Shown: piece after piece, positions 1 to 52,920 of the stretch
Position numbering within the stretch: position 1 is the stretch's first letter
How the letters are laid out: the number at the start of each line of letters is the position of its first letter
DNA from: Priapulus caudatus
Lineage: Eukaryota
Reading direction: 5' to 3'
Length of the DNA: 52,920 nucleotides
NCBI RefSeq assembly: GCF_000485595.1
Contig: NW_014577067.1
Location: 374,564-427,483, forward strand
Position numbers and translations under genes: made by a program
Notes under the pieces: model-generated
The model's input: only the letters and a program-made list of their open reading frames with translations
Told to the model about the DNA's origin: nothing
The model's database searches: none

Positions 1-1033
1 ATGAGAACTTCATAACACAACTAATATTTTTTATGAGAATCTTAGAAATGATTTTTGATTTTTCCATTAGGGTTTTGTGCAAAAACGGTAAAAATGTTAC
101 AATTGGTCTCTGGTTACTTGATAACGTTAACCAGGCTAAGTAGCACCAGAATGTGACATACCTATGGGAAAAGGGAATGATCAGTTTACCATGGTTATTA
201 CACCCACTTACACCAACGTATCACATGACTTACTGCAAAATACGCAAGCTCATGTCATTATTCCACACATGCATTATTACCAGACGTACACCCAATATTG
301 TGCGTACCTAGTGAATATGGGGCTCTAGCTTGAATGGCAATAAAATAAATGACCCAAGATATTCTCAAGTCTTAAGATTGGTTTAAGCTGTTGCTATAGC
401 CACAGACATATTTACAACAATGGTATAAATAAATTAATACGCATTAACAATCAATAATGATCTATGTACGACAAAAGACCAACAGCACTGACCACTAAAT
501 AAGACCAACAGCACTGACCACTAAATAATTTTGTGTCCACCACAACCATTGATCTCTCAACCCAGCCATTGGTCTCTCAAACCACTCATCACAATTCACA
601 GCTTTTTTTAGAGGAAGATATGTAATATAAGTGGATAGTTGAGATTGATATATTAAAATCACACACGTGGCAAGTGATCCACCTTGTCAAGTTCATTGAT
701 GCCTCTTTCTACGATCACTGAATCATACAGCAGTTTGATAAGGAATCTCGGAACCTAACATTTCAGCCCCGACAACTCAATCTGCTGTCATTCTGCGCTC
801 ACAAAAGTCCAGCAGACAAACCACCTTTCCAGAAAAGCGTTAGTCTGAAGACGATATTGAGGGAAATCACATATTATTCTATCACACAGAGGATAATCGC
901 TGAAAATTGCAAAATGAAACTGCACTGCCATCTGCTGGTAGAAAATAGTTCTAAAGGTTGGAGTGTTGCTTCCAGGAGGCCATTACGTGGGGGTGACGTT
1001 TGGTCCGTAAGAATTACAGGTCAATACGAGACA

Positions 1034-4000
1034 TTACACTGTATAGTCGTCATGCGGTTCAATCTCTTTAGGTGGACTGTGGCAAGGTAGCAGCCAAAAA
1101 GCCAAAGAACCTGAAAAGCAGAGCAAAAATTAATGAAGTGTAATAATTCTTTTTCAGAAAAATACAAAAATAACATTAAATATAATATAAAATACATACC
1201 GGTAATCATACTTCTTTTAAATTGTTATGTGAAAAACGATTGTATTGTTGAAATAGCAAAAAACAGGGAAATGAATGTGCAAGAAATTCTTTACGTTTTA
1301 CTAGTTCCATATACGTTTGCCACTACCTTGTCAAATTGTTCAGTTAAAAGATAACCATCACTTGAACAATCCTTCGAGTGCTTGAGATATTTTTAACAAA
1401 TAATCAAAATCTTCTGTATGTGTACCTTGCCTCGAAAAACTTACATTTGATATCGGGAACTACCCAAGATTTCTTTACACATTGATAATGCACAACAAGC
1501 TACGGAATCACTGTACATCTCTCATATTGATCTACGCGGATGCAGTATAGTCTGCCACCACGCGGCTAGCATGGCACGCACACCTGAGCAGCCAAACTCA
1601 CCTCGCCCGAACACTTCCTGCAGTAGCGCCATCTTGGATTTAAGCGGTCGATGAGGACCTCTCCTCTGCACCTGCTCTACTGCTGTCTCGTCTGTCCAGA
1701 TCGCTGTCAACTGCAGCACCAGAGACGCGCGATTCAACCACACGTGCAAAATAAACTCGCTCGGGCGCAAAGCACGCCCCTTGGCTTCTCGTAACGGGAA
1801 TGCCGACCCAATTTACTTGGCAAACATAAATGGTTACAAAATGGTAAAGCTTCATACTGTGTATAGCGTGAATTTGTATTATTTTGGCAATTTATATCTT
1901 CATACTATGAAAAGGATGTGGATGTGTATGTGTATGTGGGCAACTTGCCACTAGTATTTGCAATTCAAAAATGGTTAATATCAACAATTAATTACAGGTT
2001 ACTGACACTTAGCTGACTATTACCCAATGAATACAGAAGCAATAAATGAGTATTTACCTGGTCTACCATGATGGCTACTACAAATATTCCAAATAGTAGA
2101 GATTCAATGACAAGAATTATGCAATGCATCCTGCAAAAGGAAAATTACACGACGAAATCAAATATCAGCAACAAAATGTATTTATTTGTATAAAGTATGT
2201 ATTTAACCACATTTCATTATATTTGGGATGCATATTAATATCCTAAAATCAAAAAGTTAATGGACATACAAGTTTAACTTTAAGCTCACTAATACAGAAA
2301 GTTTGGGACTAGACCAGCTCAGTTACTGAAAAATCCAAACCATCCAAGCCGAGGGTAAGAAGGCAAAATAATACATATAGTGCATTATTACTGATACCAA
2401 TACAACTTACATAAGCACAAACCTTATAGAAATGTAAATTCATGTAGTTTGAACAGCTTAATTTCTACTTACAGCATAGTCTGCTTTGAATGCTCATCCA
2501 ACTGACAGCCATCACAGTCACCGAGCCAAGCAACAGCAACCAACACTATTGCATGAACAGATGCTATACCTACAACAGGACACCGTCACGAAAATATTAT
2601 TATCTGTTTGACACACAGAGAGAGTACCAATGGTGAGAGAGTACTATGCAGTGCAGGCACGAGCTAACGAAAAATAAGTCCAATTTGCTGACAAACAGTT
2701 ATGGCTGCAAGCCGAGATCACCCAATGAATAAAAGAATTTGTAAAAAATTAAAAGAATAAAACGAGATTAGCTGTGGCAATGACAAAATCAGTCTTGGGT
2801 GTAGTCATTTAATATCAGCAACACAAACAGGACAAAAAAATGCAACTCTATGTGCAAATAGTTTATAAAATGCTATACAAACATTGGAATAAAAGTTCCT
2901 CATACCTACCTACATAGATTATAAACTGCAGGAAATATTTTTGGTTGTATTCACCCACGCAATTATTTATCCTATAAATAAAGAAAATGTCAGAACCTTA
3001 ACAAATTTCATAGGAGTATATCATGAAAAACGTTTAGAAAAAGTGTTCCAAGCTGAACTCATTCATCAAAAATTACACATCAGAAAAACTACACAATTGT
3101 GATAAATTTACCAACTCTAACACCAATGATTATTTAATAACACAATTTACCAAGGGCAATGGTGGTCCATCCGTCGAATACACCTGCGACATATGCGACA
3201 GTGATGGGCCCTTGGTGGCCTGTAAGTCTCACATCTTGCACACACCGTCCAATCATGGCCACTCTGCTTTTCGATAACAAAATTATTGCGTAAATTTACG
3301 TGATTTAGTGATAGCGATTGGTAAACCCTAATCCAAATGAGATACATATATACTGGAATTAGTGGTTTTAAATATAATGAATGCTTATTGATTTTATAAA
3401 ATAGAAAGATACTAACATTATCATTATATAATCACAAATAATATTGTCTGGCAAAATATACAAATTCATAAACAGATTATGTCTTTTACTGCCAGATATA
3501 TCACCTGATGTATGGGACTTCTAGATCCAGAATGCAGGTCAGAGAAATCGAGATTGGTTTTAGGTAAGGGCACAACACCTGGATCAGATAGCACTGCTCT
3601 CAAATGAGATGCAAGCATCATTGTCAATATCACATTGAAGAGCACAGCATTGAAGGCACCCCAAAGGCTGAAACAAATAATCATAGCGAAGTATAATTAG
3701 TATGCACTGCACTTGATTTCATGGTTTCGATGCTGCAATGGAGAGAGAGGGGAGAGCGAAGGAGGAAGGGATGGAGGGAGAGAGGGAGGGAGGGTTGGAG
3801 GAAGGAAGGAAGTGAGAGAGAGATGGAGCGAGACTATTATTTTTGTGTTTTATTTGACACAAACAGAACTGGCATGACCCTAATTTTTACTGTAAATATA
3901 AGTACAATGTTTCCTTAACCTTGGCCACCTATAATATGTGTTTTTTCCCCATTTACAGTTACAGTCAGGGGCGTAAATCCGTACTGAGGAGTGGGGGGAT

Positions 4001-6800
4001 GATCGGCGATAGCCGGGGGCGAAATTAACCTTGGCTGCCGCAGGCAGGCTCGCGTGCCGCAGGCATGCCAGTGCTAGGGGGGTCTGAGGGCATGCCACCC
4101 AAAAAAAATTTGAAATATTTAAGCCATTTTCCTGCAATCTGAGGCATACTGTGGGCCATATTCTCATGTCTGGTGACACTATCTCAACCCTAGACTCAAC
4201 CCTACAAGTTACGATTCAATACACTTTTCATTACTTTTCAGAGGGCGTACAGTTAGGTTACTATAGTAATAATACATGTATTAAAAAACAGGTAAGAATT
4301 GCAATTTCTCACAATTTCACGTGTTTTTGTATGTTTGCAACCATACTTTTTGGCTATTCTTTTTTTTCTCTTTTTTTTGAATCTCAGGGGGGGATATTTG
4401 TACAGGCCATCCCCCCTCCTTCAAGAGCAGGGGGGATGCATCCCCCATCCCCCCCCCCCGGGATTTACGCCCTTGGTTACAGTGCCATACACCAGAATGC
4501 ATACACCAGCAAGCTACATAAATAACTCTCGGTAAGATCATGAACATATGTACACTATATAATACAGGTCCTTATATAAACATCCAGTAACAGAGTGACC
4601 AGTACAATGCCACTGTGCACAAACTCAAAAAAGATATAGAGCAGGTGGAAAAGCGAGAGTGCCAATTTCGCACAATGCTCGCTTTGTTTCACACAATCAC
4701 AGCGAAAATACACAAACAATCGCCTCCATATTAGTACCTATATGTATCCGACTGTTCACTTGTTAGAATTAATTTTTAATTTACCCAGAGAAATCTAATA
4801 AATTCCTATGGAAAACTCCCACTCCACAGCAATGTATATGGGAGCAATTCTGTTTATTAATCGAAACTCCCTAACTGCACTACCCGATTGTTTAGCCAGT
4901 GAACGTACTCATGTGTGTGACGTCATTTCTGCGCAAATTATGCTGGCTTGGCATGGAATTGAGTGGCGGGGCTTATCAGATAGCCAGGAAACATAGAGCT
5001 TTTGAAGCCGGATGCAATGCGTCGCCATTAATCATGTATATATAAATAGTTGCTCCCATTTACATTACCGTGAAGTTAGAGCATTCCACAGGAGTTTATT
5101 AGAGACGTTTTTATCTAGGCGAAATCGGTAAATCGGTTTCCTAAATCACGTGATCAGCGGTTTGGTGAAAGCGCTTTTGTTACATAAAAACAACGCAAGA
5201 TAGATCACTATTTGGTTAGGATTTAGCTGATCTTTGTACGTTTTTATAACACATTAACTTATTAATCTTATATAATCATTTATTAAGAAAACTACTTAAT
5301 AACTTACGTTTGGCTATCCGCCATATTGAATGTTGAGAAACGACCAAAGCGCTTTCACGAAAACCGTCCAGATAAATGGAAGATTTGCGAAACCGTAAAG
5401 CGCTTTCGCTTAGATAAAAACGCCTTCGATTTCTCCAGGTAAATTATGTTCTATCCAAGCGCAAGGCGATAATTCAAACAAGTGAACATTCAGCTACGTA
5501 TAGATACAAGAATGGTAGCTCTAGAACTATAGCCCTCCGCTCCGCCGCAGGGCTATAGAACATACTATGGCAATTTCCAGGGAGTAAGTAAAGACAACTT
5601 TTTTGCGATTAATAACTTTTTCGGTATGCCAAATAAAGCACATTCTCTGCCGCACAAATGTCTTAAGTTACTACAAACACTAAAATTAAACCGCAAACTA
5701 ACGCTTAAATGTTGTACTTGCAATATTACTCGTCGAAGAAGATTGTTTACTAACTTGTAACCGCTATTTTTCGTTGCGCATCGCTAGCGCGGTTCCGGTG
5801 CTAGTGAGCGGGCACAATGTATTTCCAAGTGGAGGGGTGGGCAGGTTGCACGCAGATTTAACCGCCATCTTTCGTTGCGCAGCGCTAGCGGGGTTTGCAA
5901 CCGCGTGCAACCTGCCCACCCTTCCACTTGGAAATACATCGTGCTAGCGATGCGCAACGAAAAATGGCAGTTACAAGTTGGTAAACAATCTTCGTCGACG
6001 AGTAATATAGCAAGTACAACATTTAAGCGTTAGTTTGCGGTTTAATTTTAGTGTTTGTAGTAACTCAAGACATTTGTGCGGCAGAGAATGTGCTTTATTT
6101 GGCATACCGAAGAAGTTATTAACCGCAAAAAAGTTGTTTTTGCTTATTCCCTGGAAATTGCCATAGTATGTTCTATAGCCCTGCGGCGGAGCAGAGGACT
6201 ATAGTTCTAGAGCTATACCAGAATGGATGCATGTAATATTTGTGTTGTAACGGTGAGAAACAAAGTGAGTGTTGTGCAAATTTAGCACTTATTCTTTCCC
6301 ACCTGCTCTATGTGAGTTTGTGCACGGTGGCGTGCATGCGCTAAAATTGTGTGTTGCAGAGGAGCATTTAAACAGTATTTACAGGAAATTAATAGCCGAT
6401 AGAGAATACATAAACATTAAGGCTTTGATAGTAAATACATGGTACACACATACCCATACACCAGTTGTAAAGGCTTGGTGGGGATAACTGACACAGTGCC
6501 AATAAGCAAACTTGAAGCTTTCTATTAGTAATACTAAGTATTACTACTTAACTTCGTCTTCGTACTTAGACTAGTATTGGCGAGTATTGCGTACTGGGAA
6601 TCTTATTATATTAGCCACGACTATCTTCAGTTTAAGAGTGGATTAATCATGAATATATAATATTCCCTGCGCAATTCTTACCTATTCGACATCGTAGGCA
6701 TAACTATCTGTACAGTTACAACATAATCGGCGTAAAATACAGCCCCATATGTAAGCAATATACAGAATATACCACAAGGATCACTCCGAAACACCACCAT
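1034..6800 (-). CDS. ZDHHC3: DHHC palmitoyltransferase, ZDHHC3/7 (GODZ) family; 8 coding exons: 6800-6682, 3667-3505, 3263-3151, 2971-2910, 2569-2473, 2130-2058, 1710-1602, 1110-1034; ~270 aa
   Basis: Hand-spliced: [28 protein letters not shown]...[14 protein letters not shown]...[47 protein letters not shown]...DETAVEQ...DDYTV*. All introns GT-AG, phases consistent, collinear. ZDHHC3 vs ZDHHC7 is a vertebrate duplication, so the symbol denotes the family. Confidence 0.93.
3966..4475. mobile_element. hAT-type non-autonomous element (MITE)
   Basis: TIR CAGGGGCGTAAATCC / GGATTTACGCCCTTG; 8-bp TSD GTTACAGT on both sides. Confidence 0.85.
5104..5425. mobile_element. Small inverted-repeat element
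   Basis: GACGTTTTTATCTAGGCGAAA / TTTCGCTTAGATAAAAACGCC terminal inverted repeats; repeated AAAGCGCTTT motif. Confidence 0.6.
5516..6215. mobile_element. 700-bp foldback (near-perfect palindrome) element, Mutator/Foldback-like
   Basis: Arms TAGCTCTAGAACTATAG... / ...CTATAGTTCTAGAGCTA pair over ~270 bp; flanked by TACAAGAATGG / TACCAGAATGG (11 bp, 1 mismatch). Confidence 0.85.
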
Positions 6801-7956
6801 CTTGGAGATCTTCCTGTACTGCTAGAAATTGACACAGGGGAACAACCCTGTCGACAGGCGGCGCCTGTGTCACATTATCGGCCACGGCCACCAGATAGAC
6901 ACGGAGCCACAAGGAGCTAGATATATACATCTATATTCACTCCCGATAGTATATTAATTTGAGCTCATTGATCTTTCCAAGAATCGTTATGATGTTTACA
7001 ACGTAGATATCATATATACGGTATATATGATATCTGTGGTTTACGATAATAATTAGCATCCGAATTCAGAAATTTAGATGACAACGCGGTACTAGGCGTG
7101 GCAGATGCGTTATGAAATATCAGATGCTATATCAAATGTTATGGGGACAGCGTTATGGTACGGGCATGATTACTCAATAAGAGTAAAACACATTGAAATA
7201 GAGCCGAATAAGAAGTAGGAAAGGTATAGGAAAGGTAGGAAAGGCGTTACTATCTACCCATTGCGCGTGCGCACGCGCGCGCGTGTGGTCACGCGTGTGC
7301 GCGTACGAAACGCGCGTGATGGCGGGCGTCCGTGTGTGCGTGCCACTGATCTCTACTATACTAACGTAGTATACTAACTATACTAATAATAAATAAAAAA
7401 TAACTAACTATACTAATTTAGTATAGTAGAGATCGATCAGTGGTGCGTGCGCGCGTATGTACGTGTGCGTGTGTCATACCGGTGGTGCATGTCGCAGGAC
7501 CATAATGGACTCGTGATATTAAAGGATCACTAAATATATATCATTTAAAAATATCATTTGTGTTTTATTTTGTTAATTGTCTCTAACTTGCGACATTCAT
7601 ATAACCAAGAGCGTATTTTAAGCACACTTAATACGCTCTTACTAATACGATACTAATTGTTATTTGAGTTATACGAGTTTATTTGCTTCGTGTGCAAATA
7701 ATCACAGAAACACACGTGGATGACGTCATATCACAATTAGACCACGAGGAGGCTGAGCGTGCAAGCAACCGCGGTTACTAAGCAGCAATTTTGTACTAGC
7801 AAATCCAAGCTTGACAACGTTGCGTGCCTAGACATTGGTAGACACGGGTAACTGGATTTAACGCCGTATAGCGTGGCACACACGTGAGTGTAACCGGAAA
7901 CTTTCATCATCTAGCCATCGTATAGATACACGACTCGCGCGTTCCCTACACTCACG
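6801..7956. promoter_or_regulatory. Divergent (head-to-head) promoter region of ZDHHC3-like and CFAP95
   Basis: ATGs at 6800 (-) and 7957 (+); CpG-rich; TGACGTCA (CRE-like) at 7721-7728; imperfect RFX X-box-like GTTACTAAGCAGC at 7774-7786 (fits a ciliary gene, weak). Confidence 0.55.
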
Positions 7957-8137
7957 ATGCTTAGAAAGAATAACGAACGCAAGGGATCAATGTTTTTGCG
8001 CTCCAATCACCAGAAGTACGCACCGACCACGCTCACGTTCAACTGGCACGAGGCGAGAGAAGCGATCCCAATGCAGTACGACATTCAATCATGCGACACC
8101 AAGTCACGCAATCTGCACATCGGAACGGTCAGTATTA

Positions 8138-8168
<31 letters not shown>

Positions 8169-8264
8169 ATATATATATCAAGAGTAGATAATAGAGAGAG
8201 AAAGAGCGAGCGAGAGAGAGAGAGAGAAAGAGCGGAACGAAAAAGAGAGCAGAGCGAGAGGAGA

Positions 8265-8314
<50 letters not shown>

Positions 8315-8342
8315 AGAAGAGAGAGAGAGAGAGAGAGAGAGA

Positions 8343-8380
<38 letters not shown>

Positions 8381-9532
8381 AAGATTAATAACGTCCAACC
8401 CGTTTTAAACTTTGCACCCTTATTAATATGTCGAGTGTCTCGAGTAGGCAAGAACTATAGGCAATAATTTGACTGCATAGTTTAGTCAATTATTTTCGGG
8501 AACTATTGCACGAGCAAATTTTCACGCTATCTGTGGCATCATTGCTTTTTGATATGCAATAGATTATGATATCGCGATCAATATTTTCACATTTTCTAAT
8601 CAGACACCGGAAAAGTTGAGCCGGTATATAGGATCAATATATTTAAATATTTAATAAATTGTATATTTTCTTTACGTTTAATTTAATTAATATTTAACAA
8701 TTTTATCACATTTTTATACGGCTAACCTCAGATGGTAACGATGCTTAAACGGTAATCCATAAATCCATTAATCCATAATAATCGATATATAATCAGGAGT
8801 GAATCAAACCCTGTGAAATAGAAAGTGAAAATAATGTTGCAGGGGCGGGTACAGGATTTGTACCAGAGGGGGGGGGGGTCTTACCGTAACCCAAACTTGC
8901 GAGCACGCGAAGGGGGGGGTCTGGGGGGCCCTTCCCCAGAATTTTTTTGAAATTAGACCCCCTTAGATGCGTTTTCTGCGCGAGCAGGGGGGGTCCGGAC
9001 CCCCTGGACCCCCCCCTGCACACGCCCCTATGTTGTTTTTAATTTCATTCCTGATATAATGCATGCTTAGTATCAGCGGCTGGGGACAGAGCCTGCGGAG
9101 TACGTCAGCACGCAGCAGACGGCGATGAAACAGGTCGGCGACAACCGCAGCTGCAACAACACCGAGCCCGCGAAACGCATGCTCACTCCGACGACGTTTT
9201 CCGGCGCGATAGGCGGTCATCAAGTAGCGGGCAAGCAGCCAGTGCTGCCATTTCACCACGTCGACCACGGACGCCGCTACTTGGACACGACGCATTCCTG
9301 CGATTACAAGAACCCCAGCCAGTACACTCAACGTCCGCCCGCCGAAACGCGCGACCTATCGGGCGCCTACAGAAAGTGTCACTCTCAGTTTACGGACACC
9401 GACGGCCACTGCAGGACTGGACTCAACACTTGGCACAACGAGTCGGGAATTTATGGAAACACAGTAGTGAAGCGACAGGTGCTAGTGAGTAGGGACCCCA
9501 TCCTGCGCGGTTTCCCTACGACTCCGCCGTAG
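7957..9532 (+). CDS. CFAP95: Cilia- and flagella-associated protein 95 (C9orf135) homolog; exons 7957-8127 and 9071-9532; ~210 aa
   Basis: ERKGSMFLRSNHQKY..L.FNWHEAREA.P.QYDI, spliced in phase 0 to YQRLGTE, and C-terminal YRKCHSQFTDTDGHCRTGLNTWHNESGIYGN match remembered C9orf135 motifs (ERKGSLTLRS; YRRLGTD; SQFTD..G..R.GINTWHDESGIYAN). Confidence 0.88.
8137..8380. repeat. (AAAT)n plus long (GA)n microsatellite in CFAP95 intron
   Basis: Directly visible; explains ORFs 8104-8451 and 8135-8398. Confidence 0.95.
8840..9030. mobile_element. hAT-like MITE
   Basis: CAGGGGCGGGTACAGG / CCTGCACACGCCCCTA; flanking TGTTG repeated; G/C-run rich interior. Confidence 0.7.
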
Positions 9533-12500
9533 TCAAAGTGAAAATAATACTTGCACGGTGAGGGGGGATGGGCTAGGTCGGAATACGAGGAGGAACAGGG
9601 AGAGAAGTACGGTAAATAAGTGGGTGTGTACATTCGCAAGAGGATTTTGTATATTTGTGTGACTGTGTAAATGAAACATGTCATTGCGCAAAAATAGAAA
9701 CGTTCAATAAATATCTCAGGTGTAGAAATGATTACTGTACACTATCTGCTAGCAAATGTGGATGTGGCAATAACAAATTCATCTATTTCGTTGAACACGC
9801 TACGTTTGATTTGCCGATGCAATGTATTGGCACTGGTAAAAACAAGAACATATACTGCTAAATAGATTGTTTGAATAGTAATCATGGAGTTTTGTATTTA
9901 TTTTCATGACTTTTTTGGTGTACATTTCTGCACCAAGTGCTAAGCAAAGACAAACAAATGAGACAGATCGAAAATCACACAGAAATCAGCACAAGATATT
10001 TGCTGAAGAAAAACTATACTCTCGAGGTTACCGTGTTGAAATCCGACAAGATGACGTCATAACATGCCTCGGTAGACAGGCAGGTACTGCTCATGTATCA
10101 GCCCTATTAGTAAAATTTCCCCAACGGGGTTTGATGTGGTTCACAATCTTGCTATGCGTTTCAGAAATGCAAACATCAAACCCACACTGGTTAACATACG
10201 ACAAGTGTTTTCCTAATCTAGCCGATAGACACTTTATCCAGCCATACTAGCCAACTAATCGTCAATCGGCTTCCCAACACTATTGGTGAGGTAGGTGGCA
10301 GCACTATCTAGCAACGAAGAGCATGTCAACCTACGCGTAACATAATCACTATACACCAAACACCACTACAACTAGAGTAGACAAAGACCTCTCTACCTGT
10401 AGTCACAACACTCCTCTCACAAGCACCATCCGTCACACCATACAGCGTTTATGCTCTCCAGCTTTTTTTGGTTTATTTTTGGACTCATAATATGTAATAT
10501 ACATGTAAATAGTTAACCTGCTTAATATGTCAGGTATGTTCATGCCACACTACAAACAGCATTGCTTACTGGGCAATCGTTGCAGGCAAATGATAGACAC
10601 GGATTTTTTTAAATTTATGGCAAAGTATTACTCTTGCGCAAACTATACAACTTCCCCGCTAGCAACGTAGATATTTTCAATACTTCTTTAATTTACGATA
10701 AGCCGCAGCAGGTGCGACCCACGAGATATAGTGCCGTAGCAACGCTGCGAAAATCGTGTCACTTGAACAACACCAATTTCGCACTGCGAGGATCCTGTAA
10801 ACTGAACACCTCTCTCAAGTTATTTATTACACAGGAACGCTAGATCTACAACCTTGCTGCAGGGGATATGAGAATACAGATAGGTGCAGAACCTGTCACT
10901 GCAACAGTGTGTATGTAGATGACGTATGCAAACATTCAAATTGAAAGCAAATGGAAACATATCACCGCAGTGACAATTGATTAAACAACAGAATAATGTT
11001 GGGATGGGATGTGTGTGTGTGTTTGTTTGTTTGTTTGTTTGTGTGTTTGTGTTTATGTTTATGTTTATGTTTATGTTTATGTGCGGGGACGTACAACAGA
11101 AACTAGTCATGTCCATACAAGGCAGGACATCAACAAGAAATGATTCAACACTGAAAATCACAAAAATATCCAACTCCATATCTTATGTACATTGTCCTCA
11201 TGCGTACAGTTTCATTTGAAAGCCAACTACCACTTTGAAAGATGCAGGGGAGCAAGTCAAAAACTATACACGCAATGCTGTACCATGCTGTAGTTTCAGC
11301 CTTTTCCCTGTCTACTCTAAGGCCTAACTGGAGATTTTCTTACATGCTTTATTGAACCACTTAATTTCTAGAAAAGTGATTCAAGGAAAGCAAAAACAAT
11401 ATATACACGAACACTGCTGAAACCACCATGCACTGCACACCAACCTAACCAACCAAGCGCATCACGTAATCAGTTGCCATGGTGTCAGTCACCACATCGC
11501 ACACACGTAAATAATGCTGTACAATTGAAGAGTGAAATTAACGGGACAATTTCAGTGCACATGATGTTGCAATCTCACTCGGTGTGAACTATAATGCAAG
11601 ATATACACAATGACAAACTTTACATCTTATTTGATTCCCTCACAACTACAATGAACCGGTAAATTATTTGTATTCGAGAACTCATCACGCTTCCTTCTGC
11701 CTTCTGCAGATGGATAGGAACACTGCATCCCGCTCAACTACGCGTTACAGAGACACTGCACTCTGCTTAACTCCATTTCCAGTAGAAGCATAGAGACACC
11801 ACATCTCGTCTTAGCTGAAACCACCAGTCGTACGGGAACCGTAACCTGCTTCCCCCTGCTACTAGCAGGAACAAAAAGACAACACATCCTGCTTTACTCT
11901 GCCTTCAGCCTGGAGCACAGTCACCACATCCTCCTTCACTCTGCTTCACCCAGAAGCGTTCCGACACAATACCAAGTATCAGCCTCCGGCAGGATACATA
12001 CTGCATACCACTTTTCCATCTAAATCAGGAGCACATAGATAGACATTGCATCTTGCTCCTCTCAGCCCTTGTCAGGAGTATACACAACACATTCTACTTT
12101 TAATATTCATCTAGCATTAGCATAGATGCTCCATTCTGTATTGCTCTGCCTTCAACATGAGCTGGCACCACACTTTGCTCCATACACTCCCCACCCTACC
12201 ACTTTCTGCATTATTCTCCCTCCAGAAGAAACATGTCCACTGCATCCTCGTTCACCTCACTAATGCAGAAGTAAACACACACAGACACACACGTATGCAT
12301 GCACGCACACGCACACGCACACGCACACACACAACATATATGGTTTCAATCTGCCTACGCTTTCATTAAATTGAAATTACGTGACAATATGAACTGAATA
12401 CACCATGCAAATATCTTTCTGGTGTAATCATCAACATCTCGCAGGTAACATATACACTCCGATCTATGGCTTTCTCCAAAAAAACCCAACAATCTTCACC

Positions 12501-12810
12501 TGCATCTACTCCCCAGCATCTACTCTCACAAGCACTCAGACATGTACGTGTGTGTGTATGCCTGTGTGTGTCCTAAACCCCTAAAACAAGTCTTTACAGA
12601 GCTCTCACAGCGCAATCAAAGCCGCGTCTCCAACAAGACCATGTTGTTTCTATAGCTTCCTCTCAACCAACACACCCCGCCGTGTCGGCGTGTACGCGGC
12701 GCGGACACGAACGCAGCCCGCGACCGGCGTGGCGACGGCGGCGGCTCTCCTCCCGTAACCCGGCACCCGGCAGGAGGATGCGCGCACGCACGCACGCACG
12801 CACAAACCGT

Positions 12811-15800
12811 TCACCTCTTCGAGAGCTTCAGCACGATACGACCACTGTTCCTCGCCTCCCGCGCAGCCACCGTCCACTCGGGGTCATCGGGGTCGTCGTC
12901 GTCGTCGCCGTAGTCGGAGGACTGCGGGGATGGCGACGTGGGTCTGGACACGCGCGGCGTGCCACCGTCCCACAGGCGCACAGGCTCCACCGCCGCACAC
13001 TTGAAATCTGCAACGAAAAAAAGGTTGTAACGCATGTAATGTCTTCGCTATATCGCAAAATTGGCATATGAATCATAGATCAGCTTATGTGTTGAGGATA
13101 CGATACTGTATTTGTGCTTCCACCTATCGAATGTTCATATTCAACTTTCTATGCTATAACTGCATAAAATCTTAGTGTTTTTCAAGTTGGTGTAATTAGT
13201 GATATATCCACTGCGAGGTGAGTCTATATTTCGCTATATTTTTTCGAATTGAGCGCTTCCGAGCAATAATCTCGTAATAAAAACTTTAACACAGATGGAT
13301 AAAAACTAACTATATATAACTAATGCTGAAAATTAAAATGCAATGAACCATGGACTAGTATTATATATACTACATAACAACCACATCGTGTATCCAAGCC
13401 AACAACTGCGGTTAATATTTTAAACAATATTTTTTGTTTAACACAGTCCCACTTATGAAATCACTCGAGAATACGGATAATGATTCTTAGTTAATATTTC
13501 CCAATCCACTATATGGAAGCACTGGTTAGACATGCAACAGCTGCGAAACATTTACACACGGATTAAATGATGTTGGAATGGCACGCAAGGAATGCAGACA
13601 AAAAATGTAATATTTTGCGACAAACTACAGTCTTCGTATGCAGCCAAAGAAATCATGTGCACAGACAGCAGAGACAGAACCATATTTAGGAGGCTCGACG
13701 TTCCCCATTCACACTTGAAAAAGAACTGCGTCATATCGAAAAGGCTGCACCCCACACACTAACCCGCGTTCATCGCCCCCCCCCTCCCCCCTCCGCAGAC
13801 GACCCACCGTTACGCGGTGAATAGAAACTGCGACGCAACCAGTGTCATGCTGCTTGTGTTTACGCAGCGAAGGATCTCACGAAATTCTGCGCGTAGGTGG
13901 CGCTATTGGGCGCACGACGGCGACGCGAGGGACACGTACCGGTGACGGCGGCGGGCTGCTGCGTCGGCGTTGGCGGCTCCTTCTCAATCTCCAGCACCTC
14001 GGCGTCGGAGAGCGGGAACTGGCGCGCATCGTACGGCGCCACCGTCGGGTACGTGTACAGCGACGTGTCTACGCAGAGGGCGCTGCCACCACTGCCGCTC
14101 TCCGAGCCGTCCTCACACAGCGACGTGCGCAGGCTCTCCCGCCGGACGAATGAGCCGCTGTTGCGACGCACGGCGACGGCCGCGTCGTCATGGTGGATAA
14201 TCTGTCGGACACACACAAACAAACTGTTGCGAGATCATGCTTTAGATTCAACGAACGTCTCTGTACGAGTAAGGGGGTCTGGGTAAGCCATGCCTCCTCG
14301 GATGCTATCGTTAGGTTAGTCAAGTAAACAAAGTTTCTAAGTGTTGTGCCTGCCAAACTGTCTGCATAGTGGTGCGTCATTGCTAAGCATTGTTTTTAGA
14401 ACTTTCTATCGCAATGCAAACCAGGTAGAGACGTCTATCAATCAGACCAGACTGATGGAGTAACTATGATGCTGCTGAAAATATTACTAAAATGAGATCC
14501 AATATACTGCAATGTAATGGTCTGAGTGAATGGCCTATAAATGTGCTCATGGCACCTGTTAGTTCTGAGATGCGTAAAAGCAGTGCTCACAAACGAATCA
14601 AAGAATCTCTATTAGCTTTCTGGCTATTTACGAAATGGTGAGTGATTTATGGATTTATTTAGTGCTATAGCCATCTTTGGCTACTGTACGCTAGCCATGT
14701 ACATTATATAGGATATGTTATATTGAAATTTATTTTGGTTGTATGTTATATAGGAATTTTTAACCAGTTTTTGTTATTTGTTCTAGCCTTAGTCAATGAA
14801 CTGCTACTCTTCACATATCAGTATCAAGTACATTTCACCCATGACGGGTAAGGTTATATAAATAGAAAACAGGTCACGATAGTTGGAAAACATTCTCACT
14901 GGGCCGATCCTACGTTCTCAAAAAAACCTTTACCATTGACTGGAAAGCACACTTTCAGACAGCAACAAAAAACATGAACGACAAAAGGAGTAGGGGGGTG
15001 CATTCACGTCTCATCTCCAACCTCAAATAAAGAATGAACGGAGGATGGAATCGACAAATGGTGCACAAATTGACACTGGATATAAATACAATTGTCTGCA
15101 ACTCCCATTTGTCAAGATTTTCGTATCCAGGAATGCAGGTCAACAACAATTACTATAAATAAACCTTCAGTTCAATCAATACAAGCATAATTAGATAACA
15201 ATAATAATGGCATATTGGCAGCCTGCAGGGCACCACGTCCAGGCTACAATCATTTCCTACATTAGGATTCTCTTTGAGTTAACCTACACTGACAGAGTTG
15301 ACACAAATAGTTGCTAGAACTGCAATGTTTACGATGAATGTTTTTTTATATATACCAATTTGGCACCATTTTGGTAATCTACCAGTCTATTGGAGTGATT
15401 TGAATGCATTTGGTATTTTGAGGTCATCAGCATTGCAATAGGAATTTTTAAAACCTTGCCTATTAAAAGAATTATTTCAAAATCATTGCTTATAAATGCA
15501 CAATCTAAAAAATATAGCAAAATATAGTCTGATCTAATAGGGGATATATTACTTATTACACCAACCTGAAAACCCCCAAGAACTTATGCTGCTATAGGAT
15601 AGAAAATTGGAATTTAACATGATCTAACACCATGGCATATTTGATTATAGCGACAACAAAATTGCAGATGGTTGCTTCAAAACAAATGCACCTATTCCTA
15701 ATAATGAAAGTGTCAGTGACACTGTAGCTCACCTTGGGTGTGATAGAAGAGGGAGGAAGAATCTATAAAGCAAGATTATACATGGGAGAACTCCCATTAT

Positions 15801-18800
15801 ATAGCATATCTCCCATTATATATACTCTTGATAATGATATAGGCATAAGTTTTGATGCGAAAATAAATGTTTCAGATCTGAAAGTCTGAAATCTTGACGA
15901 GAGATGGCGCTACGCCTAAATGATCGCGATTTTGGTTTTCGAATATCGCGCAAATAAAAACAATAAAATATTCCAGTCAAATTACTGTAACGGAGAATCT
16001 AAAACACAATATTACACGTATATAGGTACGATTGTAGAGTTGTTGACCAGTTAGACGAATATAAACGTAATAGGACGTTGTCATCTCTCCCATAGGAGTA
16101 ACAACTGTTTTGGGGCTAGCCTTACACTTCACATACCAAAATTTAACAAAATCGAATGAATTTAGATGGCCATTTCAGGGGTAGAAATTTACTTTTGAAC
16201 AAGGGAGTCCGACGGACTCCCTGCCCTCAAAATGAGGGAGTCCGTAGTGTGAAGTTCATAATTAAATATTTGCTGAAAAAATATGGTAATTCCGCGGGGC
16301 GGTGCTCCGGAACGAACTAGTTTGTATAGCAGAATTTTCAGGGAGTCACACGGACTCCTGCATATGTCAAATCAGGGAGTCCGCTCTGGAATGAACTAGT
16401 TTGTATAGCAGAATTTTCAGGGAGTCACACGGACTCCTGCATATGTCAAATCAGGGAGTCCGACAGTAAATCAGGTATAGTAATTGACTCCGGACTCCCG
16501 TTAATTTCGCACCCTGACATTTCCATTTTTGCCAAAAAGTGGACGTGGCTCGAAAGTAGGTCGACTGGCGTGCTCCAAAATAGGACGTTCAAACCTCTCC
16601 CATAGAAGTAACAACTGCATGCAATTTGAAACATGTGGGTCAAACGGTTCTTGAGTTATCGTTGACCGTAGGCAGACACTGAAATGCATAGTGAAATTGA
16701 CAAAATCTACCTAATTTGCATAATTTAAAAAAATATCAAAACCTGTGTGATATGTTTTGGGGCCAGTCCTCATTCACTCACATACCAGAAATGAGCAAAA
16801 CCCATTGAACCTGAACTGACCATTTCCATTTTTGCCAAAAAGTGGACGTGGCTCGAATGTAGGTCAACTGGGTGCTCCAAAATAGGATGTTTCAAACCTC
16901 TCTCATAGGAGTAACAACTATATGCAATTTGAAACATGTGGGACAAACGGTTCTTGAGTTATCGTTAATGTTGACGGACGGACGGACGTACGACGGACGA
17001 CACCCCATGGCAATAGCTCATCTTGACGATGTCAAGGCGAGCTAAAAACGAAAGGGCATATGATTCTGTGTAGTGTACTCTGCGTTTTTTAAATTGGCCG
17101 ATGTCAGGTGATCGCAAGAAAGTTTGAGATTCACAAGAAATGGTGGTGGAAATCAAAACGAGTAAGCAAAACTCGAAACGTGCATGTTTTGGTGAATATA
17201 GCTAAGTACGAAGGTTCTGAGACACGTTAGTGTTATTCTAGACAGCTGCTGTTACTCATGCAATAACAGTAACTAAGTATAGTAAAAGTGGGGAAAACAC
17301 GAGACCGGTCGGAAATCCTTTTTGAAATCCTTGCTTTAACAAAGTCAACAATCGTCCGCGCGTGAAAACCACACACAAACCGGTCTGGCTTGACCGATGT
17401 AGCAACAATACCTAAGGGGGCGTGGTTTCTGATCACAGGTTCGCGTCGGGCAAAATTCACTCGCTCGAAAATCAGACACGTTTCAGGCAATACGGCAGTC
17501 GCGACTCCAGACACGCGATTTCAGAATGAGGCTACTACAGGCATGAGAACAGGTTGAGATGTTTTGGAGGAAATATTGCACACTGTCGTGCTACTTTTTG
17601 AAATTTGGAAGGGCAGATAGGCCATTTCCATGCATTCTGGGGTCCATTCTGTTCTTAATAAATGACCTATTTCGTGACTAACAATTCAGACATCATTTTC
17701 TATGAAAATTTCAATGTTTTATGTGGCGGTTAACTTAAAGCCTGCCTTAATTTACATTACATAGATACACCGCAATATTTACTGGAGTTCCGTTACTTCT
17801 GTGTGAAATTAGACATACTTTTCCTGACTTTTTATGAAGTTTAAATTAACAAGAGCCGCAGAGCGACTGGGCTCATCTGAGGTCTGTTGCTACGGTTATA
17901 AACTCAAAATTTCAGTCGTGATAGTGACACCTTTGTTAGGCGCAGATATGTTCGCATAATTATATGCGCTGAAACATGGTGATGGTATACGTAACCTTCG
18001 TGAATTGGGTGGAGTACCATAGACATTTTCTACGAAATCAGGCGTGTACGTAGCTACCATAACGCAGATACGCAGTTGCGTACACATCATTTCACCAATG
18101 AATGACTATTAGATATAAATGTTATATATATAGATATAAACGTTACTTGGATATGCGAGTAGCCCGAGGCAGTGAGGGCGTAGCCAGCATGTCGTAAACA
18201 AAACGCAGCGACACATGGCACCAACGAAATCATTTAACTTCGATAGATGGATTTATTTCTTACGTAGTATAGATATTTTCTTGTGTTACAACACACTGTA
18301 CTTGCCTGTATAAACATCAATTATCTTTGCAATAAATTTTATTTGAATTTGAATTTGATTTTGAATGCGTGCGAGTACTAGATCTACTATCATCCCTGCA
18401 CATTCTTTTAAGTTTGTCCCGATAGATGGGGGGCCGTTATCAAAAACATACCGTATCGTGCAATGCAGGACTAGACGGGTCCCTGCCGTCGACTCCACTC
18501 ACTATGCTCGCTCTGCCAGGCCCAGCGAGGCCTAAGCCGAGAGGTGGGATCGAGTACATTTTCAGCACATATCAGCGGCCACAAAAAGCCAGTCAGTGCG
18601 AGAGTGCGAATGTATTCGTACACTAAAGAATCTCATATATAATTATTGTTTAAGTAAGTCAACGTTGTTCAAGTAAGAGTTATGTGTGGAATTTCTAGTG
18701 TTGGAGATCGGTCAAAATTTCATGATCGATCATCGGTTTTACAAAACGACCGATGATCGATTAATCATCGATCATTTTAGATTGCGGCAACGACGCGGTG

Positions 18801-21800
18801 ACGCCGCGTCATCGTCGACACATCCGTCGTTAACCATAAGTTGTTTATAATATGAACAAAAAAGGGTCCCTGGAATTTTTTTTAAATGCTTTAATTTAGG
18901 AAATAAGTTGAAAAGATGTAGGAAAATTTAGGATTAGGCTTGGTTTTCAGGAAACAGTCGCTTAGTTCCTTGAAAATTTTCACTGCACCGTTTTTACTAG
19001 TATATGTGTAAATGTATGTACTTGTGACAAATCTGGAAATTAAAAAAAAAAGAAAAGAAAAAAGTTCGAGTTGTACTCGGTCGTCCGATTTTCTACTCGA
19101 TTAATCAACTCGGCAGCCCAAACGAGTAATGATCGACGAACTCGATTAATCAGAACACCACTAGGAATTTCACTGTAAAATGTGAGCCTTGCACAACCAC
19201 AGGTACTGGCAAACGCAGCAGCGTATGCAGTATACAAATCCTTCAAAGGTTAAATGCTTATAATAGTATACCGGTAGACCTACCGTGAGATCGTCTGTTG
19301 CAAAAATACACTAGAAATCCTTCAAAGGTGAAATGATTATATTATATATAGACCTACTGTGAGCTCGTCTGTTGCAAAAATTCACTAGAACTTATTTGTA
19401 TTGCTACTTTCATAACATTTCTTCTCAAAATCTAAACGAAGATACAGCTGTTTAACTTTAATCAATTCGCTATATTAACATGTTATCATGGAAATGCATC
19501 GAGCGCGAGCGTAGTGGTGGTGGTGGGGGGCGGGGGTAGGGGGTACAGGGAAGGTTGGGGGAGAGTTAGGGGCGGGTGGAGGGGGCTCTACTAGCAAAAG
19601 CAGTTCAGTCCTTTGTTGACAGTCAACAAATCCATGTCTAACCCTCCCTTTGAAGGTCAAAAGGTTATTAGACACTTACTCTTCGCACGTCAGTGGAAAG
19701 TACATTTCATGGTCCTTTCAATAAAGTGATAAAAAATGGTAGGTCAGCACTGGAACAAAAAAGTTTTCCACTGGGTCTGTTAGACCATGTCCTCAGAAAA
19801 TGATATCTTACCTTTCCCCCCTGCCCTTTGACATGTGACCTCCAATTTCGCTCTGGTGATGGGTTTCCTGCCCATCACACTATATTAAGAGCATAGGTCG
19901 AGCCGTTCAGATTTGTGCCGCAATTCTGTATTTCCTCCTATACCTTAAGTTAAGGGGGGAAATATCCCTCCGTTGACACATCTTGACCTTTGACCCACAA
20001 ATTGATCATTCCAGGTACTTTTCACGATCCCCCCCCCCCCCCCCGACATCCCGAATATCGTGACCGTAAGTCGAGCGGTTAAGATTTGTGCCGAACTGTT
20101 GACGGACACACGGACGGACGCTAATGCGATTCTACAAGCTGCATCTGACTTCGTCAGATGAGCTAAAAATGGTGTCCATTTTGACAAAAAACGTACACCT
20201 TACCCCCTAAACTTTTTATTGCATCAATCTCAAGTATGACTAAAATGAAAACCAAAACCCGGAAATCCGCGAATCCGCAGAAAATTCTCATGCCTGCTAC
20301 AACCCCCGCGACGGCAGGGAGCAGAAGACGCCCACCAGGGGTCTCTCACCTTCAGCACTGGCGTGGTCGGCGGCGAGATCACCGCCGAGATGACGGGCGA
20401 GTACGCGGCGGGCGACTCGGCGTGGGACGGCGCCGCCGACGGAGTCCGGCGACGCGGGCGGGGTCAAGGCGCCGCTCTCGCTGCGCTGCGACGAACGCGA
20501 GCGACCCATCAGCTGCGCCGGCGTCACGTACGTCATGAACTTCTTCTTCTCGTCGACCTCGCAGCGCATGTGCCGCACGGCGATCAACTCGTCCGATATG
20601 TCCTCCCACTGCGGGAGCGGCAAAGAGGAGACAACGTCAACGCGGCCGTCGTTGTGCTCGTGCGCTGCTTGCGATTTATCTAACCGCTAATTGACCGCGG
20701 CGAGCAGTTTACGGAGCGAAGACGCTGCTATGTAGCCAATATTACAGGAGAAAACTGTCACTACGTAAGCATTACACGAGATGGTGTTATGCAGCCAGAT
20801 ATTGTACGAGACAGATGCTACTATATAACCAGATATGACATGAGACAGATGCTACTATATAGCCAGCTATTACGTGAGACAGATGCCTGTGTGACGCTGC
20901 TAGGTAGGTAGTGTTGTCAATCGGTTGTAATTTCGTAATCGATCATCAGTTCGACCCAAGTAACCGATGATCGGTTACAATGCGTTACTCGTGGTGTGAA
21001 TGCCTGCGTGGCGTAACGTCGTTTGCATGTATTGCGTAACGTCGTGTGCATGTATGTGGTTGTTTAGTCCTGTTTACTGTTTGTTTTGCACTGTTTACTA
21101 CTGTGTGTATAATACATGTATGTTAATAAAGGATAACTTGTATAGTAGCGATGATATCTCTGATTCTCATCACTTTTCCAAGTTTTACATTTATTTCGAT
21201 TCCCCCCCCCCGATGAAACGATTTATGGATTTTTGATAACCAAAGCGCTTTGTTCGAGCCACTGTTCAACCGATGATCAAGTATAATCGATGATCGTGAC
21301 ATCACTATAGGTAGGCAATGCAAACTTACATCTGGCTCATCATCTCCAGCATCTCCCGAACCTACGTGGTTTACAAGCCCGTTCGACCCAGTAGACATCT
21401 TCCTGGCCTTTGGTAAGGGGACAGGTGGTACCTCATCCTCCACGACACGCCACCTGAAGGAAACACGTATGGCGATGCACCACATCATAGAAATAAGTTT
21501 TCAATGGACAACGACAACAACAGAACCAGCAACAATTATCTACAAGAATCATAACAACAAGCGGCTACCTCCAGGTAACACACACTTAGAAATTCCCAAT
21601 AGAGCAAGTGGAAGGGAATATTTGCTTGCCTGTCAACAGATGAAAGTACACCTACAAGCGTGGCTATTTTGAGATGTAATTAACAGAGAACTGACAATAC
21701 TGGATTTTTTTTTGCTCTAACGTTCAAATTACATGTGTGACGTACACACGTACACGAGATGAAGTCAATAAAATGCACATGGCATAAAAGAGAGAACAGC

Positions 21801-24800
21801 CAAGTGAGCCTTAGACAGGAACTGTGCTGCTGTTGCATGACTGATATAGACATGACTGCGTAATGTATATGACTACTAGAAGTGTGATAAAAGATACCAG
21901 ATGTTGGACATATAAACAAATTTTGAGCCAACGTTGTAGTCATATCATTGGTGCACATATAATAAACTTACAATGTGCTCTTAGGCAGAATTATGGTCTA
22001 CTACTGTAGCTGTCAGCTCACCCCTAGCAGCTAACTTGGGTGAAAAATCTCTTATCTCCCTGATTATCATTTCACTTGCTGCAGCGACTGCAGTCGGGCA
22101 ACTGTGTGTGCCAAACAGGTACCCACATAATCAATGCAGTAGATGCATGTGCGAATAGGGGTGTCAGTGTGATGCGGGACGCCAACCCATGCAGGCCATG
22201 CGCTAGACCAGGTGTTCTTAACCTGTGGTCCATGGACCCCTTTGGGGTTCGCGGATGGGCTTCAGGGTGTCCGTGAACGTCGTGAACCAGGCGCATGCAA
22301 AATTATTGTGTTTATGTGCTTATGTGCATTTTTCTGGGGAGGGGTTTGTAGATTTCACCAGATTCTTAAAGACGTCCATGACTCAAAAAGAGGTTAAGAA
22401 CCACTGTGCTAGACGGTTTTATACTTGTACCCGAACCTGCCGACATTCGCCTTGTTTTGCCCACTTACTTTGGAGTGATGATTTCCTTGTACTGAAGCTT
22501 CATGATGCGTGCCGACGCCGCCATGCTCTCTGGAATGACTATGTTGTTGATATCAAACGCGTTCTCGGACTTTCGGAACGGTCGACGAAGCAGGTCCTTC
22601 CCGCCCTCCAGCTTCCCGTGCGAGTGGCCAGCGACGACGTCGGACAGCATCGCGGAGCCGGGCGGCGACGGCGACATCATCGCGTTGCCGTACGCGTCAT
22701 TCGGGAAACACATGGCGCGCTGCTTCTCCTGCTTCTTCATGGCGGCGAGCGCCAGCCGCGCGGCCTTCCGCTGCTTGCGACTCTCGCGCAGCTCGGACTT
22801 GCACAGCCGACTGTTGCGGCCGGAGTTCTTCAGCGCCGCCGCCGCGGTGGACGGCAACGACAGGGTCTGCAGCCTCCCACGCTTGCCGTTGTTCTCGACG
22901 AGCTTGTTGCGCAGCTCTGCCACGAGAGATGCAAGATGCGTTTTGCGTTACGATTCGGTTATGCTCAGGGATCGAGTGACCACAGCGCCGCTCAACTAGC
23001 TGCATTAAAATCATCGATGCAGTGAGATGATAGCCAGGGCTACCGCTGTCGTTCGCCACCTTCGCAAGTTGCGATAAATAAATAACAGTGGCGATTTTAC
23101 TACACTAAGTGGCGAATACAAATGGCAATGGTTCAACTGCTCACAAAATTACGCTTGTATAATAAAATCGTCAAACTTCAGTGTCGTATCGTAAAATGTT
23201 TCCGTGCACTTCTTTTCCCATACCCACCACCTGTTTATGCCTTGCCTAGCACATGCGATGAAGTGAACTGTGGCTATAGTTTTTCACTGGTGGCTCAGTC
23301 TTTGCTCAAACTTTAGAACATCCAGAGGGAGCCCTAATAGCAGTAGCTATTTTATTGAGCAGACTTTGCTTTATCTGTTATTCTCTTCTAATAAAATCAT
23401 ACTATTTAGGGGTCCTAGTCATAGCATTCTACCCTAAATCGAATTTGCTCTAAAGTCTAGGACAGTCCATACCCTAAACTAAACTCTCATACATATCAAA
23501 CGTCAAAAGAATGAAAGTACACAATAACATTTCTCTCGTATATACTGAGAACTTAAATTTCATTTAAAACTTAATTATCTCTCAAATTGTAAAGAACAGT
23601 CAAGAAAATATGGTTACGGTTGGAAAAAAAACATGAGAAATCCTTGCTTTGAACCGGGAATTATCATAAAAACCTCGCCATTAAACAATAGCTGATGGAG
23701 AATCAAAACAAACATTCACAATGGCATCTACCGACATTCTTATTTTTCAATGTATCAGCCTGACCACGATTTTTCTTAGCAAACCTCTCATAAATATGCA
23801 ATTGTCATTCATCCTAATAGAAATCTTAGGACAGCAATTACAAACTTCCATTTGCCTGCAAACAACTGCAATTCTAAGGTTTTTACACAAATAGAAGGAT
23901 TCTGACACACTAGTTCTAAATTTCAAGTGTTGTCCTAGCAGTCTCCACTTTTGCCTCAACGTTAGTATCGTTAGTCACTAACCAATAAAAAGGACAAACT
24001 TTACTACACAAATTTTGACACGCAGATGGCTGACCTATCCCCTTGCGCGTACCGCACAAGCACCCTCCATATGGTACGAACACCTACAGTGCACATCACA
24101 TAAATCGACTAAGCCGGCACACCCACCGCACAAGCTATGTACAGTAACACTCCCAGCAATGAGACTACAGTGTACTTACTAGCATTAGACAGTAAAAACG
24201 CTGCTGCATTTTTCAACTTCAACCGTTTGATCCTCTGTTCCGCGTGGTTCTTCAGCCTCCGTCTGAAAGCCCATGCATAAAAGCTGCTGATGAAACTTGA
24301 TAAAGAGAAGAATAACTTGCTGCTTCTCCGATTACAACATTTTGGTAACCAAGAGAAGAACATGGATGCACAGCCAGTGTTCTTCCCCTGAAAATGGTTT
24401 TTAAGCTTGGCAATGTCTAATATTATACAGGCTAGCTGTCTACAACGTCTCATAATGCATCGAGGATACACAGCATCAAGGTGATTTGTAAAGATGCTCA
24501 TAGCAGAAATGGAAAAAAGATGAAATTTTCTAGTGGGTAAAGGCAACTTTTAATAATGCTAAGCTTGATAACATAAACATTAGTTGCCTCAAATAGACCT
24601 TAGACCTTAAAGCCCCCTCCTTATGTACTAAAGCATAAGAAATGCCACTTGCAACATCTATTCATACGCTTGGTACAAGAATACCTGGAACTATATATCC
24701 AATTTATCTCCTATAATACTTAAAATTTCATTACATCCGTTTTTCAGATTGTAATATCATTAGAGTTTGTAAGACAAAATCATGTAACAAATCTCTTGTC

Positions 24801-26862
24801 TAATAATGATAATTAGGTTTCCTGCAGCATTCCCTATTCAACAACCTGTTCATTGGTATAAACCCACGCCTGCTCTTAGTAATGACATGCCGTATCAAAT
24901 TGTCATTTCCATGCTCTAACTGTAAGTTAATTGCCTACTAGGCAAGAAGATTTAATGATTTCACTTTCACTGACAGTTTCTTTGCTATGAGAAAATTCTT
25001 ACTTTTTGTATGTTGTTGATGATGATGACGATGATGATGATGGGCCAAGTGTCTGCTTAGGGGATGCCTTTGTTTGCCAGTCTCCTGTCTTGAGCAGGGA
25101 TTCAAAATGATGCTGGAGTGGTACTTCTAAAAAACAACACCAACTCAGTGTAATATTGTCATTCTATTTTTCTCAAAGCAAAGCAACGCTATCAATTGAC
25201 AAACTTCTCACGAACTTGCCCCTCTCGCACCGCAGTCGAATGAAACTTACCTTGGCAAAATGAAAGGACTTGATGGTGTGAGGGGTCAAGTAGGCCAATT
25301 CTTTCAGGTAGTGACATTGTGTCGGGGTCCAGAGTCTGAACGTTGTTGAAGCGGCCACCGCACATCACGCACGAGGTGATCGGAGCCGCGCAGCCACACT
25401 TCACCGTGGACAAGCGCGCGGCCTTCCGATTGATGTAATGTATGCCGGCCGCCCTCAGCAACTTCCTCTTCCTGTAGCTACGCAGGGGTCTAGTCCTGGC
25501 TGCGCAGGCCGTCACATCATCCTGGCCAGGTGCTACAGCAGGTGTACCGGGTGCCGCTGCCTCCGGTAAACCACCTGTCGTGGAGGTAACGGCAACGCTG
25601 TTTGCACTGCTCTGCGACACGCGAGGCGCCAGCGCTGTACCGCCCGCAGCCTGCTGCTGCCCTGTCCGACTGTCGTCGTCGATATACCCGTTCACAGGCT
25701 TTTGCACGAACCCATCTCTGCGTGCGGCTGCCCTCGAGCTATCACTGCTATGGAGCGGAGACAACTCGTTAGGATGGGCTTCTACGTAACGTTCCATGTT
25801 GGAGATTTTCGTCTCCAGCGGGGACAGCCGACGAGCCGTTCTATTCACGATCCTCGCACGTGCCATAACAGCATCCATCTTCTGGTCACCCAAAACCACA
25901 GGTCCCTTGTTAGCACGGATCTGCTTGTAGATATCATTCTGCTGACGTATGCGGTACTCTAGATCCGACACCTGTGCCTGCAGCCACGTCCATCTGCTGG
26001 CGATTGCCGCTCTGTCTACTGACCATTTCCACGATGCTCTCCGATATCTAATCAACATACAAGCAGGTAAAAAATTACCTCGATGCATTTACATATCATT
26101 AGTGAACGTAAAATCACACCACTTTGCACGTACAGCTCATTACGTTTCTTTTATAACCACCACGGTTATCTAAAAAATCAATGAGAATAGAAATCACAAT
26201 TTTCGTAATGATCTGCGCTCTCTCTGTCTGACGGTCTGTTCACAGCAGCCATGTAATCGCAGACCAACTTTCGTTGTATGCAAATCATTGAGTGTTTGTC
26301 ACGAGTACCATTAAACCATATCAAGTTCTTTTTGAAAAGCATTCACTAAGTACTATCATATTATGGAGTATTTGTTAAAACAGCATTAAATTTAGAAACA
26401 TGCAACCTGTGTGTACGATTTGACGTTACACAGATGCAAAGATGCACTGCTGTGTAGACATGTGCGTACATAAGTACAGACAAGTGTGTACACATCTAAA
26501 CCACTGCCACCCCCTATTACATTCTGCTACTGCTGCGCACAAACTATTCCTGCTGAGAGGAGGCAGTCTAGCTGCCACATCTCAAGCCATGTGACTCAAG
26601 CCCTTCATTAGTCAGTAGGCTGTTGTGTGTGTGTGCTGTACTCTTGTACTCATACAGTAAGCACGCTACGCTAGGGGGGGCTCTACAGGATCTCATCAAT
26701 ACAGCATGCTATTTCACAGGCAGCATGCTGTGAGTGTGAGCTCAGCAAGTACCTACATACATATTCATGTGGACAGAAATCTGTAGTCTATAGAGCAGCT
26801 AGCCTATTATGTTCAACACACATCACTGAACCCACTAGGTCGGTAGGTGTAAAGCAGTCATG

Positions 26863-26901
<39 letters not shown>

Positions 26902-28128
26902 TCATGCAGGCAAGCAGGCAGGCAGGCATTTTAGAATTATAGTACATTAGATCTGGTAATACAAGCTATGGTAGATAGATGCCTAAACTACACGTGACAC
27001 ACGATCACGCACATGTCATAAAAGACACATGACAACATTGCGACATAGGCCCAAGGCATGACCTATTGCACATCCACCTGCCCCGAGGCTAGTAACATAC
27101 TCAGCACAGTGCCATCGTCATTCAACTACAGGATCATCTAACTCACAAGCCCACGTAAACAATCTTTTCCTTTCTTCAAAAAACTAATCATAATGCCCAT
27201 AATTATTGCCTACCTGAGAACAAAAAGATATCATATCAATGCTATGCTCCATCACTAAAATTACTTTCAGACACACGGACTTCTTTGAAACAAAAAATTG
27301 TTGACTCAAAGAAATAACACCATGATGAGAATTTAAAGTTAAACAGTGTCCGATAACAGCCTACTTCGCAACTGCTCAGATATTTACCTAATGCAATCTA
27401 TAATCAGATAAACCTGTTTAATAAATTTGCCAACTCTGACTACATGTACATCCTGTTCCTTCTCATAGACCCATTGTCACCAATATCATACAGTATAATA
27501 GTTGTTAGTTCGTTTGAAGACACTAGAATAATATCACTTCTGCGATAGAATAAGATTATTGCAATTTTTACCAAAAAGAGTAAATTCCGATTTATCTTAG
27601 ATGATAGATCTATGTACTCTTCAACAAAAACTCAATTTTTTTTATATATACATTATTTTAGTTGGCAGCTTGAAGAATGAGTGGCCCAAGTATTACTATT
27701 TTTAAAATTAGTAAAATGAAACTCACATAAATGTAAATATTTGAAAGCACCCCCTAAAAATGCTTGTCTTATAAGCCGTGACATTCATTCTATGCTGTAC
27801 ATAGATTTAACTATGTGATAAGGCAAGGCTCGACACTAACTTTTTTTTTCAGTGGCCCGATCGGGCCACCAAAATCATTGATTTTCAATTTTTGGTGGCC
27901 CGAAAATGTAATCTGGTGGCCCGAAAAAAAACAAAGAAAAACATTATAAATCTTTATTTCAATCTCGTATTGTATATTATTTGAAAATTGGGCCGTCTGA
28001 TGCACTTGCACAAGTCTTTAAACAAACCCCACACACTGACATTGATGATTGAGGCATACATTTGAATTGTCCATTCCACGGCATCAAATTTTCACCAGAA
28101 CCGCTGATTCTGGTTCGCTTGATACAAT

Positions 28129-28181
<53 letters not shown>

Positions 28182-31140
28182 AACAAACACGTGCGCACGT
28201 ATAATATGTTTGTGGAATGCTATATATGATTGTTGAAAAGAGAAAATCGATGTTTGGTAATCGATGGTTGTAAATCTCAAATCTTATATATCGCCTAGCT
28301 GGCAAAGTATAGTTGTAATACATATATATATAGTGGTAAATATATGGTACACATATTATATGGTACACAAATATATGGTGAATAATGGTTTTTATTGCAG
28401 ATTGCTTTTAATAAAATATTCAAGATTTCATATCTTCATGAATTTGTCTAAGTGAATCACGTATCATTATTTGCATTAGATCCAATGTCTGAGGACGAGT
28501 GCATGTTTGTGGTTATGCTCGTACGCAAATCGAGACATAACGGTTGTGACAAATATTATTATTATGAGAATAAATTGTGAATACAAAATTGAAGGTGAAT
28601 AATAAATAAAAGTAAGAATAATATATAAGACGTAATATGCATGCAACTCAAATACATGTAATATAGTATCAACATATATCGTGTATCATATATCATACAG
28701 AACAATGTATATTATAACACACACGCGTGCGCGCACGCACGCACTTATACACACACACGCACGCCCGCACGCACGCACTTATACACACACACACGCACGC
28801 CCGCACTTATACACACACACGCACGCCCGCACGCACGCATATACCGTAATTAATAATCCATGATCAAGCATCATAACTAATCACAACGTGAGTAAATGAT
28901 ATATACGCGAATTATTTATGCTTCTTATATCGTATATGGTATGTTATCAGCATGTTATGTATATACTCATGATAATATTATATGATTTGTGCAACCCACG
29001 TTCTTGATTTGATCATTTGATTCACGTTAGATTATCATTCTTCGCTGCAGTCCCTTGGATTATAAAGCATTTTCTATTCTCTTTGTGAGGTTATAATATG
29101 ATTAATTATGTTGTTTATGCTGCAGACGATTTTTGGGTTCTGCTCACTGATCTCAATAATAATATTTTATTAATAAAATTTTATTATAGAGATCAGTGGT
29201 TCTGCCACTGGTTCTGCTGCTTTACTAATTTTTATTCGCTAGGTAGCAGCACCTACCTGAACCTGAGCCTAGTCAGAGCCAAGGAGCTACATATAACATT
29301 ATATAAATTATATATAACGTTATATGTATAGCTCCTTGGTCAGAGCTACCTCTAGTCAGAGCATATAAATCAGGCAGGCATGACTCATCAGCATATAAGT
29401 CAGCATATCATCAGCATATAAGTCAGTCATATATTATTTAATTCGATTTTTACCATAGTTTTTTTTATATGTGAACAGACTCACAAGTATAATTCGTACA
29501 CACTGTGAGAAGCACTAAAGCTGTGTGTAGTCTTAGAAAAATGCCATAAGGTTATAAATTAGCCCATGCTGGTGGCCGTGTTCCATTACCAATACCATGT
29601 TATATTACCAATATAATCCTAACAAGCAAGTATTATCTTTAAAGTTCAATTTAATATATTCATAGACATTGTAATTATGGACAATATCAGTATCATTACA
29701 ATATATCCCAAATACATACAATATATTAAATGATTACAATATTTATATATTATAATATAATTATAAGTAGTAACACCACATTCAATCTGTGCCATATATA
29801 GTTTTTCAATAATTATACTGTAACTAGTTAATAAACACCTGATATATTTACACCAGGTCACATAAAAATAATTACAAATCTGAAATGTTAAGCCTTATAA
29901 CCCCTCTTAAGATTTCATTTGATCTAAAATGGATATGAATGTACTTATACAGAAATCAGCATTTTGAGGTGCCATATGAAATAACACCGCATTGTACATT
30001 GTGCATGTACATACACCCAGACACGGTTATTTCGTTCAGTTGTCAGACACGATTGGTCTGGCGATGAGCTCCTTCATGATCTCATTGCTTCCGGCGTAGA
30101 TTGGTTGGACTCGCGCGTCGACATATGCCCTGGCTATAGGAAATTCCCACATGTATCCCCAGCCACCATGAAGCTGAAGACATTGGTTTGCAATCTTGTT
30201 CTGCAGGTCAGATGCCCTGAGAAGACAAACACAGGAACGTTATACATTTTACACACTCACACACGCATGAAGTATATACTTGCCCCAGAGTGCCTCTTGC
30301 AATACAACATCACAGACCCTAAGGTATATCAGCTTGAAGTGCTATTACTTTGAATGCTGTTCTGGCTTTCTATTTCTGATTTTTATTTCTCTTTTTTTTT
30401 CAGTTACTAATGTCCTTTGTCTTTAATCAGTTAATAATCTCCTTGATTGTTGACAATAGCACCAATGTATGCAAATTTATAAACGTCAGTAACTTCAACA
30501 TTGTTGATCTTCAGCCCATCTTATGACTCAGTGCAGACTTTCAACACTTCTGGTTAACCTTGAGAGGCCATATTAGCCTATATTCATGAGTTAGTTTAAC
30601 AAAAGAATAATTTCGCAAGTTATAATTGCAATGATGATAGTGAATACCATCTTGACAAGAGTGTGCATATAGGAAAAATCTTATAGCTATTTGGAAATAG
30701 ACACAGAGCACAAACAAGAGATCAGCAGCAATAGGGATGCAGTGGTTTAACACCAAAAAGTAGCTTACAGATATTTAGCCATGGAGACTGAGTAGTTATC
30801 TAGAGTCTCATGCTGATGCTGCTGCAAGCACTGGTCGTAAAATGCTCTCATCATACATATTTCACTCTTCATCTCGGCCAGCTTGTGTTGAACTGTCTGC
30901 AATTAAACAAAATAATGGCATAATGACATAGCCAATATAGCTTCAATGAATGATTTACAATATATGTATATATATATAATTTTAAATATCAGTATTGAAC
31001 TCACATGTTGGTATGTAAAAGGTGTTTGAATAAGAATATATACTAGAAAAACACGGATACATCTCTTGACGTGTTACGTTTGACTGACAAGGATGACTGG
31101 GGAGGTTTTAGAACGAAATGTCGTACCTTTCGATGTAAAT

Positions 31141-31185
<45 letters not shown>

Positions 31186-32306
31186 ATATATATACTTATC
31201 GTGTAAGAGGATTATTAAACGTCAACTACTTACACCGAGTGATGCTGCGTCTCGCACGTGTCAAACTCCTCCTCGTCGCAGCTCTCGCCACCCGAACTGC
31301 TATCGGTCGCCTCCGAGTCGAGCACCCTCTCCAGGTGACCGAGGTTGGCGGCGAGGCTGCTCGACACGCAGCTGATCTCGTCGCACAGGTCGTCGCCGAG
31401 GGCGACGGTGACCTGGTCCTCGCTGTGAGCGCCGCGACTGCTGTACAGCCGCTGACGCTGCGAGCCGTGGGCGCTCTCCAGCTTCCGCACGAGGTTGACG
31501 AGGGCCGCCGTCGACAGGTTCTTCACGTCCTCGCTCTGCAGCAGCTCGGCGTGAAAGTCGCTGCTGTTCGGCGCGCTGCAAGTCCTCGTCGTTGATCGCA
31601 CGCACGACTGCAGGTTCTTGCGCTGGTGCTGAACGAACGCCACCAGCTGTTCGCGCACATGCGTGTTCGTCTGCATCGTCTGCAGCCGCCGCAGACGCTG
31701 CAGCAGCCGCTCCGCACGTCGTTCCAGGTAAACCTGCCGCTTGCCGGCGTCCGCGAGCCTATCACACACGAGAGACTTCAGCAAGGTCAGTTCGGATTGA
31801 TCGTCAGTATCCATGGCACTCTCGTCCAGCTGTGTGGGAGAGACAGCTTCTGGCTGCTGAACGGTGGTCCTATTCTCGGCCAAAATGCTGCTGGCGATTG
31901 GGGATGACGAAGAACTGTTGCGTTGTCCCGTCATGTCTAGCTTTGGATTGCCGTTTGTGTTAGAACCACGTAGGTTACACGTCGCTTTCTGAATTCTATT
32001 TCCTCCCGTTTTCTGGTCGACGTCCATTGTGTTCACAATGCCAAAATTGTTGTTGGTCGCTGCAAGCTTCCGCAGTAGAGCCGGGATGTTGGCTTCTTTC
32101 AACTGACTGTAACCGTTGTGCGGCCGCACCAGAATCTGTGCCTTTTGAGCCTGCACGGGAGAGACAGCCCGCTCGCTTGCTGTGGGACTCTCACAGTCCC
32201 GCTCCCTATCAGTTTCCGGCGAGCTCTCAGATGGCGGCGGTGATGGAGGAAGTCTGAAACCTGAATGCACGGACTGCCTAATTGCATCCGACAATGCAGG
32301 CGCCAT
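12811..32306 (-). CDS. KANSL1: KAT8 regulatory NSL complex subunit 1 (KANSL1/NSL1); exons 32306-31234, 26047-25251, 25126-25003, 24262-24180, 22916-22469, 21453-21330, 20608-20350, (18531-18503 tentative), 14201-13940, 13007-12811; ~1130 aa
   Basis: MAPALSDA start; LLQRLRRLQ coiled coil; [59 protein letters not shown]-like CAARTRP; PEHE domain [51 protein letters not shown]. Splice phases checked; only the link between 20350 and 14201 needs a small extra exon or an alternative donor. Confidence 0.93.
15705..17048. mobile_element. Helentron/HINE-like non-autonomous repeat with nested hAT-like element (~16176-16517) and internal duplications
   Basis: Start GAAAGTGTCAGTGACACTGTAGCTCACC and end CCATGGCAATAGCTCATCTTGACGATGTCAAGGCGAGCTAAAAA (hairpin plus A-run, (GGAC)n) recur at ~35536-35890; 63-bp tandem duplication ~16310-16461; ~150-bp duplication 16518/16820. 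Confidence 0.65.
17849..20169. mobile_element. HINE-like repeat with nested insertions
   Basis: AACAAGAG..GCTCATCTGA start; end GCATCTGACTTCGTCAGATGAGCTAAAAA; 3' part (20025-20169) recurs at 35050-35202. Whether both ends belong to one copy is inference. Confidence 0.5.
18696..19163. mobile_element. hAT-type MITE
   Basis: TAGTGTTG...CACCACTA; 8-bp TSD GGAATTTC; ATCGAT-rich subtermini. Confidence 0.8.
20909..21307. mobile_element. hAT-type MITE
   Basis: TAGTGTTGTCA...TGACATCACTA; 8-bp TSD TAGGTAGG. Confidence 0.85.
22209..22406. mobile_element. hAT-Charlie-like MITE
   Basis: CAGGTGTTCTTAACC / GGTTAAGAACCACTG; TSD CGCTAGAC/TGCTAGAC. Confidence 0.8.
26863..28840. repeat. Microsatellite cluster: (CAGG)n ~26863-26928, (CA)n 28131-28181, (CACG/CA)n 28718-28840
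   Basis: Directly visible simple repeats. Confidence 0.9.
30036..30896 (-). CDS. ACADL: ACADL exons 8 (30896-30769) and 9 (30216-30036, stop codon), lying inside the first coding intron of KANSL1
   Basis: [33 protein letters not shown] | [59 protein letters not shown]; canonical splice sites; not in the ORF track. Confidence 0.95.
31146..31194. repeat. (TA)n microsatellite; a second one at 43158-43196
   Basis: Directly visible; both lie in inferred breakpoint intervals. Confidence 0.9.
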
Positions 32307-33833
32307 CGCGAAAGGACGGGACAGCCTCAATGGCCAGCGTGAACACATACAAGTGGTAGAATAGCAGATGCAAGATTCTCCACCTGATGATCCATAACGC
32401 CCACCTGGATGTCTCCCACCTGGTGAACGAAAATGCACATCAACATATAATTACAAATATGCAAATGCTTCAACAATATCACAACTCTGACTTTCGGAAT
32501 TATTTCAAGTTAAATTAGGCTTTAATTCTGCTGCAGACTAAATTACATTCTTCAATATGAACAATACATAAACACCAGATTTTAAAAATTGACCATGTGC
32601 GATGATGAACGATGCCACTGTTTGAGCTACTTCTTGCATCAGTGACACGAGAACATTTGCAGGGCCTAATTCAGGCCATTTTTCATACTGAATACGGGCC
32701 TCCCAAATTACGTCCCCTAGCAAAATGCCCAAATTACAAAATTCATAAAACGCCCAAATTAGCAGAGCTCTGATGCAGATCTCCATGTTTCTATCGTCAT
32801 GTTGTAGGCACTGTTTTATAATAAAATGCTCATATAAGATCTATAATCTATTATCTGAATAAAATGTGTCAACCAAACGTCCAATTTAACGTGATAGATA
32901 AGTATATATACAATTTCCCTGTACGGTTCCCCGATTAGGCTAGATACATAGATTAAGCCCCGATTTGTAAATGGTTATTCCATGTACCACAGAGAGAGCG
33001 ATAGTGCAATTCATCCTCTCTTATATTAATGATTACAAACCCCACATTCCATGTTTATAAAATGCAAAAAAAGTTCATAAAGCAAGTTATGTGAGCGAGA
33101 GACAGATCACAGAATGGCATCATCTCAATGTGCACATACGGTAATCAATAATAAAACACTATCTATAAACATGTTAAATGTCAAAAATATTACACCTGTC
33201 ATAGCTTTCCAAATACAACATTTATTCACAATGATGACAATAGTTGTAGGCTGAAGCATAATTTAGACAATTCACAGAAATTATATGGAGGCCAAAGGTG
33301 ATAACAAAGTGGCAGTCAGCCTGTAAAAGTATCTCTGGAACTAGCCACAAGTTCCCTTCTCGCTTAACACTACATTGGCCTACGACGTGCAACAGTCGGA
33401 GAGCCTGGTCGGTTTACTCTGGAACTATAATTAATGTGAGTACCCTTGAAAGTGGGTGACGAATCAGATGACGTAACATCATGAGTTATTAATACGCTGT
33501 GGCTATATGGCAGGCAGCCGGGCAGTCTTCGATTTCCTAAATGCCCTTAAACCCTAACCCTTGTTTACTTGAGATAATGCTGAAAATTAAAAAATGCCGT
33601 GCATTTAGGAAATCGAAGACCGTGGCCGGCAGCCGTCAGATATATGCCGGCTGCCGGGCATATAGACACTCTGTTATTAATATTATTGCGTCGTATACAT
33701 ACACTACGACACTAGGCCTACAATACATGCATTGCTACGACTCATGATGACTCGAACACGAGTGGCGTTTATCAAGGAACGAAGGCGTAACAAAATATCT
33801 CTGGCATGCATGCTGTTGTCCAAACTAACGTAC

Positions 33834-34450
33834 CAACGACCCTCCACGCCTGCTCCCCCAGGAACAGGATGGGTCTGTGGGGTGAAGTGGAAATTGCTCA
33901 GTTGCTAGACCGTTCTTCTTCCTTGACAAGAACTAGGTTGATGACAACGGCGTGACAGCTTTCAGTCTTCCTCTGTGCATTTTAATAAACAAGCAAATTG
34001 ACAACAATTTCAAAGTGCACAGTGAGGTAACTCATGCATTTAGGCATTTTTATTGACGTTTGTAAAGATACATAAGCCAAACGTAAATTTTTGGGCGTTT
34101 TGCAAGCTGGAGCGTACAGAACAGAAGACCGCGAGCGGGTTACAAATACGCGTAGGACAAACCACGTGATCAGGCCACGTCCCCGATGAACAAACAGGCG
34201 AATCAACATTTTTGGCAAGAACACATAGTAGCGATTTCCACCTTCTTACACGTAGTACAGCACATTATACTCACTCCACTGTAACGTCTCTGTATTGTTT
34301 TCACTAGTGCCGTCCGAATAAGCCAGAAATTTCCGCGAACTAGTATCGAAAATGTGCAATATCAAACGCCTCAATAATGGCGACGAAATGAAAGTCCGTA
34401 GACCTTCCAGACAACGAAAACGGGCGAGATAGGATGTGTGACGTCACATT
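33834..34450 (-). promoter_or_regulatory. Putative KANSL1 promoter and non-coding 5' exons (~34390-34275 and 33972-33834)
   Basis: CpG-rich; TGACGTCA at 34439-34446; YY1-like AATGGCG at 34376-34382; minus-strand donors GTGAG (34274) and GTACGT (33833), acceptor CACAG (33973). Confidence 0.55.
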
Positions 34451-34889
34451 AGTAAGACCCCTCTACGGCGTATTTGGTGATTGGTTACGAAGAAACTGCT
34501 CACTGTTACAATAATTGACTACCTCCCCAATAAACTTACAGTTATATGCAAATTAATGTAAAAGTATAGCTTACCAATTTTAACATATAAAAAATATAAA
34601 TTTTGAACACATTTTTATATTTAAATAGTACAACTTATTTTAGCGAAATTATATTTTGCCTGGATAAAGTTGCAAGTTTCATCGCCATATGGGGGTGGCA
34701 GCAGAACAAGTATCCGCCCATGTACAAAGGTACATGCTACAAGCGCCCTAGAAAATTTCGCGGGGTTTGCGTTCGGATTTCGGCCGACTTGGATTTTGAT
34801 ATATGAATGCAAGCAACTTCTGCATAGTCTCCAGTAAACATTATATGAGTCTGATACATACACATGCACGCACGCACACACGCACGCAC

Positions 34890-34920
<31 letters not shown>

Positions 34921-36179
34921 TGATCGCAAATATTCGAACCGAAAATAACCGAACCGAAATGTGAAAACCGAAAACCGAACCGAACCGTGAAGTTGTGATT
35001 CGTTGCACCCCTACCTTTGACCCCCAGCTTCGACATCCCAACTCGTTTTGACGATCCCCCCGACGTCCCGAATATCATGACCGTACGTCGAGCGGTTAAG
35101 ATTTGTGCCCAACTGTTGACGCACGCACGCACAGACGGCCGGACGGACGCACGCTCATGCGATTCTACAAGCTGCATCTCACTATGTCAGATGAGCTAAA
35201 AATGAAATGACCGCCGATTTGAAGGCAATCCGAAACACCCGACTCTTATAAGATGATGCAGTCCTCCTTTCTTGCCATGGACGTGATAAACGTGGCAATC
35301 CATGGTTTGAGTTGTCCAAGTGGCGCCAGTCAGTTTCATAGCAGCAAGAGATTTAATTGATATTGTGACTCACTCGTGACTAAAATAGGGTTCGGAAGAG
35401 TTATTAGGAATTTGGCACTATTGCTTTATCAGTTTTTGCTAATGGGTGAATCTATACTAAGTAGTCCTATAGTAATATTGATATTTATACTTATACAAAA
35501 CATTATAAAAATAAGTATAAATATTAAAATAAATGAAAGTGTCAATAACACTGTAGCTCACCACAAAAAAGGACACAAATGAGTGAGTGAGAAGAAGTCA
35601 GTTTTAATTGAGCAACCATCGACGTACATTATAGAAACGAAATTGCCATCTGTATATCGTATAAATAATTTATAAACCAAAATGAATCACAATTTGTGAC
35701 GGTAGATGGCGCTATACCCGCTTTGATGTTTCTTAGCATAAATCATTATATCATAATAATAATAGTATAAATCATAATATGTTCATAGCAGGAATTTTGC
35801 ATTATCGTTGACCCTAGCCAAATGTTGACGGACGGACGGACGACGACCCATGGCAATAGCTCAGCTTGACGATGTCAAGGTGAGCTAAAAAGAGGATATT
35901 CAAAAATCAACCCTTTGCATATAATTATAACGCATGTGAACCAATTACATCACAGGCCACATAACCAGAATCATCCTGCTAATTGCTACCAGATGTTGCC
36001 TGCTCTATCACTACTTCCTACACATACCAAAGCCACCCAGACCGATGACAAACGTCTTCATGAGTAGAAACTGGTTCTATGATACCAGACAGTTTATATA
36101 TAGAGATATATATATAGTACCAGAAGTTAATAAAGACAAAGGAGTTTGACACGTATTTGGTACTGATTTCACTACATAC

Positions 36180-36632
36180 TCGGTCTGTAGCCCTTGGCTG
36201 GAAAGTGGTTTTGCGCAACTTCTCAGATCGTGCGCTTTGAGTGGCGCCACCGTCGTTGTAATCAAACTGTAGTAGTTAGTTTTAAAACATTTTTTTTTAA
36301 TATTTCTAATGGTGATTGAACCATGAAACTTTTTATGTAGCGCAATTATAACCTAAATTAGCTGAAAATAACCCTAGAACCTAGAGGCTACTGTTCCTTT
36401 AAATTAATAAATAAGAAACACCCTCGGTCTGTAGACCTTGGCTGAAAAGTGGTTTTGCGCAACTTATCAGATCGTGCGCTTTGAGTGGCGCCACCGTCGT
36501 GTAATCAAACTGTAGTCGTTAGTTTTAAAACATTTTTTAATAATATTTCTAATGGTGATTGAACCATGAAACTTTTTATGTAGCGTAATTTTAACCTAAA
36601 TAAACTGAAAATAACCCTAGAACCTAGAGTAA
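36180..36632 (+). mobile_element. Two orphan RIGHT ends of a TTAA-flanked (Kolobok-like) element
   Basis: ~205-bp direct duplication (36180-36390 / 36423-36630); first ends CCTAGAGGCTACTGTTCCT|TTAA at 36398; second is interrupted by another element. Confidence 0.75.
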
Positions 36633-36635
36633 AAC

Positions 36636-37308
36636 TGTTAGGGTTAGAGACGAATTTTTGGTCGAAATTTCACTACCCACTTTATTTGATAGATCGCACC
36701 CATGGGCAGCTATGTATACGTAGAAATTATGTATGTACCCTCCCAAACAGATCCAAATCCCCTCATTAGACAATTATTAACACAGGAATCATGGAAAATT
36801 TAGAAAAGTGCTAATATCTCCATCGTTAGAAATGCTGACTTGTCAAACGCTATTTCTCGAAACTCACAACTCCGATTCAATTTTTTTGTTACAGTTTAAT
36901 GCTAACATATGAAAGGAAAAAAGTGTCCCTGTAATTTTTTTTAAATATTTTATTTTAAAAGTTATGGCTCTTTGTTTACGAAATTGTTGCGTTTTGAAAT
37001 TCACTACAAATTTTCGTACATCTTTTCAACTTCTTTCCTAAATTAAAGCATTTAAACAAAATTCCAGGGACACTTATGGTTAAACGTTTAGGTCCCAACT
37101 CTGCTGTTTCAGAGAAATAACAAAAAAGCATGTTTTTGTATAAATTCACAATTTTTGCAGTCACTTAATTAGCAATAAATTTAAAAAAAAATTTCATCGA
37201 GAGCGTAGAGAGACATCTCTCGTATGTATACATGGATATGAGTTTGATTGAATTAGATGAGTTATGTTGCAATGCCCTTTACAGTGTTACACGTCCATAA
37301 CCCTAACA
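36636..37308. mobile_element. Inverted-repeat element inserted in the Kolobok-like right end
   Basis: TGTTAGGGTTA ... TAACCCTAACA termini. Confidence 0.6.
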
Positions 37309-37525
37309 GTATCCTTAAAGAAATGTTGTAAATAAATCGTGACAAACTATTTTTTAATAACGAGTCCTACACGACGTGAATGCTGTGATTTGCTCTTCTA
37401 TGTAAGTCTATATTACCACATCAACTTCCCAAGCCACATGACTGGCCAACGTGAGCCAAATGACTGGCCAATAAACACTAACCTCGATGGGGAGTTAGTT
37501 CAAACCAAGATTATAATTTTCATAT

Positions 37526-37828
37526 TATCAGAATTAGATAATAGGAAAGGAGTGTGACTTCAATAAACAAGGGAAATTCGTCATTTACTAGCCTTAGAAT
37601 ACCTACTTAGAATGGAGAATCGTGTCGTACGTTTTAGTCTGTATCTCCGGATTGCGGGCGTATACAAGGAAACGATTTCGCACGATGCTAGGCGAATGTA
37701 CCGTGTACGATTTGAGCTCAAGTTGGTTGAGTTACGCGCAGTAAATCGTAGGTATTCGAAGGCTAGTAAATGACGAATTTCCCTTGTTTATTGAAGTCAC
37801 ACTCCTTCTCTATTATCTACTTCTGATA
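37526..37828. mobile_element. MITE with ~80-bp terminal inverted repeats
   Basis: GGAGTGTGACTTCAATAAACAAGGGAAATTCGTCATTTACTAGCCTT and its exact reverse complement at ~37758-37805. Confidence 0.8.
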
Positions 37829-37968
37829 CTATATATATTCATATACCAAGTTATACGAATGGCTGGTGCACACATACTGTAACATGTGTCACATGACTGG
37901 CCACAGTGTTTGAGTAGAAAGCTTGCCTTTCCAAGCCTCATGAATCATTGCCAAGACGGAAACCGCAC

Positions 37969-40062
37969 CTGTGCTTTCAAGCCAAGTTTCTTCAGTTTCT
38001 TGCCCTTCTTGAACCCTTCCATACCCTCCTCCACCAGAAACAAGCTGATACCACGGGCCGCACTCTTGGCCGTTGGGTCTGTTACTGCTACGACAATAAC
38101 AACGTCTGCCATGTGACCATTGGTAATGAAGACTTTGCTTCCATTAAGAATCCAGCCATCTCCATCTTTTTTGGCATTGGTTTTAATGCCTTGAAGATCA
38201 CTGTTATGGAAAAGTAGAGCTGGAAGATATTCTTGAGAAATATATGATCTATACAAATATATCTGTTCACGTCTATTTCATACCTAGTACATTGAAAATT
38301 CCACATAACTCCTTCAAGAGCCTATTATGATATAGGTTTAATTATATCACTACTATAAATTAACTTTTTTCTATATATACTGGTAAAAGTTGAAGCAATG
38401 GTAATATTGAAGCTGACAACTATTTTGTGAACTGACAGTTTGAAACGGGGGATTTTTGGCCCAGCATGATAGCTGCAAAGGTGACATGACAGCTTGGCTT
38501 GGACATTGCACATGCTGGGCACATTACACAGCAAATAACTCGGAAACTAACGGTAGAGAATGTTTACTCTCACCTGCCTGCTCCAGGTTCTGTCATGGCA
38601 ATAGCTCCTATTTTCTTTCCAGCTGTCATGGCAGGCAGGAACTTCTCTTTCTGCTCGGTAGTTCCGTAGTGACATATATAGGGCATCACAATGTCTGAGT
38701 GCAAGGCCCATCCTGGGCCTGATGCGCCAGAATACCCCCTGGAATTAATTATCAATACAATTACAGACAGGTCGGTCAATCCATAGTGCTTCAAGGACAT
38801 ACGATTTGTACCAGATGCACCTTTGAAACCATTTTTCTCATTATTTTATCCTAACAAGTTGGTACACAATTGCTATAGTTATTTGATAAGTACACAAGCA
38901 GCTTTGTTTAAACATATAGTTTATAGATGATTTTAAAATTAACAGCATTCCTGCAGAATGGTTGCATTGGTCTGTCACTAGCTGTGCACTGCAGTCATGA
39001 CTAACATCCATGGGCAGATTAATCTTCTCCCAAACTACTGCCCTATTTGCAACCATACTTACCATCCATGCTCAGTGGGGGTAGATAGAATGTCAGTGAG
39101 ACCACCTCCTTGCTTACACATTTAAGCCAGTGTTATTGATGTAGGTAAGTCAGTGTCATTCTAATAACTACAGGTGACATCTATTAAATCTACTAATAAG
39201 ATGAGCGAGAACCCATTAAATTCTCATCTAATATGAAGGACGTATTTCTTACCAAATTCAACTAGGAAGGTTAATTACTGCATTATAAGCAAAATCACAA
39301 ACTCCCACACAAGCACAATCACACACATGTGCGCACATAACCACATTTAAAACAGTAAAACACATACACACAAATAGCTATTAACTCAGATAAGTAATTA
39401 TACTTACTGCTCATCCCACACGATAGAGCTTGTGAGGATATCACTGCCAATGCCTCCCTCCTCTGCAGGTGTACTCACTCCCAACAGTCCAGCTTCACCC
39501 GCCTTCTCCCACACCTCACGGCTTACTTGTCCATCGATCTCCCACCTGCAACATTTGCCATTTTGCATTTGTCACATAATATTACTATCAAGAGGTAAGG
39601 CCTACCTAAGGAGGTATACCTAAGGTGTTATTAGCTCTTGTTACTAAGAATAAAACTTACTACTTAATTTCAAGATTCGCCTGTTTCTGTCACTCACCTG
39701 AAACATGCAGAGTTATACGACCAGTATAGCATCTTGGGATGCGTGAAAACAAAGCTTCATGTCAATGATGCGGCATGACCAACAATAGTGGTAGCGAGCG
39801 AATCACATTTGATTCTAAACAGCGCTGCACAAAATTATGTCCAGAAAACAGCACTAACCAAACGAGCGACTTCTCAGTACCCGGGTCCAACAACAAGATA
39901 CGTAAAACTCACTGGTCGTGATAGGGCATGACCTCCTCTTGGAAGAAACGGCGCACATTCTTTCGAAAAAGATCGTGCTCATCGGAGAAAATACGTCGAG
40001 TGCCGATGTCGGTGAGCTTTTCCGACTGGCCCGGCTCGGGCCGATCCATGTTGCAGCATCCT
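37969..40062 (-). CDS. ACADL: ACADL exons 2-5 (40062-39913, 39545-39408, 38738-38574, 38200-37969)
   Basis: KLTDIGTRRIFSDEHDLFRKNVRRFFQEEV; WEIDGQVSREVWEKAG; GPGWALHSDIVMPYI..GAIAMTEPGAGSDLQGIKT..LNGSKVFITNG..GISLFLVE..KLGLKAQ; phases 2,2,2,0 consistent. Confidence 0.96.
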
Positions 40063-40425
40063 CTAGACAAATTAATAGTGTCTATTAGATGCAATTAACC
40101 TCTCCAGGTAAACAGGAATAAATGACATACAGCCCATTACAGCGTCATATATTGCACAAATATATACAACAATTAACCAGTCTCTCGTTTGCTACAATAC
40201 ACGTAGACAATCACAACACTGTCAGCAAAGATGAGAAATGGAGTTGATATTAATTATTATTAGGTTTCTAAAAATCGGAAGATTTGGCATTCTGCCACTA
40301 TGCAGTCAGTCTGACGATCTAGGTGTTGAAAGTGCACATGTATGTGTGTAGAACTATTTAACACAAATTTGGAAGCTGGGCAGAAAAGAACAAAAGCAAC
40401 CATATCTTTTAAGGCACATGGTTAA

Positions 40426-40682
40426 AGGGAGAGTTTACTCTAGGTTCTAGGGTTATTTTGAGCTAATTTAGGTTATAATTACGCAACATAAAAAGTTTCA
40501 TGGTTCAATCACCATTAGAAATATTTTAAAAAAATGTTTTAAAACTAACGACTACAGTTTGATTACAACGACGGTGGCACCAATTAAATTAGGTATCTGG
40601 TAACAAATACGTGTGGGTATAGACGATTTGTTATACAGTAAGTACAGTTGTATGCAGTAAAATCCTAGAGGATACCGTCCCT
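40426..40682 (-). mobile_element. Complete short copy of the TTAA-flanked Kolobok-like family
   Basis: TTAA|AGGGAGAGTTTACTCTAGG...CCTAGAGGATACCGTCCCT|TTAA; one half matches 36250-36398 and the other 44189-44285 (both reverse complement). Confidence 0.8.
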
Positions 40683-40808
40683 TTAAAAAAAATCAACCAG
40701 AAATGTACCCTCTAACCCCGAGTATGGGTCAGATCAAGAGTAGATAATAACACATTAACTATGTGTTATTATCTACTCTTGGTCAGATAAAAAGAGATAG
40801 AAATATAC

Positions 40809-40900
40809 CAGTGAAAAAAAATACACGGGGGCTCGGGGCGATTTTTATGCACTCGAGCTTGAAAAGTAGCCCCCGAAAAATAAATAATATTTTTTTCCCT
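40809..40900. mobile_element. Minimal hAT-type element
   Basis: CAGTGAAAAAAAATA / TATTTTTTTCCCTG; 8-bp TSD AAATATAC; longer relative inverted at ~45670-45821. Confidence 0.8.
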
Positions 40901-41753
40901 GAAATATACTAATATAGCATTATGCATTAATTATGTTATCAATTGGCAAAATACCAGGTGTAGTGTGCGTGATAGCAATACATAATGTCAGGCTGTGATG
41001 ACATTGCAATTGGTTATTTCTCTTGCCTAAGTTCCGTAGTGTATGATGCCGATCTAAACATTGAAAAAATGGTGTCACGAGAGCATCAATACGCGAGGAG
41101 AGGCTTCTCTCGCCACGATACACATGCACTAGGAGTCTATGACAAGTGGGCTGTCAACATCTTCACCACACTTCAATCAAGGGTTATTGTACACACTTTA
41201 GGTATGTTGAGTGACATGGGTTAAAGGCATGGGGAGGTCCTTGGTACTATTTATATATTGATATTATGTGGTACCGTTTTATTGACACACCAAAGTTCAG
41301 ACTGACCAAAGTTCAGATACTATATATATCATGTATATGCTATAACCAGAGGTTCATTTGATATAACTGATATGAGAAACCTTTAAACCCTACACTGTAT
41401 GGCTCAGGTTGTAAATGCAATAAAATAGATAGACGCTGTTAAAACATCAACATTAATAACATTTATGTTATGATTGCCTTTGCTGCATACATTTCTCTAC
41501 ATAAAGTGGCTCATACAGACTTGATGTGCCACTTAAAATTTAATTACACACACAACATGGTGACGTTGGGGAAACTATAATCTCCGAATGAAAACTTTTC
41601 ATAGTTCAAAGGACTATAACAAAGCTAGACCAAAACTAAAGACCACTGCCACAGGAGTTTTTCAAACAGAAAAGCCAGTCCAGCACAAAGTTCAAAAGTA
41701 CTGACTCTGTCAAAACACTCACCTAAATACAGATTACACTTAGTACAGCTCAT

Positions 41754-42005
41754 AGAGTCTATGTCCCCCAGGGTACTGCCAGAACGTACCATGGGTACGG
41801 TTCGGTATACCGGAACGTACCCTGGTAACTATTTGATATGGTTAGGGTTAGGGTTAGGGTTAGGGAGTAGGCGTAGGCGACTCCCTAGACTCGTTAGTGG
41901 AGTAGGCGAGGTACAGTCCGGCATATTAGATAGTACCAGGGTGTTCCGGTATACCGGACCGTACCAAGGGTACGTTCCGGCAGTACCCTGGGGGACATAG
42001 ACCCT
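41754..42005. mobile_element. Palindromic MITE with internal (TTAGGG)4
   Basis: ~63-bp arms TCTATGTCCCCCAGGGTACTGCC../..GGCAGTACCCTGGGGGACATAGA; TTAGGG x4 at 41842-41865. Confidence 0.8.
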
Positions 42006-43154
42006 CTCAGCCTTAGTACAAAGTACATGCACCTCGTACACATACGTATGCAGACATTTTTATATAAACCAGTATCATTATTTATGACTCAACAAATTTA
42101 AACGTGGTTGCTTGAACATTGGTCAATAGTTAGTAGTGAAAAATAAATATATCTTTACATTGGGAGCGCCCACGCTACTCTAATCCAAAGGCAAACCCAA
42201 GAATGGATTTATGCCAATCATTATCATGGTAGCCTGAACTGAACATCTACGCATAAATTTTACTAGGTTCACATGCAGGCCATTCTAGCTGTCTTTGGCT
42301 GGTCTATGTTGTGCCATGCTACCAGAACTTTCAGAATGCTACTTTCAATTTAGACAGTGTGTTGACTTAAATTAAACAATATCAAAAACTAGTGAGGTCT
42401 GGAGCATTCTATATGGCAGATGAAAATGTTACTTTGGGTAGAATTTTGAGTGTACCATTGGTTGTATATTTTTCATCTAAATCTGGAGTTAAAACATACA
42501 GAAAAAACACACGAACTCTTGGATATTTGAAATGATTTTAGGAGTTATGGTGTAAGGAACAAGAGGTCTGAGCTATAACACCACAGGCCATGTTTCACTT
42601 ATTGCTCAATAGCGATAATATTTCTCCTCAAAGTAAAAAATAGGTGCATTCCTTCAGGGGAATACCGGTGGTGAAGGGGAACTAAGGGGCACCAAACCAC
42701 CTGGCTTGCTTTCACTACCAATATGTCATCATTGTGTTTAGGTTTTTTCAGGCTCTAACCTGGAGACCAAAAATTTATCTAAAGTTAGCTTCTGTTTACA
42801 TATGGATTATAGAATGAGATATATACAAAAAGATCTTCTCTTTGTTCATCAAATTTTTGCTGTAGCACCCGAGTTCATTGTGAACTGCTGTTGAAATAAG
42901 GCTGGATGCAGGGTGAACTGATTGCAGGAACTAGGAGTAGGACATTTTGTATACAACACATGTGAATGTCAATGAGCTGTCTAATGAACTCATGTGATAA
43001 CCATATATATGTTACACATGTCAATGTCCTGCCTAGCACTAGAACTATAGCCCTTTGAGTTTGATCTGCCAAGAGCTATAGTTCTAGAGCTATGTCCTGC
43101 CCAATTTGTCGGTAGCTGACTGCATATTTATCATATAAATTTTAATTACGGCAA

Positions 43155-43204
<50 letters not shown>

Positions 43205-43289
43205 TATATATAATATATATTATTTATAATTTTTAAATCCTGCTTTTGAATGATATCAAGCATCCTGTTGCTAGTGTGCACATTCATAC

Positions 43290-43705
43290 CTGCAGACTTG
43301 AGATGGTACGCTTAAATGCCTTTCTTTGCTTAACATAGTCCCTAGTCATCTCAAACATGGCCTCAGAACTGGACACACCTACTGCTGCCACGATCAGTCT
43401 CTCCTGTGGAAGCTCCTACATGAGACATAATTCATTAATAAACCCTTGTTTCATTATAAATGTCACGAATAGAATATGATATTCGGTTTGTACCTAGGAT
43501 GAAAAACCTTTTAATCAGGTATCGGCCTAACCTAATTCTAGTTTAGCATATGCAGAGCCATCACTAACAATTGGTTTTAACACTGAGAATATAGTCGAAT
43601 GACCTTCACTCTCACCTTCATCAGATACATAAAGCCATAGTTTTCCTCTCCCAGCAGTGCACTCGCAGGCAACTTCACATCTTCGAAGAACAGCTCAGCG
43701 GTGTC
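43290..43705 (-). CDS. ACADL: ACADL exons 6 (43705-43616) and 7 (43415-43290), located upstream of exon 2 in transcription direction
   Basis: DTAELFFEDVKLPASALLGEENYGFMYLMK | ELPQERLIVAAVGVSSSEAMFEMTRDYVKQRKAFKRTISSLQ; continues exon 5 (..LKAQ, phase 0) and leads into exon 8 (TVQHKL, phase 0). ELPQERL carries the LCAD-type catalytic Glu. Confidence 0.95.
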
Positions 43706-43826
43706 CTGAAACACACACACGTCAATAAGTAGCCATTGCTAGATAAGCTAGTGTCAAAAACCATCCCAAAAGCATTCAGATTGGTCTACAAGAGCTATAC
43801 TACTAGTATATACCAACAGCCATTAA

Positions 43827-44343
43827 AGGGATAGTAGACTCTAGGATTTTACTGAATACAACTGTACTTACTGTATAACAAATCGTCTATACCCACATGT
43901 ATTTGTCATCAGATACCTAATTTAATTGTTATAATTAATTACGCATCACTGCTACGAAATTTGAACGGCGCCATGACACCCGCGACCGTGCTGCCACCCT
44001 GAAAAACTTGCGTATTTGCCAATTTATTTTGCACGTTACAGACCGAGGGCTAATCACAAAGATGCAATTATATTCATACCTAAATGCTATTTAACCGAAC
44101 GATGTTCATTTGAGGACAAATTTATCCATAATATAACTGAAACTATATGTCGTTTATAAGATATTACAATTAATCCTTTTGCTTTTAAAGGGACAGTAGC
44201 CTCTAGGATTTTACTGCATACAACTGTACTTACTGTATAACAAATCGTCTATACCCACATGTATTTGTCACCAGATACTTAATTAATTATTTACACATCA
44301 ACGCTACGAAATTTGAACGGCGCCATGACACCCGCGACCGTGC
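43827..44343 (+). mobile_element. Two orphan LEFT ends of the TTAA-flanked Kolobok-like element
   Basis: TTAA|AGGGATAGTAGACTCTAGG at 43827 and TTAA|AGGGACAGTAGCCTCTAGG at 44189; ~160-bp direct duplication. Confidence 0.75.
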
Positions 44344-47300
44344 TATTATTTTGCCATAAGGTAGTATGATTATGCATGACACGAAGTATTTGCTAGTCTA
44401 GTACTGGAGAAATTAGCGTTTGGATGCGCATTGTGAGCCTTTAAGTTACGTTGCACCCATGCTGGGTTTAAAAATTAAAACTATTTTACATTGAAACTAT
44501 AGTTAGAATGCCTTGTTTTTATTGTTGAATCCCGCAGTTTTTTTAAATAAACGCTGCGGTGGTAAAATATCTGAACTACTTCACCCCCGGAGGAATGATG
44601 TGTATGAATCTTAGCGAGTATGACGCTCCAGCTGATTGTAGTTTTTCGCACGTGTTTTGCATAGCAACCGTTACTATGCAATTGCAGGCAAACGCATGTG
44701 TTTACACCTTACTTATCATGACCATCTGTATGTGATAAAGGCGAGAGTTAACCTCGTCATCGCTGGGCTTTGTTAGCCGAACAAAAACTTCTTCGGGAGA
44801 TAACGTACGGGAGACGCGATCCCTGTCGCGCCACCTTCCAGTTGCTGTGTATGCGAATTTACCACTTGGCTACGACACACGACGGTAAATAACGTGAAAA
44901 CCATGTCGTGCAAAAGTACGATTTAAGTCAAAACGAAGAATGCTACGCGGTTTGTAATACTACCGGAAGATGGAATAAGGACCAGTGAACAAAAGAAGCT
45001 CATGTTTGTATACATTTTATATTTTTACTCACATCAAACTCGTACGACAAAATTTAGTGAAATCAGTGCCAAATACGTATCAAACTCCTTTGTCTTTATT
45101 AACTCCTGATACTGATAGTACCAGTCTATGTATTGTACCAAGAGATAAATAATATACACAGAAAGGAGATTTGCCAAAGAATGGCCGGTAGTCAACATTT
45201 GATAGTCTGAAGTATAAACTGTGTTGAAGGTTCTGAATTGTAAGTTAATGAACTATTTGTCAGAATTCTCATAGGATGTTTAACTAGTACAGGAACAATA
45301 CATCACAAAACCATAGCCCATGTAGTAACACAGTTGAGATTTTATATAATAGGCTATTAATAGCACACGAGCTTGGCATTGCTTATAATTTTATTGTTCG
45401 GTGAACTGAAGCAGCATGTTGGTTCAAAGCAGTTTTGTCAAATTTTATAGGGAAAAGCATTTTGGCAACATTTTTAAATGTTTGAGAATAAGATCCAATG
45501 AATAATTAACACGACATTATAAATCCCTGCCTAAGCATTACTGGTCATATAAGTTTTTATAATCTAGTGATGAATAATAAATCCAATAAAATAAATTAAG
45601 GCACAGCAGCCAGTGATTTCGTTACGAATGCCAGCATGATAGCCCATTACACTGATAGCCTAGCAGTCAATTTATTTTTTGGGGGCTACTTTTCAAGCTC
45701 GCCCGCATGAAAATAGCACTCTAAAATTTGGTTTCCATTGAATTCTATGCAATTTTCCGGGGCTCTTTTTGGCATTTCGGGGGGCTAAATCGCCCCGAGC
45801 CCCCGTGTATTTTTTTCACTGCACTATATAGTGTTAATTAATACTGTTATGCTCAAGCCTCAAAAACACGGATACAATTATATTTCCTCGCCCCTTTCTG
45901 ATTTACTGTTGTAGCATTACACTTAGCAAAACGTTTTAGCTACAAAACTCTAGGACACAAATAACCCCAAAATATCCGCCAAATCGTTGCTCTCAGGTGA
46001 AAAAGCGAAGCATTGTATTGCAGATATAGAAGGATTTTAAAAGATAGCGGCAAGAGTAATAGTACCTATCAAACATTCATGAATGAACCTTTTCATTATC
46101 TTTTATAGTAACAGGCCCAAATGCTTTTGCAAGAGGCCGTGGCAGAGTGCGGGGGGGGGGAGAATCCCCCCCCCTAAATTTTTTTTCAAACCTAGATGTT
46201 CTGAGATGCAATCTGGTCTATTCTGAGCTGTAGTAAACAGACACATTTGAATTACAGTATGGTTCTTTTTTCCAATTTGGTTTCTCCTGGGCCTAGATTC
46301 ATCATTGGTACGTAAGTTAACGTCCATAGGCAGGCATCCTACGAAATGCGTACGTAACGTTCCTGAGGTTAATTCATCAAGCCGTCAGGACTAGCCCGTG
46401 CGTAGGCATATCGTTAATGAGTTGCACATAACCCCGTTAGTAGCAGCCGCATTCTTTCCTCGCTGCAGTATTTCATGTGACACCGTTTGTTGCCATACTC
46501 GCAGATAGGGCCTGCATACCTCCCAAAGTTATACTCGGCCAGGTTTTTAACGCATTCTAACTCTAAAACTGTTACGTTAAAAATTCTTAAAATATTTACA
46601 TAAACAGGCAAGACGGTTGTCATTTTGAATACGATTGACCTAAGATACCTTGACTCGATTGCAACACTGGCTGGTCAAATATAGACAATATGACGCGGGC
46701 GATCTAGCGGATGTGGTAGCAACTTTCGTGTGCATTATTGCTACTGCACTAAATATTTTGATTGTCCTCTCAGGAGTATACAGCAGAATGCCACCGGATT
46801 TGTATAGAATGCGGAATCTTCAGTGCTCGAAATAAGCGTTGTCCGGTTGTCCGAGACAACCAGAAATTGCGCCGGACAACCTAACCAGTCTGAGACATTG
46901 TCCGGTGGACAACCAAAAAACACTATCTCTAACCCTTACACTAACTCTAAACCGACTCGGCTATCTTATATACGCGTGGTACCCAATTAATCTATGGTGT
47001 ATAACCTTTTGCTTTCAATATTTTACATCTGAACTGACAATCAATCCCATGCAACCAACTGGTATAGGCTAGCTGGCACAATAATGTTCAGTTTCATACT
47101 TCAAATCCGAGTGTTTTCTAGCTCATCAACAAATCTTAATCGTGAATTAAATCGTGAATAATATAAAAATATGGGACCAGCTGCTATTTCCAACACTGGT
47201 ATAATATCATATGTCAGGTTTTCTGATTTATGAGAGGTGAACTCGATTTGAAACCAGCAAACCAGCAAGTTTCCAAAATTTTCTGGGGAAGGACCCCCAT

Positions 47301-47432
47301 ACCCCCCGCAATATTGAATCTTATCCACACGGCCGCCGTGCGTATAGGCACTTCCGTCAGTGTCACAGTGACTGTGTCAGTGACTAACAGTCACAGACGC
47401 TGACTGTGACTGTGACGGACAGTCACTGCATG

Positions 47433-48424
47433 GGGCCATGATAAAAATATTGTTTGTTTGCCCCCTCACCCGACTGACCCGCCAAAAAGGGGCCGACTGA
47501 AAAAAATGTATTAATCATTTTTTTACAAATTGTATCACTGTACATTATATAAATCTGTAAGCAATACATTATATGTACCAAGCAAAACAAACACGTACTC
47601 AACATAAAAGGTATCTCCACACAAGCACACCCGAGCATGTAGACACTATGCTAAATTTGTAAAAAGACCCATTTAAAAAAAAAGCCTACCTACATACCCA
47701 AACTTTTCAGCCGGGGTCAGCTGAGGGCAATTTAAGGAAATTTTTTTTTAATTGTGGCTTGACAGCTAGTTGACACAGTCAGTGACTGTACGTGTCAGTG
47801 ACACTGTCAGTGCCACTGTGCTGCATGCCATGGGAAGTAACCTCATAGTCGTAGTTGGATGTAACCTCGTAACTAATAAAGATTGATGTAGGGATTTGAT
47901 AAAATCGATAGAACACTGCCGATTGCACTGGAAAACGTTTCCATTCTACAATTAACCATATAATCGGATTGGTTATTGTGAAGATAGCATGTCTGAGAGT
48001 TAAACATGACAAAGTAAATAATTCATCTATGACACATCCATGTGGGAAATTAAAGTTTTATAATGTTATTAACACTGAAAATACAATTAAATCTAGCACA
48101 GGCCATAATAAAAATATTGTTTGTTTGCCCTCACCCGACCGACCCGCCAAAAAGGGGCCGACTCAAAAAATTTTATTGATCTTTTTTTTAAAACAAATTG
48201 TATCACTGCACATTATATAAATTGGTAGGCAATACATTATATGTACCAAGCAAAACAAGCATTCAACATAAAAGGTATCCCCACTCAAGCACACCCGAGC
48301 ATGTAGACAACATGCTAAATTTGTAAAAAGACCCCCCCCTGCCCTAAAAAAAAAGCCGACCTGCATGCCTACCCAAACTTTTCAGCCTGGGTCGGTTGAG
48401 GGCAAACAAAGATCGGAGTGGCCA
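47433..48424 (+). mobile_element. Two copies of a ~325-bp GGCCA...TGGCC element (~47433-47760 and ~48101-48424), PIF/Harbinger-like termini
   Basis: Clearly alignable direct copies (ATAAAAATATTGTTTGTTTGCCC...CAAACTTTTCAGCC); superfamily call is inference. Confidence 0.7.
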
Positions 48425-48463
48425 CAGAGATTCCTAAAGTTCTTATCCATCTTCTACTTGCAG

Positions 48464-50770
48464 TTTGTTGTGGTTATCTATATGACAAGTGAACGACATC
48501 CTGTCATTTGCCGCAGTGAAACTGAGGAATATTTTGTTGACCCAGTTTCCAGTACCAAAAAAAGGTTTCCGAGTCTTTCAGCACCGGCAGAGCTTCAACT
48601 GTCTGTTATTGTGCCTGCATACAATGAGCAAGAAAGGTGTAAGTACCACAGAGGACCTAAGGTTGACTTACTTACATCTAAGTATTATGAGGTAAAGATG
48701 AAGATTCATTTTTGGCTGGAGTGGAGGGTATAGATGTTACTAGTTGTCAGCATGTTTACATCAGTGACAGTATGTTTAGCACCCATTTCAAGTGGTTAGT
48801 TGAGCATTAACCAACTTCTGCAATATATCTTGTTAATTAATGTGATGCATAAAATAATAAATGCCATAGACTGTAAGTGTCACTTTGTCTGTTTTAGTGC
48901 CCAAGATGATGGATGAGTGTCTGGATTACTTGGAAGCTAGAAGAGTAAGTACACATGCAGTGATAGTGTATATGGTTCGGTTAGCATAATTGATGTCATT
49001 GGTGTCTATTGTATGTCATTTTCATACAATAAATGGAATGGTTCTTATTTTTATTCCTTGGTGAAAATAAAATAAAATGTAGTTTCATTTTTTGTGCCAT
49101 TTCAATTGTACTGTCTGGCTGAAAAACCAAGACCCTAATACTACCATCTTCGATTTACAGAAAGAAAGTGAACATTTTCAGTATGAAGTTATTGTGGTAG
49201 ACGATGGGAGCAGTGACAAAACAACAGAGGTTGGTATATGATGTGTGTGTGCTTGCTCTGCTGAATTGTTAAGCCTAGCAGGTATTTAATGTCCAATAGT
49301 TGCTAATATATAACATTGCTATTGTCTAACTCAGTATATATTGTCACACCTTTTAGGTCGCACTGAAGTATTCTCACAAGTTTGGTACGGATAAAGTTAG
49401 AGTTCTGACTTTTGAGAAAAATAGAGGAAAGGGAGGAGCAGTGAGACTAGTAAGTAAAGTCAAAACACACTTAGGTAGGAAGTTTCAATCTGTATTGTAC
49501 AAGATATAATCTACAACTGTGGAAAACTAATCTGTAATACAACACATTTTGTAAAGAATATTGTAAAGAACACATATTGTAAAGAAATAAAAAATGATAG
49601 CAATGTTGAAACAGTGTTATTCTATTATAGGATTATGGTTAGAATTTCACCAAATCAATTTTGCTTTATATCTACCGGTGCTCTCAACCCCTATTACATA
49701 TATCTGTTTATCTAAGTGATAATATTGTAATATGCATTTATCCATTCATTCATGACAGGGTATGATGAGTTCAAGAGGAGAACATTTGCTGTTTGCTGAT
49801 GCTGATGGTGCATCTAGTTTTCCTGACTACTCCAAAGTGGAAATGAAAATGAGGAAAATATGTGATAGTAATAAGGTAATTCCAACAAATATTTTTAGCC
49901 ATCTTGCAAAAAAACATCATTGCTGTATGGAGAAGACTCACATAATAGACTCAGGCAGCAGCAGCCACAACAGCAATGGTAACAGATGTTACAGGAGTAG
50001 CAACAGTTGTTGTAGGAGCAGCAGTGGTAGTAGTAGCCACAGGCAGTAACAACAGCAGCCATTCAATTGAGTAATTTTTGGTCTTGCAGACTAATGAGGC
50101 GATAGTTTGTGGATCAAGGGCTCACTTACAAGACGAGGCTGTTGCAACAGTGAGTGTGATGTTACTTCTCGTTTATGCATGCACCAGATTTAAATTTTTC
50201 TGCTTCCTTATAAAGTTTCACCAAGGAAACTTCACAATTGTGACATTCTTAGGCGTTCTGCCATCGTCTGTTCTATATTCTATTATATAACTATCTAAAA
50301 AATATCTTGGACTTTACAAAGAATATATGTCTATGCTGGTACAATGGCTATGCTGGCCCTCCTTAAAAGTCAGAGACTATTGTGCATAACGAGGGGAGAG
50401 GTGTTAAATGATGTTGCCACTTATTGAGTTATTGAATCTGCATTGCTTCAGTAGTTGGTTATCTGTAATGTACAGTCACAAAAAGTGTGAACCTAATGAT
50501 ATTTCTGCCTTACGCTTGACTCTAGAAAGTCAATCGTTGTATGAATATTTTTTTCTCAATAATTAGCATTTCAAGTATCCATTATCATTGTAAGTGTCCA
50601 TTATCATATTGATTTCAGCGTTCCTTATTTCGGACTTTGTTGATGCACGGATTTCACTTCATGGTCTGGTTGCTATGTGTAAGAGGCATCAGGGACACCC
50701 AGTGTGGCTTTAAGCTTCTCACCAGGCAAGCAGCTCGGTCAACCTTCAGTAACCTTCATGTCGAACGCTG
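48464..50770 (+). CDS. ALG5: Dolichyl-phosphate beta-glucosyltransferase ALG5, exons 2-8 (48464-48638, 48898-48944, 49161-49229, 49357-49449, 49759-49875, 50090-50149, 50619-50770); terminal exons not found in window
   Basis: LSVIVPAYNEQERLPKMMDECLDYL; YEVIVVDDGSSDKT; NRGKGGAVRLG; LLFADADGA; CGSRAHL; GIRDTQCGFKLLTR..LHVERW; GT2 family, phases consistent. Confidence 0.96.
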
Positions 50771-50835
50771 GTGAGTGTTAGCGAGTGCCCGGTCCACAGG
50801 GGCATTTTATACTCTGTATTTATAGAGGATCATGC

Positions 50836-51043
50836 AGGGTTTCTTCTGAGGGAAAATTAGACAAAGGAGGTAATGGCCAGTTTGGGAAAAAAACGCGCAC
50901 GTTGGATTCAAATACAGGATGTATTGATATAGATATAGGATATACTTATCAGTAAATAGTAAATACAGGAACATTTTCACAACGCCGATGTTAAATTTGA
51001 CAACGGCGGTGCACCACTGTGCCTCCTATGTATAAGAAACCCT
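50836..51043. mobile_element. hAT-like MITE
   Basis: CAGGGTTTCTT / AAGAAACCCTG; flanking ATCATG duplicated. Confidence 0.75.
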
Positions 51044-51697
51044 GATCATGTATTGTGAAGGTTGGACAATTGAATTATTGTTGTCAACTTTCATACTAGT
51101 AGTGTTACCGTAGAACATAAGCAGGTTTAGTTTATATTTGATGGCTATAATTTATGTTGCTACAAAGTTATCAGTATCATGCACTCACATCATAATTATG
51201 TAAGTAGTCACCTTCTTTCCTTCCTTCCTTCACTTTACAATATAACTGCAATAAAAGGATACAAGGATACACAAACACTCAGCCATGATACGATGTGTTT
51301 ACGTTTATCATTGCTTGCTTTTTGATCTCTGTCCTTTTGATGAAACGGTTATAAATTCTCACTATAGCCCGCGTTCGCGGCCTGCGGCAGTTTATCGAAC
51401 GCGGGCTATAGTACTACTACTAGAGCTACGTGTGGATGGGATGGCATGCGATGGCATGGGATAGATGGGATGGAACCAAGCGGGTTGAAGTCAACTGAGT
51501 AACGCCTACCTCCCATAGCCTAGCGCCTAGTCTCTCTACTCACACCTTCGGTGCTCGCATTGGGGGATTTAGATATAGGTGCCTGTGGGCAACGCCGGGT
51601 ATCCGCTAGTACCTGAATATTCTTCAACATCCAAGAACCTGATACTGTCGCTGTACTACTAGGGCCTACTAGTTTTAAACACGCGCGCTATGCTTAC

Positions 51698-51786
51698 CGC
51701 TTTGAAACTGCTGAAGCAGTTCCGAGAATACGCTGACTTCTCAATAAATGTTGAGGCAAACGGTGACAGATTCTAAACGCAGACAT
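51698..51786 (-). CDS. ACADL: ACADL exon 1 (mitochondrial presequence)
   Basis: MSAFRICHRLPQHLLRSQRILGTASAVSK(R): Arg/Ser/Leu-rich with no acidic residues; donor CG|GTAAGC is phase 2, matching the acceptor of exon 2. Nine exons total 1299 nt = 432 aa. Confidence 0.85.
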
Positions 51787-52304
51787 GACAGAACTGATTG
51801 GTTGCCAAGTGCTGAGCCCTGAGCCAAGTGCTCAAGTTGACAACCAGTTTTTCCCCACGAGATGGCAGTCCAGAATAGACGGCACATTTGTCCATAACTT
51901 GCAGCTCCAGGGGACAATGCGCTATAAGTTCAGGAACAGTGAGCCCATCTAAGTCGAGTAACCATAATAGAGGTAACCAGATAACTAGCTGGTAGGTGCA
52001 ATTATTTTAATATCAGTATAAACTATGTATGGTTTAAATTTATAGTAATATAAACCTAGTTTTATTACGGTAATAATTTAGTATATGCGATACGATTGTT
52101 GTGTTTAAAATAAAATGAATGAATGTGAAAAAAAAAGCCGTATATTCAATGTTCATCAGTAATTTTTGCCAGACCAAATTCAGATTTTAGTGTACTCCAA
52201 TCTCAGCCTGACGTCACGAATTGTAGCGCTGAGTTGGCAGCGTTATTTGCATCAGTTCATTTGTAAATACACACATTTTGCAGTATTTTTCACATTTTAG
52301 CATC
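51787..52304. promoter_or_regulatory. Bidirectional promoter between ACADL exon 1 (-) and ALG5 exon 1 (+)
   Basis: Divergent ATGs ~520 bp apart; TGACGTCA at 52209-52216; ATTTGCAT at 52245-52252; CTGATTGG at 51794-51801. Confidence 0.65.
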
Positions 52305-52379
52305 ATGTTATTAGACCCTGATGTCATAGTTTTGATAGTATACTTGTTAACTGCAGGAACTGCGTTCCTTCTATGTATG
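52305..52379 (+). CDS. ALG5: ALG5 exon 1 (N-terminal membrane anchor), downstream of exons 2-8
   Basis: MLLDPDVIVLIVYLLTAGTAFLLCM with phase-0 donor ATG|GTACGT, continuing as the hydrophobic FVVVIYMT of exon 2; no comparable first exon found upstream of 48464. Confidence 0.8.
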
Positions 52380-52606
52380 GTACGTTTTCTATCCAGCAAT
52401 ATTCAATAAGTTAATTTCTCATCTTAGCAAACTCGATAATAGCAGTGTCAGTGTCAGTGACAGTGACTGTGTCAGTTGACAGTGTCATGACTGTGTCAGT
52501 TGACAGTGTCATGACTAGCTGTCAGTTGACAGTGTCAGTGACTGTGCAGTGACTGTGTCAGTTGATAGTTGACAGTGTCAACTGACAGTGTCAGTGATGG
52601 CCGAGA

Positions 52607-52892
52607 CTATACGCACGGCGGCCGTGTAGATAAGATTCAATATGGCTATACGCACGGCGGCCGTGTGGCGGACTCAATATGGCTATACGCACGGCGGCCG
52701 TGTGGATAAGATTCAATATGGCTATACGCACGGCGGCCGTGTGGCCAACTCAATATGGCTATACGCACGGCGGCCGCGTGGATAAGATTCAATATGGCTA
52801 TACGCACGGCGGCCGTATGGCCGACTCAATATGGCTATACGCACGGCGGCCGTGTGGATAAGATTCAATATGGCTATACGCACGGCGGCCGT
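52607..52892. repeat. Tandem array of alternating 39- and 37-bp units (7.5 units), preceded by a (GTCAGTGACAGT)-type low-complexity tract 52443-52596
   Basis: CTATACGCACGGCGGCCGTGTGG-[ATAAGATT or CCGACT-like]-CAATATGG; unit starts 52607, 52646, 52683, 52722, 52759, 52798, 52835, 52874. Confidence 0.9.
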
Positions 52893-52920
52893 ATTAGTAG
52901 AGGTTCTAAGCACATGGAGT

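What the first reader, a model, noticed from the sequence alone, without database searches (positions are those of the whole stretch)
26048..52920. Three intact housekeeping genes (KANSL1, ACADL, ALG5) stored in scrambled, interleaved exon order
Seen: on the minus strand the order is ACADL e1 (51.7k), e6-e7 (43.7-43.3k), e2-e5 (40.1-38.0k), KANSL1 promoter and first coding exon (34.4-31.2k), ACADL e8-e9 (30.9-30.0k), rest of KANSL1 (26.0k down). On the plus strand ALG5 e2-e8 (48.5-50.8k) precede ALG5 e1 (52.3k). Each exon occurs once, has no stop or frameshift, has canonical splice sites, and the phases join exactly into a 432-aa ACADL. No block is inverted and every breakpoint is intronic or intergenic. 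Established: linear cis-splicing cannot make ACADL or ALG5 mRNA from this order; scrambled genes are known from ciliate germlines and split-intron trans-splicing from Giardia and a few insect loci, not as a general animal feature. Inference: (a) programmed DNA unscrambling, (b) ordered trans-splicing of separate pre-mRNAs, (c) a rearranged null haplotype, or (d) misassembly or artificial block shuffling. Option (d) is the conservative default until reads are examined.
Basis: partly seen in the sequence, partly recalled or inferred. Interest (0 to 1): 0.97.

Follow-up and report, generated by a model that had tools for sequence, protein, structure and literature searches.

The report
Mis-ordered contigs in a draft assembly
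The ACADL exons really are out of order in this draft priapulid-worm scaffold, but the animal's mRNA carries them in the normal order and every block border lies in repeats, so the scramble is most likely an assembly error and not biology.

Summary
The core observation holds. Nine ACADL exons on the minus strand, each with AG/GT sites, join in canonical order into a 432-codon frame. Their order in the DNA is e1, e6-e7, e2-e5, e8-e9. KANSL1 itself is collinear; it only has ACADL e8-e9 inside its first intron. The proposed ALG5 e1 is unproven.

The window matches at 100% three NCBI-predicted Priapulus caudatus proteins on one 1.18-Mb scaffold. The public ACADL model stops after e5, so the public draft carries the same order.

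One cDNA contig from a public run holds e4, e5, then exactly 344 nt (the summed length of e6+e7+e8), then e9. The exon-bearing DNA contigs have the same single-copy depth as their neighbours.

In the part that could be laid, independent short-read contigs stop at every possible border, in microsatellites or high-copy repeats. None of the listed pieces bridges a border.

The permutation is three swaps of adjacent small blocks with no inversion, the usual signature of misplaced small contigs.

Verdict: most likely a scaffold mis-ordering (about 0.85). No read directly showing the restored junctions was obtained.

The parts
51698..51786 (-). ACADL exon 1 (ATG, 89 nt, GT donor); lies inside an ALG5 intron in this assembly
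   Evidence: not covered by laid reads
37969..40062 (-). ACADL exons 2-5 (40062-39913, 39545-39408, 38738-38574, 38200-37969), collinear among themselves
   Evidence: X1 contig 37922-40475 has depth 28. cDNA contig record 19 covers e4 and e5. They are identical to public model P0002
43290..43705 (-). ACADL exons 6-7 (43705-43616, 43415-43290), placed upstream of e2 instead of downstream of e5
29426..30896 (-). ACADL exons 8-9 (30896-30769, 30216-30036) and 3' UTR down to 29426, sitting inside KANSL1 intron 1
   Evidence: cDNA record 19 positions 1133-1923 map to 30215-29426
31234..32417 (-). KANSL1 first coding exon (CDS 32348-31233 in P0122)
   Evidence: cDNA records 17 and 20
12814..26047 (-). 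Remaining KANSL1 exons, collinear (26046-25252, 25148-25002, 24264-24181, 22920-22432, 21464-21318, 14201-13941, 13014-12814)
   Evidence: cDNA record 17 joins 31234 to 26047
48410..50771 (+). ALG5 exons covering residues 3-258 of public model P0121 (7 stretches), collinear; residues 259-322 lie outside the window
52306..52380 (+).
   Evidence: the alternative start at 48006-48013 fits P0121
31142..31194 (.). (TA)27 run, 245 nt upstream of the e8 acceptor and 39 nt from the KANSL1 e1 donor; the only low-complexity site in border interval 30897-31233
   Evidence: X1 contigs end at 30953 and start at 31205
43158..43228 (.). (AT)36 run, 61 nt downstream of the e7 donor. If it is the same microsatellite as 31142-31194, intron 7 would be about 360-380 nt
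   Evidence: inference
27669..29756 (.). High-copy repeats and (AC)25 (28131-28180) between unique contigs; holds the border between the KANSL1 intron and the ACADL 3' end
   Evidence: summed depth 2.6e3-4.7e4 against about 25 in unique parts
34851..37922 (.). Very high-copy repeats, (AC)n 34856-34920, a 243-bp tandem at 36179-36629 and a palindromic element at 37522-37832; one of two candidate intervals for the border upstream of the KANSL1 5' block (the other is 32743-33637)
   Evidence: depth 3.6e4-3.1e5
40475..41989 (.). Two repeat stretches (40475-40874, 41769-41989) around unique contig 40874-41769; candidate sites for the border upstream of e2

Best explanation
The out-of-order blocks are most likely small unique contigs that the assembler of this short-read draft Priapulus caudatus scaffold placed in the wrong local order between repeats; the living genome would then carry KANSL1, ACADL and ALG5 in ordinary collinear form.

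Shown directly:
- The exon order in the window is non-collinear.
- The same order sits in the public assembly.
- A canonical spliced ACADL cDNA exists and matches these exons.
- The exons are single-copy by depth.
- Independent short-read contigs end at every candidate border in the laid part.

Inferred:
- The joins across those repeats were made by paired-read scaffolding and gap filling rather than by continuous sequence.
- The true order is KANSL1 rest, KANSL1 5' part, ACADL e9-e8, e7-e6, e5-e2, e1, then ALG5.
For: 1. Source. P0002, P0121 and P0122 (NCBI 'PREDICTED ... [Priapulus caudatus]', all on one 1,178,442-bp contig) match the window at 100% over their exons. Passages of PMC10280001 describe that species' only assembly as unpublished, with 59,586 scaffolds and a scaffold N50 of 209,727 bp.

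2. The public ACADL model P0002 (231 aa) starts at an internal Met of e2 and reads through the e5 donor into the intron. An annotator produces this when e1 and e6 are out of reach, so the order belongs to the assembly and was not introduced into the window afterwards.

3. cDNA contig X7 record 19 (1923 nt) holds e4 at positions 392-555 and e5 at 556-788. It then has 344 unlisted nt, and e9 plus the 3' UTR follow from position 1133. Exons e6+e7+e8 add up to 90+126+128 = 344 nt. Each listed piece differs from the window by 0-1 letters.

4. The 8 listed X1 contigs have depth 19.6-28.5, whether or not they carry exons. So there is no second gene copy that could supply the mRNA.

5. The listed X1 contigs cover 25047-26690, 26933-27669, 29756-30953, 31205-32743, 33637-34851, 37922-40475, 40874-41769 and 41989-43149. 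Every stretch between them is a microsatellite or a repeat with summed depth of 1e3-3e5. All four border intervals in the laid part contain such a stretch.

6. The permutation is 1,3,2,5,4,7,6: three swaps of neighbouring blocks of a few kb each, with 0 of 7 inverted.

7. [quoted passage not shown]

8. Both halves of the broken intron 7 end in a TA microsatellite. Joining them there gives about 360-380 nt, inside the range of this gene's intact introns (200-669 nt).
Against: No read or contig showing a restored junction was obtained. Only 15 of 513 joints were printed, and all of them lie in repeats. The window has no N at all, so if contigs were mis-ordered, the gaps between them were closed or abutted, and I could not look up the assembly method. 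Borders b5 (43.7-48.0k) and b6 (50.8-51.7k) were never laid. The table of pieces is cut to the longest ones (53,724 are not shown), so a short bridging contig could have escaped me. Repeats at the borders would also be expected for a real repeat-mediated rearrangement.
Confidence: 0.85

Rival explanations
1. The order is real in the sequenced animal as a rearranged, non-functional haplotype. The canonical mRNA would come from the intact allele or from other individuals.
For: The exons are intact and the window has no gap. The cDNA run X7 is a different sample from the DNA runs.
Against: It needs three separate local transpositions without inversion in one 27-kb stretch, each sparing every exon and splice site. 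It would also knock out or entangle three housekeeping genes at once. A recent null allele gives no reason for all borders to coincide with the places where short-read contigs break.
Confidence: 0.05
2. The order is real and fixed, and ACADL mRNA is made by trans-splicing of two pre-mRNAs. One would carry e1 and e2-e5 and the other e6-e7 and e8-e9, joined e5 to e6.
For: All 16 splice sites are canonical and the mRNA is canonical. A self-complementary (TA)n run flanks both e7 and e8.
Against: There is no complementarity beyond chance between the flank downstream of e5 and the flank upstream of e6 (best 12 nt, E 0.056) or between the e1 and e2 flanks (best 10 nt, E 0.79). Trans-splicing explains neither KANSL1 being interleaved nor ACADL e1 sitting in an ALG5 intron. 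My one search of the held library for 'Priapulus' with 'trans-splicing' gave 1 paper, on mitochondrial tRNAs (listing only).
Confidence: 0.04
3. Programmed DNA unscrambling: the germline DNA is scrambled and the somatic DNA is rearranged to the collinear order.
For: Only the non-collinear order itself.
Against: The cuts respect exon-intron structure instead of cutting through coding sequence, and no segment is inverted. All unique contigs show one uniform depth, with no sign of two DNA forms. From my own knowledge, not from a call, no such system is known in ecdysozoans outside chromatin diminution in some nematodes and copepods.
Confidence: 0.01
4. The window was shuffled in blocks after it left the assembly, as a control or a data-handling artefact.
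For: Clean block swaps without inversion. At first sight the borders could be spaced 5 kb apart.
Against: The public gene model P0002 is already truncated exactly as this order predicts. The borders fall in repeats rather than at arbitrary places. The 5-kb spacing was only compatible with the wide intervals and was not shown.
Confidence: 0.03

Closest known systems
Relocation (local order) misassembly of small contigs in paired-read scaffolds
   Same: Small unique blocks of about 1-5 kb keep their orientation but are displaced by a few kb. Their borders lie in repeats or microsatellites where contigs end. Transcripts map non-collinearly. The source is a fragmented short-read draft.
   Different: There are no N gaps at the joins, and the contradicting read pairs or long reads were not seen here.
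Scrambled germline genes of spirotrich ciliates (Oxytricha, Stylonychia)
   Same: Pieces of one gene lie in permuted order and pieces of different genes are interleaved.
   Different: This comparison is from my own knowledge of that system. There, the coding sequence itself is cut, pointer repeats mark the ends of the pieces, inversions are common, and a separate somatic nucleus holds the sorted gene. Here all cuts are intronic or intergenic, nothing is inverted, and the organism is an animal.
Split-gene trans-splicing (Giardia split introns; mod(mdg4) and lola in insects)
   Same: If the order were real, a canonical mRNA would have to be built from separately transcribed pieces with normal splice sites.
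   Different: The Giardia pieces pair through long complementary intron halves (from my own knowledge). No such pairing was found for e5/e6 or e1/e2.
Exon scrambling and circular RNA
   Same: The exon order differs between RNA and DNA.
   Different: In that case the DNA is canonical and a minor RNA is permuted. Here the RNA is canonical and the assembled DNA is permuted.

Membership tests
Scaffold relocation misassembly | Block borders lie where independent contigs break (repeats, low complexity) | tested here: met
   all 4 border intervals in 25000-43149 contain a microsatellite or high-copy stretch that none of the listed X1 or X5 pieces bridges.
Scaffold relocation misassembly | Orientation is kept and displacement is local | tested here: met
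   0 of 7 blocks are inverted. The permutation is three swaps of neighbours.
Scaffold relocation misassembly | Reads contradict the assembled joins and support the collinear joins | tested here: inconclusive
   contigs end in the repeats and only 15 of 513 joints were printed, none at a predicted junction.
Scaffold relocation misassembly | Transcripts of the same single-copy exons are collinear | tested here: met
   record 19: e4, e5, 344 nt, then e9; e6+e7+e8 = 344 nt. X1 contig depths are 19.6-28.5 throughout.
Ciliate-type scrambled gene | Coding sequence is cut into segments whose ends carry matching pointer repeats | tested here: not met
   every exon is whole, with AG/GT sites, and the cuts are intronic or intergenic. 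Pointers could not be sought because no border is known to the base.
Ciliate-type scrambled gene | Germline and somatic DNA differ | not testable with these tools
   No tissue-resolved DNA runs were available.
Split-intron trans-splicing | Long complementarity between the flank after the donor and the flank before the acceptor | tested here: not met
   e5/e6 best match 12 nt (E 0.056) and e1/e2 best match 10 nt (E 0.79). For e7/e8 only a (TA)n run lies on both sides, which is equally the signature of one microsatellite split by the assembler.
ACADL (long-chain acyl-CoA dehydrogenase) gene | Acyl-CoA dehydrogenase N, middle and C-terminal domains in one open frame, with best relatives named ACADL | tested here: met
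   PF02771 positions 1-113, PF02770 positions 11-86 and PF00441 positions 11-148, spread over the exons; the named top hits are ACADL of Branchiostoma, Mytilus and Lingula; a 432-codon frame.

The most novel reading that the evidence does not exclude
The permuted order is the true, fixed genome of a priapulid worm. Its only ACADL gene is then expressed by joining e5 to e6 across two pre-mRNA molecules, or after somatic DNA sorting. That would be the first essential animal housekeeping gene kept in scrambled form.
Probability: 0.04. Interest if true: 0.9.

Novelty: not a real feature. Interest (0 to 1): 0.08.

Why it matters
If the order were real, it would be a major surprise: obligatory trans-splicing or DNA unscrambling of a metabolic gene in an animal. 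As it stands, its value is practical. It marks a 27-kb stretch of the public Priapulus caudatus scaffold where local order should not be trusted. It explains why the public ACADL model is a 231-residue stump. It also shows that this animal has a normal 432-residue ACADL. Anyone counting gene losses, truncated genes or microsynteny in priapulids from this draft should expect more cases of this kind.

Tried and rejected
1. Whole genome: none is held for this window (one search was a mistyped reference).

The second and last lay covered 25000-43149.

3. The look-up of sequencing runs: no RNA holder is listed on record. X7 is only guessed to be RNA, but its intron-less contigs show that it is cDNA.

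4. Evenly spaced 5-kb blocks (an artificial shuffle): dropped, because the borders can only lie in the repeat stretches found, and P0002 shows the order is in the public assembly.

5. A simple reciprocal exchange at the paired microsatellites ((AC)n at 28.1k and 34.9k, (TA)n at 31.1k and 43.2k): it restores e8-e7 and KANSL1-5'/e9 but would put e5-e2 inside the KANSL1 intron. It is therefore not a full solution and was left as a partial lead.

6. A 24-letter loose end at 28100 from X1 was sought in the window: 0 matches with up to 3 mismatches. It belongs to another copy of the repeat.

7. The joint 42011 to 33342 (3 X1 contigs, summed depth 101): it reads as two parts of one repeat family lying together elsewhere. 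It matches none of the predicted junctions.

8. Earlier notes of this scan: nothing by place, words or sequence.

9. Literature: the search for 'Priapulus' with 'trans-splicing' gave 1 irrelevant paper. No paper on a chromosome-level P. caudatus assembly turned up (listing only).

Full report
What the window is. It is 52,920 bases of animal DNA with no N and about 41% G+C. Three NCBI-predicted proteins of Priapulus caudatus match it at 100% over their exons: an ACADL-like protein P0002, a dolichyl-phosphate beta-glucosyltransferase-like (ALG5) protein P0121 and a KANSL1-like protein P0122. All three are recorded on one contig of 1,178,442 bp. Passages of PMC10280001 describe the only P. caudatus assembly then available as unpublished, with 59,586 scaffolds and a scaffold N50 of 209,727 bp. 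No whole genome is held for the window.

The observation. Pfam places the minus-strand reading frames in this order:
- Acyl-CoA_dh_N positions 1-24 at 39.9-40.1k, 25-70 at 39.4-39.6k and 66-113 at 38.6-38.8k.
- Acyl-CoA_dh_M positions 11-86 at 37.9-38.3k.
- Acyl-CoA_dh_1 positions 11-51 at 43.3-43.4k, 51-93 at 30.8-30.9k and 91-148 at 30.0-30.2k.

tblastn with full-length ACADL of Lingula and Branchiostoma gives the same picture, with one hit per exon. With exact borders, nine exons, all with AG acceptors and GT donors, join in canonical order to 1299 nt. That is 432 codons plus a stop, with no internal stop. Joined in window order the frame stops at codon 39. So ACADL is truly non-collinear: reading down the minus strand the order is e1, e6-e7, e2-e5, e8-e9. 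Nothing is inverted.

Corrections to the observation:
- KANSL1 is collinear. P0122 maps to 8 stretches in strictly descending order. It merely has ACADL e8-e9 in its first intron, and its first coding exon lies between ACADL e5 and e8.
- ALG5 residues 3-258 are collinear at 48.4-50.8k, and residues 259-322 lie outside the window. In this assembly ACADL e1 therefore sits inside an ALG5 intron.
- The public model uses a different three-codon first exon that fits 48006-48013 (a match there is expected by chance 0.7 times), and an in-frame ATG also lies in the e2 frame. Which start is real was not settled.

Is the order in the public assembly or only in the window? P0002 has 231 residues. It begins at an internal Met of e2 and runs through the e5 donor into the intron until a stop. 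An annotation pipeline yields this when e1 and e6 are not where they should be. So the order belongs to the deposited scaffold, which argues against a later block shuffle.

RNA. Run X7 is only guessed to be RNA, but it contains intron-less contigs.
- Record 19 (1923 nt) has e4 at its positions 392-555 and e5 at 556-788. After 344 nt that are not listed, it has e9 and the 3' UTR at 1133-1923 (window 30215-29426).
- The lengths of e6, e7 and e8 are 90, 126 and 128 nt, which sum to 344. So one cDNA contig carries the canonical order, with 0-1 differences per listed piece.
- Record 17 joins KANSL1 31234 directly to 26047.

DNA.
- The listed contigs of run X1 cover 25047-26690, 26933-27669, 29756-30953, 31205-32743, 33637-34851, 37922-40475, 40874-41769 and 41989-43149. 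Their depths are 19.6-28.5, whether or not they carry exons. The exons are therefore single-copy, and the mRNA must come from this locus.
- Every stretch between these contigs is a microsatellite or a repeat with summed depth between about 1e3 and 3e5. The microsatellites are (GCAG)n at 26.85k, (AC)25 at 28.13k, the TA runs at 30.96-31.19k and (AC)n at 34.86k.
- Each of the four border intervals in the laid part contains such a stretch: 26048-29426, 30897-31233, 32417-37968 and 40063-43289.
- None of the listed pieces of X1 or X5 bridges one. The table shows only the longest pieces.
- The assembled order across these borders thus has no support from continuous unique sequence in independent contigs. 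I infer that it rests on paired-read scaffolding and gap filling.
- No restored junction was seen either. The contigs stop in the repeats. The Hi-C raw reads (X9) cover unique parts only about 0.3-8 deep per orientation. Only 15 of 513 joints were printed, all in repeats.

Pattern. If the blocks are numbered in the order the three genes require, the window reads 1,3,2,5,4,7,6. These are three swaps of neighbouring blocks of a few kb, with none inverted. Passages of PMC4559175 say that in mate-pair scaffolds the position of small contigs between large ones may be inaccurate, because of insert-size variability or collapsed repeats.

A further hint comes from intron 7. The e7 donor is followed after 61 nt by an (AT)36 run. 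The e8 acceptor is preceded after 245 nt by a (TA)27 run. Joined at that microsatellite, intron 7 would be about 360-380 nt. The gene's five intact introns measure 200-669 nt.

Tests of the exotic readings. Complementarity between the flank after e5 and the flank before e6, and between the flanks of e1 and e2, does not exceed chance (best 12 nt with E 0.056, and 10 nt with E 0.79). This does not fit Giardia-type split introns. The cuts respect exons, which does not fit ciliate-type scrambling. One library search for Priapulus with trans-splicing found only an unrelated paper (listing).

Verdict. The non-collinear ACADL is real in the deposited sequence. It is most likely a local ordering error of a short-read draft (confidence about 0.85). 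The missing piece is a read that shows a restored junction, and long reads or three simple PCRs would settle it. Real rearrangement with trans-splicing or unscrambling keeps a few percent.

Noticed in passing
window 43290-43705 with 37969 and 30896: Skipping e6 and e7 (216 nt) keeps the ACADL frame open and would give 360 codons. So even the assembled order would allow an in-frame e5-e8 transcript that lacks part of the middle and C-terminal domains.
   Followed up: partly
window 20504-20611: Mytilus and Lingula KANSL1 align here (48-53% identity), but the public P. caudatus model P0122 has no exon at this place. It is possibly a missed exon in the public annotation.
   Followed up: no
window 5516-6215: A 700-bp stretch that is its own reverse complement at 86% identity, a long palindrome or hairpin element.
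   Followed up: no
window 37522-37832: A palindromic, MITE-like element with inverted ends 37522-37606 and 37748-37832 (94% identity). It has one of the highest read depths in the laid part (about 1e5 in X1).
   Followed up: no
window 52443-52892 and about 47210-47400: A (CAGTGA)n run followed by a 39/76-bp tandem array at the right end of the window. A short related piece appears in the opposite orientation near 47.3k, judged only from similar reading frames.
   Followed up: no
window 42011 and 33342: Three X1 contigs (summed depth 101) join 42011 directly to 33342. So the repeat ending at 42011 and the repeat starting at 33342 are two halves of one element elsewhere in the genome. In the window they lie 8.7 kb apart.
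   Followed up: partly
window 25000-43149 (run X5): Run X5 (2025, another study) covers the KANSL1 exons at depth 35-59 but most other unique parts at only 0.5-12. The cause is unexplained: a divergent population or a mixed library.
   Followed up: no
window 36179-36629: A 243-bp unit repeated 1.9 times at 94% identity. Most genomic copies of this element have a different left flank at 36398 (5248 X9 reads, agreement 0.96), so the tandem form may be a gap-filling product.
   Followed up: no

What the first reader, a model, noticed from the sequence alone, without database searches (positions are those of the whole stretch)
30036..34450. ACADL terminal exons sit inside a KANSL1 intron on the same strand, with the KANSL1 promoter between ACADL exons
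The KANSL1 exon ending at 31234 (GT|) joins in phase to 26047 (|A TAT CGG), but ACADL e8 (acceptor 30897) and e9 with its stop codon lie in between. As written, KANSL1 pre-mRNA must skip two good acceptors and the ACADL 3' end only ~340 nt after its donor, and ACADL must skip KANSL1 exons. KANSL1 exon (phase 2) spliced to ACADL e9 (phase 2) would even be an in-frame chimera. Same-strand interleaving is very unusual; swapping the two blocks resolves it.
Basis: seen in the sequence. Interest (0 to 1): 0.88.

Follow-up and report, generated by a model that had tools for sequence, protein, structure and literature searches.

The report
Mis-ordered assembly mimics interleaved ACADL and KANSL1
In this draft priapulid-worm scaffold the exons of the fat-oxidation gene ACADL lie in a different order from that in its own mRNA, so its apparent interleaving with the neighbouring KANSL1 gene is likely an assembly error, not an unusual gene arrangement.

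Summary
All features are on the minus strand. The KANSL1 coding exon 32419-31234 splices in frame to 26047, and an RNA contig carries exactly this junction. ACADL exon 8 (30896-30769) and exon 9 (30216-29426, stop 30038-30036) lie between those two KANSL1 exons.

The locus is nevertheless out of order. ACADL exons 6-7 (43705-43290) lie upstream of exons 2-5 (40062-37969). One ACADL RNA contig has exon 5, then exactly the summed length of exons 6, 7 and 8, then exon 9. All unique blocks are single-copy in depth, so no intact second copy supplies that mRNA.

Every block boundary falls in a high-copy repeat or a (TA)n array, where independent DNA contigs stop. The only two long (TA)n arrays in the window sit 61 nt after the exon 7 donor and 245 nt before the exon 8 acceptor. 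Joining the two arrays would give a roughly 370-nt intron 7, like the gene's other introns.

The public ACADL model is a 231-aa stump because of this. Most likely the genes are ordinary same-strand neighbours, either tandem or with ACADL wholly nested in a KANSL1 intron. True interleaving is not excluded (about 7%). Interest is low.

The parts
34275..34436 (-). KANSL1 5'UTR exon. The upstream end is approximate (end of an RNA contig, not a mapped transcription start).
   Evidence: X6 record 12 has 164 nt upstream of 32417. A GTGAGT donor lies at 34274 and the length fits. The placement is inferred, because this piece was not among the rows shown.
31234..32419 (-). KANSL1 first coding exon (ATG at 32348 in the NCBI model; a second in-frame ATG at 32306). 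It ends with 2 nt of a codon.
   Evidence: tblastn of P0001 aa 1-372 at 100% identity. X6 records 9 and 12. Frame check.
31142..31194 (.). (TA)27 array, 40 nt after the KANSL1 exon donor and 245 nt before the ACADL exon 8 acceptor. Likely a mis-join point.
   Evidence: TRF. Perfect-run scan. X1 contigs stop at 30953 and 31205.
30769..30896 (-). ACADL exon 8 (128 nt).
   Evidence: Pfam PF00441 positions 53-93. tblastn. X6 binned depth 6.24 against 6.01 expected for a 28.2-depth contig over 129 nt.
29426..30216 (-). ACADL exon 9 with stop codon 30038-30036 and a roughly 610-nt 3'UTR. ATTAAA at 29442.
   Evidence: X6 record 11 piece 30215-29426. Pfam PF00441 positions 95-148. ATTAAA.
25251..26047 (-). 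KANSL1 second coding exon, joined in RNA to 31234.
   Evidence: X6 record 9. P0001 aa 373-637 at 100% identity.
37969..40062 (-). ACADL exons 2-5: 40062-39913, 39545-39408, 38737-38574 and 38200-37969. They lie inside one single-copy X1 contig (37922-40475).
   Evidence: tblastn. Splice sites. X6 record 11 pieces for exons 4 and 5. Pfam ACAD N-terminal and middle domains.
43290..43705 (-). ACADL exons 6 (43705-43616) and 7 (43415-43290), placed upstream of exons 2-5 in the window. This is the misplaced block.
   Evidence: tblastn aa 260-332. GT-AG sites. Exon 7 matches PF00441 positions 11-50. The 577-nt sum check against X6 record 11.
43158..43228 (.). (TA)36 array, 61 nt after the ACADL exon 7 donor. 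Likely partner of the array at 31142-31194.
   Evidence: TRF. Sequence. Apart from 31147-31194, the only perfect (TA)>=8 run in the window.
34680..37921 (.). High-copy repeat zone between ACADL exon 5 and the KANSL1 promoter. X1 word depth is 3.5e4 to 2.2e5, against about 25 for unique blocks.
   Evidence: Depth table and contig pieces.

Best explanation
The window is a locally mis-ordered stretch of a draft Priapulus caudatus scaffold. ACADL exons 6-7 lie upstream of exons 2-5, although an RNA contig carries them in the normal order. The apparent interleaving of ACADL with KANSL1 is therefore likely an artefact of the same mis-ordering.

Shown:
- Both genes are real, single-copy, spliced and expressed on the minus strand.
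- KANSL1 splices 31234 to 26047.
- ACADL mRNA runs exon 5, then 344 nt, then exon 9. The 344 nt equal the rest of exon 6 plus exon 7 plus exon 8.
- The genomic order in the window cannot give that mRNA by ordinary cis-splicing.
- Every boundary between unique blocks is a high-copy repeat or a (TA)n array, where independent short-read contigs end.

Inferred:
- The two (TA)n arrays were paired with the wrong flanks.
- In the real genome, exon 7 (43290) likely runs through one (TA)n array into 31141-30897 and exon 8, giving a roughly 370-nt intron 7.
- The KANSL1 promoter and first-exon block would then not sit inside ACADL.
- ACADL would be a compact collinear gene, either directly upstream of KANSL1 (tandem, my slight preference) or wholly inside the KANSL1 intron after its first coding exon (nested). 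I could not tell which.
For: 1. Exon order. tblastn of Liolophura ACADL (P0110) puts aa 39-260 at 40043-37969, aa 260-332 at 43708-43290 and aa 331-434 at 30902-30039. Each part is found once and all are on the minus strand. All have GT-AG borders.

2. RNA. X6 record 11 (1923 nt) has 38737-38574 at record positions 392-555, 38200-37968 at 556-788 and 30215-29426 at 1133-1923. Record positions 556-1132 total 577 nt, which equals 232+90+126+128+1, that is exons 5 to 8 plus the first G of exon 9. Pfam profile positions run on from exon 7 (11-50) to exon 8 (53-93) to exon 9 (95-148).

3. Single copy. The X1 contigs over all unique blocks have depth 19.6-28.5 (ACADL blocks 24.6 and 28; KANSL1 blocks 25.3, 19.6 and 25.9). 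The RNA pieces differ from the window by 0-1 letters.

4. Boundaries. The 8 long X1 pieces listed are 25047-26690, 26933-27669, 29756-30953, 31205-32743, 33637-34851, 37922-40475, 40874-41769 and 41989-43149. Repeats with depths of 1e3 to 2e5 lie between them. X1 depth in bin 31050-31654 (14.5) equals what the contig starting at 31205 gives on its own (14.58), so nothing is laid on 31050-31204.

5. (TA)n arrays. The only perfect (TA)>=8 runs in the 52.9 kb are at 31147-31194 and 43159-43196. One is 61 nt after the exon 7 donor and the other 245 nt before the exon 8 acceptor. The implied intron of about 370 nt matches the gene's other introns of 200, 367, 373, 552 and 670 nt.

6. Public annotation. 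The NCBI ACADL-like model P0231, on the same 1,178,442-bp scaffold as the KANSL1 model, has only 231 aa. It runs through the exon 5 donor into the intron. No protein carrying exon 9 at 100% identity was found; the best hit was 88%.

7. A hint for the tandem order. An X1 contig joins the single-copy flank at 29279, 147 nt past the ACADL 3' end, to a copy of the element that lies at about 35179, some 740 nt upstream of the KANSL1 start (table 5c).
Against: - No read or contig was seen that shows the corrected order.
- The simplest single repair, moving only the exon 6-7 block to between exon 5 and the KANSL1 promoter, would leave the interleaving intact. One X1 contig joint (35892 to 43029, depth 42) would fit that repair. 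Its left side, however, is only 27 nt of an element present thousands of times.
- Short-read contigs built with 31-letter words cannot cross a 53-nt (TA)n array, so their failure to bridge 30953-31205 is weak evidence.
- X1 may be the sample the window was assembled from.
- ACADL exon 1 (the presequence) was not found in the window.
- Only 15 of 230 joints, 24 of 1950 loose ends and 16 of 13527 pieces were shown. Raw-read junction counts for X10 and X9 could therefore not be read.
Confidence: 0.82

Rival explanations
1. The interleaving is real. Only the small block with ACADL exons 6-7 is misplaced. In the genome the KANSL1 promoter, 5'UTR exon and first coding exon sit inside ACADL intron 7, and ACADL exons 8-9 with their poly(A) site sit inside the KANSL1 intron, all on one strand. 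Each pre-mRNA would then skip the other gene's exons.
For: This is the repair needing the fewest moves. The KANSL1 junction 31234 to 26047 and ACADL exons 8-9 are all transcribed and cleanly spliced in separate RNA contigs. The X1 joint 35892 to 43029 would fit the exon 6-7 block lying at 35892. X1 contigs do show that both the KANSL1 exon flank (31205) and the flank at 43149 run into TA-rich sequence.
Against: No record listed bridges 30953-31205. The 35892 side of the joint is 27 nt of a very high-copy element, and the 43029-43149 side has about twice the single-copy depth (57.5), so the joint may come from another locus. This model leaves as coincidence that the window's only two long (TA)n arrays flank the exon 7 donor and the exon 8 acceptor. 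It makes intron 7 about 5 kb in a gene whose other introns are 200-670 nt. From general knowledge (recalled), same-strand interleaved protein-coding genes are very rare.
Confidence: 0.07
2. The window is correct, and this ACADL locus is a scrambled, dead copy. The mRNA would come from an intact ACADL gene elsewhere in the genome.
For: The window's exon order cannot yield the mRNA. Exon 1 was not found in the window.
Against: X1 depth over the ACADL blocks (24.6 and 28) equals that of the KANSL1 blocks (19.6-25.9). The exons are therefore present once per genome, not twice. The RNA contig pieces match the window with 0-1 differences. All eight exons found keep open frames and GT-AG sites.
Confidence: 0.02
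3. The window is correct, and a linear ACADL mRNA is made from a truly scrambled locus by non-linear splicing (trans-splicing between two pre-mRNAs).
For: Only that the RNA order and the window order disagree.
Against: Nothing points to such a mechanism here. A full-text search for 'spliced leader', 'trans-splicing' and 'Priapulus' found 0 papers. All breakpoints lie in repeats where the assembly lacks support from independent contigs. The RNA contig has an even depth of 28.2, like an ordinary mRNA.
Confidence: 0.01

Closest known systems
Local mis-ordering of small unique contigs between repeats in short-read draft scaffolds (a known assembly artefact; general knowledge, recalled)
   Same: Unique blocks of 0.8-2.6 kb are separated by high-copy repeats and microsatellites. 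Independent contigs end at each boundary. The exon order conflicts with the mRNA. The gene model is truncated in the public annotation.
   Different: The window has no N gaps, so the wrong joins were closed with sequence and do not look like scaffold gaps. The corrected order was not observed here.
Host/nested gene pairs (Genome Res 2024, PMC11694760; passages read)
   Same: If ACADL lies wholly in the KANSL1 intron after the first coding exon, it would be a same-orientation nested gene in a 5' intron of its host. The passages state that nested genes lie preferentially in the most 5' introns, and that same and opposite orientations are broadly similar in number in mouse and human.
   Different: In the window as assembled only the last two ACADL exons are inside the KANSL1 intron, so the definition is not met. 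Whether it is met in the real genome is open.
Same-strand overlapping or read-through (conjoined) gene pairs (recalled, no call)
   Same: Two protein-coding genes lie on one strand within a few hundred bases. An in-frame KANSL1 exon to ACADL exon 9 join is arithmetically possible.
   Different: No chimeric RNA contig was among the pieces shown. The X6 depth between 31233 and 30897 is fully accounted for without any contig there.

Membership tests
ACADL (long-chain acyl-CoA dehydrogenase) | The three ACAD domains (N-terminal, middle, C-terminal) | tested here: met
   PF02771 and PF02770 on exons 2-5 and on P0231. PF00441 on exons 7, 8 and 9 at profile positions 11-50, 53-93 and 95-148. The domains are complete only if the exons are read in mRNA order, not window order.
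ACADL (long-chain acyl-CoA dehydrogenase) | Closest relatives are named long-chain specific ACAD rather than another ACAD paralogue | tested here: met
   Nearly all named proteins among the 120 listed for exon 9, and the large majority of those listed for exon 5, are called long-chain specific acyl-CoA dehydrogenase. Identities are 71-88% (exon 9) and 71-86% (exon 5). No tree was built.
ACADL (long-chain acyl-CoA dehydrogenase) | Mitochondrial presequence exon and catalytic residues | tested here: inconclusive
   Exon 1 was not found by tblastn or by ORF and donor scans. Catalytic residues were not examined.
KANSL1 (KAT8 regulatory NSL complex subunit 1) | Collinear similarity to KANSL1 orthologues, including across the exon junction in question | tested here: met
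   109 proteins with E <= 0.001, mostly named KANSL1 or NSL1. P0001 against Lingula KANSL1 gives E = 1e-71 and runs through aa 372/373, plus a conserved C-terminal block.
KANSL1 (KAT8 regulatory NSL complex subunit 1) | PEHE domain (Pfam PF15275) | tested here: not met
   hmmscan of P0001 gives 0 families even at E <= 10, although most listed relatives carry PF15275. The domain may be diverged or the model imperfect. This does not bear on the finding.
Interleaved same-strand gene pair (real architecture) | One DNA molecule carrying exons of gene A, then of gene B, then of gene A, then of gene B | tested here: inconclusive
   This holds in the window. However, no contig listed bridges 30953-31205, and X1 depth shows nothing laid on 31050-31204. 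Short-read contigs cannot cross the (TA)n array, so this neither shows nor excludes the architecture.
Assembly mis-order | Genomic exon order incompatible with the gene's own transcript, in a single-copy locus | tested here: met
   Exons 6-7 lie upstream of exons 2-5. RNA contig record 11 has the canonical order by exact length sum. Depth is single-copy.
Assembly mis-order | An independent assembly or long reads showing a different order | not testable with these tools
   No eukaryote genome is held. Both read-laying runs were used. No long-read run was among the runs laid.
Host/nested gene pair | The nested gene lies wholly within an intron of the host | tested here: not met
   In the window only ACADL exons 8-9 lie in the KANSL1 intron. 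For the real genome this is open.

The most novel reading that the evidence does not exclude
After correcting only the misplaced exon 6-7 block, KANSL1's promoter and first two exons really lie inside ACADL intron 7. ACADL's last two exons and its poly(A) site really lie inside the next KANSL1 intron, on the same strand. Both genes are expressed and cleanly spliced. This would be a true interleaved pair in which each pre-mRNA must ignore the other's strong splice sites, and KANSL1 transcription must run through an active poly(A) site.
Probability: 0.07. Interest if true: 0.65.

Novelty: not a real feature. Interest (0 to 1): 0.13.

Why it matters
The value is mainly for annotation and for the scan itself.

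- **Public annotation.** The public Priapulus caudatus ACADL model is a 231-aa stump without the C-terminal domain. The cause is that its exons are mis-ordered in the scaffold. Priapulus is often used as a slowly evolving ecdysozoan reference, so gene-content or intron studies could misread this as a truncated or lost ACADL.

- **Caution for the scan.** An odd gene architecture in a gapless-looking draft scaffold can be produced by wrong joins at microsatellites and high-copy repeats. A whole-gene exon-order check against a homologue or a transcript exposes it quickly.

- **If the minority reading were true.** A real interleaved same-strand pair would be a natural test case for splice-site and poly(A)-site choice.

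Tried and rejected
- **Whole genome.** None is held for this window.

- **First read laying.** I asked for 25000-44999 so as to include exons 6-7. The exon 6-7 block was therefore never laid, and the exon 5-6 and exon 7-8 junctions rest on length arithmetic.

- **Second read laying.** The tables were cut to the best-supported rows, which were dominated by repeats. No X10 (raw RNA) joint rows were shown, so I could not count reads for 31234 to 26047, 31234 to 30896 or 31234 to 30216. I also could not see X9 (Hi-C) reads at the breakpoints.

- **RNA holders.** No RNA holder was listed by the index. X6 is labelled 'RNA?' by guess. Its contigs lack introns, which is why I treat it as RNA.

- **ACADL exon 1.** tblastn with small words and two ORF-plus-donor scans gave no credible candidate.

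- **A shared repeat to explain a second wrong join.** The 243-nt tandem unit at 36179-36629 and the copies at 43823-44344 both match the element at 40422-40688, but different parts of it. They share only 24 nt with each other. A simple two-repeat graph swap is therefore not shown.

- **Contig joints at repeat ends.** The joints 35202 to 41748, 35891 to 40733, 35892 to 43029 and 42011 to 43033 were rejected as proof of adjacency. The shorter side is 22-27 nt of a very high-copy element.

- **Earlier notes of this scan.** None exist for this genome.

- **Papers.** One search for 'Priapulus caudatus', 'genome assembly' and 'chromosome' found 21 papers, of which I saw 12 as a listing only. None of the 12 listed is titled as a description of the Priapulus assembly. 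Spliced-leader trans-splicing in Priapulus: 0 papers.
Full report
**What the window is.** The 356-aa translation of 32306-31237 (minus strand) hits at 100% identity the NCBI model 'KAT8 regulatory NSL complex subunit 1-like [Priapulus caudatus]'. This is P0001, 1049 aa, on a 1,178,442-bp scaffold. A further 108 proteins, mostly KANSL1/NSL1 of molluscs, brachiopods, nemerteans and arthropods, also match. The window has no N and no whole genome is held for it. All features discussed here are on the minus strand.

- tblastn of P0001 places aa 1-372 at 32348-31233 and aa 373-637 at 26046-25252. Further exons follow down to 12814, all collinear.
- The exon ends ...TCG GT|GTAAGT with its last base at 31234. 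The next exon starts at 26047 behind ...ttgattag. Reading across gives ...[12 protein letters not shown], as in P0001.
- P0001 aligns with Lingula KANSL1 straight through this junction (E = 1e-71). The upstream exon is therefore part of KANSL1 and not a separate gene.
- Between the two KANSL1 exons lie ACADL exon 8 (30896-30769) and exon 9 (from 30216, stop 30038-30036). Both have good acceptors and donors. They match Pfam PF00441 and are 59% and 86-88% identical to Liolophura ACADL.

**RNA evidence.** One run search listed 14 runs. I laid four of them on 25000-43149: raw RNA reads X10, contigs X6 (labelled 'RNA?' by guess), raw Hi-C reads X9 and DNA contigs X1.
- X6 contigs lack introns, so I treat X6 as RNA.
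- Record 9 (1372 nt) carries 31496-31234 joined directly to 26047-25251.
- Record 12 carries 32417-31473 preceded by 164 nt. That length fits a 5'UTR exon ending at the GTGAGT donor at 34274.
- Record 11 (1923 nt, depth 28.2) is the ACADL mRNA. It has 38737-38574 at record positions 392-555, 38200-37968 at 556-788 and 30215-29426 at 1133-1923. It ends 16 nt after an ATTAAA at 29442.
- X10 raw reads (51 nt, unstranded) cover ACADL exon 9 at about 18-fold and the KANSL1 exons at about 1-2-fold, by bin.
- No X10 junction rows were among the 15 of 230 joints shown, so I have no raw-read junction counts.

**The decisive extra fact.** ACADL is out of order in the window.
- tblastn with Liolophura ACADL (P0110, 434 aa) gives aa 39-260 at 40043-37969, aa 260-332 at 43708-43290 and aa 331-434 at 30902-30039. 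Each part occurs once.
- By splice sites the exons are: exon 2 at 40062-39913, exon 3 at 39545-39408, exon 4 at 38737-38574, exon 5 at 38200-37969, exon 6 at 43705-43616, exon 7 at 43415-43290, exon 8 at 30896-30769, and exon 9 from 30216.
- On the minus strand, exons 6-7 therefore come before exons 2-5. A cis-spliced linear mRNA cannot join exon 5 to an exon upstream of it.
- Yet in RNA record 11, positions 556-1132 comprise 577 nt. That equals exactly 232+90+126+128+1, which is exons 5, 6, 7 and 8 plus the first G of exon 9.
- Binned X6 depth agrees. It is 6.24 observed against 6.01 expected over exon 8, and 17.5 against 17.53 over exon 9.
- Pfam PF00441 profile positions run on from exon 7 (11-50) to exon 8 (53-93) to exon 9 (95-148).
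Its presence in the RNA contig is inferred from this exact length match.

**This is not a second copy.** The long X1 contigs over all unique blocks have depths of 19.6-28.5. The ACADL blocks are at 24.6 and 28, and the KANSL1 blocks at 25.3, 19.6 and 25.9. The RNA pieces differ from the window by 0-1 letters. The mRNA therefore comes from these very exons, present once per genome. The remaining explanations are a wrong assembly order or an exotic splicing mechanism. The former is far more likely.

**Where the order can be wrong.**
- The eight long X1 pieces listed are 25047-26690, 26933-27669, 29756-30953, 31205-32743, 33637-34851, 37922-40475, 40874-41769 and 41989-43149.
- The stretches between them have word depths of 1e3 to 2e5, against about 25 for unique sequence. 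They are high-copy repeats, or they are microsatellites.
- Each gene piece thus sits on its own small island. This applies to ACADL exons 8-9, the KANSL1 coding exon, the KANSL1 promoter and ACADL exons 2-5.
- For the junction the finding depends on, X1 depth in bin 31050-31654 is 14.5. The contig starting at 31205 alone predicts 14.58. Nothing from X1 is therefore laid on 31050-31204, and very little on 30954-31049 (21.6 observed against 20.7 expected from the contig ending at 30953).
Contigs built from 31-letter words cannot cross a 53-nt (TA)n array, and the tool warns that a hole proves nothing.

**The (TA)n clue.**
- The only perfect (TA)>=8 runs in the whole 52.9 kb are 31147-31194 and 43159-43196. 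By TRF these are (TA)27 at 31142-31194 and (TA)36 at 43158-43228.
- The first lies 245 nt upstream of the exon 8 acceptor and 40 nt after the KANSL1 donor. The second lies 61 nt after the exon 7 donor.
- If the flanks are re-paired, exon 7 runs through one (TA)n array into 31141-30897 and exon 8. Intron 7 is then about 370 nt. The gene's other introns are 367, 670, 373, 200 and 552 nt.
- The complementary pairing puts the KANSL1 exon next to 43157 and downwards.
- This re-pairing is inferred, not observed.

**What the true order may be.**
- *Tandem.* ACADL complete, then the KANSL1 promoter. An X1 contig joins the single-copy flank at 29279, 147 nt past the ACADL 3' end, through 'GA' to a copy of the element at about 35179. 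In the window that element lies about 740 nt upstream of the KANSL1 start. The element is very high-copy, so this is only a hint. This order needs the most breakpoints.
- *Nested.* If 43157-37922 is contiguous as assembled, re-pairing puts the whole of ACADL inside the KANSL1 intron after the first coding exon, in the same orientation. Host/nested pairs of that kind are common in mammals, with nested genes mostly in 5' introns and the two orientations about equally frequent (PMC11694760, passages read).
The X1 joint 35892 to 43029 would fit. Its left side, however, is 27 nt of the high-copy element end, and the right side has twice the single-copy depth. This order also leaves the (TA)n coincidence unexplained and makes intron 7 about 5 kb.
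- My estimates are roughly 0.45 tandem, 0.37 nested, 0.07 interleaved, and the remainder other.

**Public annotation.** A search with exon 5 found the NCBI model 'long-chain specific acyl-CoA dehydrogenase, mitochondrial-like [Priapulus caudatus]' (P0231) on the same scaffold. It has only 231 aa, with the ACAD N-terminal and middle domains only. It starts at an internal Met (40049), covers exons 2-5, and reads through the exon 5 donor to a stop at 37948. A search with exon 9 found no 100% match among 1255 candidates; the best was 88%. The public scaffold therefore has the same order as the window, and the gene model is broken by it.

**Verdict.** The sequence-level observation is correct. The biological reading, a real same-strand interleaving, is most likely an artefact of a locally mis-ordered draft assembly. 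The two genes are ordinary, expressed, same-strand neighbours. Interest is low. What remains is a small chance of a truly interleaved pair, and a useful correction to a truncated public gene model.

Noticed in passing
window 37948-40049 (minus strand): The public NCBI ACADL-like model of Priapulus caudatus (P0231) has only 231 aa. It starts at an internal Met and reads through the exon 5 donor into the intron. It lacks the whole C-terminal ACAD domain, which is encoded at 43705-43290 and 30896-30036.
   Followed up: yes
(proteins of other species): ACADL and KANSL1 proteins are listed with the same 'longest contig' length in 11 spiralians: Lineus longissimus, Tubulanus polymorphus, Liolophura sinensis, Babylonia areolata, Littorina saxatilis, Pomacea canaliculata, Mercenaria mercenaria, Sinanodonta woodiana, Pinctada imbricata, Pecten maximus and Argopecten irradians. 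That most likely means the same chromosome. In Sinanodonta the locus tags are 14 apart. The linkage seen in Priapulus may be ancient. Equal contig length is only a proxy and adjacency was not checked.
   Followed up: partly
window 27420-29234, 32260-34074, 34680-38309, 40125-42544: Very high-copy repeats. X1 word depth reaches 2.2e5 against about 25 for unique sequence, and X9 raw depth reaches about 2700. They are also covered by RNA reads (X10 up to about 175-fold per bin). One element end, ...GAGCTAAAAA, recurs at 35197-35203 and 35891-35892 and gives many contig joints.
   Followed up: partly
window 36179-36629, 40422-40688, 43823-44344: A 243-nt unit in 1.9 tandem copies. Inverted relatives lie at 40422-40688 and further partial copies upstream of ACADL exon 6 (92-95% identity).
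   Followed up: partly
window 41840-41865: (GGTTAG)4.3, a rotation of the TTAGGG telomere-type unit, lies inside a high-copy element.
   Followed up: no
window 29279 and 35179: An X1 contig (depth 35.5) reads the element sequence ending at about 35179, then GA, then 29279 onwards. The window has unrelated sequence left of 29279. This is either a wrong join in the window 147 nt past the ACADL 3' end, or an allele with an element insertion.
   Followed up: partly
P0001 (window 32348-12814, minus strand): The Priapulus KANSL1 model gives no Pfam hit at all, even at E <= 10, although most listed relatives carry the PEHE domain PF15275. The window ORF 22465-22947 contains ...[30 protein letters not shown], which from memory looks PEHE-like.
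   Followed up: partly
window 40063-43157 and the whole minus strand: ACADL exon 1 (start codon and mitochondrial presequence) was not found, although the RNA contig has about 103 nt upstream of exon 2. It may lie outside the window or in a repeat-flanked piece, which is another possible sign of mis-ordering.
   Followed up: partly
window 48272-50290 (+) and 3147-3696 (-): ORFs that look like a glycosyltransferase of the ALG5 type (...VIVPAYNEQER..., ...LLFADADGAS...) lie on the plus strand. ORFs that look like a DHHC palmitoyltransferase (...DHHCPW) lie on the minus strand. Both names are from recalled motifs and were not tested.
   Followed up: no

Follow-up and report, generated by a model that had tools for sequence, protein, structure and literature searches.

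Permuted ACADL exons and split nested MITEs in Priapulus caudatus point to a possible rearrangement at transposon tips

In the 52.9-kb stretch of Priapulus caudatus DNA analysed here (the window), the ACADL gene on the minus strand reads E F, A B C D, G H, and two nested MITEs with TTAA flanks, formerly contiguous in the intron between exons D and E, are now split into halves lying about 7 kb apart. We give somewhat better than even credence to a real DNA rearrangement that was cut exactly at the head-to-head TIR tips of a second transposon family (36116 and 45113), most plausibly by reversed-ends alternative transposition. The locus is thus probably the product of an ordinary rearrangement driven by transposons rather than a gene split by design. 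The features are compiled in Table 1.

Table 1. Coding exons and transposon-derived features of the ACADL region (positions in the window; a point marks features without strand)
Feature	Positions	Strand	Remarks
ACADL exon A	39913..40049	-	starts at ATG of public 231-aa model
ACADL exon B	39408..39545	-	tblastn, frame
ACADL exon C	38574..38738	-	tblastn, frame
ACADL exon D	37969..38200	-	ends ...KAQ, donor GT; tblastn, frame
ACADL exon E	43616..43705	-	DTAELFF...; after D in all relatives; tblastn
ACADL exon F	43290..43415	-	tblastn, boundaries and frame
ACADL exon G	30769..30896	-	AG...GT; tblastn, frame
ACADL exon H, last coding exon	30036..30216	-	TGA stop; tblastn, frame
Outer TTAA MITE, left half	43823..44180	+	conserved 43823-44052, internal 44053-44180; TTAA 43819-43822; internal part confirmed by X1 contigs
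TTAA duplication, inner MITE	44181..44184	.	partner 36399-36402
Inner TTAA MITE, left half	44185..44344	+	self-BLASTN, nhmmer
Between inner MITE left half and T-type arm	44345..45051	.	707 nt; self-BLASTN, Pfam
T-type TIR arm	45052..45113	-	outer tip 45113 (...CTCCTGA/TA-CT)
T-type TIR arm	36116..36177	+	outer tip 36116 (AG-TA/CCAGAAG); left flank TA-rich; inner end fused to inner-MITE right half
Inner TTAA MITE, right half	36178..36398	+	family position CTCGGTCTGTAG to terminus ...CTACTGTTCCT
TTAA duplication, inner MITE	36399..36402	.	partner 44181-44184; X1 family copies uninterrupted
Outer MITE, internal 20 nt and right half (36423-36644)	36403..36644	+	degenerate terminus, then TTAG
Complete T-type MITE	37515..37839	.	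arms ~85-92 nt, 91-94% alike; reference for orienting the 62-nt arms
Short TTAA MITE, internally deleted but complete	40422..40688	-	TTAA on both sides; reverse orientation
TA-rich tract including (TA)n	43134..43240	.	probable inner junction between A-D and E-F blocks; second TA stretch at 36095-36115

Exon order and the nested TTAA-flanked MITEs

The present order of the exons was obtained by tblastn. When exons A to H are joined in alphabetical order, a clean 398-codon frame results, and the gap-free 398-aa protein is identical to a Lingula ACADL at 273 of 395 positions; all exons are intact (8/8), AG...GT is found at each intron, and the restored intron between exons D and E measures 3,261 nt. 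Ordinary cis-splicing cannot yield the collinear ACADL mRNA from the chromosome as now ordered. Splicing of exon D to exon G would keep the frame with loss of the 72 residues of exons E and F, a stretch that in long-chain ACADs presumably holds the catalytic glutamate, so that an active enzyme would need both exons. The public 231-aa ACADL model of Priapulus caudatus ends in the intron after exon D and has no D to G splice, and RNA reads cover exons A-D. None of the four matches to exon F in public proteins exceeded 65% identity (0/4), the protein collection searched yielded no transcript-derived protein that includes exon D or F, and no presequence exon was found upstream of exon A.

The repeat search by self-BLASTN of the window and find_repeats identified two direct repeats, one between 43823-43992 and 44185-44344 (88.8% of 170, E 1.6e-59) and one between 36179-36386 and 36423-36629 (94.7% of 208, E 2.7e-88). 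Left ends of the form TTAA/AGGG are located at 43819-43826 and 44181-44188, the right end of the inner MITE reads ...CTACTGTTCCT/TTAA at 36388-36402, and the family is characterised by the termini 5'-AGGG...CCCT-3' beside TTAA and a terminal repeat of 19 nt. The initial annotation had proposed that a short copy links these left and right ends in one family, and the element at 40422-40688 bears this out: in reverse orientation it matches the right halves (36236-36402 at 91.6%) as well as the left halves (43823-43928 at 92.5% and 44183-44288 at 94.4%). Across the 52.9 kb of the window, the nhmmer profiles of the two halves detected exactly three pieces of the left type and three of the right type; no MITE half proved to have a local partner, which speaks against the notion, also raised there, that each half has a partner of its own nearby. 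The repeats listed in that annotation are real, with positions 3-4 nt off.

The TTAA duplication of the inner MITE matches across the split, and the outer MITE has TTAA on its left and TTAG on its right, where the degenerate terminus lies at ~36644. In nine contigs of run X1, which stem from other copies in the genome, the end of 44151-44179 (4-nt indel) continues straight into 36398 onward; these contigs represent the outer family free of the inner insertion. Since in X1 contigs the family extends leftward over 36403-36422 and TTAA as far as the sequence of 44151-44179, the two halves of the outer element belong to one copy, into which the inner element has inserted at a TTAA. The elements are similar to MITEs with TTAA targets (piggyBac-type) regarding the TTAA duplications, the short TIRs, the internally deleted copies and the insertion of a younger element into an older one, with the superfamily here assigned by the TTAA duplication alone. 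Nested transposon insertions serve as a relative clock. The outer and inner MITEs nest properly only when the segment 43.8-45.1k is placed to the left of 36.1k, and the same move restores D then E; hence, the break occurred after both insertions. In this regard, the restored nest, its agreement with the exon order and the relative age of the break had all been correctly anticipated.

TA-flanked arms at the breakpoints

The sequences 36116-36177 and 45113-45052 form an inverted repeat with 57 of 62 identical positions (91.9%, E 2.9e-18, self-BLASTN repeat search). They had been interpreted as left and right ends of the TTAA family; they align instead with the complete MITE at 37515-37839, with the conserved tip TA/YCAGRAG at 36116 and 45113, and represent a TA-flanked family (T-type) different from the TTAA MITEs. 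TA precedes YCAG in 4/4 arms and similarity ends at that tip. The nhmmer search of the window gave only these four T-type arms (E 1e-15 or better), the next match having E 0.23; the sequence between the left half of the inner MITE and the adjacent arm (44345..45051) contained no window repeat, no Pfam match and no significant T-type left arm.

The outer tips at 36116 and 45113 mean that the arms face outward as a normal TIR pair around the 9-kb block. However, they do so only in the present order, because the restored order puts tips 45113 and 36116 head to head. The description of three nested transposons cut in half thus holds for the two TTAA MITEs, but the TA-flanked pair as a third such element was rejected, as its tips would abut in the restored order. 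The arms cease to resemble each other and the reference MITE at 36116 and 45113, so that the breakpoints coincide with the outer tips of the reversed ends. Both arms are embedded in a symmetric AG-TA...TA-CT context with TA beside each; TA is palindromic, and AG-TA and TA-CT may be part of the TIR, in which case the TA beside the tips would not be a duplication. The arms are reminiscent of Tc1/mariner-type, Stowaway-like MITEs with TA targets, which likewise have TA at each tip and long TIRs and are short, non-coding and located within TA-rich tracts, a likeness that stops short of a superfamily assignment.

Rearrangement at transposon tips or a misplaced block

In the case of a reversed-ends transposition, the ancestral locus would have contained the right tip (45113) and the fractured left tip (36116) of neighbouring T-type elements, situated tip to tip within the inner MITE. 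Transposase would have cut both T-type tips, of which one may have been linked to a TA of the (TA)n tract that lies downstream of exon F, giving rise to the TA repeats at 36095-36115 and 43157-43235, whereas the other may have joined a TA upstream of exon A before the two loose host ends were rejoined. It might equally be that a 9-kb circle was opened at the abutted tips and then reinserted. The outcome would be a unit of 9.0 kb (36116-45113) with the appearance of a single giant element bounded by TIRs, in which exons A-F are circularly permuted. A standard reversed-ends reaction with a single target leads either to an inversion or to a deletion accompanied by a circle and not to a swap of blocks, hence, the proposed route needs two targets or steps. 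A domain search among 88 + 30 ORFs of the window found no transposase.

In maize, pairs of reversed Ac ends lead to deletions, inversions, chimeric genes and complex rearrangements (PMC1592236, PMC9910405); PMC3744419 is a further entry on this system. The arrangement of Ac and fractured Ac at p1/p2 is similar to the locus analysed here, because a complete or partial end lies beside the fractured, reversed end of a neighbour, the transposase cuts the tips, the tip-bearing chromosome ends join new targets, gene segments are rearranged and the breakpoints lie at the tips. However, maize Ac is a hAT element, whereas the family in Priapulus caudatus is TA-flanked, MITE-like and without known transposase; moreover, the outcome here is a swap of adjacent blocks, and the reaction is read from sequence alone. 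If the order is real, the locus would provide a clean natural animal case of cut-and-paste transposons reshuffling the exons of a conserved gene, with the break at head-to-head element tips, a reaction that is documented mainly in maize.

The main rival reading, to which we give less but still considerable weight, is that the real chromosome is collinear (plus strand G F E, nest, D C B A) and that the assembler misplaced the small, repeat-bounded E-F block (~43.2-45.1k) by 7 kb through false joins inside the high-copy T-type arms and the (TA)n tract. In draft assemblies, exons in the wrong order are met with much more often than genes that are truly scrambled. All three junctions fall in repeats or low complexity, the summed word depths of the families amount to 1e4-1e5 compared to ~15 in unique bins, Logan contigs break there, and the restored order would create a near-perfect 62-nt palindrome without spacer, which is a natural contig end. 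An assembly error would also be consistent with a gene that is wholly intact as A-H and expressed in exons A-D, with a public model that halts after D rather than continuing from D to G, and with the lack of exon F in the public proteins. Finally, window base 36124 is A, while all reads of four runs have G and none has A.

Evidence against a misplaced block and in favour of the rearrangement is provided by a 283-nt contig of X1, which covers 35865-36147 with one other letter and spans the new junction 36115/36116 in the DNA of the organism, with 251 nt in the unique left flank and 32 nt at the beginning of the arm; its depth of 17.9 is the mean over the full contig and not a depth of the junction itself. 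This contig would not arise from the plain restored order, in which the flank continues directly into the TA tract and exon F. A collinear chromosome would need at least one extra near-identical T-type element at 36116 and another one beside 45114, but the four arms in the 52.9 kb are all accounted for, and the two arms concerned differ by 8%. The window is free of N, also at every junction, and at 36177/36178 (arm to MITE) and 44344/44345 there is no common sequence that could cause a false join. As a variant, one haplotype might carry a real, transposon-made deletion of the block (flank to arm, 36116), while the orphan contig of the other haplotype was misplaced; this would require two false joins without N. 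The depth of the left-flank contig (14.5) is similar to the values inside the block (14.7, 14.1 and 14.6), and such even depth implies neither a hidden second copy nor a collapsed tandem duplication. X1 contigs differ from the window in 13 letters among ~5,570 aligned, and X5 contigs in 38 letters plus 23 gaps among ~2,160. X1 may be the sample from which the window was assembled, and its closeness to the window means that the supporting contig does not come from an independent animal. If the present order were an artefact, split nested transposons would offer a means, independent of coding sequence, of recognising and correcting wrongly placed blocks in draft assemblies, and the truncated public ACADL model of Priapulus caudatus should be corrected.

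The intact exons and the RNA reads from A-D agree equally well with an undamaged, collinear gene and with a break of recent date.

Expression of a permuted gene and the origin of the MITE halves

If the rearrangement is real, ACADL could work only via trans-splicing. It seems improbable that the permuted gene, with E F before A B C D, exists in the germline and is still functional owing to putative trans-splicing from the donor of D to the acceptor of E. In such a case, the 62-nt duplex, along with the complementary ends of the MITEs, would tether two pre-mRNAs or one long one, and F would then be spliced to G across exons A-D. The complementary arms can pair, as had been suggested initially, since the duplex predicted for minus-strand RNA reaches -91.2 kcal/mol compared to -18.0 +/- 2.7 for 50 shuffles; however, any inverted repeat gives a duplex automatically, and with both arms on one pre-mRNA flanking E F A B C D, the geometry would presumably promote circle formation by back-splicing instead of a linear mRNA. 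Every splice site and reading frame is intact, and the frame is kept even upon skipping of E and F. The element copies differ by only 5-11%, indicating a young break, hence the intact exons are no proof of selection.

A precedent is C. elegans eri-6/7, a gene that Polintons reshuffled and that trans-splicing repairs via repeats derived from Polinton TIRs (bioRxiv 10.1101/2024.01.15.575659); the split introns of Giardia are a further precedent for trans-splicing. The eri-6/7 gene resembles the ACADL locus because conserved exons were parted by a transposon rearrangement and flanking TIR-derived repeats could pair the RNAs. However, the eri-6/7 block is inverted and its trans-splicing was demonstrated, whereas ACADL shows a permuted order with the strand kept, as deduced from the sequence. 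A real and working permuted gene would represent an animal metabolic gene rescued in the manner of eri-6/7 after exon permutation on the same strand.

That the four halves are unrelated, separately truncated MITE insertions in mirror order by chance is next to impossible, because the common start of both right halves at family position CTCGGTCTGTAG, which at first sight looks like a family boundary, is passed leftward by the X1 contigs in a continuity that refutes independent truncation, and because the inner element has TTAA at both ends across the split, local partners for the halves were absent from the nhmmer results in the window, and the exon order independently requires the same move.

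Exon order of ACADL

The stop-to-stop open reading frame of exon D is 99% identical, over 78% of the query, to the public 231-aa Priapulus caudatus model P0002, which is annotated as long-chain specific acyl-CoA dehydrogenase-like. With P0002 and three full-length ACADLs as queries, tblastn located eight coding exons, each on the minus strand, which are lettered A to H in collinear order and are encountered on that strand of the window as E F, A B C D, G H (see table). When concatenated from A to H, the exons yield 1,197 nt with a single, terminal stop, AG...GT is found at all ACADL introns, and the product aligns gap-free with the ACADL proteins of Lingula (273/395 identical) and Branchiostoma (283/394 identical). 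Omission of exons E and F keeps the frame at the cost of 72 residues. The public 231-aa model ends within the intron 3' of exon D, and protein searches with exons D and F found no full-length transcript-derived protein of P. caudatus. Exons A-D are covered by the RNA run X10 with about 2.5-7.5 reads per strand column in their bins. Nothing specific on a newer assembly of this species was found in the literature. Inside the F-G intron, a 406-aa open frame without Pfam match is situated at 31233-32450 on the minus strand, and it is overlapped by plus-strand frames of 154-182 aa, likewise without Pfam match.

Positions of the ACADL coding exons and of the TTAA family pieces in the window
Feature	Position	Strand or orientation	Basis or flanks
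ACADL exon A	40049-39913	-	tblastn
ACADL exon B	39545-39408	-	tblastn
ACADL exon C	38738-38574	-	tblastn
ACADL exon D	38200-37969	-	tblastn
ACADL exon E	43705-43616	-	tblastn
ACADL exon F	43415-43290	-	tblastn
ACADL exon G	30896-30769	-	tblastn
ACADL exon H	30216-30036	-	tblastn
TTAA family, left half of outer MITE	43823-44052 + internal sequence to 44180		
TTAA family, left half of inner MITE	44185-44344		
TTAA family, right half of inner MITE	36178-36398		
TTAA family, right half of outer MITE	36423-36644		
TTAA family, short complete copy	40422-40688	reverse orientation	TTAA both sides

The split nest of TTAA elements

The initial annotation had described three nested transposons cut in half at the site where the exon order is broken. 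The repeats themselves were recovered by self-BLASTN, repeat search and profile scans with coordinates shifted by 3-4 nt, and the splitting holds for two nested TTAA elements, whereas the third pair belongs to a different family. The TTAA family is bounded by TTAA and carries a terminal inverted repeat of 19 nt, and its copies diverge by 5-11% according to self-BLASTN. Its variable middle is surrounded by a 14-nt internal inverted repeat, of which TTACAGACCGAGGG (44039-44052) closes the left conserved part of the outer MITE and the reverse complement CCCTCGGTCTGTAG (36423-36436) opens the right conserved part. The profile scans detected exactly three left-type and three right-type pieces in the window, and no nearby partner there for any of the MITE halves.

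The inner MITE is bordered by TTAA at 44181-44184 and 36399-36402. Nine contigs of the sequencing run X1 that align from 36398 on carry the sequence of 44151-44179 immediately before this point, with a 4-nt indel, in a comparison made by eye with the X1 read placement spanning 35000-43149. In other genomic copies the outer family is uninterrupted, and the internal part is followed by one TTAA and then by the sequence from 36403 onward. Since the contigs run uninterrupted across the insertion point, the outer MITE halves represent one copy that was interrupted by the inner MITE. Positions 44184 and 36399 were formerly one element-length apart. The X1 contigs together with the absence of local partners rule out independent truncated copies. 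The nest thus bears out the proposal that non-coding sequence argues for moving the 43.8-45.1k block to the left of 36.1k, which is the same order as the exons demand, and for both TTAA elements the break is indeed later than the insertions.

The T-type arms

The third pair consists of arms at 36116-36177 and 45052-45113 that are alike at 57/62 positions and belong to the TA-flanked T-type family, of which a complete member exists at 37515-37839; nhmmer found only these four arms in the window. In the four-arm alignment the similarity starts at TA/YCAGRAG, with TA preceding the motif in 4/4 arms, and all sequence beyond differs; the motif is the outer tip. The outer tips are located at 36116 in the left arm and at 45113 in the right arm, and the two arms are oriented as the ends of a single 9.0-kb element (36116-45113) with the symmetric flanks AG-TA ... 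TA-CT. The restored order makes these tips touch (TACT/AGTA), unlike the ends of a nested element, which argues against the third layer of the nest that had been proposed. The inner end of the left arm is fused straight to the start of the inner MITE right half (36177/36178), and ahead of the right arm lie 707 nt (44345-45051) not assigned to any element. An entire T-type element spanning 44345-45113, including a left arm of its own, is not supported, the best local alignment of 44330-44450 to the arms having a z of 2.4, with 8 of 200 shuffles scoring as well. Transposase domains were found neither in 88 minus-strand ORFs from 36000 onward nor in 30 long ORFs; on the plus strand, 8 of 98 ORFs from 36000 onward were scanned.

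Three nucleotides past the tip at 45113, the 8-mer AGTACCAG (45117-45124) is identical to the initial 8 nt of the 36116 arm and comes just after two tandem CTGATA units (45106-45117); it may be what is left of another end, a footprint or a coincidence. When the start of the right flank was compared with the T-type arms as the site of a candidate third arm, one of four comparisons gave a z of 4.0 (0/200 shuffles) and the other three 1.4-2.9, and nhmmer returned no T-type match there. Its resemblance to the terminus of the MITE 41741-42018 was not significant (z 1.3). This MITE has 76-nt inverted arms and a loop with (TTAGGG)4-like telomere repeats at 41838-41866, and it is among the most abundant repeats in the window, with a summed word depth of about 4e5 in X1 and X5 vs about 15 in unique bins.

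Origin of the split

Reads of four runs were placed on 35000-43149 of the window. One 283-nt X1 contig (depth 17.9) spans 35865-36147 with 1 other letter, and because it crosses from 251 nt of unique left flank 32 nt into the arm, the flank-arm junction is present in the reads. In X1, unique words have a depth of 14.5 in the left flank, compared with 14.7, 14.1 and 14.6 within the 9-kb unit; with depths this even, the unit is not a collapsed tandem duplication, which if real would permit normal cis-splicing, and there is no second copy of exons A-D. Differences from the window amount to 13 letters in about 5,570 for the X1 contigs and to 38 letters and 23 gaps in about 2,160 for those of run X5. 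Since X1 is far closer, it may be the source sample of the window and hence no independent animal. Beside the junction, the window has A at 36124 and every covering read or contig of the four runs has G (43/43 in X9, 21/21 in X10), which may reflect a private allele or a consensus error.

The split belongs to types of event already known, either transposon-mediated rearrangement or misassembly, and is no new mechanism. The initial annotation was largely right and useful, and is better worded as two TTAA elements, one inside the other, that are split at a tip-to-tip T-type pair. We lean, with moderate confidence, towards a real DNA event that broke the ACADL order. All three junctions lie at T tips or TA repeats, and the TA stretches at 36095-36115 and 43157-43235 look like two parts of a formerly single tract. 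In a plain collinear arrangement the left flank would continue into the TA tract and exon F, and the 283-nt contig would not arise. The geometry matches reversed-ends alternative transposition, for which two reports describe complete and fractured ends of neighbours lying tip to tip (PMC1592236, PMC9910405); a block swap, however, would take either two targets or a circle with subsequent reinsertion.

An assembly artefact, including the variant of a real deletion allele plus a misplaced orphan contig, is a possible but less probable explanation. Small repeat-bounded blocks are often misordered in draft assemblies. This strong prior and the perfectly intact ACADL speak for the artefact, which would, however, require extra near-identical T-type elements at two junctions, while all four detectable arms of the window are already used. 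That a permuted ACADL is rescued by trans-splicing, as in the precedent of eri-6/7 according to a preprint (bioRxiv 10.1101/2024.01.15.575659), is very improbable. A duplex of -91.2 kcal/mol is predicted for the arms, in a folding that covered arms and MITE halves, but both arms on one transcript would be expected to favour back-splicing.

Elsewhere in the window, a further repeat family forms an inverted pair at 40815-40885 and 45670-45816 (30 nt at 100%, 48 nt at 88%), one copy being situated upstream of exon A and its counterpart in the right flank. A neighbouring gene is indicated by a plus-strand ORF at 9071-9529 that matches Pfam CFAP95 (E 6e-28), and 52443-52894, as far as the window end, is taken up by an array of tandem copies that are 80-98% alike and recur with a period of about 76-87 nt.

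What the first reader, a model, noticed from the sequence alone, without database searches (positions are those of the whole stretch)
37969..43705. ACADL exons 6-7 lie upstream of exons 2-5
Exon 5 ends ...KLGLKAQ|GTGCG at 37969. Its continuation TTCAG|DTAELFFEDV starts at 43705, 5.7 kb in the wrong direction on the same strand. I found no copy of exons 6-7 between 37969 and 30896. Joining 5 to 6 needs a downstream donor to reach an upstream acceptor (back- or trans-splicing) or a DNA block swap.
Basis: seen in the sequence. Interest (0 to 1): 0.9.

Follow-up and report, generated by a model that had tools for sequence, protein, structure and literature searches.

The report
Priapulid ACADL exons out of order
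In this Priapulus caudatus scaffold two exons of the fatty-acid enzyme gene ACADL lie upstream of the four exons that precede them in the messenger RNA, and this is most likely an ordering error of small unique pieces between high-copy repeats in a short-read assembly, not a new kind of splicing.

Summary
Its continuation, exon E, starts at 43705 after TTCAG. No other copy of E or F exists in the window.

The window is Priapulus caudatus. RefSeq models this gene as a 231-aa stump that reads through into the intron after exon D.

Joined in canonical order, the eight exons give one open 402-aa frame. It aligns without gaps to ACADL of three other phyla.

A 1923-nt spliced cDNA contig from an independent run carries A, C, D and H. 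Exactly 344 nt separate D from H, which equals E+F+G. A normal linear mRNA therefore exists.

Four things point to assembly mis-ordering:
- Every block boundary lies in high-copy repeats or a microsatellite.
- No listed DNA contig bridges any boundary.
- The only two (AT)n tracts in the window flank F's donor and G's acceptor.
- The first coding exon of KANSL1 is interleaved between ACADL exons D and G.

The DNA order could not be tested directly. I put assembly mis-ordering at about 0.8 and obligate trans-splicing at about 0.05.

The parts
39913..40062 (-).
   Evidence: tblastn; sequence; X7 cDNA contig piece 40063..39910 = record positions 102-255
39408..39545 (-).
   Evidence: tblastn; splice sites. 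The X7 depth of 8.69 in bin 39384-39855 fits one 28.2-deep contig over about 138 nt
38574..38738 (-).
   Evidence: tblastn; X7 piece 38737..38574 = record positions 392-555
37969..38200 (-).
   Evidence: X7 piece 38200..37968 = record positions 556-788. RefSeq model P0002 reads through this donor
43616..43705 (-). Lies 5.7 kb upstream of D in the window
43290..43415 (-).
43158..43196 (.). (AT)19 tract, 94 nt downstream of the exon F donor; one of only two (AT)n loci in the window
31146..31194 (.). (AT)13 T (TA)11 tract, 249 nt upstream of the exon G acceptor and about 40 nt downstream of the KANSL1 exon 1 donor
30769..30896 (-). ACADL exon G, 128 nt, [10 protein letters not shown]...SMAKY
   Evidence: the X7 depth of 7.17 in bin 30416-30887 fits the same contig
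29426..30216 (-). ACADL exon H (last coding exon, stop at 30038-30036) plus 3'UTR
   Evidence: X7 piece 30215..29426 = record positions 1133-1923
31233..32348 (-). First coding exon (aa 1-372) of the KANSL1-like gene. In the window it lies between ACADL exons D and G
   Evidence: P0121 is 100% identical; X7 contig 19 is spliced at 31234
34664..37894 (.). High-copy repeat field between the KANSL1 exon 1 island and the A-D island; word depth 1e3-1e5 against about 15 for unique DNA
   Evidence: depth table; repeat copies
40422..40688 (-). Full copy of a roughly 265-nt MITE-like element bounding the A-D island. Half copies lie at 36236-36633 and 43823-44288
   Evidence: depth 9e4
51698..51786 (-). 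Candidate ACADL exon 1 (inferred only): presequence-like peptide, GTAAGC donor, phase fits exon A
   Evidence: scan; not confirmed by any read

Best explanation
The two ACADL exons at 43.7-43.3 kb are most likely misplaced by the genome assembly. In the animal the gene would be collinear (A-B-C-D-E-F-G-H) and spliced in the ordinary way.

Shown:
- The exons are in the stated order in the window.
- They form one intact frame when read in canonical order.
- A linear spliced cDNA has the exact canonical spacing.
- Each exon group is a small unique island (0.6-2.6 kb) bounded by high-copy repeats or an (AT)n tract.

Inferred: a short-read assembler and scaffolder threaded these islands through the repeats in the wrong order. 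This also put KANSL1 exon 1 between ACADL exons D and G. F and G would be neighbours across a single (AT)n tract, giving an intron of about 0.4 kb.
For: 1. Intact gene. In canonical order the eight exons give 402 codons plus a stop, with no internal stop. The product aligns gap-free over 394-395 aa at 69-72% identity to 3 of 3 homologues tried. All splice sites are AG/GT.

2. Canonical mRNA. X7 record 18 (1923 nt, one contig, depth 28.2) has A at record positions 102-255, C at 392-555, D at 556-788 and H plus 3'UTR at 1133-1923. The 344 nt between D and H equal E 90 + F 126 + G 128.

3. Islands in repeats. The listed X1 contigs cover only 29000-30953, 31487-32625, 32849-33367, 33636-34851, 35174-35560, 37895-40449, 40874-41776 and 42092-43149. 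Between them word depth is 1e3-3e5 against about 15. No listed contig of 3 DNA runs bridges a boundary.

4. (AT)n tracts. The only two (AT)n tracts of 8 or more repeat units in 52.9 kb lie 94 nt after F's donor and 249 nt before G's acceptor. My post-hoc chance estimate is about 5e-5.

5. Second anomaly in the same stretch. KANSL1 exon 1 (32348-31233) lies between D and G, and G-H lie in KANSL1 intron 1 on the same strand.

6. Source assembly. P0002 and P0121 both come from one 1,178,442-bp RefSeq scaffold. The only P. caudatus assembly described is unpublished, with 59,586 scaffolds and N50 of 210 kb (PMC10280001, passages read).

7. Annotation. RefSeq could model only a 231-aa stump. No Priapulus protein of 105 aa or more carries exon H.
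Against: - No read or contig seen here shows the alternative DNA order. The DNA adjacencies were not resolved, because the tables were cut to the best-supported rows, which are dominated by repeats.
- The window has no N, so the wrong joins would have to be sequence-closed.
- I found no direct repeat pair at the candidate breakpoints that would explain a simple two-repeat tangle. The shared copies at 36.1-36.6k, 40.4-40.7k, 43.8-44.3k and 45.05k are inverted relative to each other.
- Restoring two tidy, non-overlapping genes needs two adjacent swaps. One move still leaves ACADL and KANSL1 interleaved.
- That the assembly is Illumina-only and gap-filled is recalled, not shown by any search.
Confidence: 0.8

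Rival explanations
1. The order is real in the sequenced animal but is a broken, possibly heterozygous or individual-specific, rearranged allele. The normal mRNA would come from a collinear allele or from other animals.
For: The cDNA run X7 belongs to a different study (P3) from the high-share DNA runs (P1), so it need not be the same animal. The two (AT)n tracts would also fit a real insertion of the 12-kb segment into one microsatellite.
Against: - The exons show no decay; all frames and splice sites are intact.
- The moved segment would carry the only copy of KANSL1 exon 1, and no known mechanism cuts and pastes 12 kb of non-mobile DNA.
- Boundaries that all fall in high-copy repeats are what an assembler error predicts.
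Confidence: 0.08
2. The order is real and fixed, and the normal mRNA is made by trans-splicing between two pre-mRNA molecules. The donor of D on one molecule would join the acceptor of E on another, after which F splices across A-D and KANSL1 exon 1 to G.
For: - A canonical linear mRNA coexists with the non-collinear reference.
- E and F have normal acceptor and donor sites.
- A 62-nt, 92% complementary pair (36116-36177 and 45052-45113) lies downstream of D and upstream of E and could pair two transcripts.
- If the candidate exon 1 at 51.7k is right, E-F would be transcribed within intron 1 (inferred).
Against: - The reference order is unverified and its boundaries are repeats.
- An essential enzyme would depend on near-complete trans-splicing.
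- The KANSL1 interleaving needs a separate explanation.
- The search 'priapulid' + 'trans-splicing' gave 9 papers, 8 listed, and none is about priapulid trans-splicing by title or abstract start (listing only).
- Reviews of non-collinear transcripts name genetic rearrangement and artefact as the usual sources (PMC4132752 and PMC4756807, abstract starts seen).
Confidence: 0.05
3. The D-to-E junction comes from back-splicing, giving a circular RNA that holds E-F-A-B-C-D.
For: The geometry fits: a downstream donor, an upstream acceptor, and flanking inverted repeats.
Against: The cDNA contig is linear. It has 101 nt ahead of exon A and continues from D, through 344 nt, to H and a 790-nt tail. A circle cannot carry G-H or encode the full enzyme.
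Confidence: 0.01

Closest known systems
Local mis-ordering of small contigs in short-read, mate-pair-scaffolded assemblies
   Same: The unique islands of 0.6-2.6 kb are bounded by high-copy repeats and a microsatellite. Neighbouring blocks are swapped without inversion. The transcript is collinear while the reference is not, and the gene model is truncated.
   Different: There are no N gaps at the joins, and no read evidence for the corrected order was obtained here.
Genic trans-splicing in animals (Drosophila mod(mdg4) and lola type; recalled, not tested here)
   Same: The mature mRNA order does not match the order of exons in the reference DNA.
   Different: In those genes the DNA arrangement is verified and the trans-spliced exons are alternative 3' modules. 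Here the arrangement is unverified and the displaced exons are constitutive core-domain exons.
Exon scrambling, circular RNA and other non-collinear transcripts (PMC4132752, PMC4756807; abstract starts seen)
   Same: The D donor and E acceptor are in back-splice geometry relative to the window.
   Different: The observed cDNA is a full linear mRNA with a 3'UTR.
Long-chain acyl-CoA dehydrogenase (ACADL) of other animals
   Same: 69-72% identity, gap-free over about 395 aa, to Saccoglossus, Lingula and Branchiostoma ACADL. The Acyl-CoA_dh middle and C-terminal domains are hit directly, and the N-terminal domain is on record for P0002.
   Different: Only the order of exons in this scaffold differs.

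Membership tests
Acyl-CoA dehydrogenase, long-chain type (ACADL) | Three-domain ACAD architecture (N-terminal, middle, C-terminal) | tested here: met
   P0002 carries PF02771 and PF02770. Exon D hits PF02770 at 6e-19, and exons F and H hit PF00441 at 5e-5 and 3e-15.
Acyl-CoA dehydrogenase, long-chain type (ACADL) | Full-length collinear similarity to proteins named ACADL | tested here: met
   The canonical join gives 402 aa with 0 gaps and 69-72% identity to 3 of 3 homologues. The top database hits are named long-chain specific acyl-CoA dehydrogenase.
Acyl-CoA dehydrogenase, long-chain type (ACADL) | Catalytic glutamate and substrate chain-length preference | not tested
   No residue-level or enzymatic test was done.
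Assembly mis-order artefact | Block boundaries coincide with repeats or contig breaks | tested here: met
   The listed contigs of X1 end at every boundary. Word depth between islands is 1e3-3e5 against about 15, and (AT)n tracts lie at two boundaries.
Assembly mis-order artefact | The transcript is collinear and the gene is intact once reordered | tested here: met
   X7 contig spacing; open frame.
Assembly mis-order artefact | Independent genomic reads support a different order | tested here: inconclusive
   X5 cover is thin, X9 cover is 4-10x and uneven, and the shown rows are dominated by repeats.
Genic trans-splicing | The non-collinear DNA order is verified by independent genomic data | tested here: inconclusive
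   One search shows no bridging contigs either way.
Genic trans-splicing | Chimeric junction present in RNA | tested here: met
   A junction after D is implied by the contig's spacing. The partner sequence was not seen letter by letter.
Circular RNA (back-splice) | The junction exists only in a circular molecule without linear flanks | tested here: not met
   The contig is linear, from 101 nt ahead of exon A to the 3'UTR.

The most novel reading that the evidence does not exclude
The scaffold order is real: an essential mitochondrial beta-oxidation gene of a priapulid has exons 6-7 upstream of exons 2-5 and is interleaved with KANSL1. Its normal mRNA is built by obligate trans-splicing between two copies of its own pre-mRNA, helped by the inverted repeat pair at 36.1k and 45.05k.
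Probability: 0.05. Interest if true: 0.9.

Novelty: not a real feature. Interest (0 to 1): 0.15.

Why it matters
This is the RefSeq assembly of Priapulus caudatus. As of 2023 it was the only genome of this species and one of two for the phylum (PMC10280001), and it is used for gene presence and absence calls across Ecdysozoa.

ACADL is annotated there as a 231-aa stump, and its C-terminal half has no model. Taken at face value, that would read as a truncated or scrambled gene.

This case shows how repeat-bounded islands can be shuffled locally without leaving N gaps. Non-collinear transcripts in this assembly should be checked against long reads before any RNA-level mechanism is claimed.

If the order were real, it would be the first housekeeping enzyme gene of an animal nucleus that needs obligate intragenic trans-splicing.

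Tried and rejected
- Whole genome: none is held for this window, so extra ACADL copies elsewhere in the assembly could not be sought.
No single stretch could therefore hold both D and E.
- Second lay: gave the RNA answer, but its DNA tables were filled by repeat rows. No junction at 31.2k, 34.7-37.9k or 40.3-42.2k could be judged.
- RNA holders: none was listed on record. X7 and X8 were guesses; X7 proved to be spliced cDNA.
- Two-repeat tangle: I looked for a direct repeat pair at the breakpoints. Only inverted copies were found.
- Split element: I tested whether half copies at 43823-43928 and 36236-36402 are two halves of one element. They abut within 8 nt in the coordinates of the full copy. 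But each half junction recurs in a tandem second copy, so they look like subfamily variants. The result is ambiguous.
- Pfam: no domain in the KANSL1 exons or in P0121. Identity rests on the RefSeq name and on homologues that carry PF15275.
- Full-length Priapulus ACADL protein: none was found in the protein collection.
- Earlier notes of this scan: none.
- Bacterial promoter scan: irrelevant to a eukaryote and not used.
- Exon 1 scan: the strict version found nothing; the looser version gave one plausible candidate.
Full report
**What is in the window.** The gene lies on the minus strand. Exon D ends ...KLGLKAQ at 37969 and is followed by gtgcgg. Exon E begins at 43705 after ttcag and ends at 43616 before gtgaga. 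Exon F is 43415..43290.

tblastn with two full-length homologues places every part of the protein exactly once:

| Exon | Window coordinates (minus strand) |
|---|---|
| A | 40043-39912 |
| B | 39544-39407 |
| C | about 38737-38576 |
| D | 38202-37969 |
| E | 43705-43616 |
| F | 43415-43290 |
| G | 30896-30771 |
| H | 30215-30039 |

**Whose gene it is.** Exon D is 100% identical to a RefSeq protein of Priapulus caudatus, P0002. This is a 231-aa 'long-chain specific acyl-CoA dehydrogenase, mitochondrial-like' from a 1,178,442-bp scaffold. P0002 ends ...KLGLKAQVRFPSWQ, so the model reads through the exon D donor into the intron. No Priapulus protein of 105 aa or more carrying exon H appears among the 120 best of 402 hits; the best identity is 88%. 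The C-terminal half of the gene is therefore unannotated.

**The gene is intact if reordered.** A script joined the exons by coordinates in the order A-H. The result is 402 codons and a stop, with no internal stop. It aligns without gaps over 394-395 aa at 69-72% identity to ACADL of Saccoglossus, Lingula and Branchiostoma, 3 of 3 tried. All acceptors are AG and all donors GT; the B/C boundary shares one G. Domain hits are PF02770 for D and PF00441 for F and H.

**The mRNA is canonical.** On window:29000-43149, run X7 gave a single 1923-nt contig (record 18, depth 28.2) on the minus strand:

| Piece | Window | Record positions |
|---|---|---|
| A | 40063..39910 | 102-255 |
| C | 38737..38574 | 392-555 |
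| D | 38200..37968 | 556-788 |
| H + 3'UTR | 30215..29426 | 1133-1923 |

- B fills record positions 256-391.
- The 344 nt between D and H equal E (90) + F (126) + G (128).
- The pieces for B and G were not among the listed rows, but the X7 depth in their bins (8.69 and 7.17) is what one 28.2-deep contig over about 138 and 119 nt gives.
- The spliced structure shows X7 is cDNA.
- The contig is linear, which rules out a back-splice circle as its source.

**The DNA order is not supported by anything I could see.**
- In X1 (share of words 0.71, probably the assembly's own project) the listed contigs are islands: 29000-30953, 31487-32625, 32849-33367, 33636-34851, 35174-35560, 37895-40449, 40874-41776 and 42092-43149.
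- Between the islands, word depth is 1e3 to 3e5 against about 15.
- The A-D island is 2.6 kb.
- The unique part around E-F, between the (AT)n tract and the repeat at 43823, is about 0.6 kb.
- X5 (2025) covers the region thinly. The Hi-C raw reads X9 give 4-10x, unevenly.
- The joint and loose-end tables were filled by repeat rows.

No listed contig bridges any block boundary. Equally, none shows a different order.

**Two further clues.**

First, the whole window has only two (AT)n tracts of 8 or more repeat units. One is at 43158-43196, 94 nt after F's donor. The other is at 31146-31194, 249 nt before G's acceptor. Two random placements would do this with a probability of about 2 x (250/52920)^2, or 5e-5. 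This is my post-hoc estimate. It suggests that F and G are neighbours across one microsatellite, giving an intron of about 0.4 kb, and that the 11.96 kb between the tracts is interposed.

Second, the interposed DNA holds more than exons A-D. It also contains the first coding exon (aa 1-372, 32348-31233) of a KANSL1-like gene. That gene's RefSeq model P0121 (1049 aa, same scaffold) continues at 26046 and runs collinearly to 12814. X7 contig 19 is spliced at this exon's donor, 31234. As assembled, ACADL exons G-H sit in KANSL1 intron 1, and KANSL1 exon 1 sits between ACADL D and G, all on one strand. Two neighbouring genes interleaved in the same 15 kb, with boundaries in repeats, is what local mis-ordering produces. 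The trans-splicing reading does not explain it.

**Source assembly.** As of 2023 the only P. caudatus genome was GCF_000485595.1. It is unpublished, with 59,586 scaffolds and a scaffold N50 of 209,727 bp (PMC10280001, passages read). That it is an Illumina-only, mate-pair-scaffolded and gap-filled assembly is my recollection and comes from no call; a search for it found nothing.

**What speaks against the artefact reading.**
- There are no N gaps at the joins.
- No direct repeat pair lies at the candidate breakpoints. The shared copies at 36116-36633, 40422-40688, 43823-44288 and 45052-45113 are inverted relative to each other.
- The half copies of a roughly 265-nt MITE-like element at 43823-43928 and 36236-36402 meet within 8 nt of each other in the full copy's coordinates. 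That would fit E-F followed directly by the D side. But each half junction recurs in a tandem copy, so this is ambiguous.
- One block move leaves the two genes interleaved; two tidy genes need two adjacent swaps.
- The canonical mRNA is what trans-splicing would predict too.

**Rivals.**
- A real rearranged, broken allele, with the mRNA coming from another allele or animal: about 0.08. It needs a cut-and-paste of 12 kb that carries the only KANSL1 exon 1, and the exons show no decay.
- Obligate intermolecular trans-splicing: about 0.05. Normal splice sites and a 62-nt, 92% complementary pair downstream of D and upstream of E make it mechanistically possible. It rests wholly on an unverified order. 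The search 'priapulid' + 'trans-splicing' returned 9 papers, 8 listed, and none is on priapulid trans-splicing by title or abstract start.
- Back-splicing: about 0.01, contradicted by the linear contig.

**Verdict.** The biological interpretation is most likely wrong, and the 'block swap' belongs to the assembly. The feature matters mainly as a correction to the RefSeq model and as a warning for this assembly. A PCR from exon F to exon G, or any long-read data set, would settle it.

Noticed in passing
window 12814-32348 (-): A KANSL1-like gene (RefSeq P0121, 1049 aa) maps collinearly in 8 tblastn pieces. Its intron 1 (31232-26047) contains ACADL exons G and H and the ACADL 3'UTR on the same strand.
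   Followed up: yes
window 51698-51786 (-): Candidate ACADL exon 1: MSAFRICHRLPQHLLRSQRILGTASAVSK followed by a GTAAGC donor, in the phase that fits exon A. Its 89-nt coding part compares with the 101 nt of the cDNA contig that lie ahead of exon A. No read confirms it.
   Followed up: partly
window 48500-50800 (+): Exons of a family-2 glycosyltransferase that looks like ALG5. That name is recalled, and the only test is a weak PF00535 hit (E 2e-4, below the cut-off). If the exon 1 candidate is right, this gene lies inside ACADL intron 1 on the opposite strand.
   Followed up: partly
window 40422-40688 (-); half copies 36236-36402, 36480-36633, 43823-43928, 44183-44288: A roughly 265-nt MITE-like element with ends TTAAAGGGA...TCCCTTTAA. 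Word depth is about 1e5 in the genomic runs, which suggests thousands of copies.
   Followed up: partly
window 37515-37839: A hairpin-like element with 92-nt inverted arms (91% complementary, 141 nt apart) lies just downstream of exon D. Word depth there is 1.5e5, and other copies lack the inner 257-261 nt.
   Followed up: no
window 38101, 29663, 32443: At these places the window's letter differs from every run that covers the place: 38101 A vs G (all four runs), 29663 T vs A (X7, X1, X9), 32443 A vs G (X1, X5, X9). These are rare alleles or assembly errors. 38101 is a synonymous third position in exon D.
   Followed up: partly
window 38440-39383: The 2026 Hi-C reads and the 2025 contigs almost vanish here (0.04-0.27 per mate direction in X9 and 0.06-1.4 in X5, against about 15 in X1). 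This could be a divergent or deleted intron in other animals, or uneven Hi-C cover.
   Followed up: no
window 3150-3431 (-): An exon with a DHHC palmitoyltransferase domain (PF01529, 1.6e-12).
   Followed up: no

Follow-up and report, generated by a model that had tools for sequence, protein, structure and literature searches.

A split ALG5 gene flanked by inverted copies of a high-copy repeat in the Priapulus caudatus draft assembly, most likely an assembly artefact

The ALG5 locus and its transcript

The DNA analysed is a contig window of 52,920 nt from Priapulus caudatus (hereafter the window), which is free of N throughout and matches the ALG5 model of this species at 100%. Eight ALG5 exons, a probable exon of the neighbouring gene ACADL and several repeats are found between 47311 and 52892 (Table 1). 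In the window, exons 2-8 come first and exon 1 follows about 3.9 kb downstream, all on one strand, and two arms consisting of a low-complexity tract and 37-nt repeat units lie in the two halves of intron 1, after exon 1 and before exon 2.

Table 1. Features of the ALG5 locus, in window coordinates
Feature	Position	Strand	Evidence or remarks
Left arm: lone reverse-oriented 37-nt repeat unit	47311-47347	-	Exact reverse complement of 52683-52719 and 52835-52871
GTCAGT-type tract, left part, self-complementary low-complexity	47356-47428	.	Self reverse-complement match 47353-47419
MITE-like repeat copy A, 324 bp, interrupting the left tract	47434-47757	+	86% over 311 nt vs 48101-48405; very high read depth
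GTCAGT-type tract, right part of left arm	47760-47820	.	Tract pattern search
MITE-like repeat copy B, just 5' of exon 2	48100-48410	+	Likeness to copy A; X9 depth
ALG5 exons 2-8	48464-48638, 48898-48944, 49161-49229, 49357-49449, 49759-49875, 50090-50149, 50619-50770	+	tblastn; RNA joints
High-copy repeat between exon 8 and exon 1 block	50835-51018	.	Read depth, contig ends; variable flank at 50835
Second repeat between exon 8 and exon 1 block	51362-51586	.	Read depth, contig ends
Probable first coding exon of ACADL, divergent from ALG5 exon 1	51698-51784	-	X8 contig piece 51698-51799; ATG, GTAAG donor
ALG5 exon 1 (5' UTR from at least 52233, ATG 52305, donor GT 52380)	52233-52379	+	RNA joints to exon 2
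GTCAGT-type tract, right arm	52443-52596	.	Pattern search, TRF; self-folding
Tandem array carrying forward 37-mers, 7.5 units of 38/39 nt	52607-52892	+	TRF; high copy in DNA reads

The coding part of exon 1 (52305-52379) encodes an ALG5-type N-terminus with a membrane segment. RNA joins position 52379 to 48464, 3916 bases backward, in the transcript contigs X8 and X5, which come from two runs of two studies, and in one raw read (X11); the donor of exon 1 and the acceptor AG of exon 2 at 48462-63 are both canonical. The X8 contig (1582 nt) carries 48 nt of exon 1, exons 2-8 and then, from beyond the window, exon 9, whose sequence codes for AFDVE..., and continues for about 800 nt more, while the X5 contig (610 nt) joins 146 nt of exon 1 (52233-52378) to exon 2. 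All six of the other ALG5 introns covered by RNA have GT..AG ends, the joints among exons 2-8 being supported by the X8 contig as well as by raw RNA reads, and a single X1 contig spans exons 2-8 (48418-50860, depth 28.9). ALG5 exons 1 and 2 are parts of one ordinary mRNA. The exon labels of the original prediction are correct, and its claim that a downstream exon 1 is spliced to exon 2 is borne out by the RNA joints. Because this joint runs backward on the window, transcript and assembly are non-collinear. Among the joints and loose ends listed from the RNA reads, none linked exon 1 to exon 9 in cis. The RNA runs come from other samples than the best-matching DNA runs, and fixed differences from the window are seen in their reads at many positions.

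Circular RNAs usually form by splicing of a donor to an acceptor that lies upstream of it, between flanks that are complementary to each other. The ALG5 joint has this geometry, and a back-splice promoted by the flanking inverted repeats was therefore considered. However, exon 1 holds the start codon and the N-terminal membrane segment, and the X8 contig is linear, leading from exon 1 through exon 8 into the downstream exon 9 and beyond. A circular RNA is thus extremely improbable, and was rejected.

A high-copy tract-and-unit repeat in both halves of intron 1

When up to three mismatches were allowed, the 37-mer was found at five sites in the whole window, one on the minus strand (47311-47347, 0 mismatches) and four on the plus strand at 52607 (1 mismatch), 52683 (0), 52759 (1) and 52835 (0), and none of 100 shuffles contained any match. 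Its 20-nt core occurs nine times, once reversed (47325-47344) and eight times forward in the array. The inverted match around the left arm extends to 43 nt at 95% (47308-47350), and a weaker match (62 nt at 84%) continues across the spacer and enters the tract. By TRF, the array has a period of 76 with 3.8 copies and 96% matches, equivalent to 7.5 half-units of 38/39 nt. All 10 matches of the GTCAGT-tract pattern in the window fall within 47364-47814 and 52441-52598; an X1 contig (47654-48127) and an X2 contig (47623-48065) run without a break from the right part of the left tract into the unique sequence preceding exon 2. Folding of the tract and array side (52380-52920) gave a z of -8.1. These data confirm the exact inverted 37-nt match, the coordinates predicted for all three tract segments, and the presence of the same tract-plus-unit module, in opposite orientation, in both halves of ALG5 intron 1.

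The exact 37-mer had 0 matches in metagenome contigs, a protein search with a 75-aa reading frame of the array returned no candidate, an uninformative outcome, and no tRNA was found by a scan of 44000-52920. An Rfam scan of the same stretch returned two microRNA-precursor-like matches on the tract, both far under threshold (29 vs 110 bits; 24.3 vs 63).

The copy level of the module was estimated from read depth. In the Hi-C raw reads (X9), whose mean depth over 12 unique bins is 1.25 at a nominal cover of about 3.8 and is too thin to test junctions, the array bin reached a depth of 129 and the tract/array bin 84. The summed word depth of the repeat was 29276 vs 28.9 for unique sequence in X1, and 11084 vs 13.3 in X2. 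Relative to single-copy sequence, the array repeat is thus enriched about 30-100 times by raw-read depth and about 1000 times by summed contig depth. Moreover, a family base displaces the window base at 47348 (132 of 133 reads), 52628 (167 of 182) and 52777 (133 of 142). At 47348, the boundary of unit and tract, the family base is T, so that family copies carry the unit and the tract as one module; the original prediction that one element was inserted into a pre-existing low-complexity tract is therefore doubtful. The prediction had also been set against the possibility of a repeat so abundant that the pairing would be expected by chance. By depth, the module is indeed a high-copy family, which touches on this condition. 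Chance alone, given tens to hundreds of loci in about 512 Mb, is not expected to place two copies 5.3 kb apart; the two arms are thus probably related to each other, as originally held.

Foldback-type transposons have long inverted arms built of tandem subrepeats. The ALG5 arms resemble them in being an inverted pair of the same sequence (37 nt exact, 43 nt at 95%) with a short-period, self-folding tract and 38-nt tandem units, present in many copies genome-wide. They differ in that the number of units is 7.5 in one arm and one in the other, that neither a target-site duplication nor a transposase was identified here, and that it takes the inferred block order to make the arms point inward.

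Depth was also informative about a collapsed tandem duplication, in which a second copy of exons 2-8 would lie 3' of exon 1 and have been lost from the assembly, so that a single wrong join would explain the transcript. The exons 2-8 block and the exon 1 block are equal in depth (28.9 vs 27.9 in X1; 13.3 vs 13.0 in X2), indicating that there is no hidden second copy of exons 2-8, and a single Priapulus ALG5 protein was found. The duplication, contradicted by the equal depths, is highly improbable and was rejected.

Block order in the draft assembly

Other repeats separate the unique blocks of the locus. The flanks of the two MITE-like copies vary among reads at 47434 and 48100, and the bin with copy B (48079-48309) has an X9 depth of 734 vs about 1.25 in unique bins. 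In the interval from exon 8 to the exon 1 block, the first repeat gave an X9 depth of 209 and an X1 word depth of 33387 (bin 50851-51081), and the X1 and X2 contigs end at 50860 and resume at 51017-51019. The second repeat, which follows on a 16-nt perfect hairpin at 51352-51406, gave depths of 89 and 4787, respectively (bin 51313-51543), with contigs ending at 51327/51361 and resuming at 51587. Neither sensitive BLAST nor exact words of at least 13 nt revealed a repeat common to 50772-52304 and the other two ALG5 junction intervals; a simple three-copy-repeat account of the ALG5 swap was thus not supported. A search of the window with the RNA loose-end strings revealed only a 4-nt length variant of a repeat at 47049.

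The contig survey listed the longest pieces out of more than 5000. The independent contigs listed (X1 and X2) cover only 47654-48127, 48418-50860, 51019-51361 and 51587-52626, and none of them crosses 46920-47654, the MITE at 48127-48418, 50860-51019, 51361-51587 or the array. As no listed contig crosses the separating repeats, the block order rests on scaffolding through repeats. The one assembly publicly available is a draft that has not been published, comprising 59,586 scaffolds with an N50 of 210 kb (PMC10280001). No chromosome-level Priapulus assembly was found in a literature search that included PMC13088399, although the Hi-C run X9 suggests that a long-read assembly scaffolded by Hi-C is under way.

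ACADL, on the minus strand next to ALG5, is affected in the same way, its exon blocks being out of order by homology with their orientation kept: residues 39-246 map to 40049-37948, 260-339 to 43708-43269 and 331-433 to 30902-30042. The reading phase of its probable first exon, as read from the sequence, is compatible with the acceptor at 40063. Inverted repeat pairs flank block X (36242-36633/40422-40582), block Y (40581-40688/43823-44288) and both blocks together (36113-36177/45052-45117), and with pairs nested in this way three inversions would restore collinearity. The gene models of NCBI reflect the disorder. The ACADL-like model is shortened to 231 aa, and the ALG5-like model (322 aa) has its start at 48006-48013, in a bin whose RNA depth is 0 in three of four runs and 0.22 in the fourth, with no supporting joint listed. 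Both models are visibly forced and the ALG5 start is invented; they are wrong because the region is unreliable in the draft.

We consider it probable that small unique blocks have been mis-ordered between high-copy repeats, the two arms being copies of one interspersed repeat. The transcript and the assembled order conflict with orientation kept, and the single-copy blocks lie between repeats that none of the listed contigs bridges. As in known short-read mis-ordering of small contigs, unique blocks of 0.3-2.5 kb end at high-copy repeats, the order but not the orientation appears wrong, transcripts contradict the exon order, and gene models come out shortened or patched; unlike in such cases, the suspected joins here contain no N. 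In the animal itself, the block with the promoter and exon 1 (about 51587-52626) would lie upstream of the exons 2-8 block (about 47654-50860). The true intron 1 would then run from tract and array to unit and tract, and, whether these are two repeat copies or an inverted pair of foldback type, short reads would be unable to traverse it. The 37-nt complement would have no dedicated function and would mark the place where the assembler went astray, and the joins may have been sealed without N by gap closing or by a wrong path through the repeats.

Several observations weigh against such a mis-ordering. No DNA record in the restored order was seen, at the thin unique cover of X9; three wrong joins would have had to be closed in sequence, the window being without N; no repeat common to all three junction intervals of ALG5 was found, only the outer inverted pair being visible there; two swaps inside 20 kb are many for chance error; and the closeness of the two arms, 5.3 kb apart, is more than chance would be expected to produce.

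Trans-splicing and DNA re-ordering as alternatives

If the locus were truly non-collinear, two pre-mRNAs could be trans-spliced, with the array pairing with the reverse unit and tract, and exon 8 joined to exon 9 in cis. Both intron halves do hold complementary stretches and canonical splice sites, the complement is perfect over 37 nt with a duplexfold energy of -165.7 kcal/mol (52450-52672 vs 47294-47437), and the assembled sequence is gap-free. Nevertheless, the pairing would be non-specific owing to the high copy number of the repeat: unit and tract are abundant in DNA, and the RNA depth of the array is at least that of the exon 1 bin (summed depths of 4.9-7.5 vs 0.8-2.7 in the three raw RNA runs). 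Both intron halves also fold strongly on themselves, the block order is without independent DNA support, the exon 1 to exon 9 cis product is absent among the joints and loose ends listed, and the essential housekeeping gene ALG5 and its neighbour ACADL would both have to rely on the mechanism. We regard this form of trans-splicing as very unlikely.

In the split genes of Giardia, the complementary stretches are generally gene-specific. ALG5 resembles these genes in having canonical splice sites and in the complementarity between its intron halves, but differs in that its complement is a high-copy repeat only 5.3 kb away, the Giardia gene halves being far apart. Independently transcribed pre-mRNAs are joined there by trans-splicing (PMC8494341). 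Giardia Hsp90 is one precedent for repeat-flanked rearranged genes that are rescued in this way. A second precedent is eri-6/7 of Caenorhabditis elegans, where transposon insertions rearranged exons and trans-splicing via flanking repeats restores function (10.1101/2024.01.15.575659). At both loci, a gene piece whose position conflicts with the mRNA is flanked by transposon-derived repeat copies. Finished genomes establish the arrangement of eri-6/7, in which the piece is inverted, whereas ALG5 keeps its orientation and its DNA order is known from a draft only.

The assembled order could also be real but unexpressed DNA, either a rearranged haplotype or structural variant of the sequenced animal, or a germline order that is re-ordered somatically via inverted repeats. 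This would accord with the RNA samples differing from the best DNA sources and from the window at many fixed places, and with the inverted pairs flanking ACADL blocks X and Y, from which three inversions could restore the order. Nested inverted repeats, however, equally permit wrong but sequence-consistent assembler paths, ALG5 has the outer inverted pair only, and haplotypes in which two essential genes are disrupted should be uncommon, making this alternative improbable. To our knowledge, no programmed rearrangement has been described in priapulids.

The original prediction had proposed the 37-nt complement as a candidate guide for RNA pairing or DNA rejoining. This role is unsupported: the repeat is a high-copy family, no listed contig bridges the repeats that fix the block order, ACADL is scrambled alike, and the assembly is a short-read draft. 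With nothing specific in its favour, guided trans-splicing or DNA rejoining at ALG5 is very unlikely. That both ALG5 and ACADL are truly scrambled, with mRNAs restored by repeat-guided trans-splicing or by DNA re-ordering in the expressing cells, is similarly unlikely.

If the order were real, an essential animal glycosylation gene would be reliant on repeat-guided trans-splicing or DNA re-ordering, which would be striking for a slowly evolving ecdysozoan lineage. The split-gene arrangement at ALG5 is, however, most likely an assembly artefact and not a new mode of gene joining. The high-copy repeat of tract and 38-nt array likely breaks short-read assemblies in Priapulus caudatus, and the public draft is unreliable in this region, calling for caution in comparisons of introns, synteny and gene structure.

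The first exon of ALG5

The exon at 50619-50771 was 100% identical to P0002, the NCBI model of a dolichyl-phosphate beta-glucosyltransferase-like protein (ALG5) of Priapulus caudatus, which has 322 aa and is encoded on a scaffold of 1,178,442 bases. The exons of this model lie on the plus strand at 48410-50771, with the last 64 residues outside the window, and its start consists of 3 residues from ATGACAAA before GT at 48006-48013 (also position 48412). Three runs of raw RNA reads and a further run made up of transcript contigs were mapped to 46000-52920. The bin with this start exon had a depth of 0 in three of these four runs and of 0.22 in the other, and none of the joints listed involved it. 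The NCBI start exon is without RNA support, and the true first exon is 52233-52379; the original prediction of this exon proved both correct and useful. A 1582-nt contig of the transcript set X8, which includes 48 nt of exon 1, joins 52378/9 back to 48463/4 and runs on through six GT..AG introns to 50770, after which it codes AFDVE..., the next ALG5 exon. The same joint was found in one raw read of RNA run X11, and a 610-nt spliced contig of X5, a run listed as 'DNA?' by guess that contains spliced contigs and behaves as RNA, joins 146 nt of exon 1 (52233-52378) to exon 2. Three studies carry this joint, two of them in contigs (one run each) and the third in a single read, indicating that transcript and assembled sequence, in which exons 2-8 are followed by exon 1 and then by exons 9-11 beyond the window, are truly non-collinear. 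A circular RNA from a back-splice is contradicted by the linear X8 contig and is hardly credible. The product of exons 1 and 2 has a short head, a long hydrophobic stretch and then the conserved ...E.E.YF motif, the same N-terminal layout as in ALG5 of other animals.

Repeats in the two halves of ALG5 intron 1

A 37-nt word (37-mer) occurs in opposite orientation in the two halves of the split intron 1, confirming the predicted inverted repeat, and was matched in 0/100 shuffles of the sequence. The array with the forward copies can equally be described as 7.5 alternating half-units of 38/39 nt. As also predicted, a GTCAGT-type tract adjoins both arms, and in the window its pattern is confined to these tracts (10/10 matches). 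The high-identity part of the inverted match is 43 nt, and the spacer and the tract further out align weakly. The left tract is interrupted by a 324-bp MITE-like copy (A), whose sister copy B terminates just upstream of ALG5 exon 2, a few bases from the acceptor of the NCBI model; this family has a very high copy number and many RNA reads in both orientations.

Features of the window
Feature	Position	Strand	Details
37-mer, reverse copy	47311-47347	-	window match
37-mer, forward copies	52607, 52683, 52759, 52835	+	window match; 1, 0, 1 and 0 mismatches
Tandem array with forward 37-mers	52607-52892		period 76, 3.8 copies, 96% matches
GTCAGT-type tract, left	47356-47428, 47760-47820
GTCAGT-type tract, right	52443-52596
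MITE-like copy A	47434-47757
MITE-like copy B	48100-48410
Perfect 16-nt hairpin	51352-51406
Probable ACADL exon 1	51698-51784	-	in phase with acceptor 40063, judged from the sequence; divergent from ALG5 exon 1
ACADL residues 39-246 (block X)	40049-37948	-	homology
ACADL residues 260-339 (block Y)	43708-43269	-	homology
ACADL residues 331-433 (block Z)	30902-30042	-	homology
Inverted pair around X	36242-36633 / 40422-40582
Inverted pair around Y	40581-40688 / 43823-44288
Inverted pair around X and Y together	36113-36177 / 45052-45117
GGTTAG telomere-like hexamer	41840-41865		4.3 copies
76-nt inverted repeat	41741-41816 / 41943-42018

In the raw Hi-C reads X9 (nominal cover ~3.8), the depth was 129 in the array bin, 84 in the tract/array bin, 282 in the left-unit bin and 734 in the MITE bin, against a mean of 1.25 in 12 unique bins. 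The summed contig word depth of the array, which according to a warning of the software is not a copy number, was 29276 against 28.9 for unique sequence in the contig set X1 and 11084 against 13.3 in the independent set X2; the range is therefore given in array-equivalents, tens to hundreds. The base beside the unit, 47348, is a family T in 132/133 reads, and its counterpart in the right arm is 52606 (A on the plus strand), indicating that tract and unit form one family module and disfavouring the predicted insertion of the unit into a local low-complexity tract. Another high-copy repeat (46693-47310; X9 depth ~280-450 per bin) directly adjoins the reverse unit, and about half of its reads diverge at 47271 from the window sequence and share a single continuation (agreement 0.97 in 627 reads).

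The 37-mer had been proposed as a guide for RNA pairing or DNA rejoining. Trans-splicing guided by repeats at a genuinely rearranged locus has been described in other systems, and the predicted pairing is strong (-165.7 kcal/mol), but the 37-nt complement is non-specific, each intron half folds on itself and the DNA order assumed is that of the draft assembly. Thus, a guide function is not supported, and we judge such trans-splicing very unlikely.

The neighbouring ACADL gene

ACADL (long-chain acyl-CoA dehydrogenase), next door on the minus strand, shows the same kind of scrambling, and its NCBI model P0121 is cut to 231 aa, with an end that reads into an intron. The genes imply the order Z, Y, X, exon 1 block, exons 2-8 and the rest of ALG5, whereas the assembled order is Z, X, Y, exons 2-8, exon 1 block. 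Two exchanges between neighbouring blocks, of ~4 kb each and without a change of orientation, separate the two orders. At ACADL, the inverted pairs are nested, so that three sequence-consistent flips would convert one order to the other, which may illustrate how an assembly could follow a wrong path and still leave no gap; at ALG5, unlike ACADL, the outer inverted pair is the only one visible. The GGTTAG copies sit between the arms of the 76-nt inverted repeat. The first exons of ACADL and ALG5 stand head to head, ~450-520 bp apart (51698-52379), with a TGACGTCA motif at ~52210, and the interval is likely a bidirectional promoter.

Order of the unique blocks

Among the contigs listed, those of X1 and X2 are continuous over four unique cores only (47654-48127, 48418-50860, 51019-51361 and 51587-52626); all stop at each repeat and none crosses between cores. 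Of the data analysed, the assembly itself is the sole support for the order of these cores. The exon 2-8 and exon 1 cores have equal depths (28.9 vs 27.9 in X1; 13.3 vs 13.0 in X2), which contradicts a collapsed duplication of exons 2-8 and leaves it barely plausible. X9 depths of 209 and 89 were reached in the pair of repeats that separates exon 8 from exon 1. In one X1 contig near single-copy depth (25.6), position 51416, close to the hairpin, is followed after 13 extra letters by 47796, a position in the tract; the contig either represents another family copy with the hairpin before the tract or hints at a different true order.

The public assembly of the species is a draft that has not been published; it consists of 59,586 scaffolds, with an N50 of 210 kb (PMC10280001). 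We therefore consider it most likely that the non-collinearity arose when the assembly misplaced small unique blocks lying between high-copy repeats. The 37-nt complement would then reflect one repeat module that occurs twice, with opposite orientations, where contigs end. With the order restored, this module would read tract-array ... unit-tract inside ALG5 intron 1 and would be a single foldback-like element or a set of two copies. Since two copies 5.3 kb apart are unexpected by chance at the copy level, a relationship between the two arms is probable. Counting against mis-ordering, the window contains no N, the X1, X2 and X9 runs (X9 unique mean 1.25) yielded no DNA with the order restored, and no repeat common to all three ALG5 junction intervals was found. 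We consider it improbable that the assembled order is that of a genuine rearranged haplotype or that the DNA undergoes programmed re-ordering. The finding is of limited interest unless long-read DNA proves the assembled order real.

What the first reader, a model, noticed from the sequence alone, without database searches (positions are those of the whole stretch)
48464..52379. ACADL/ALG5 bidirectional promoter block displaced downstream of the ALG5 body
A ~700-bp head-to-head module carries a mitochondrial presequence exon (-, 51786-51698, phase 2 fits ACADL e2) and a membrane-anchor exon (+, 52305-52379, phase 0 fits ALG5 e2). It sits after ALG5 exon 8, so ALG5 e1 points away from e2-e8, which have no obvious first exon upstream. 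This shows the scrambling affects genes on both strands.
Basis: partly seen in the sequence, partly recalled or inferred. Interest (0 to 1): 0.88.

Follow-up and report, generated by a model that had tools for sequence, protein, structure and literature searches.

The report
Likely mis-ordered ACADL/ALG5 assembly blocks
The shared start region of two ordinary housekeeping genes lies out of order in this draft priapulid worm sequence although their messenger RNAs are in normal order, which is likely an assembly error and not a scrambled genome.

Summary
The window is Priapulus caudatus DNA. A head-to-head module holds ACADL exon 1 (minus, 51786-51698) and ALG5 exon 1 (plus, 52305-52379), 518 bp apart. 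It lies downstream of ALG5 exons 2-8 (48464-50770).

One spliced RNA contig joins 52378 back to 48463 and then runs through exons 2-8 with GT..AG introns. A second starts at 51799, carries ACADL e1, then 685 nt (the length of e2-e5), then e6 and e7. Both mRNAs are therefore collinear, and the window is not.

The window order is A C B E D F; the mRNA order is A B C D E F. A third gene is interleaved the same way. Every swap is between neighbouring small blocks and keeps the strand.

In DNA contigs of a source-like run, blocks E and D have equal single-copy depth (28.9 and 27.9). High-copy repeats separate them. One contig leaves the window's path at 51416.

The best reading (about 0.85) is local mis-ordering in an unpublished short-read draft of 59,586 scaffolds. 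The biology underneath is an ordinary bidirectional gene pair. No read that spans the true junctions could be examined. Interest is low.

The parts
52305..52379 (+). ALG5 exon 1: start codon plus N-terminal membrane anchor, 75 nt, phase 0, GT donor
   Evidence: ORF, donor, hydropathy 2.54. X7 record 11 has 48 letters here and joins 52378 to 48463.
51698..51786 (-). ACADL exon 1 coding part (29 codons + 2 nt; basic, acid-free presequence-like peptide). The RNA contig 5' end is at 51799.
   Evidence: X7 record 9 positions 1-102 lie on 51799-51698.
51787..52304 (.). 518-bp divergent spacer between the two start codons; inferred shared bidirectional promoter (TGACGTCA at 52209, CCAAT at 52197 and on the minus strand at 51797; GC 0.37)
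   Evidence: motif positions, composition. Promoter activity is inferred and was not tested.
48464..50770 (+). ALG5 exons 2-8: 48464-48638, 48898-48944, 49161-49229, 49357-49449, 49759-49875, 50090-50149, 50619-50770
   Evidence: 100% to P0121 residues 21-258, all AG/GT; six GT..AG joints in X7 record 11; X1 record 6 covers 48418-50860 at depth 28.9.
50860..51587 (.). Border zone between block E and block D: high-copy repeats around a single-copy island (51019-51327). A DNA contig leaves the window's path at 51416.
   Evidence: X1 bin depths 13153, 15226, 3546; record 7 at depth 32.1; table 5c row 51416 -> 47796 with 13 letters between, depth 25.6.
52443..52892 (+). CAGTGAC-type satellite (52443-52597) followed by a 76-nt tandem array (52607-52892) on the right flank of block D
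   Evidence: X1 record 8 (1040 nt, starting at 51587) fits the stretch to its end at 52440 and has 186 more letters.
47308..47412 (-). Inverted copy of the same satellite/array junction, on the left flank of block E
   Evidence: I12, I20, I21, I24; local score 80 against a shuffle maximum of 27; the satellite is dense in only 4 bins of the window.
43290..43705 (-). ACADL exons 6 (43705-43616) and 7 (43415-43290), lying between e1 and e2 in the window
   Evidence: X7 record 9 positions 785-878 and 879-1003.
37969..40062 (-). ACADL exons 2-5 (40062-39913, 39545-39408, 38738-38574, 38200-37969), 685 nt in all
   Evidence: The 685 nt equal the stretch of X7 record 9 between e1 and e6, allowing for 3 ambiguous letters.
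30036..30896 (-). ACADL exons 8 (30896-30769) and 9 (30216-30036, with stop)
   Evidence: PF00441.
31233..32348 (-). First coding exon (372 codons) of a neighbouring PEHE-type protein gene (P0230). Its next exon is at 26046, so ACADL e8-e9 lie inside its first intron on the same strand.

Best explanation
The window holds a real head-to-head ACADL/ALG5 first-exon module, and its position after ALG5 exon 8 is likely an assembly mis-ordering of small sequence blocks between high-copy repeats, not the order on the animal's chromosome. Shown: both first exons are transcribed and spliced to their second exons. Both mRNAs are collinear (ACADL e1-e9; ALG5 e1-e8 and onward). The window's block order is A C B E D F, where A = ACADL e9-e8, B = e7-e6, C = e5-e2, D = the two first exons, E = ALG5 e2-e8, and F = ALG5 e9-e10 beyond the window. 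Inferred: the chromosome has A B C D E F, that is, a normal divergent pair sharing a spacer of about 0.5 kb that would act as a bidirectional promoter. Also inferred: the draft assembly swapped neighbouring small blocks while keeping their strand and then closed the junctions through repeats. One tentative detail: the right flank of D and the left flank of E carry the same satellite/array junction in opposite orientation. ALG5 intron 1 may therefore hold an inverted (foldback-like) array in which the assembly broke.
For: (1): RNA contig X7 record 11 joins 52378 to 48463 and then shows six GT..AG joints through e8. RNA contig X7 record 9 holds e1 (positions 1-102), then 685 nt, then e6 (785-878) and e7 (879-1003). 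One search shows that e2-e5 sum to exactly 685 nt. (2): the nine ACADL exons, all AG/GT, join into 1299 nt and 432 codons without an internal stop, 69-72% identical to Lingula and amphioxus ACADL over residues 37-431. ALG5 e1-e8 is open for 263 codons. (3) All three swaps are between neighbouring blocks with the strand kept. Each block occurs once in the window. (4), DNA contigs of X1: single-copy pieces at 48418-50860 (depth 28.9), 51019-51327 (32.1) and 51587-52440+ (27.9) are separated by repeats with bin depths of 3,500-15,000, and of 20,000-34,000 to the left of E. No listed piece bridges E to D. One contig of depth 25.6 follows the window to 51416 and then continues otherwise. (5) Database models match the window's order and are damaged by it. 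The ACADL-like P0002 stops at 231 aa by reading into the intron after e5. The ALG5-like P0121 lacks e1 and starts in intron sequence before e2. No Priapulus protein of 105 aa or more carries ACADL e9 (best identity 88% among the 120 listed). (6) Passages of PMC10280001 describe the only public P. caudatus assembly as unpublished, with 59,586 scaffolds and N50 209,727 bp. Passages of PMC4262078 state that repeats create spurious links which make contig order ambiguous.
Against: The window has no N at all. Every block junction is therefore continuous sequence, not a scaffold gap, so a plain scaffolding error must have been followed by false gap closure or have arisen inside the assembly graph; I saw neither. 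No three-copy direct repeat that would allow a graph mis-traversal was found. No DNA read or contig showing the predicted true junctions (D to E, C to D, B to C) was seen. Table 8 lists only 16 of 5357 pieces, so I cannot say that no contig bridges E to D. The independent DNA run X9 (Hi-C reads) lay at depth 0-4 in the single-copy parts and decides nothing. The back-joint rests on one RNA contig of one run, whose RNA nature is a guess by the tool; it is confirmed only by the contig's GT..AG joints. The assembly method is not known to me.
Confidence: 0.85

Rival explanations
1. The order is real, but only on a rearranged, non-functional haplotype of the sequenced individual. The RNA comes from the intact allele or from other animals.
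For: The window is continuous sequence without N. The RNA run X7 belongs to a different study from the DNA runs X1-X4.
Against: This needs three separate neighbour swaps within 25 kb on one haplotype, each keeping the strand and leaving every exon and splice site intact. X1 blocks E and D lie at about the same depth as other single-copy pieces (18.8-32.1), with no half-depth signal.
Confidence: 0.07
2. A tandem duplication (E D E F, or repeated E D units) exists in the genome and was collapsed or cut by the window. Exon 1 would then splice in cis to a second copy of e2-e8 downstream of 52920.
For: A 'goes back' joint is what a tandem duplication gives. Table 5c lists an X1 contig that joins 51416 to 47796 with 13 filler letters. 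Depth of E and D (about 28) is about 1.3 times that of the pieces further left (18.8-24).
Against: E (28.9) and D (27.9) have equal depth, and neither is twice the other single-copy pieces. The RNA contig matches the window's own E exons with 0 other letters in the 4 listed pieces. Only one Priapulus ALG5 protein is in the database, and it lacks e1. The model cannot explain the ACADL e6-e7 displacement or the third interleaving. Position 47796 lies in a CAGTGAC-type satellite, so that joint may be a cross-match.
Confidence: 0.04
3. The germline order is truly permuted, and normal mRNAs are made by trans-splicing or by somatic DNA rearrangement.
For: This rests only on the bare disagreement between the window's order and the mRNA order for two genes and on the continuity of the window.
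Against: ALG5 alone would need two trans-splicing events and ACADL at least two. All exon borders are ordinary AG/GT cis-type sites. Nothing else in my calls speaks for it.
Confidence: 0.02

Closest known systems
Local mis-ordering (relocation) of small contigs in short-read scaffolds
   Same: Neighbouring small blocks are swapped with the strand kept. Borders lie in high-copy repeats where independent contigs break. Transcripts are collinear while the assembly is not. Gene models are truncated as a result. Passages of PMC4262078 describe repeats making contig order ambiguous.
   Different: There are no N gaps in the window. The step that closed the junctions was not seen, and the assembly pipeline is unknown to me.
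Bidirectional promoters of head-to-head gene pairs (under 1 kb between starts; definition recalled, not from a call)
   Same: The two first exons diverge, with 518 bp between the start codons. Both are transcribed: the ACADL contig starts at 51799, and the ALG5 contig covers e1 only from 52331 (5' end incomplete). The spacer holds TGACGTCA and CCAAT motifs.
   Different: Promoter activity was not tested. Whether the ACADL/ALG5 pairing is conserved in other animals was not tested. GC is low (0.37) and CpG observed/expected is 0.67, so this is not a CpG island.
Scrambled genes of ciliate germline nuclei, and mRNAs built by trans-splicing of separately transcribed exons
   Same: Exon blocks of one gene lie out of order on the same strand, while the mature mRNA is in order.
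   Different: Those systems have dedicated DNA unscrambling or trans-splicing signals. Here every border is a plain cis-type AG/GT site, the animal is a metazoan, and an assembly error explains the data.
Back-splice (circular RNA) or tandem-duplication joints
   Same: A downstream donor (52379) is joined to an upstream acceptor (48464) on the reference.
   Different: The joint links the start-codon exon to exon 2 of a full-length linear reading frame that matches the N-termini of homologues. Depth gives no sign of duplication.

Membership tests
ALG5 (dolichyl-phosphate beta-glucosyltransferase, GT2) | Glycosyltransferase family 2 catalytic domain | tested here: met
   P0121, 100% identical to window exons 2-8, hits PF00535 at E 2.3e-25, 89.9 bits against a cut-off of 23.3.
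ALG5 (dolichyl-phosphate beta-glucosyltransferase, GT2) | Single N-terminal membrane anchor ahead of the catalytic domain | tested here: met
   Exon 1 plus the start of exon 2 has a best 19-residue hydropathy mean of 2.54 from residue 7 and aligns collinearly with the N-terminus of P0123. No dedicated TM predictor was run.
ALG5 (dolichyl-phosphate beta-glucosyltransferase, GT2) | Closest named relatives are ALG5 proteins | tested here: met
   All 3 proteins found with exon 2: two are named dolichyl-phosphate beta-glucosyltransferase by their sources and one is unnamed. Identity is 56-59% over about 250 residues.
ACADL (long-chain acyl-CoA dehydrogenase) | Three ACAD domains (N, middle, C-terminal) | tested here: met
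   PF02771 (111.4 bits) and PF02770 (86.9 bits) in P0002. PF00441 in e9 (57 bits) and e7 (24 bits).
ACADL (long-chain acyl-CoA dehydrogenase) | Closest named relatives are long-chain specific, not other ACADs | tested here: met
   Nearly all named hits among the 120 listed rows of each are named long-chain specific acyl-CoA dehydrogenase. The joined ORF is 69-72% identical to P0025 and P0006. No tree was built.
ACADL (long-chain acyl-CoA dehydrogenase) | Mitochondrial presequence | tested here: inconclusive
   The exon 1 peptide has 5 R+K, 0 D+E and 5 S+T in 29 residues, which fits. No targeting predictor was available.
Bidirectional promoter pair | Divergent transcription units with starts under 1 kb apart, both expressed | tested here: met
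   518 bp lie between the start codons. The ACADL RNA contig starts at 51799 (minus strand); the ALG5 contig covers e1 from 52331 on the plus strand, 5' end incomplete.
Bidirectional promoter pair | The spacer drives both genes | not testable with these tools
   This needs reporter or CAGE data.
Assembly mis-order | Transcripts collinear, reference not | tested here: met
   (X7 records 9 and 11) together.
Assembly mis-order | Block borders lie in repeats where read-level contigs break or disagree | tested here: met
   single-copy pieces end at 50860, 51019, 51327 and 51587; bin depths between them are 3,500-15,000; a contig departs at 51416. This was examined only for 43240-52440.
Assembly mis-order | Independent DNA evidence for the collinear order | not testable with these tools
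   X9 is too thin. No genome is held. No chromosome-level assembly was found in print.
Truly scrambled gene | The permuted order is confirmed by DNA molecules that span the block junctions | tested here: inconclusive
   No listed X1 piece spans E to D, but only 16 of 5357 pieces were listed. X9 depth is 0-4.

The most novel reading that the evidence does not exclude
The permuted order is the true germline order in Priapulus caudatus. Three neighbouring genes would then have interleaved or swapped exon blocks and still make normal mRNAs, which would demand multi-step trans-splicing or somatic DNA reordering in a metazoan.
Probability: 0.02. Interest if true: 0.95.

Novelty: not a real feature. 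Interest (0 to 1): 0.1.

Why it matters
If the reading is right, nothing is new in biology: this is a normal divergent ACADL/ALG5 pair. The practical value lies in flagging about 25 kb of a widely used draft reference in which block order is likely wrong. That order halves the annotated ACADL (231 aa against 432) and gives ALG5 a spurious N-terminus. It also places ACADL's last exons inside a neighbour's intron. For a scan of this kind, the case shows that 'scrambled gene' signals in short-read drafts should be checked against RNA and read-level contigs before they are treated as biology.

Tried and rejected
- Whole-genome look-up: no genome is held for this window.
- Run index: no RNA holder was listed. 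RNA evidence came only from laying X7 and X10.
- X9 Hi-C reads: depth 0-4 in single-copy parts, so they are not informative.
- X10 raw RNA reads: depth about 1. One read each lies on two ALG5 intron joints, and none is listed on the e1-e2 joint.
- Inversion between the inverted satellite arms (47308-47412 against 52536-52646): rejected. e1 and e2-e8 lie on the same strand inside the segment, so inverting it cannot restore their order.
- Graph mis-traversal through three direct copies of one repeat: no such repeat was found at the borders.
- Tandem duplication: not supported by depth.
- Earlier notes of this scan: none.
- A published chromosome-level P. caudatus assembly: none found. The searches were 'Priapulus caudatus' + 'genome assembly' and + 'chromosome-level', with passages of PMC13088399 read.
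- tRNA and Rfam scans of the window: 0 hits each.
- Pfam, PDB sequence search and the protein atlas on the large ORFs at 20-32 kb gave only a weak PEHE hit.
Full report
**Source and identity.** The window has 52,920 bases and no N. Its exons are 99-100% identical to two database proteins named by their sources as Priapulus caudatus. One is a 231-aa 'long-chain specific acyl-CoA dehydrogenase, mitochondrial-like' (P0002). The other is a 322-aa 'dolichyl-phosphate beta-glucosyltransferase-like' (P0121). Both come from one contig of 1,178,442 bp. No whole genome is held for the window. Passages of PMC10280001 describe the only public P. caudatus assembly, GCF_000485595.1. They call it unpublished, with 59,586 scaffolds and a scaffold N50 of 209,727 bp.

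**The observation.**
- ACADL exon 1 lies on the minus strand at 51786-51698. It has 89 nt and a GT donor, and its peptide is basic and free of acidic residues (5 R+K, 0 D+E).
- ALG5 exon 1 lies on the plus strand at 52305-52379. It has 75 nt, phase 0 and a GT donor, and it encodes a strongly hydrophobic segment.
- The two start codons are 518 bp apart and diverge. The spacer holds TGACGTCA at 52209, CCAAT at 52197, and CCAAT on the minus strand at 51797.
- ALG5 exons 2-8 lie upstream on the same strand, at 48464-50770. All have AG/GT borders and are 100% identical to P0121 residues 21-258.
- The C-terminal 64 residues of P0121 have no match in the window.

**RNA evidence.** I laid four coded runs on 43240-52440.
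- Run X7 holds spliced RNA contigs.
- Record 11 (1582 nt, plus strand) has 48 letters on the exon 1 side (52331-52378). It then joins to 48463 ('goes back 3916').
- It continues through exons 2-8 with six joints whose skipped parts all begin GT and end AG.
- Record 9 (1923 nt, minus strand) lies on 51799-51698 with its positions 1-102, on 43708-43615 with 785-878, and on 43414-43290 with 879-1003.
- From exon borders read in the sequence, ACADL e2-e5 (40062-37969) sum to 685 nt. That is exactly the stretch of record 9 between e1 and e6, once the three ambiguous letters at the e5/e6 border are allowed for.
- The nine ACADL exons join into 432 codons with no internal stop. The product is 69-72% identical to Lingula and amphioxus ACADL over residues 37-431.
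- ALG5 e1-e8 join into 263 open codons that align from residue 10 with a crab ALG5.
- Both first exons are therefore real, and both mRNAs are in the ordinary order.
- Limits: each gene rests on one contig of one run. The ALG5 start codon is not covered. Raw RNA reads of X10 lie at depth about 1 and give one read on each of two intron joints only.

**The disagreement.** Read from left to right, the window holds:
- ACADL e9-e8 (block A, 30036-30896)
- e5-e2 (block C, 37969-40062)
- e7-e6 (block B, 43290-43705)
- ALG5 e2-e8 (block E)
- the two first exons (block D)
- ALG5 e9-e10 (block F), beyond the window's end

The mRNAs require A B C D E F. The window has A C B E D F. That is two swaps of neighbouring blocks, with the strand kept in each.

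A third case lies just to the left. A 1049-aa database protein (P0230), 100% identical to window ORFs, starts with a 372-codon exon at 32348-31233 and continues at 26046 and further left. A 1214-aa relative carrying a sub-threshold PEHE match (32.5 bits, cut-off 34) aligns collinearly with these pieces. ACADL e8-e9 (30036-30896) therefore lie inside this gene's first intron on the same strand, and its first exon lies inside ACADL. A swap of these two neighbouring blocks would give plain tandem genes. I have no RNA evidence for this third case.

**DNA evidence.** Run X1 is the best DNA holder, and the tool warns that it may be the sample the window was assembled from.
- Its contigs give single-copy pieces at 43240-43850 (depth 21.6), 45084-45698 (22.4), 47654-48127 (24), 48418-50860 (28.9), 51019-51327 (32.1) and 51587-52440, with 186 further letters (27.9).
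- Between them, bin depths rise to 3,500-15,000 (50608-51528), 20,000-34,000 (47231-48458) and above 200,000 (43854-44467).
- Blocks E and D are thus separate single-copy islands between high-copy repeats, which is where short-read assemblies break.
- E and D have equal depth, and neither is twice the other single-copy pieces.
- Table 5c lists one contig of depth 25.6 that follows the window to 51416. After 13 other letters it continues with letters that fit 47796 onward.
- Position 47796 lies in a CAGTGAC-type satellite. I read this as a DNA path that leaves the window's E-to-D junction for a satellite. I did not see its length, and this stays partly unexplained.
- Only 16 of 5357 pieces were listed, so I cannot state that no contig supports the window's own junction.
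- The Hi-C run X9 lay at depth 0-4 in single-copy parts and decides nothing.

**Flank structure.** CAGTGAC-type heptamers are dense in only four 100-nt bins of the whole window: 47300, 47700, 52400 and 52500.
- The junction of this satellite with a 76-nt tandem array at 52536-52646 is an inverted copy of 47308-47412, with a local score of 80 against a shuffle maximum of 27.
- In the window these arms stand as [arm] E D [arm].
- If D preceded E, the two arms would face each other between ALG5 e1 and e2, as the two halves of an inverted, foldback-like array in intron 1.
- That is a plausible place for an assembly to break. It is an inference only.
- An inversion between the arms cannot restore exon order, because e1 and e2-e8 share a strand.

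**Consequences in annotation.**
- P0002 ends by reading into the intron after e5.
- P0121 lacks exon 1 and begins in intron sequence just upstream of exon 2. The RNA contig does not support that start.
- Among the 120 best proteins of 105 aa or more found with ACADL e9, none is from Priapulus; the best identity is 88%.

**Verdict.** The most likely cause of the displacement is local mis-ordering in a draft assembly (0.85). Three points count against this reading:
- The window has no gaps.
- I saw no read with the predicted true junctions.
- I do not know the assembly method.

The rivals are a rearranged haplotype (0.07), a collapsed tandem duplication (0.04) and true scrambling with trans-splicing (0.02). 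The underlying biology would be an ordinary divergent ACADL/ALG5 pair with a spacer of about 0.5 kb that would act as a shared promoter. Interest is low.

Noticed in passing
window 12814-32348 (minus): A PEHE-type protein gene (database protein P0230, 1049 aa, 100% identical to the window) has its first coding exon at 32348-31233 and its next at 26046. ACADL e8-e9 (30036-30896, same strand) lie in that first intron. This is a third neighbour interleaving of the same style as the two swaps in ACADL and ALG5.
   Followed up: partly
window 20300-20686 (minus): This ORF gives a weak PEHE hit (PF15275, E 4.9e-4, 21 bits, below the cut-off of 34). A 1214-aa relative (P0235) aligns to 20611-20516, but the database model P0230 skips it and uses exons at 14201-13941 and 13014-12814 instead. 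P0230 itself shows no Pfam family, so the model may miss its PEHE exon.
   Followed up: partly
window 47308-47412 and 52443-52892: A CAGTGAC-type satellite joined to a 38/76-nt tandem array occurs twice in inverted orientation. Hundreds of Hi-C reads show the 38-nt unit in tandem elsewhere (joint 47347 to 47311), so it is a high-copy satellite of this genome, possibly the arms of foldback-like elements.
   Followed up: partly
window 43854-44467: A very high-copy element: X1 bin depth is 211,000-365,000 against about 25 for single-copy DNA. It is also abundant in RNA reads (X10 depth 70-120). Tandem copies lie at 43823-43992 and 44185-44344, and an inverted partial copy at 40581-40688.
   Followed up: no
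window 3150-3431 (minus): An exon with a DHHC palmitoyltransferase match (PF01529, E 1.6e-12), so another gene lies at the left end of the window.
   Followed up: no
window 5516-6215: A near-perfect inverted repeat: 276-nt arms, 95% complementary, 148 nt apart. It is likely a small foldback or MITE-like insertion.
   Followed up: no
window 51340-51416: An 18-nt inverted repeat with an 18-nt loop lies just before the point where an X1 DNA contig leaves the window's path. A 6-letter unit (51417-51422) appears to be absent from that contig.
   Followed up: no
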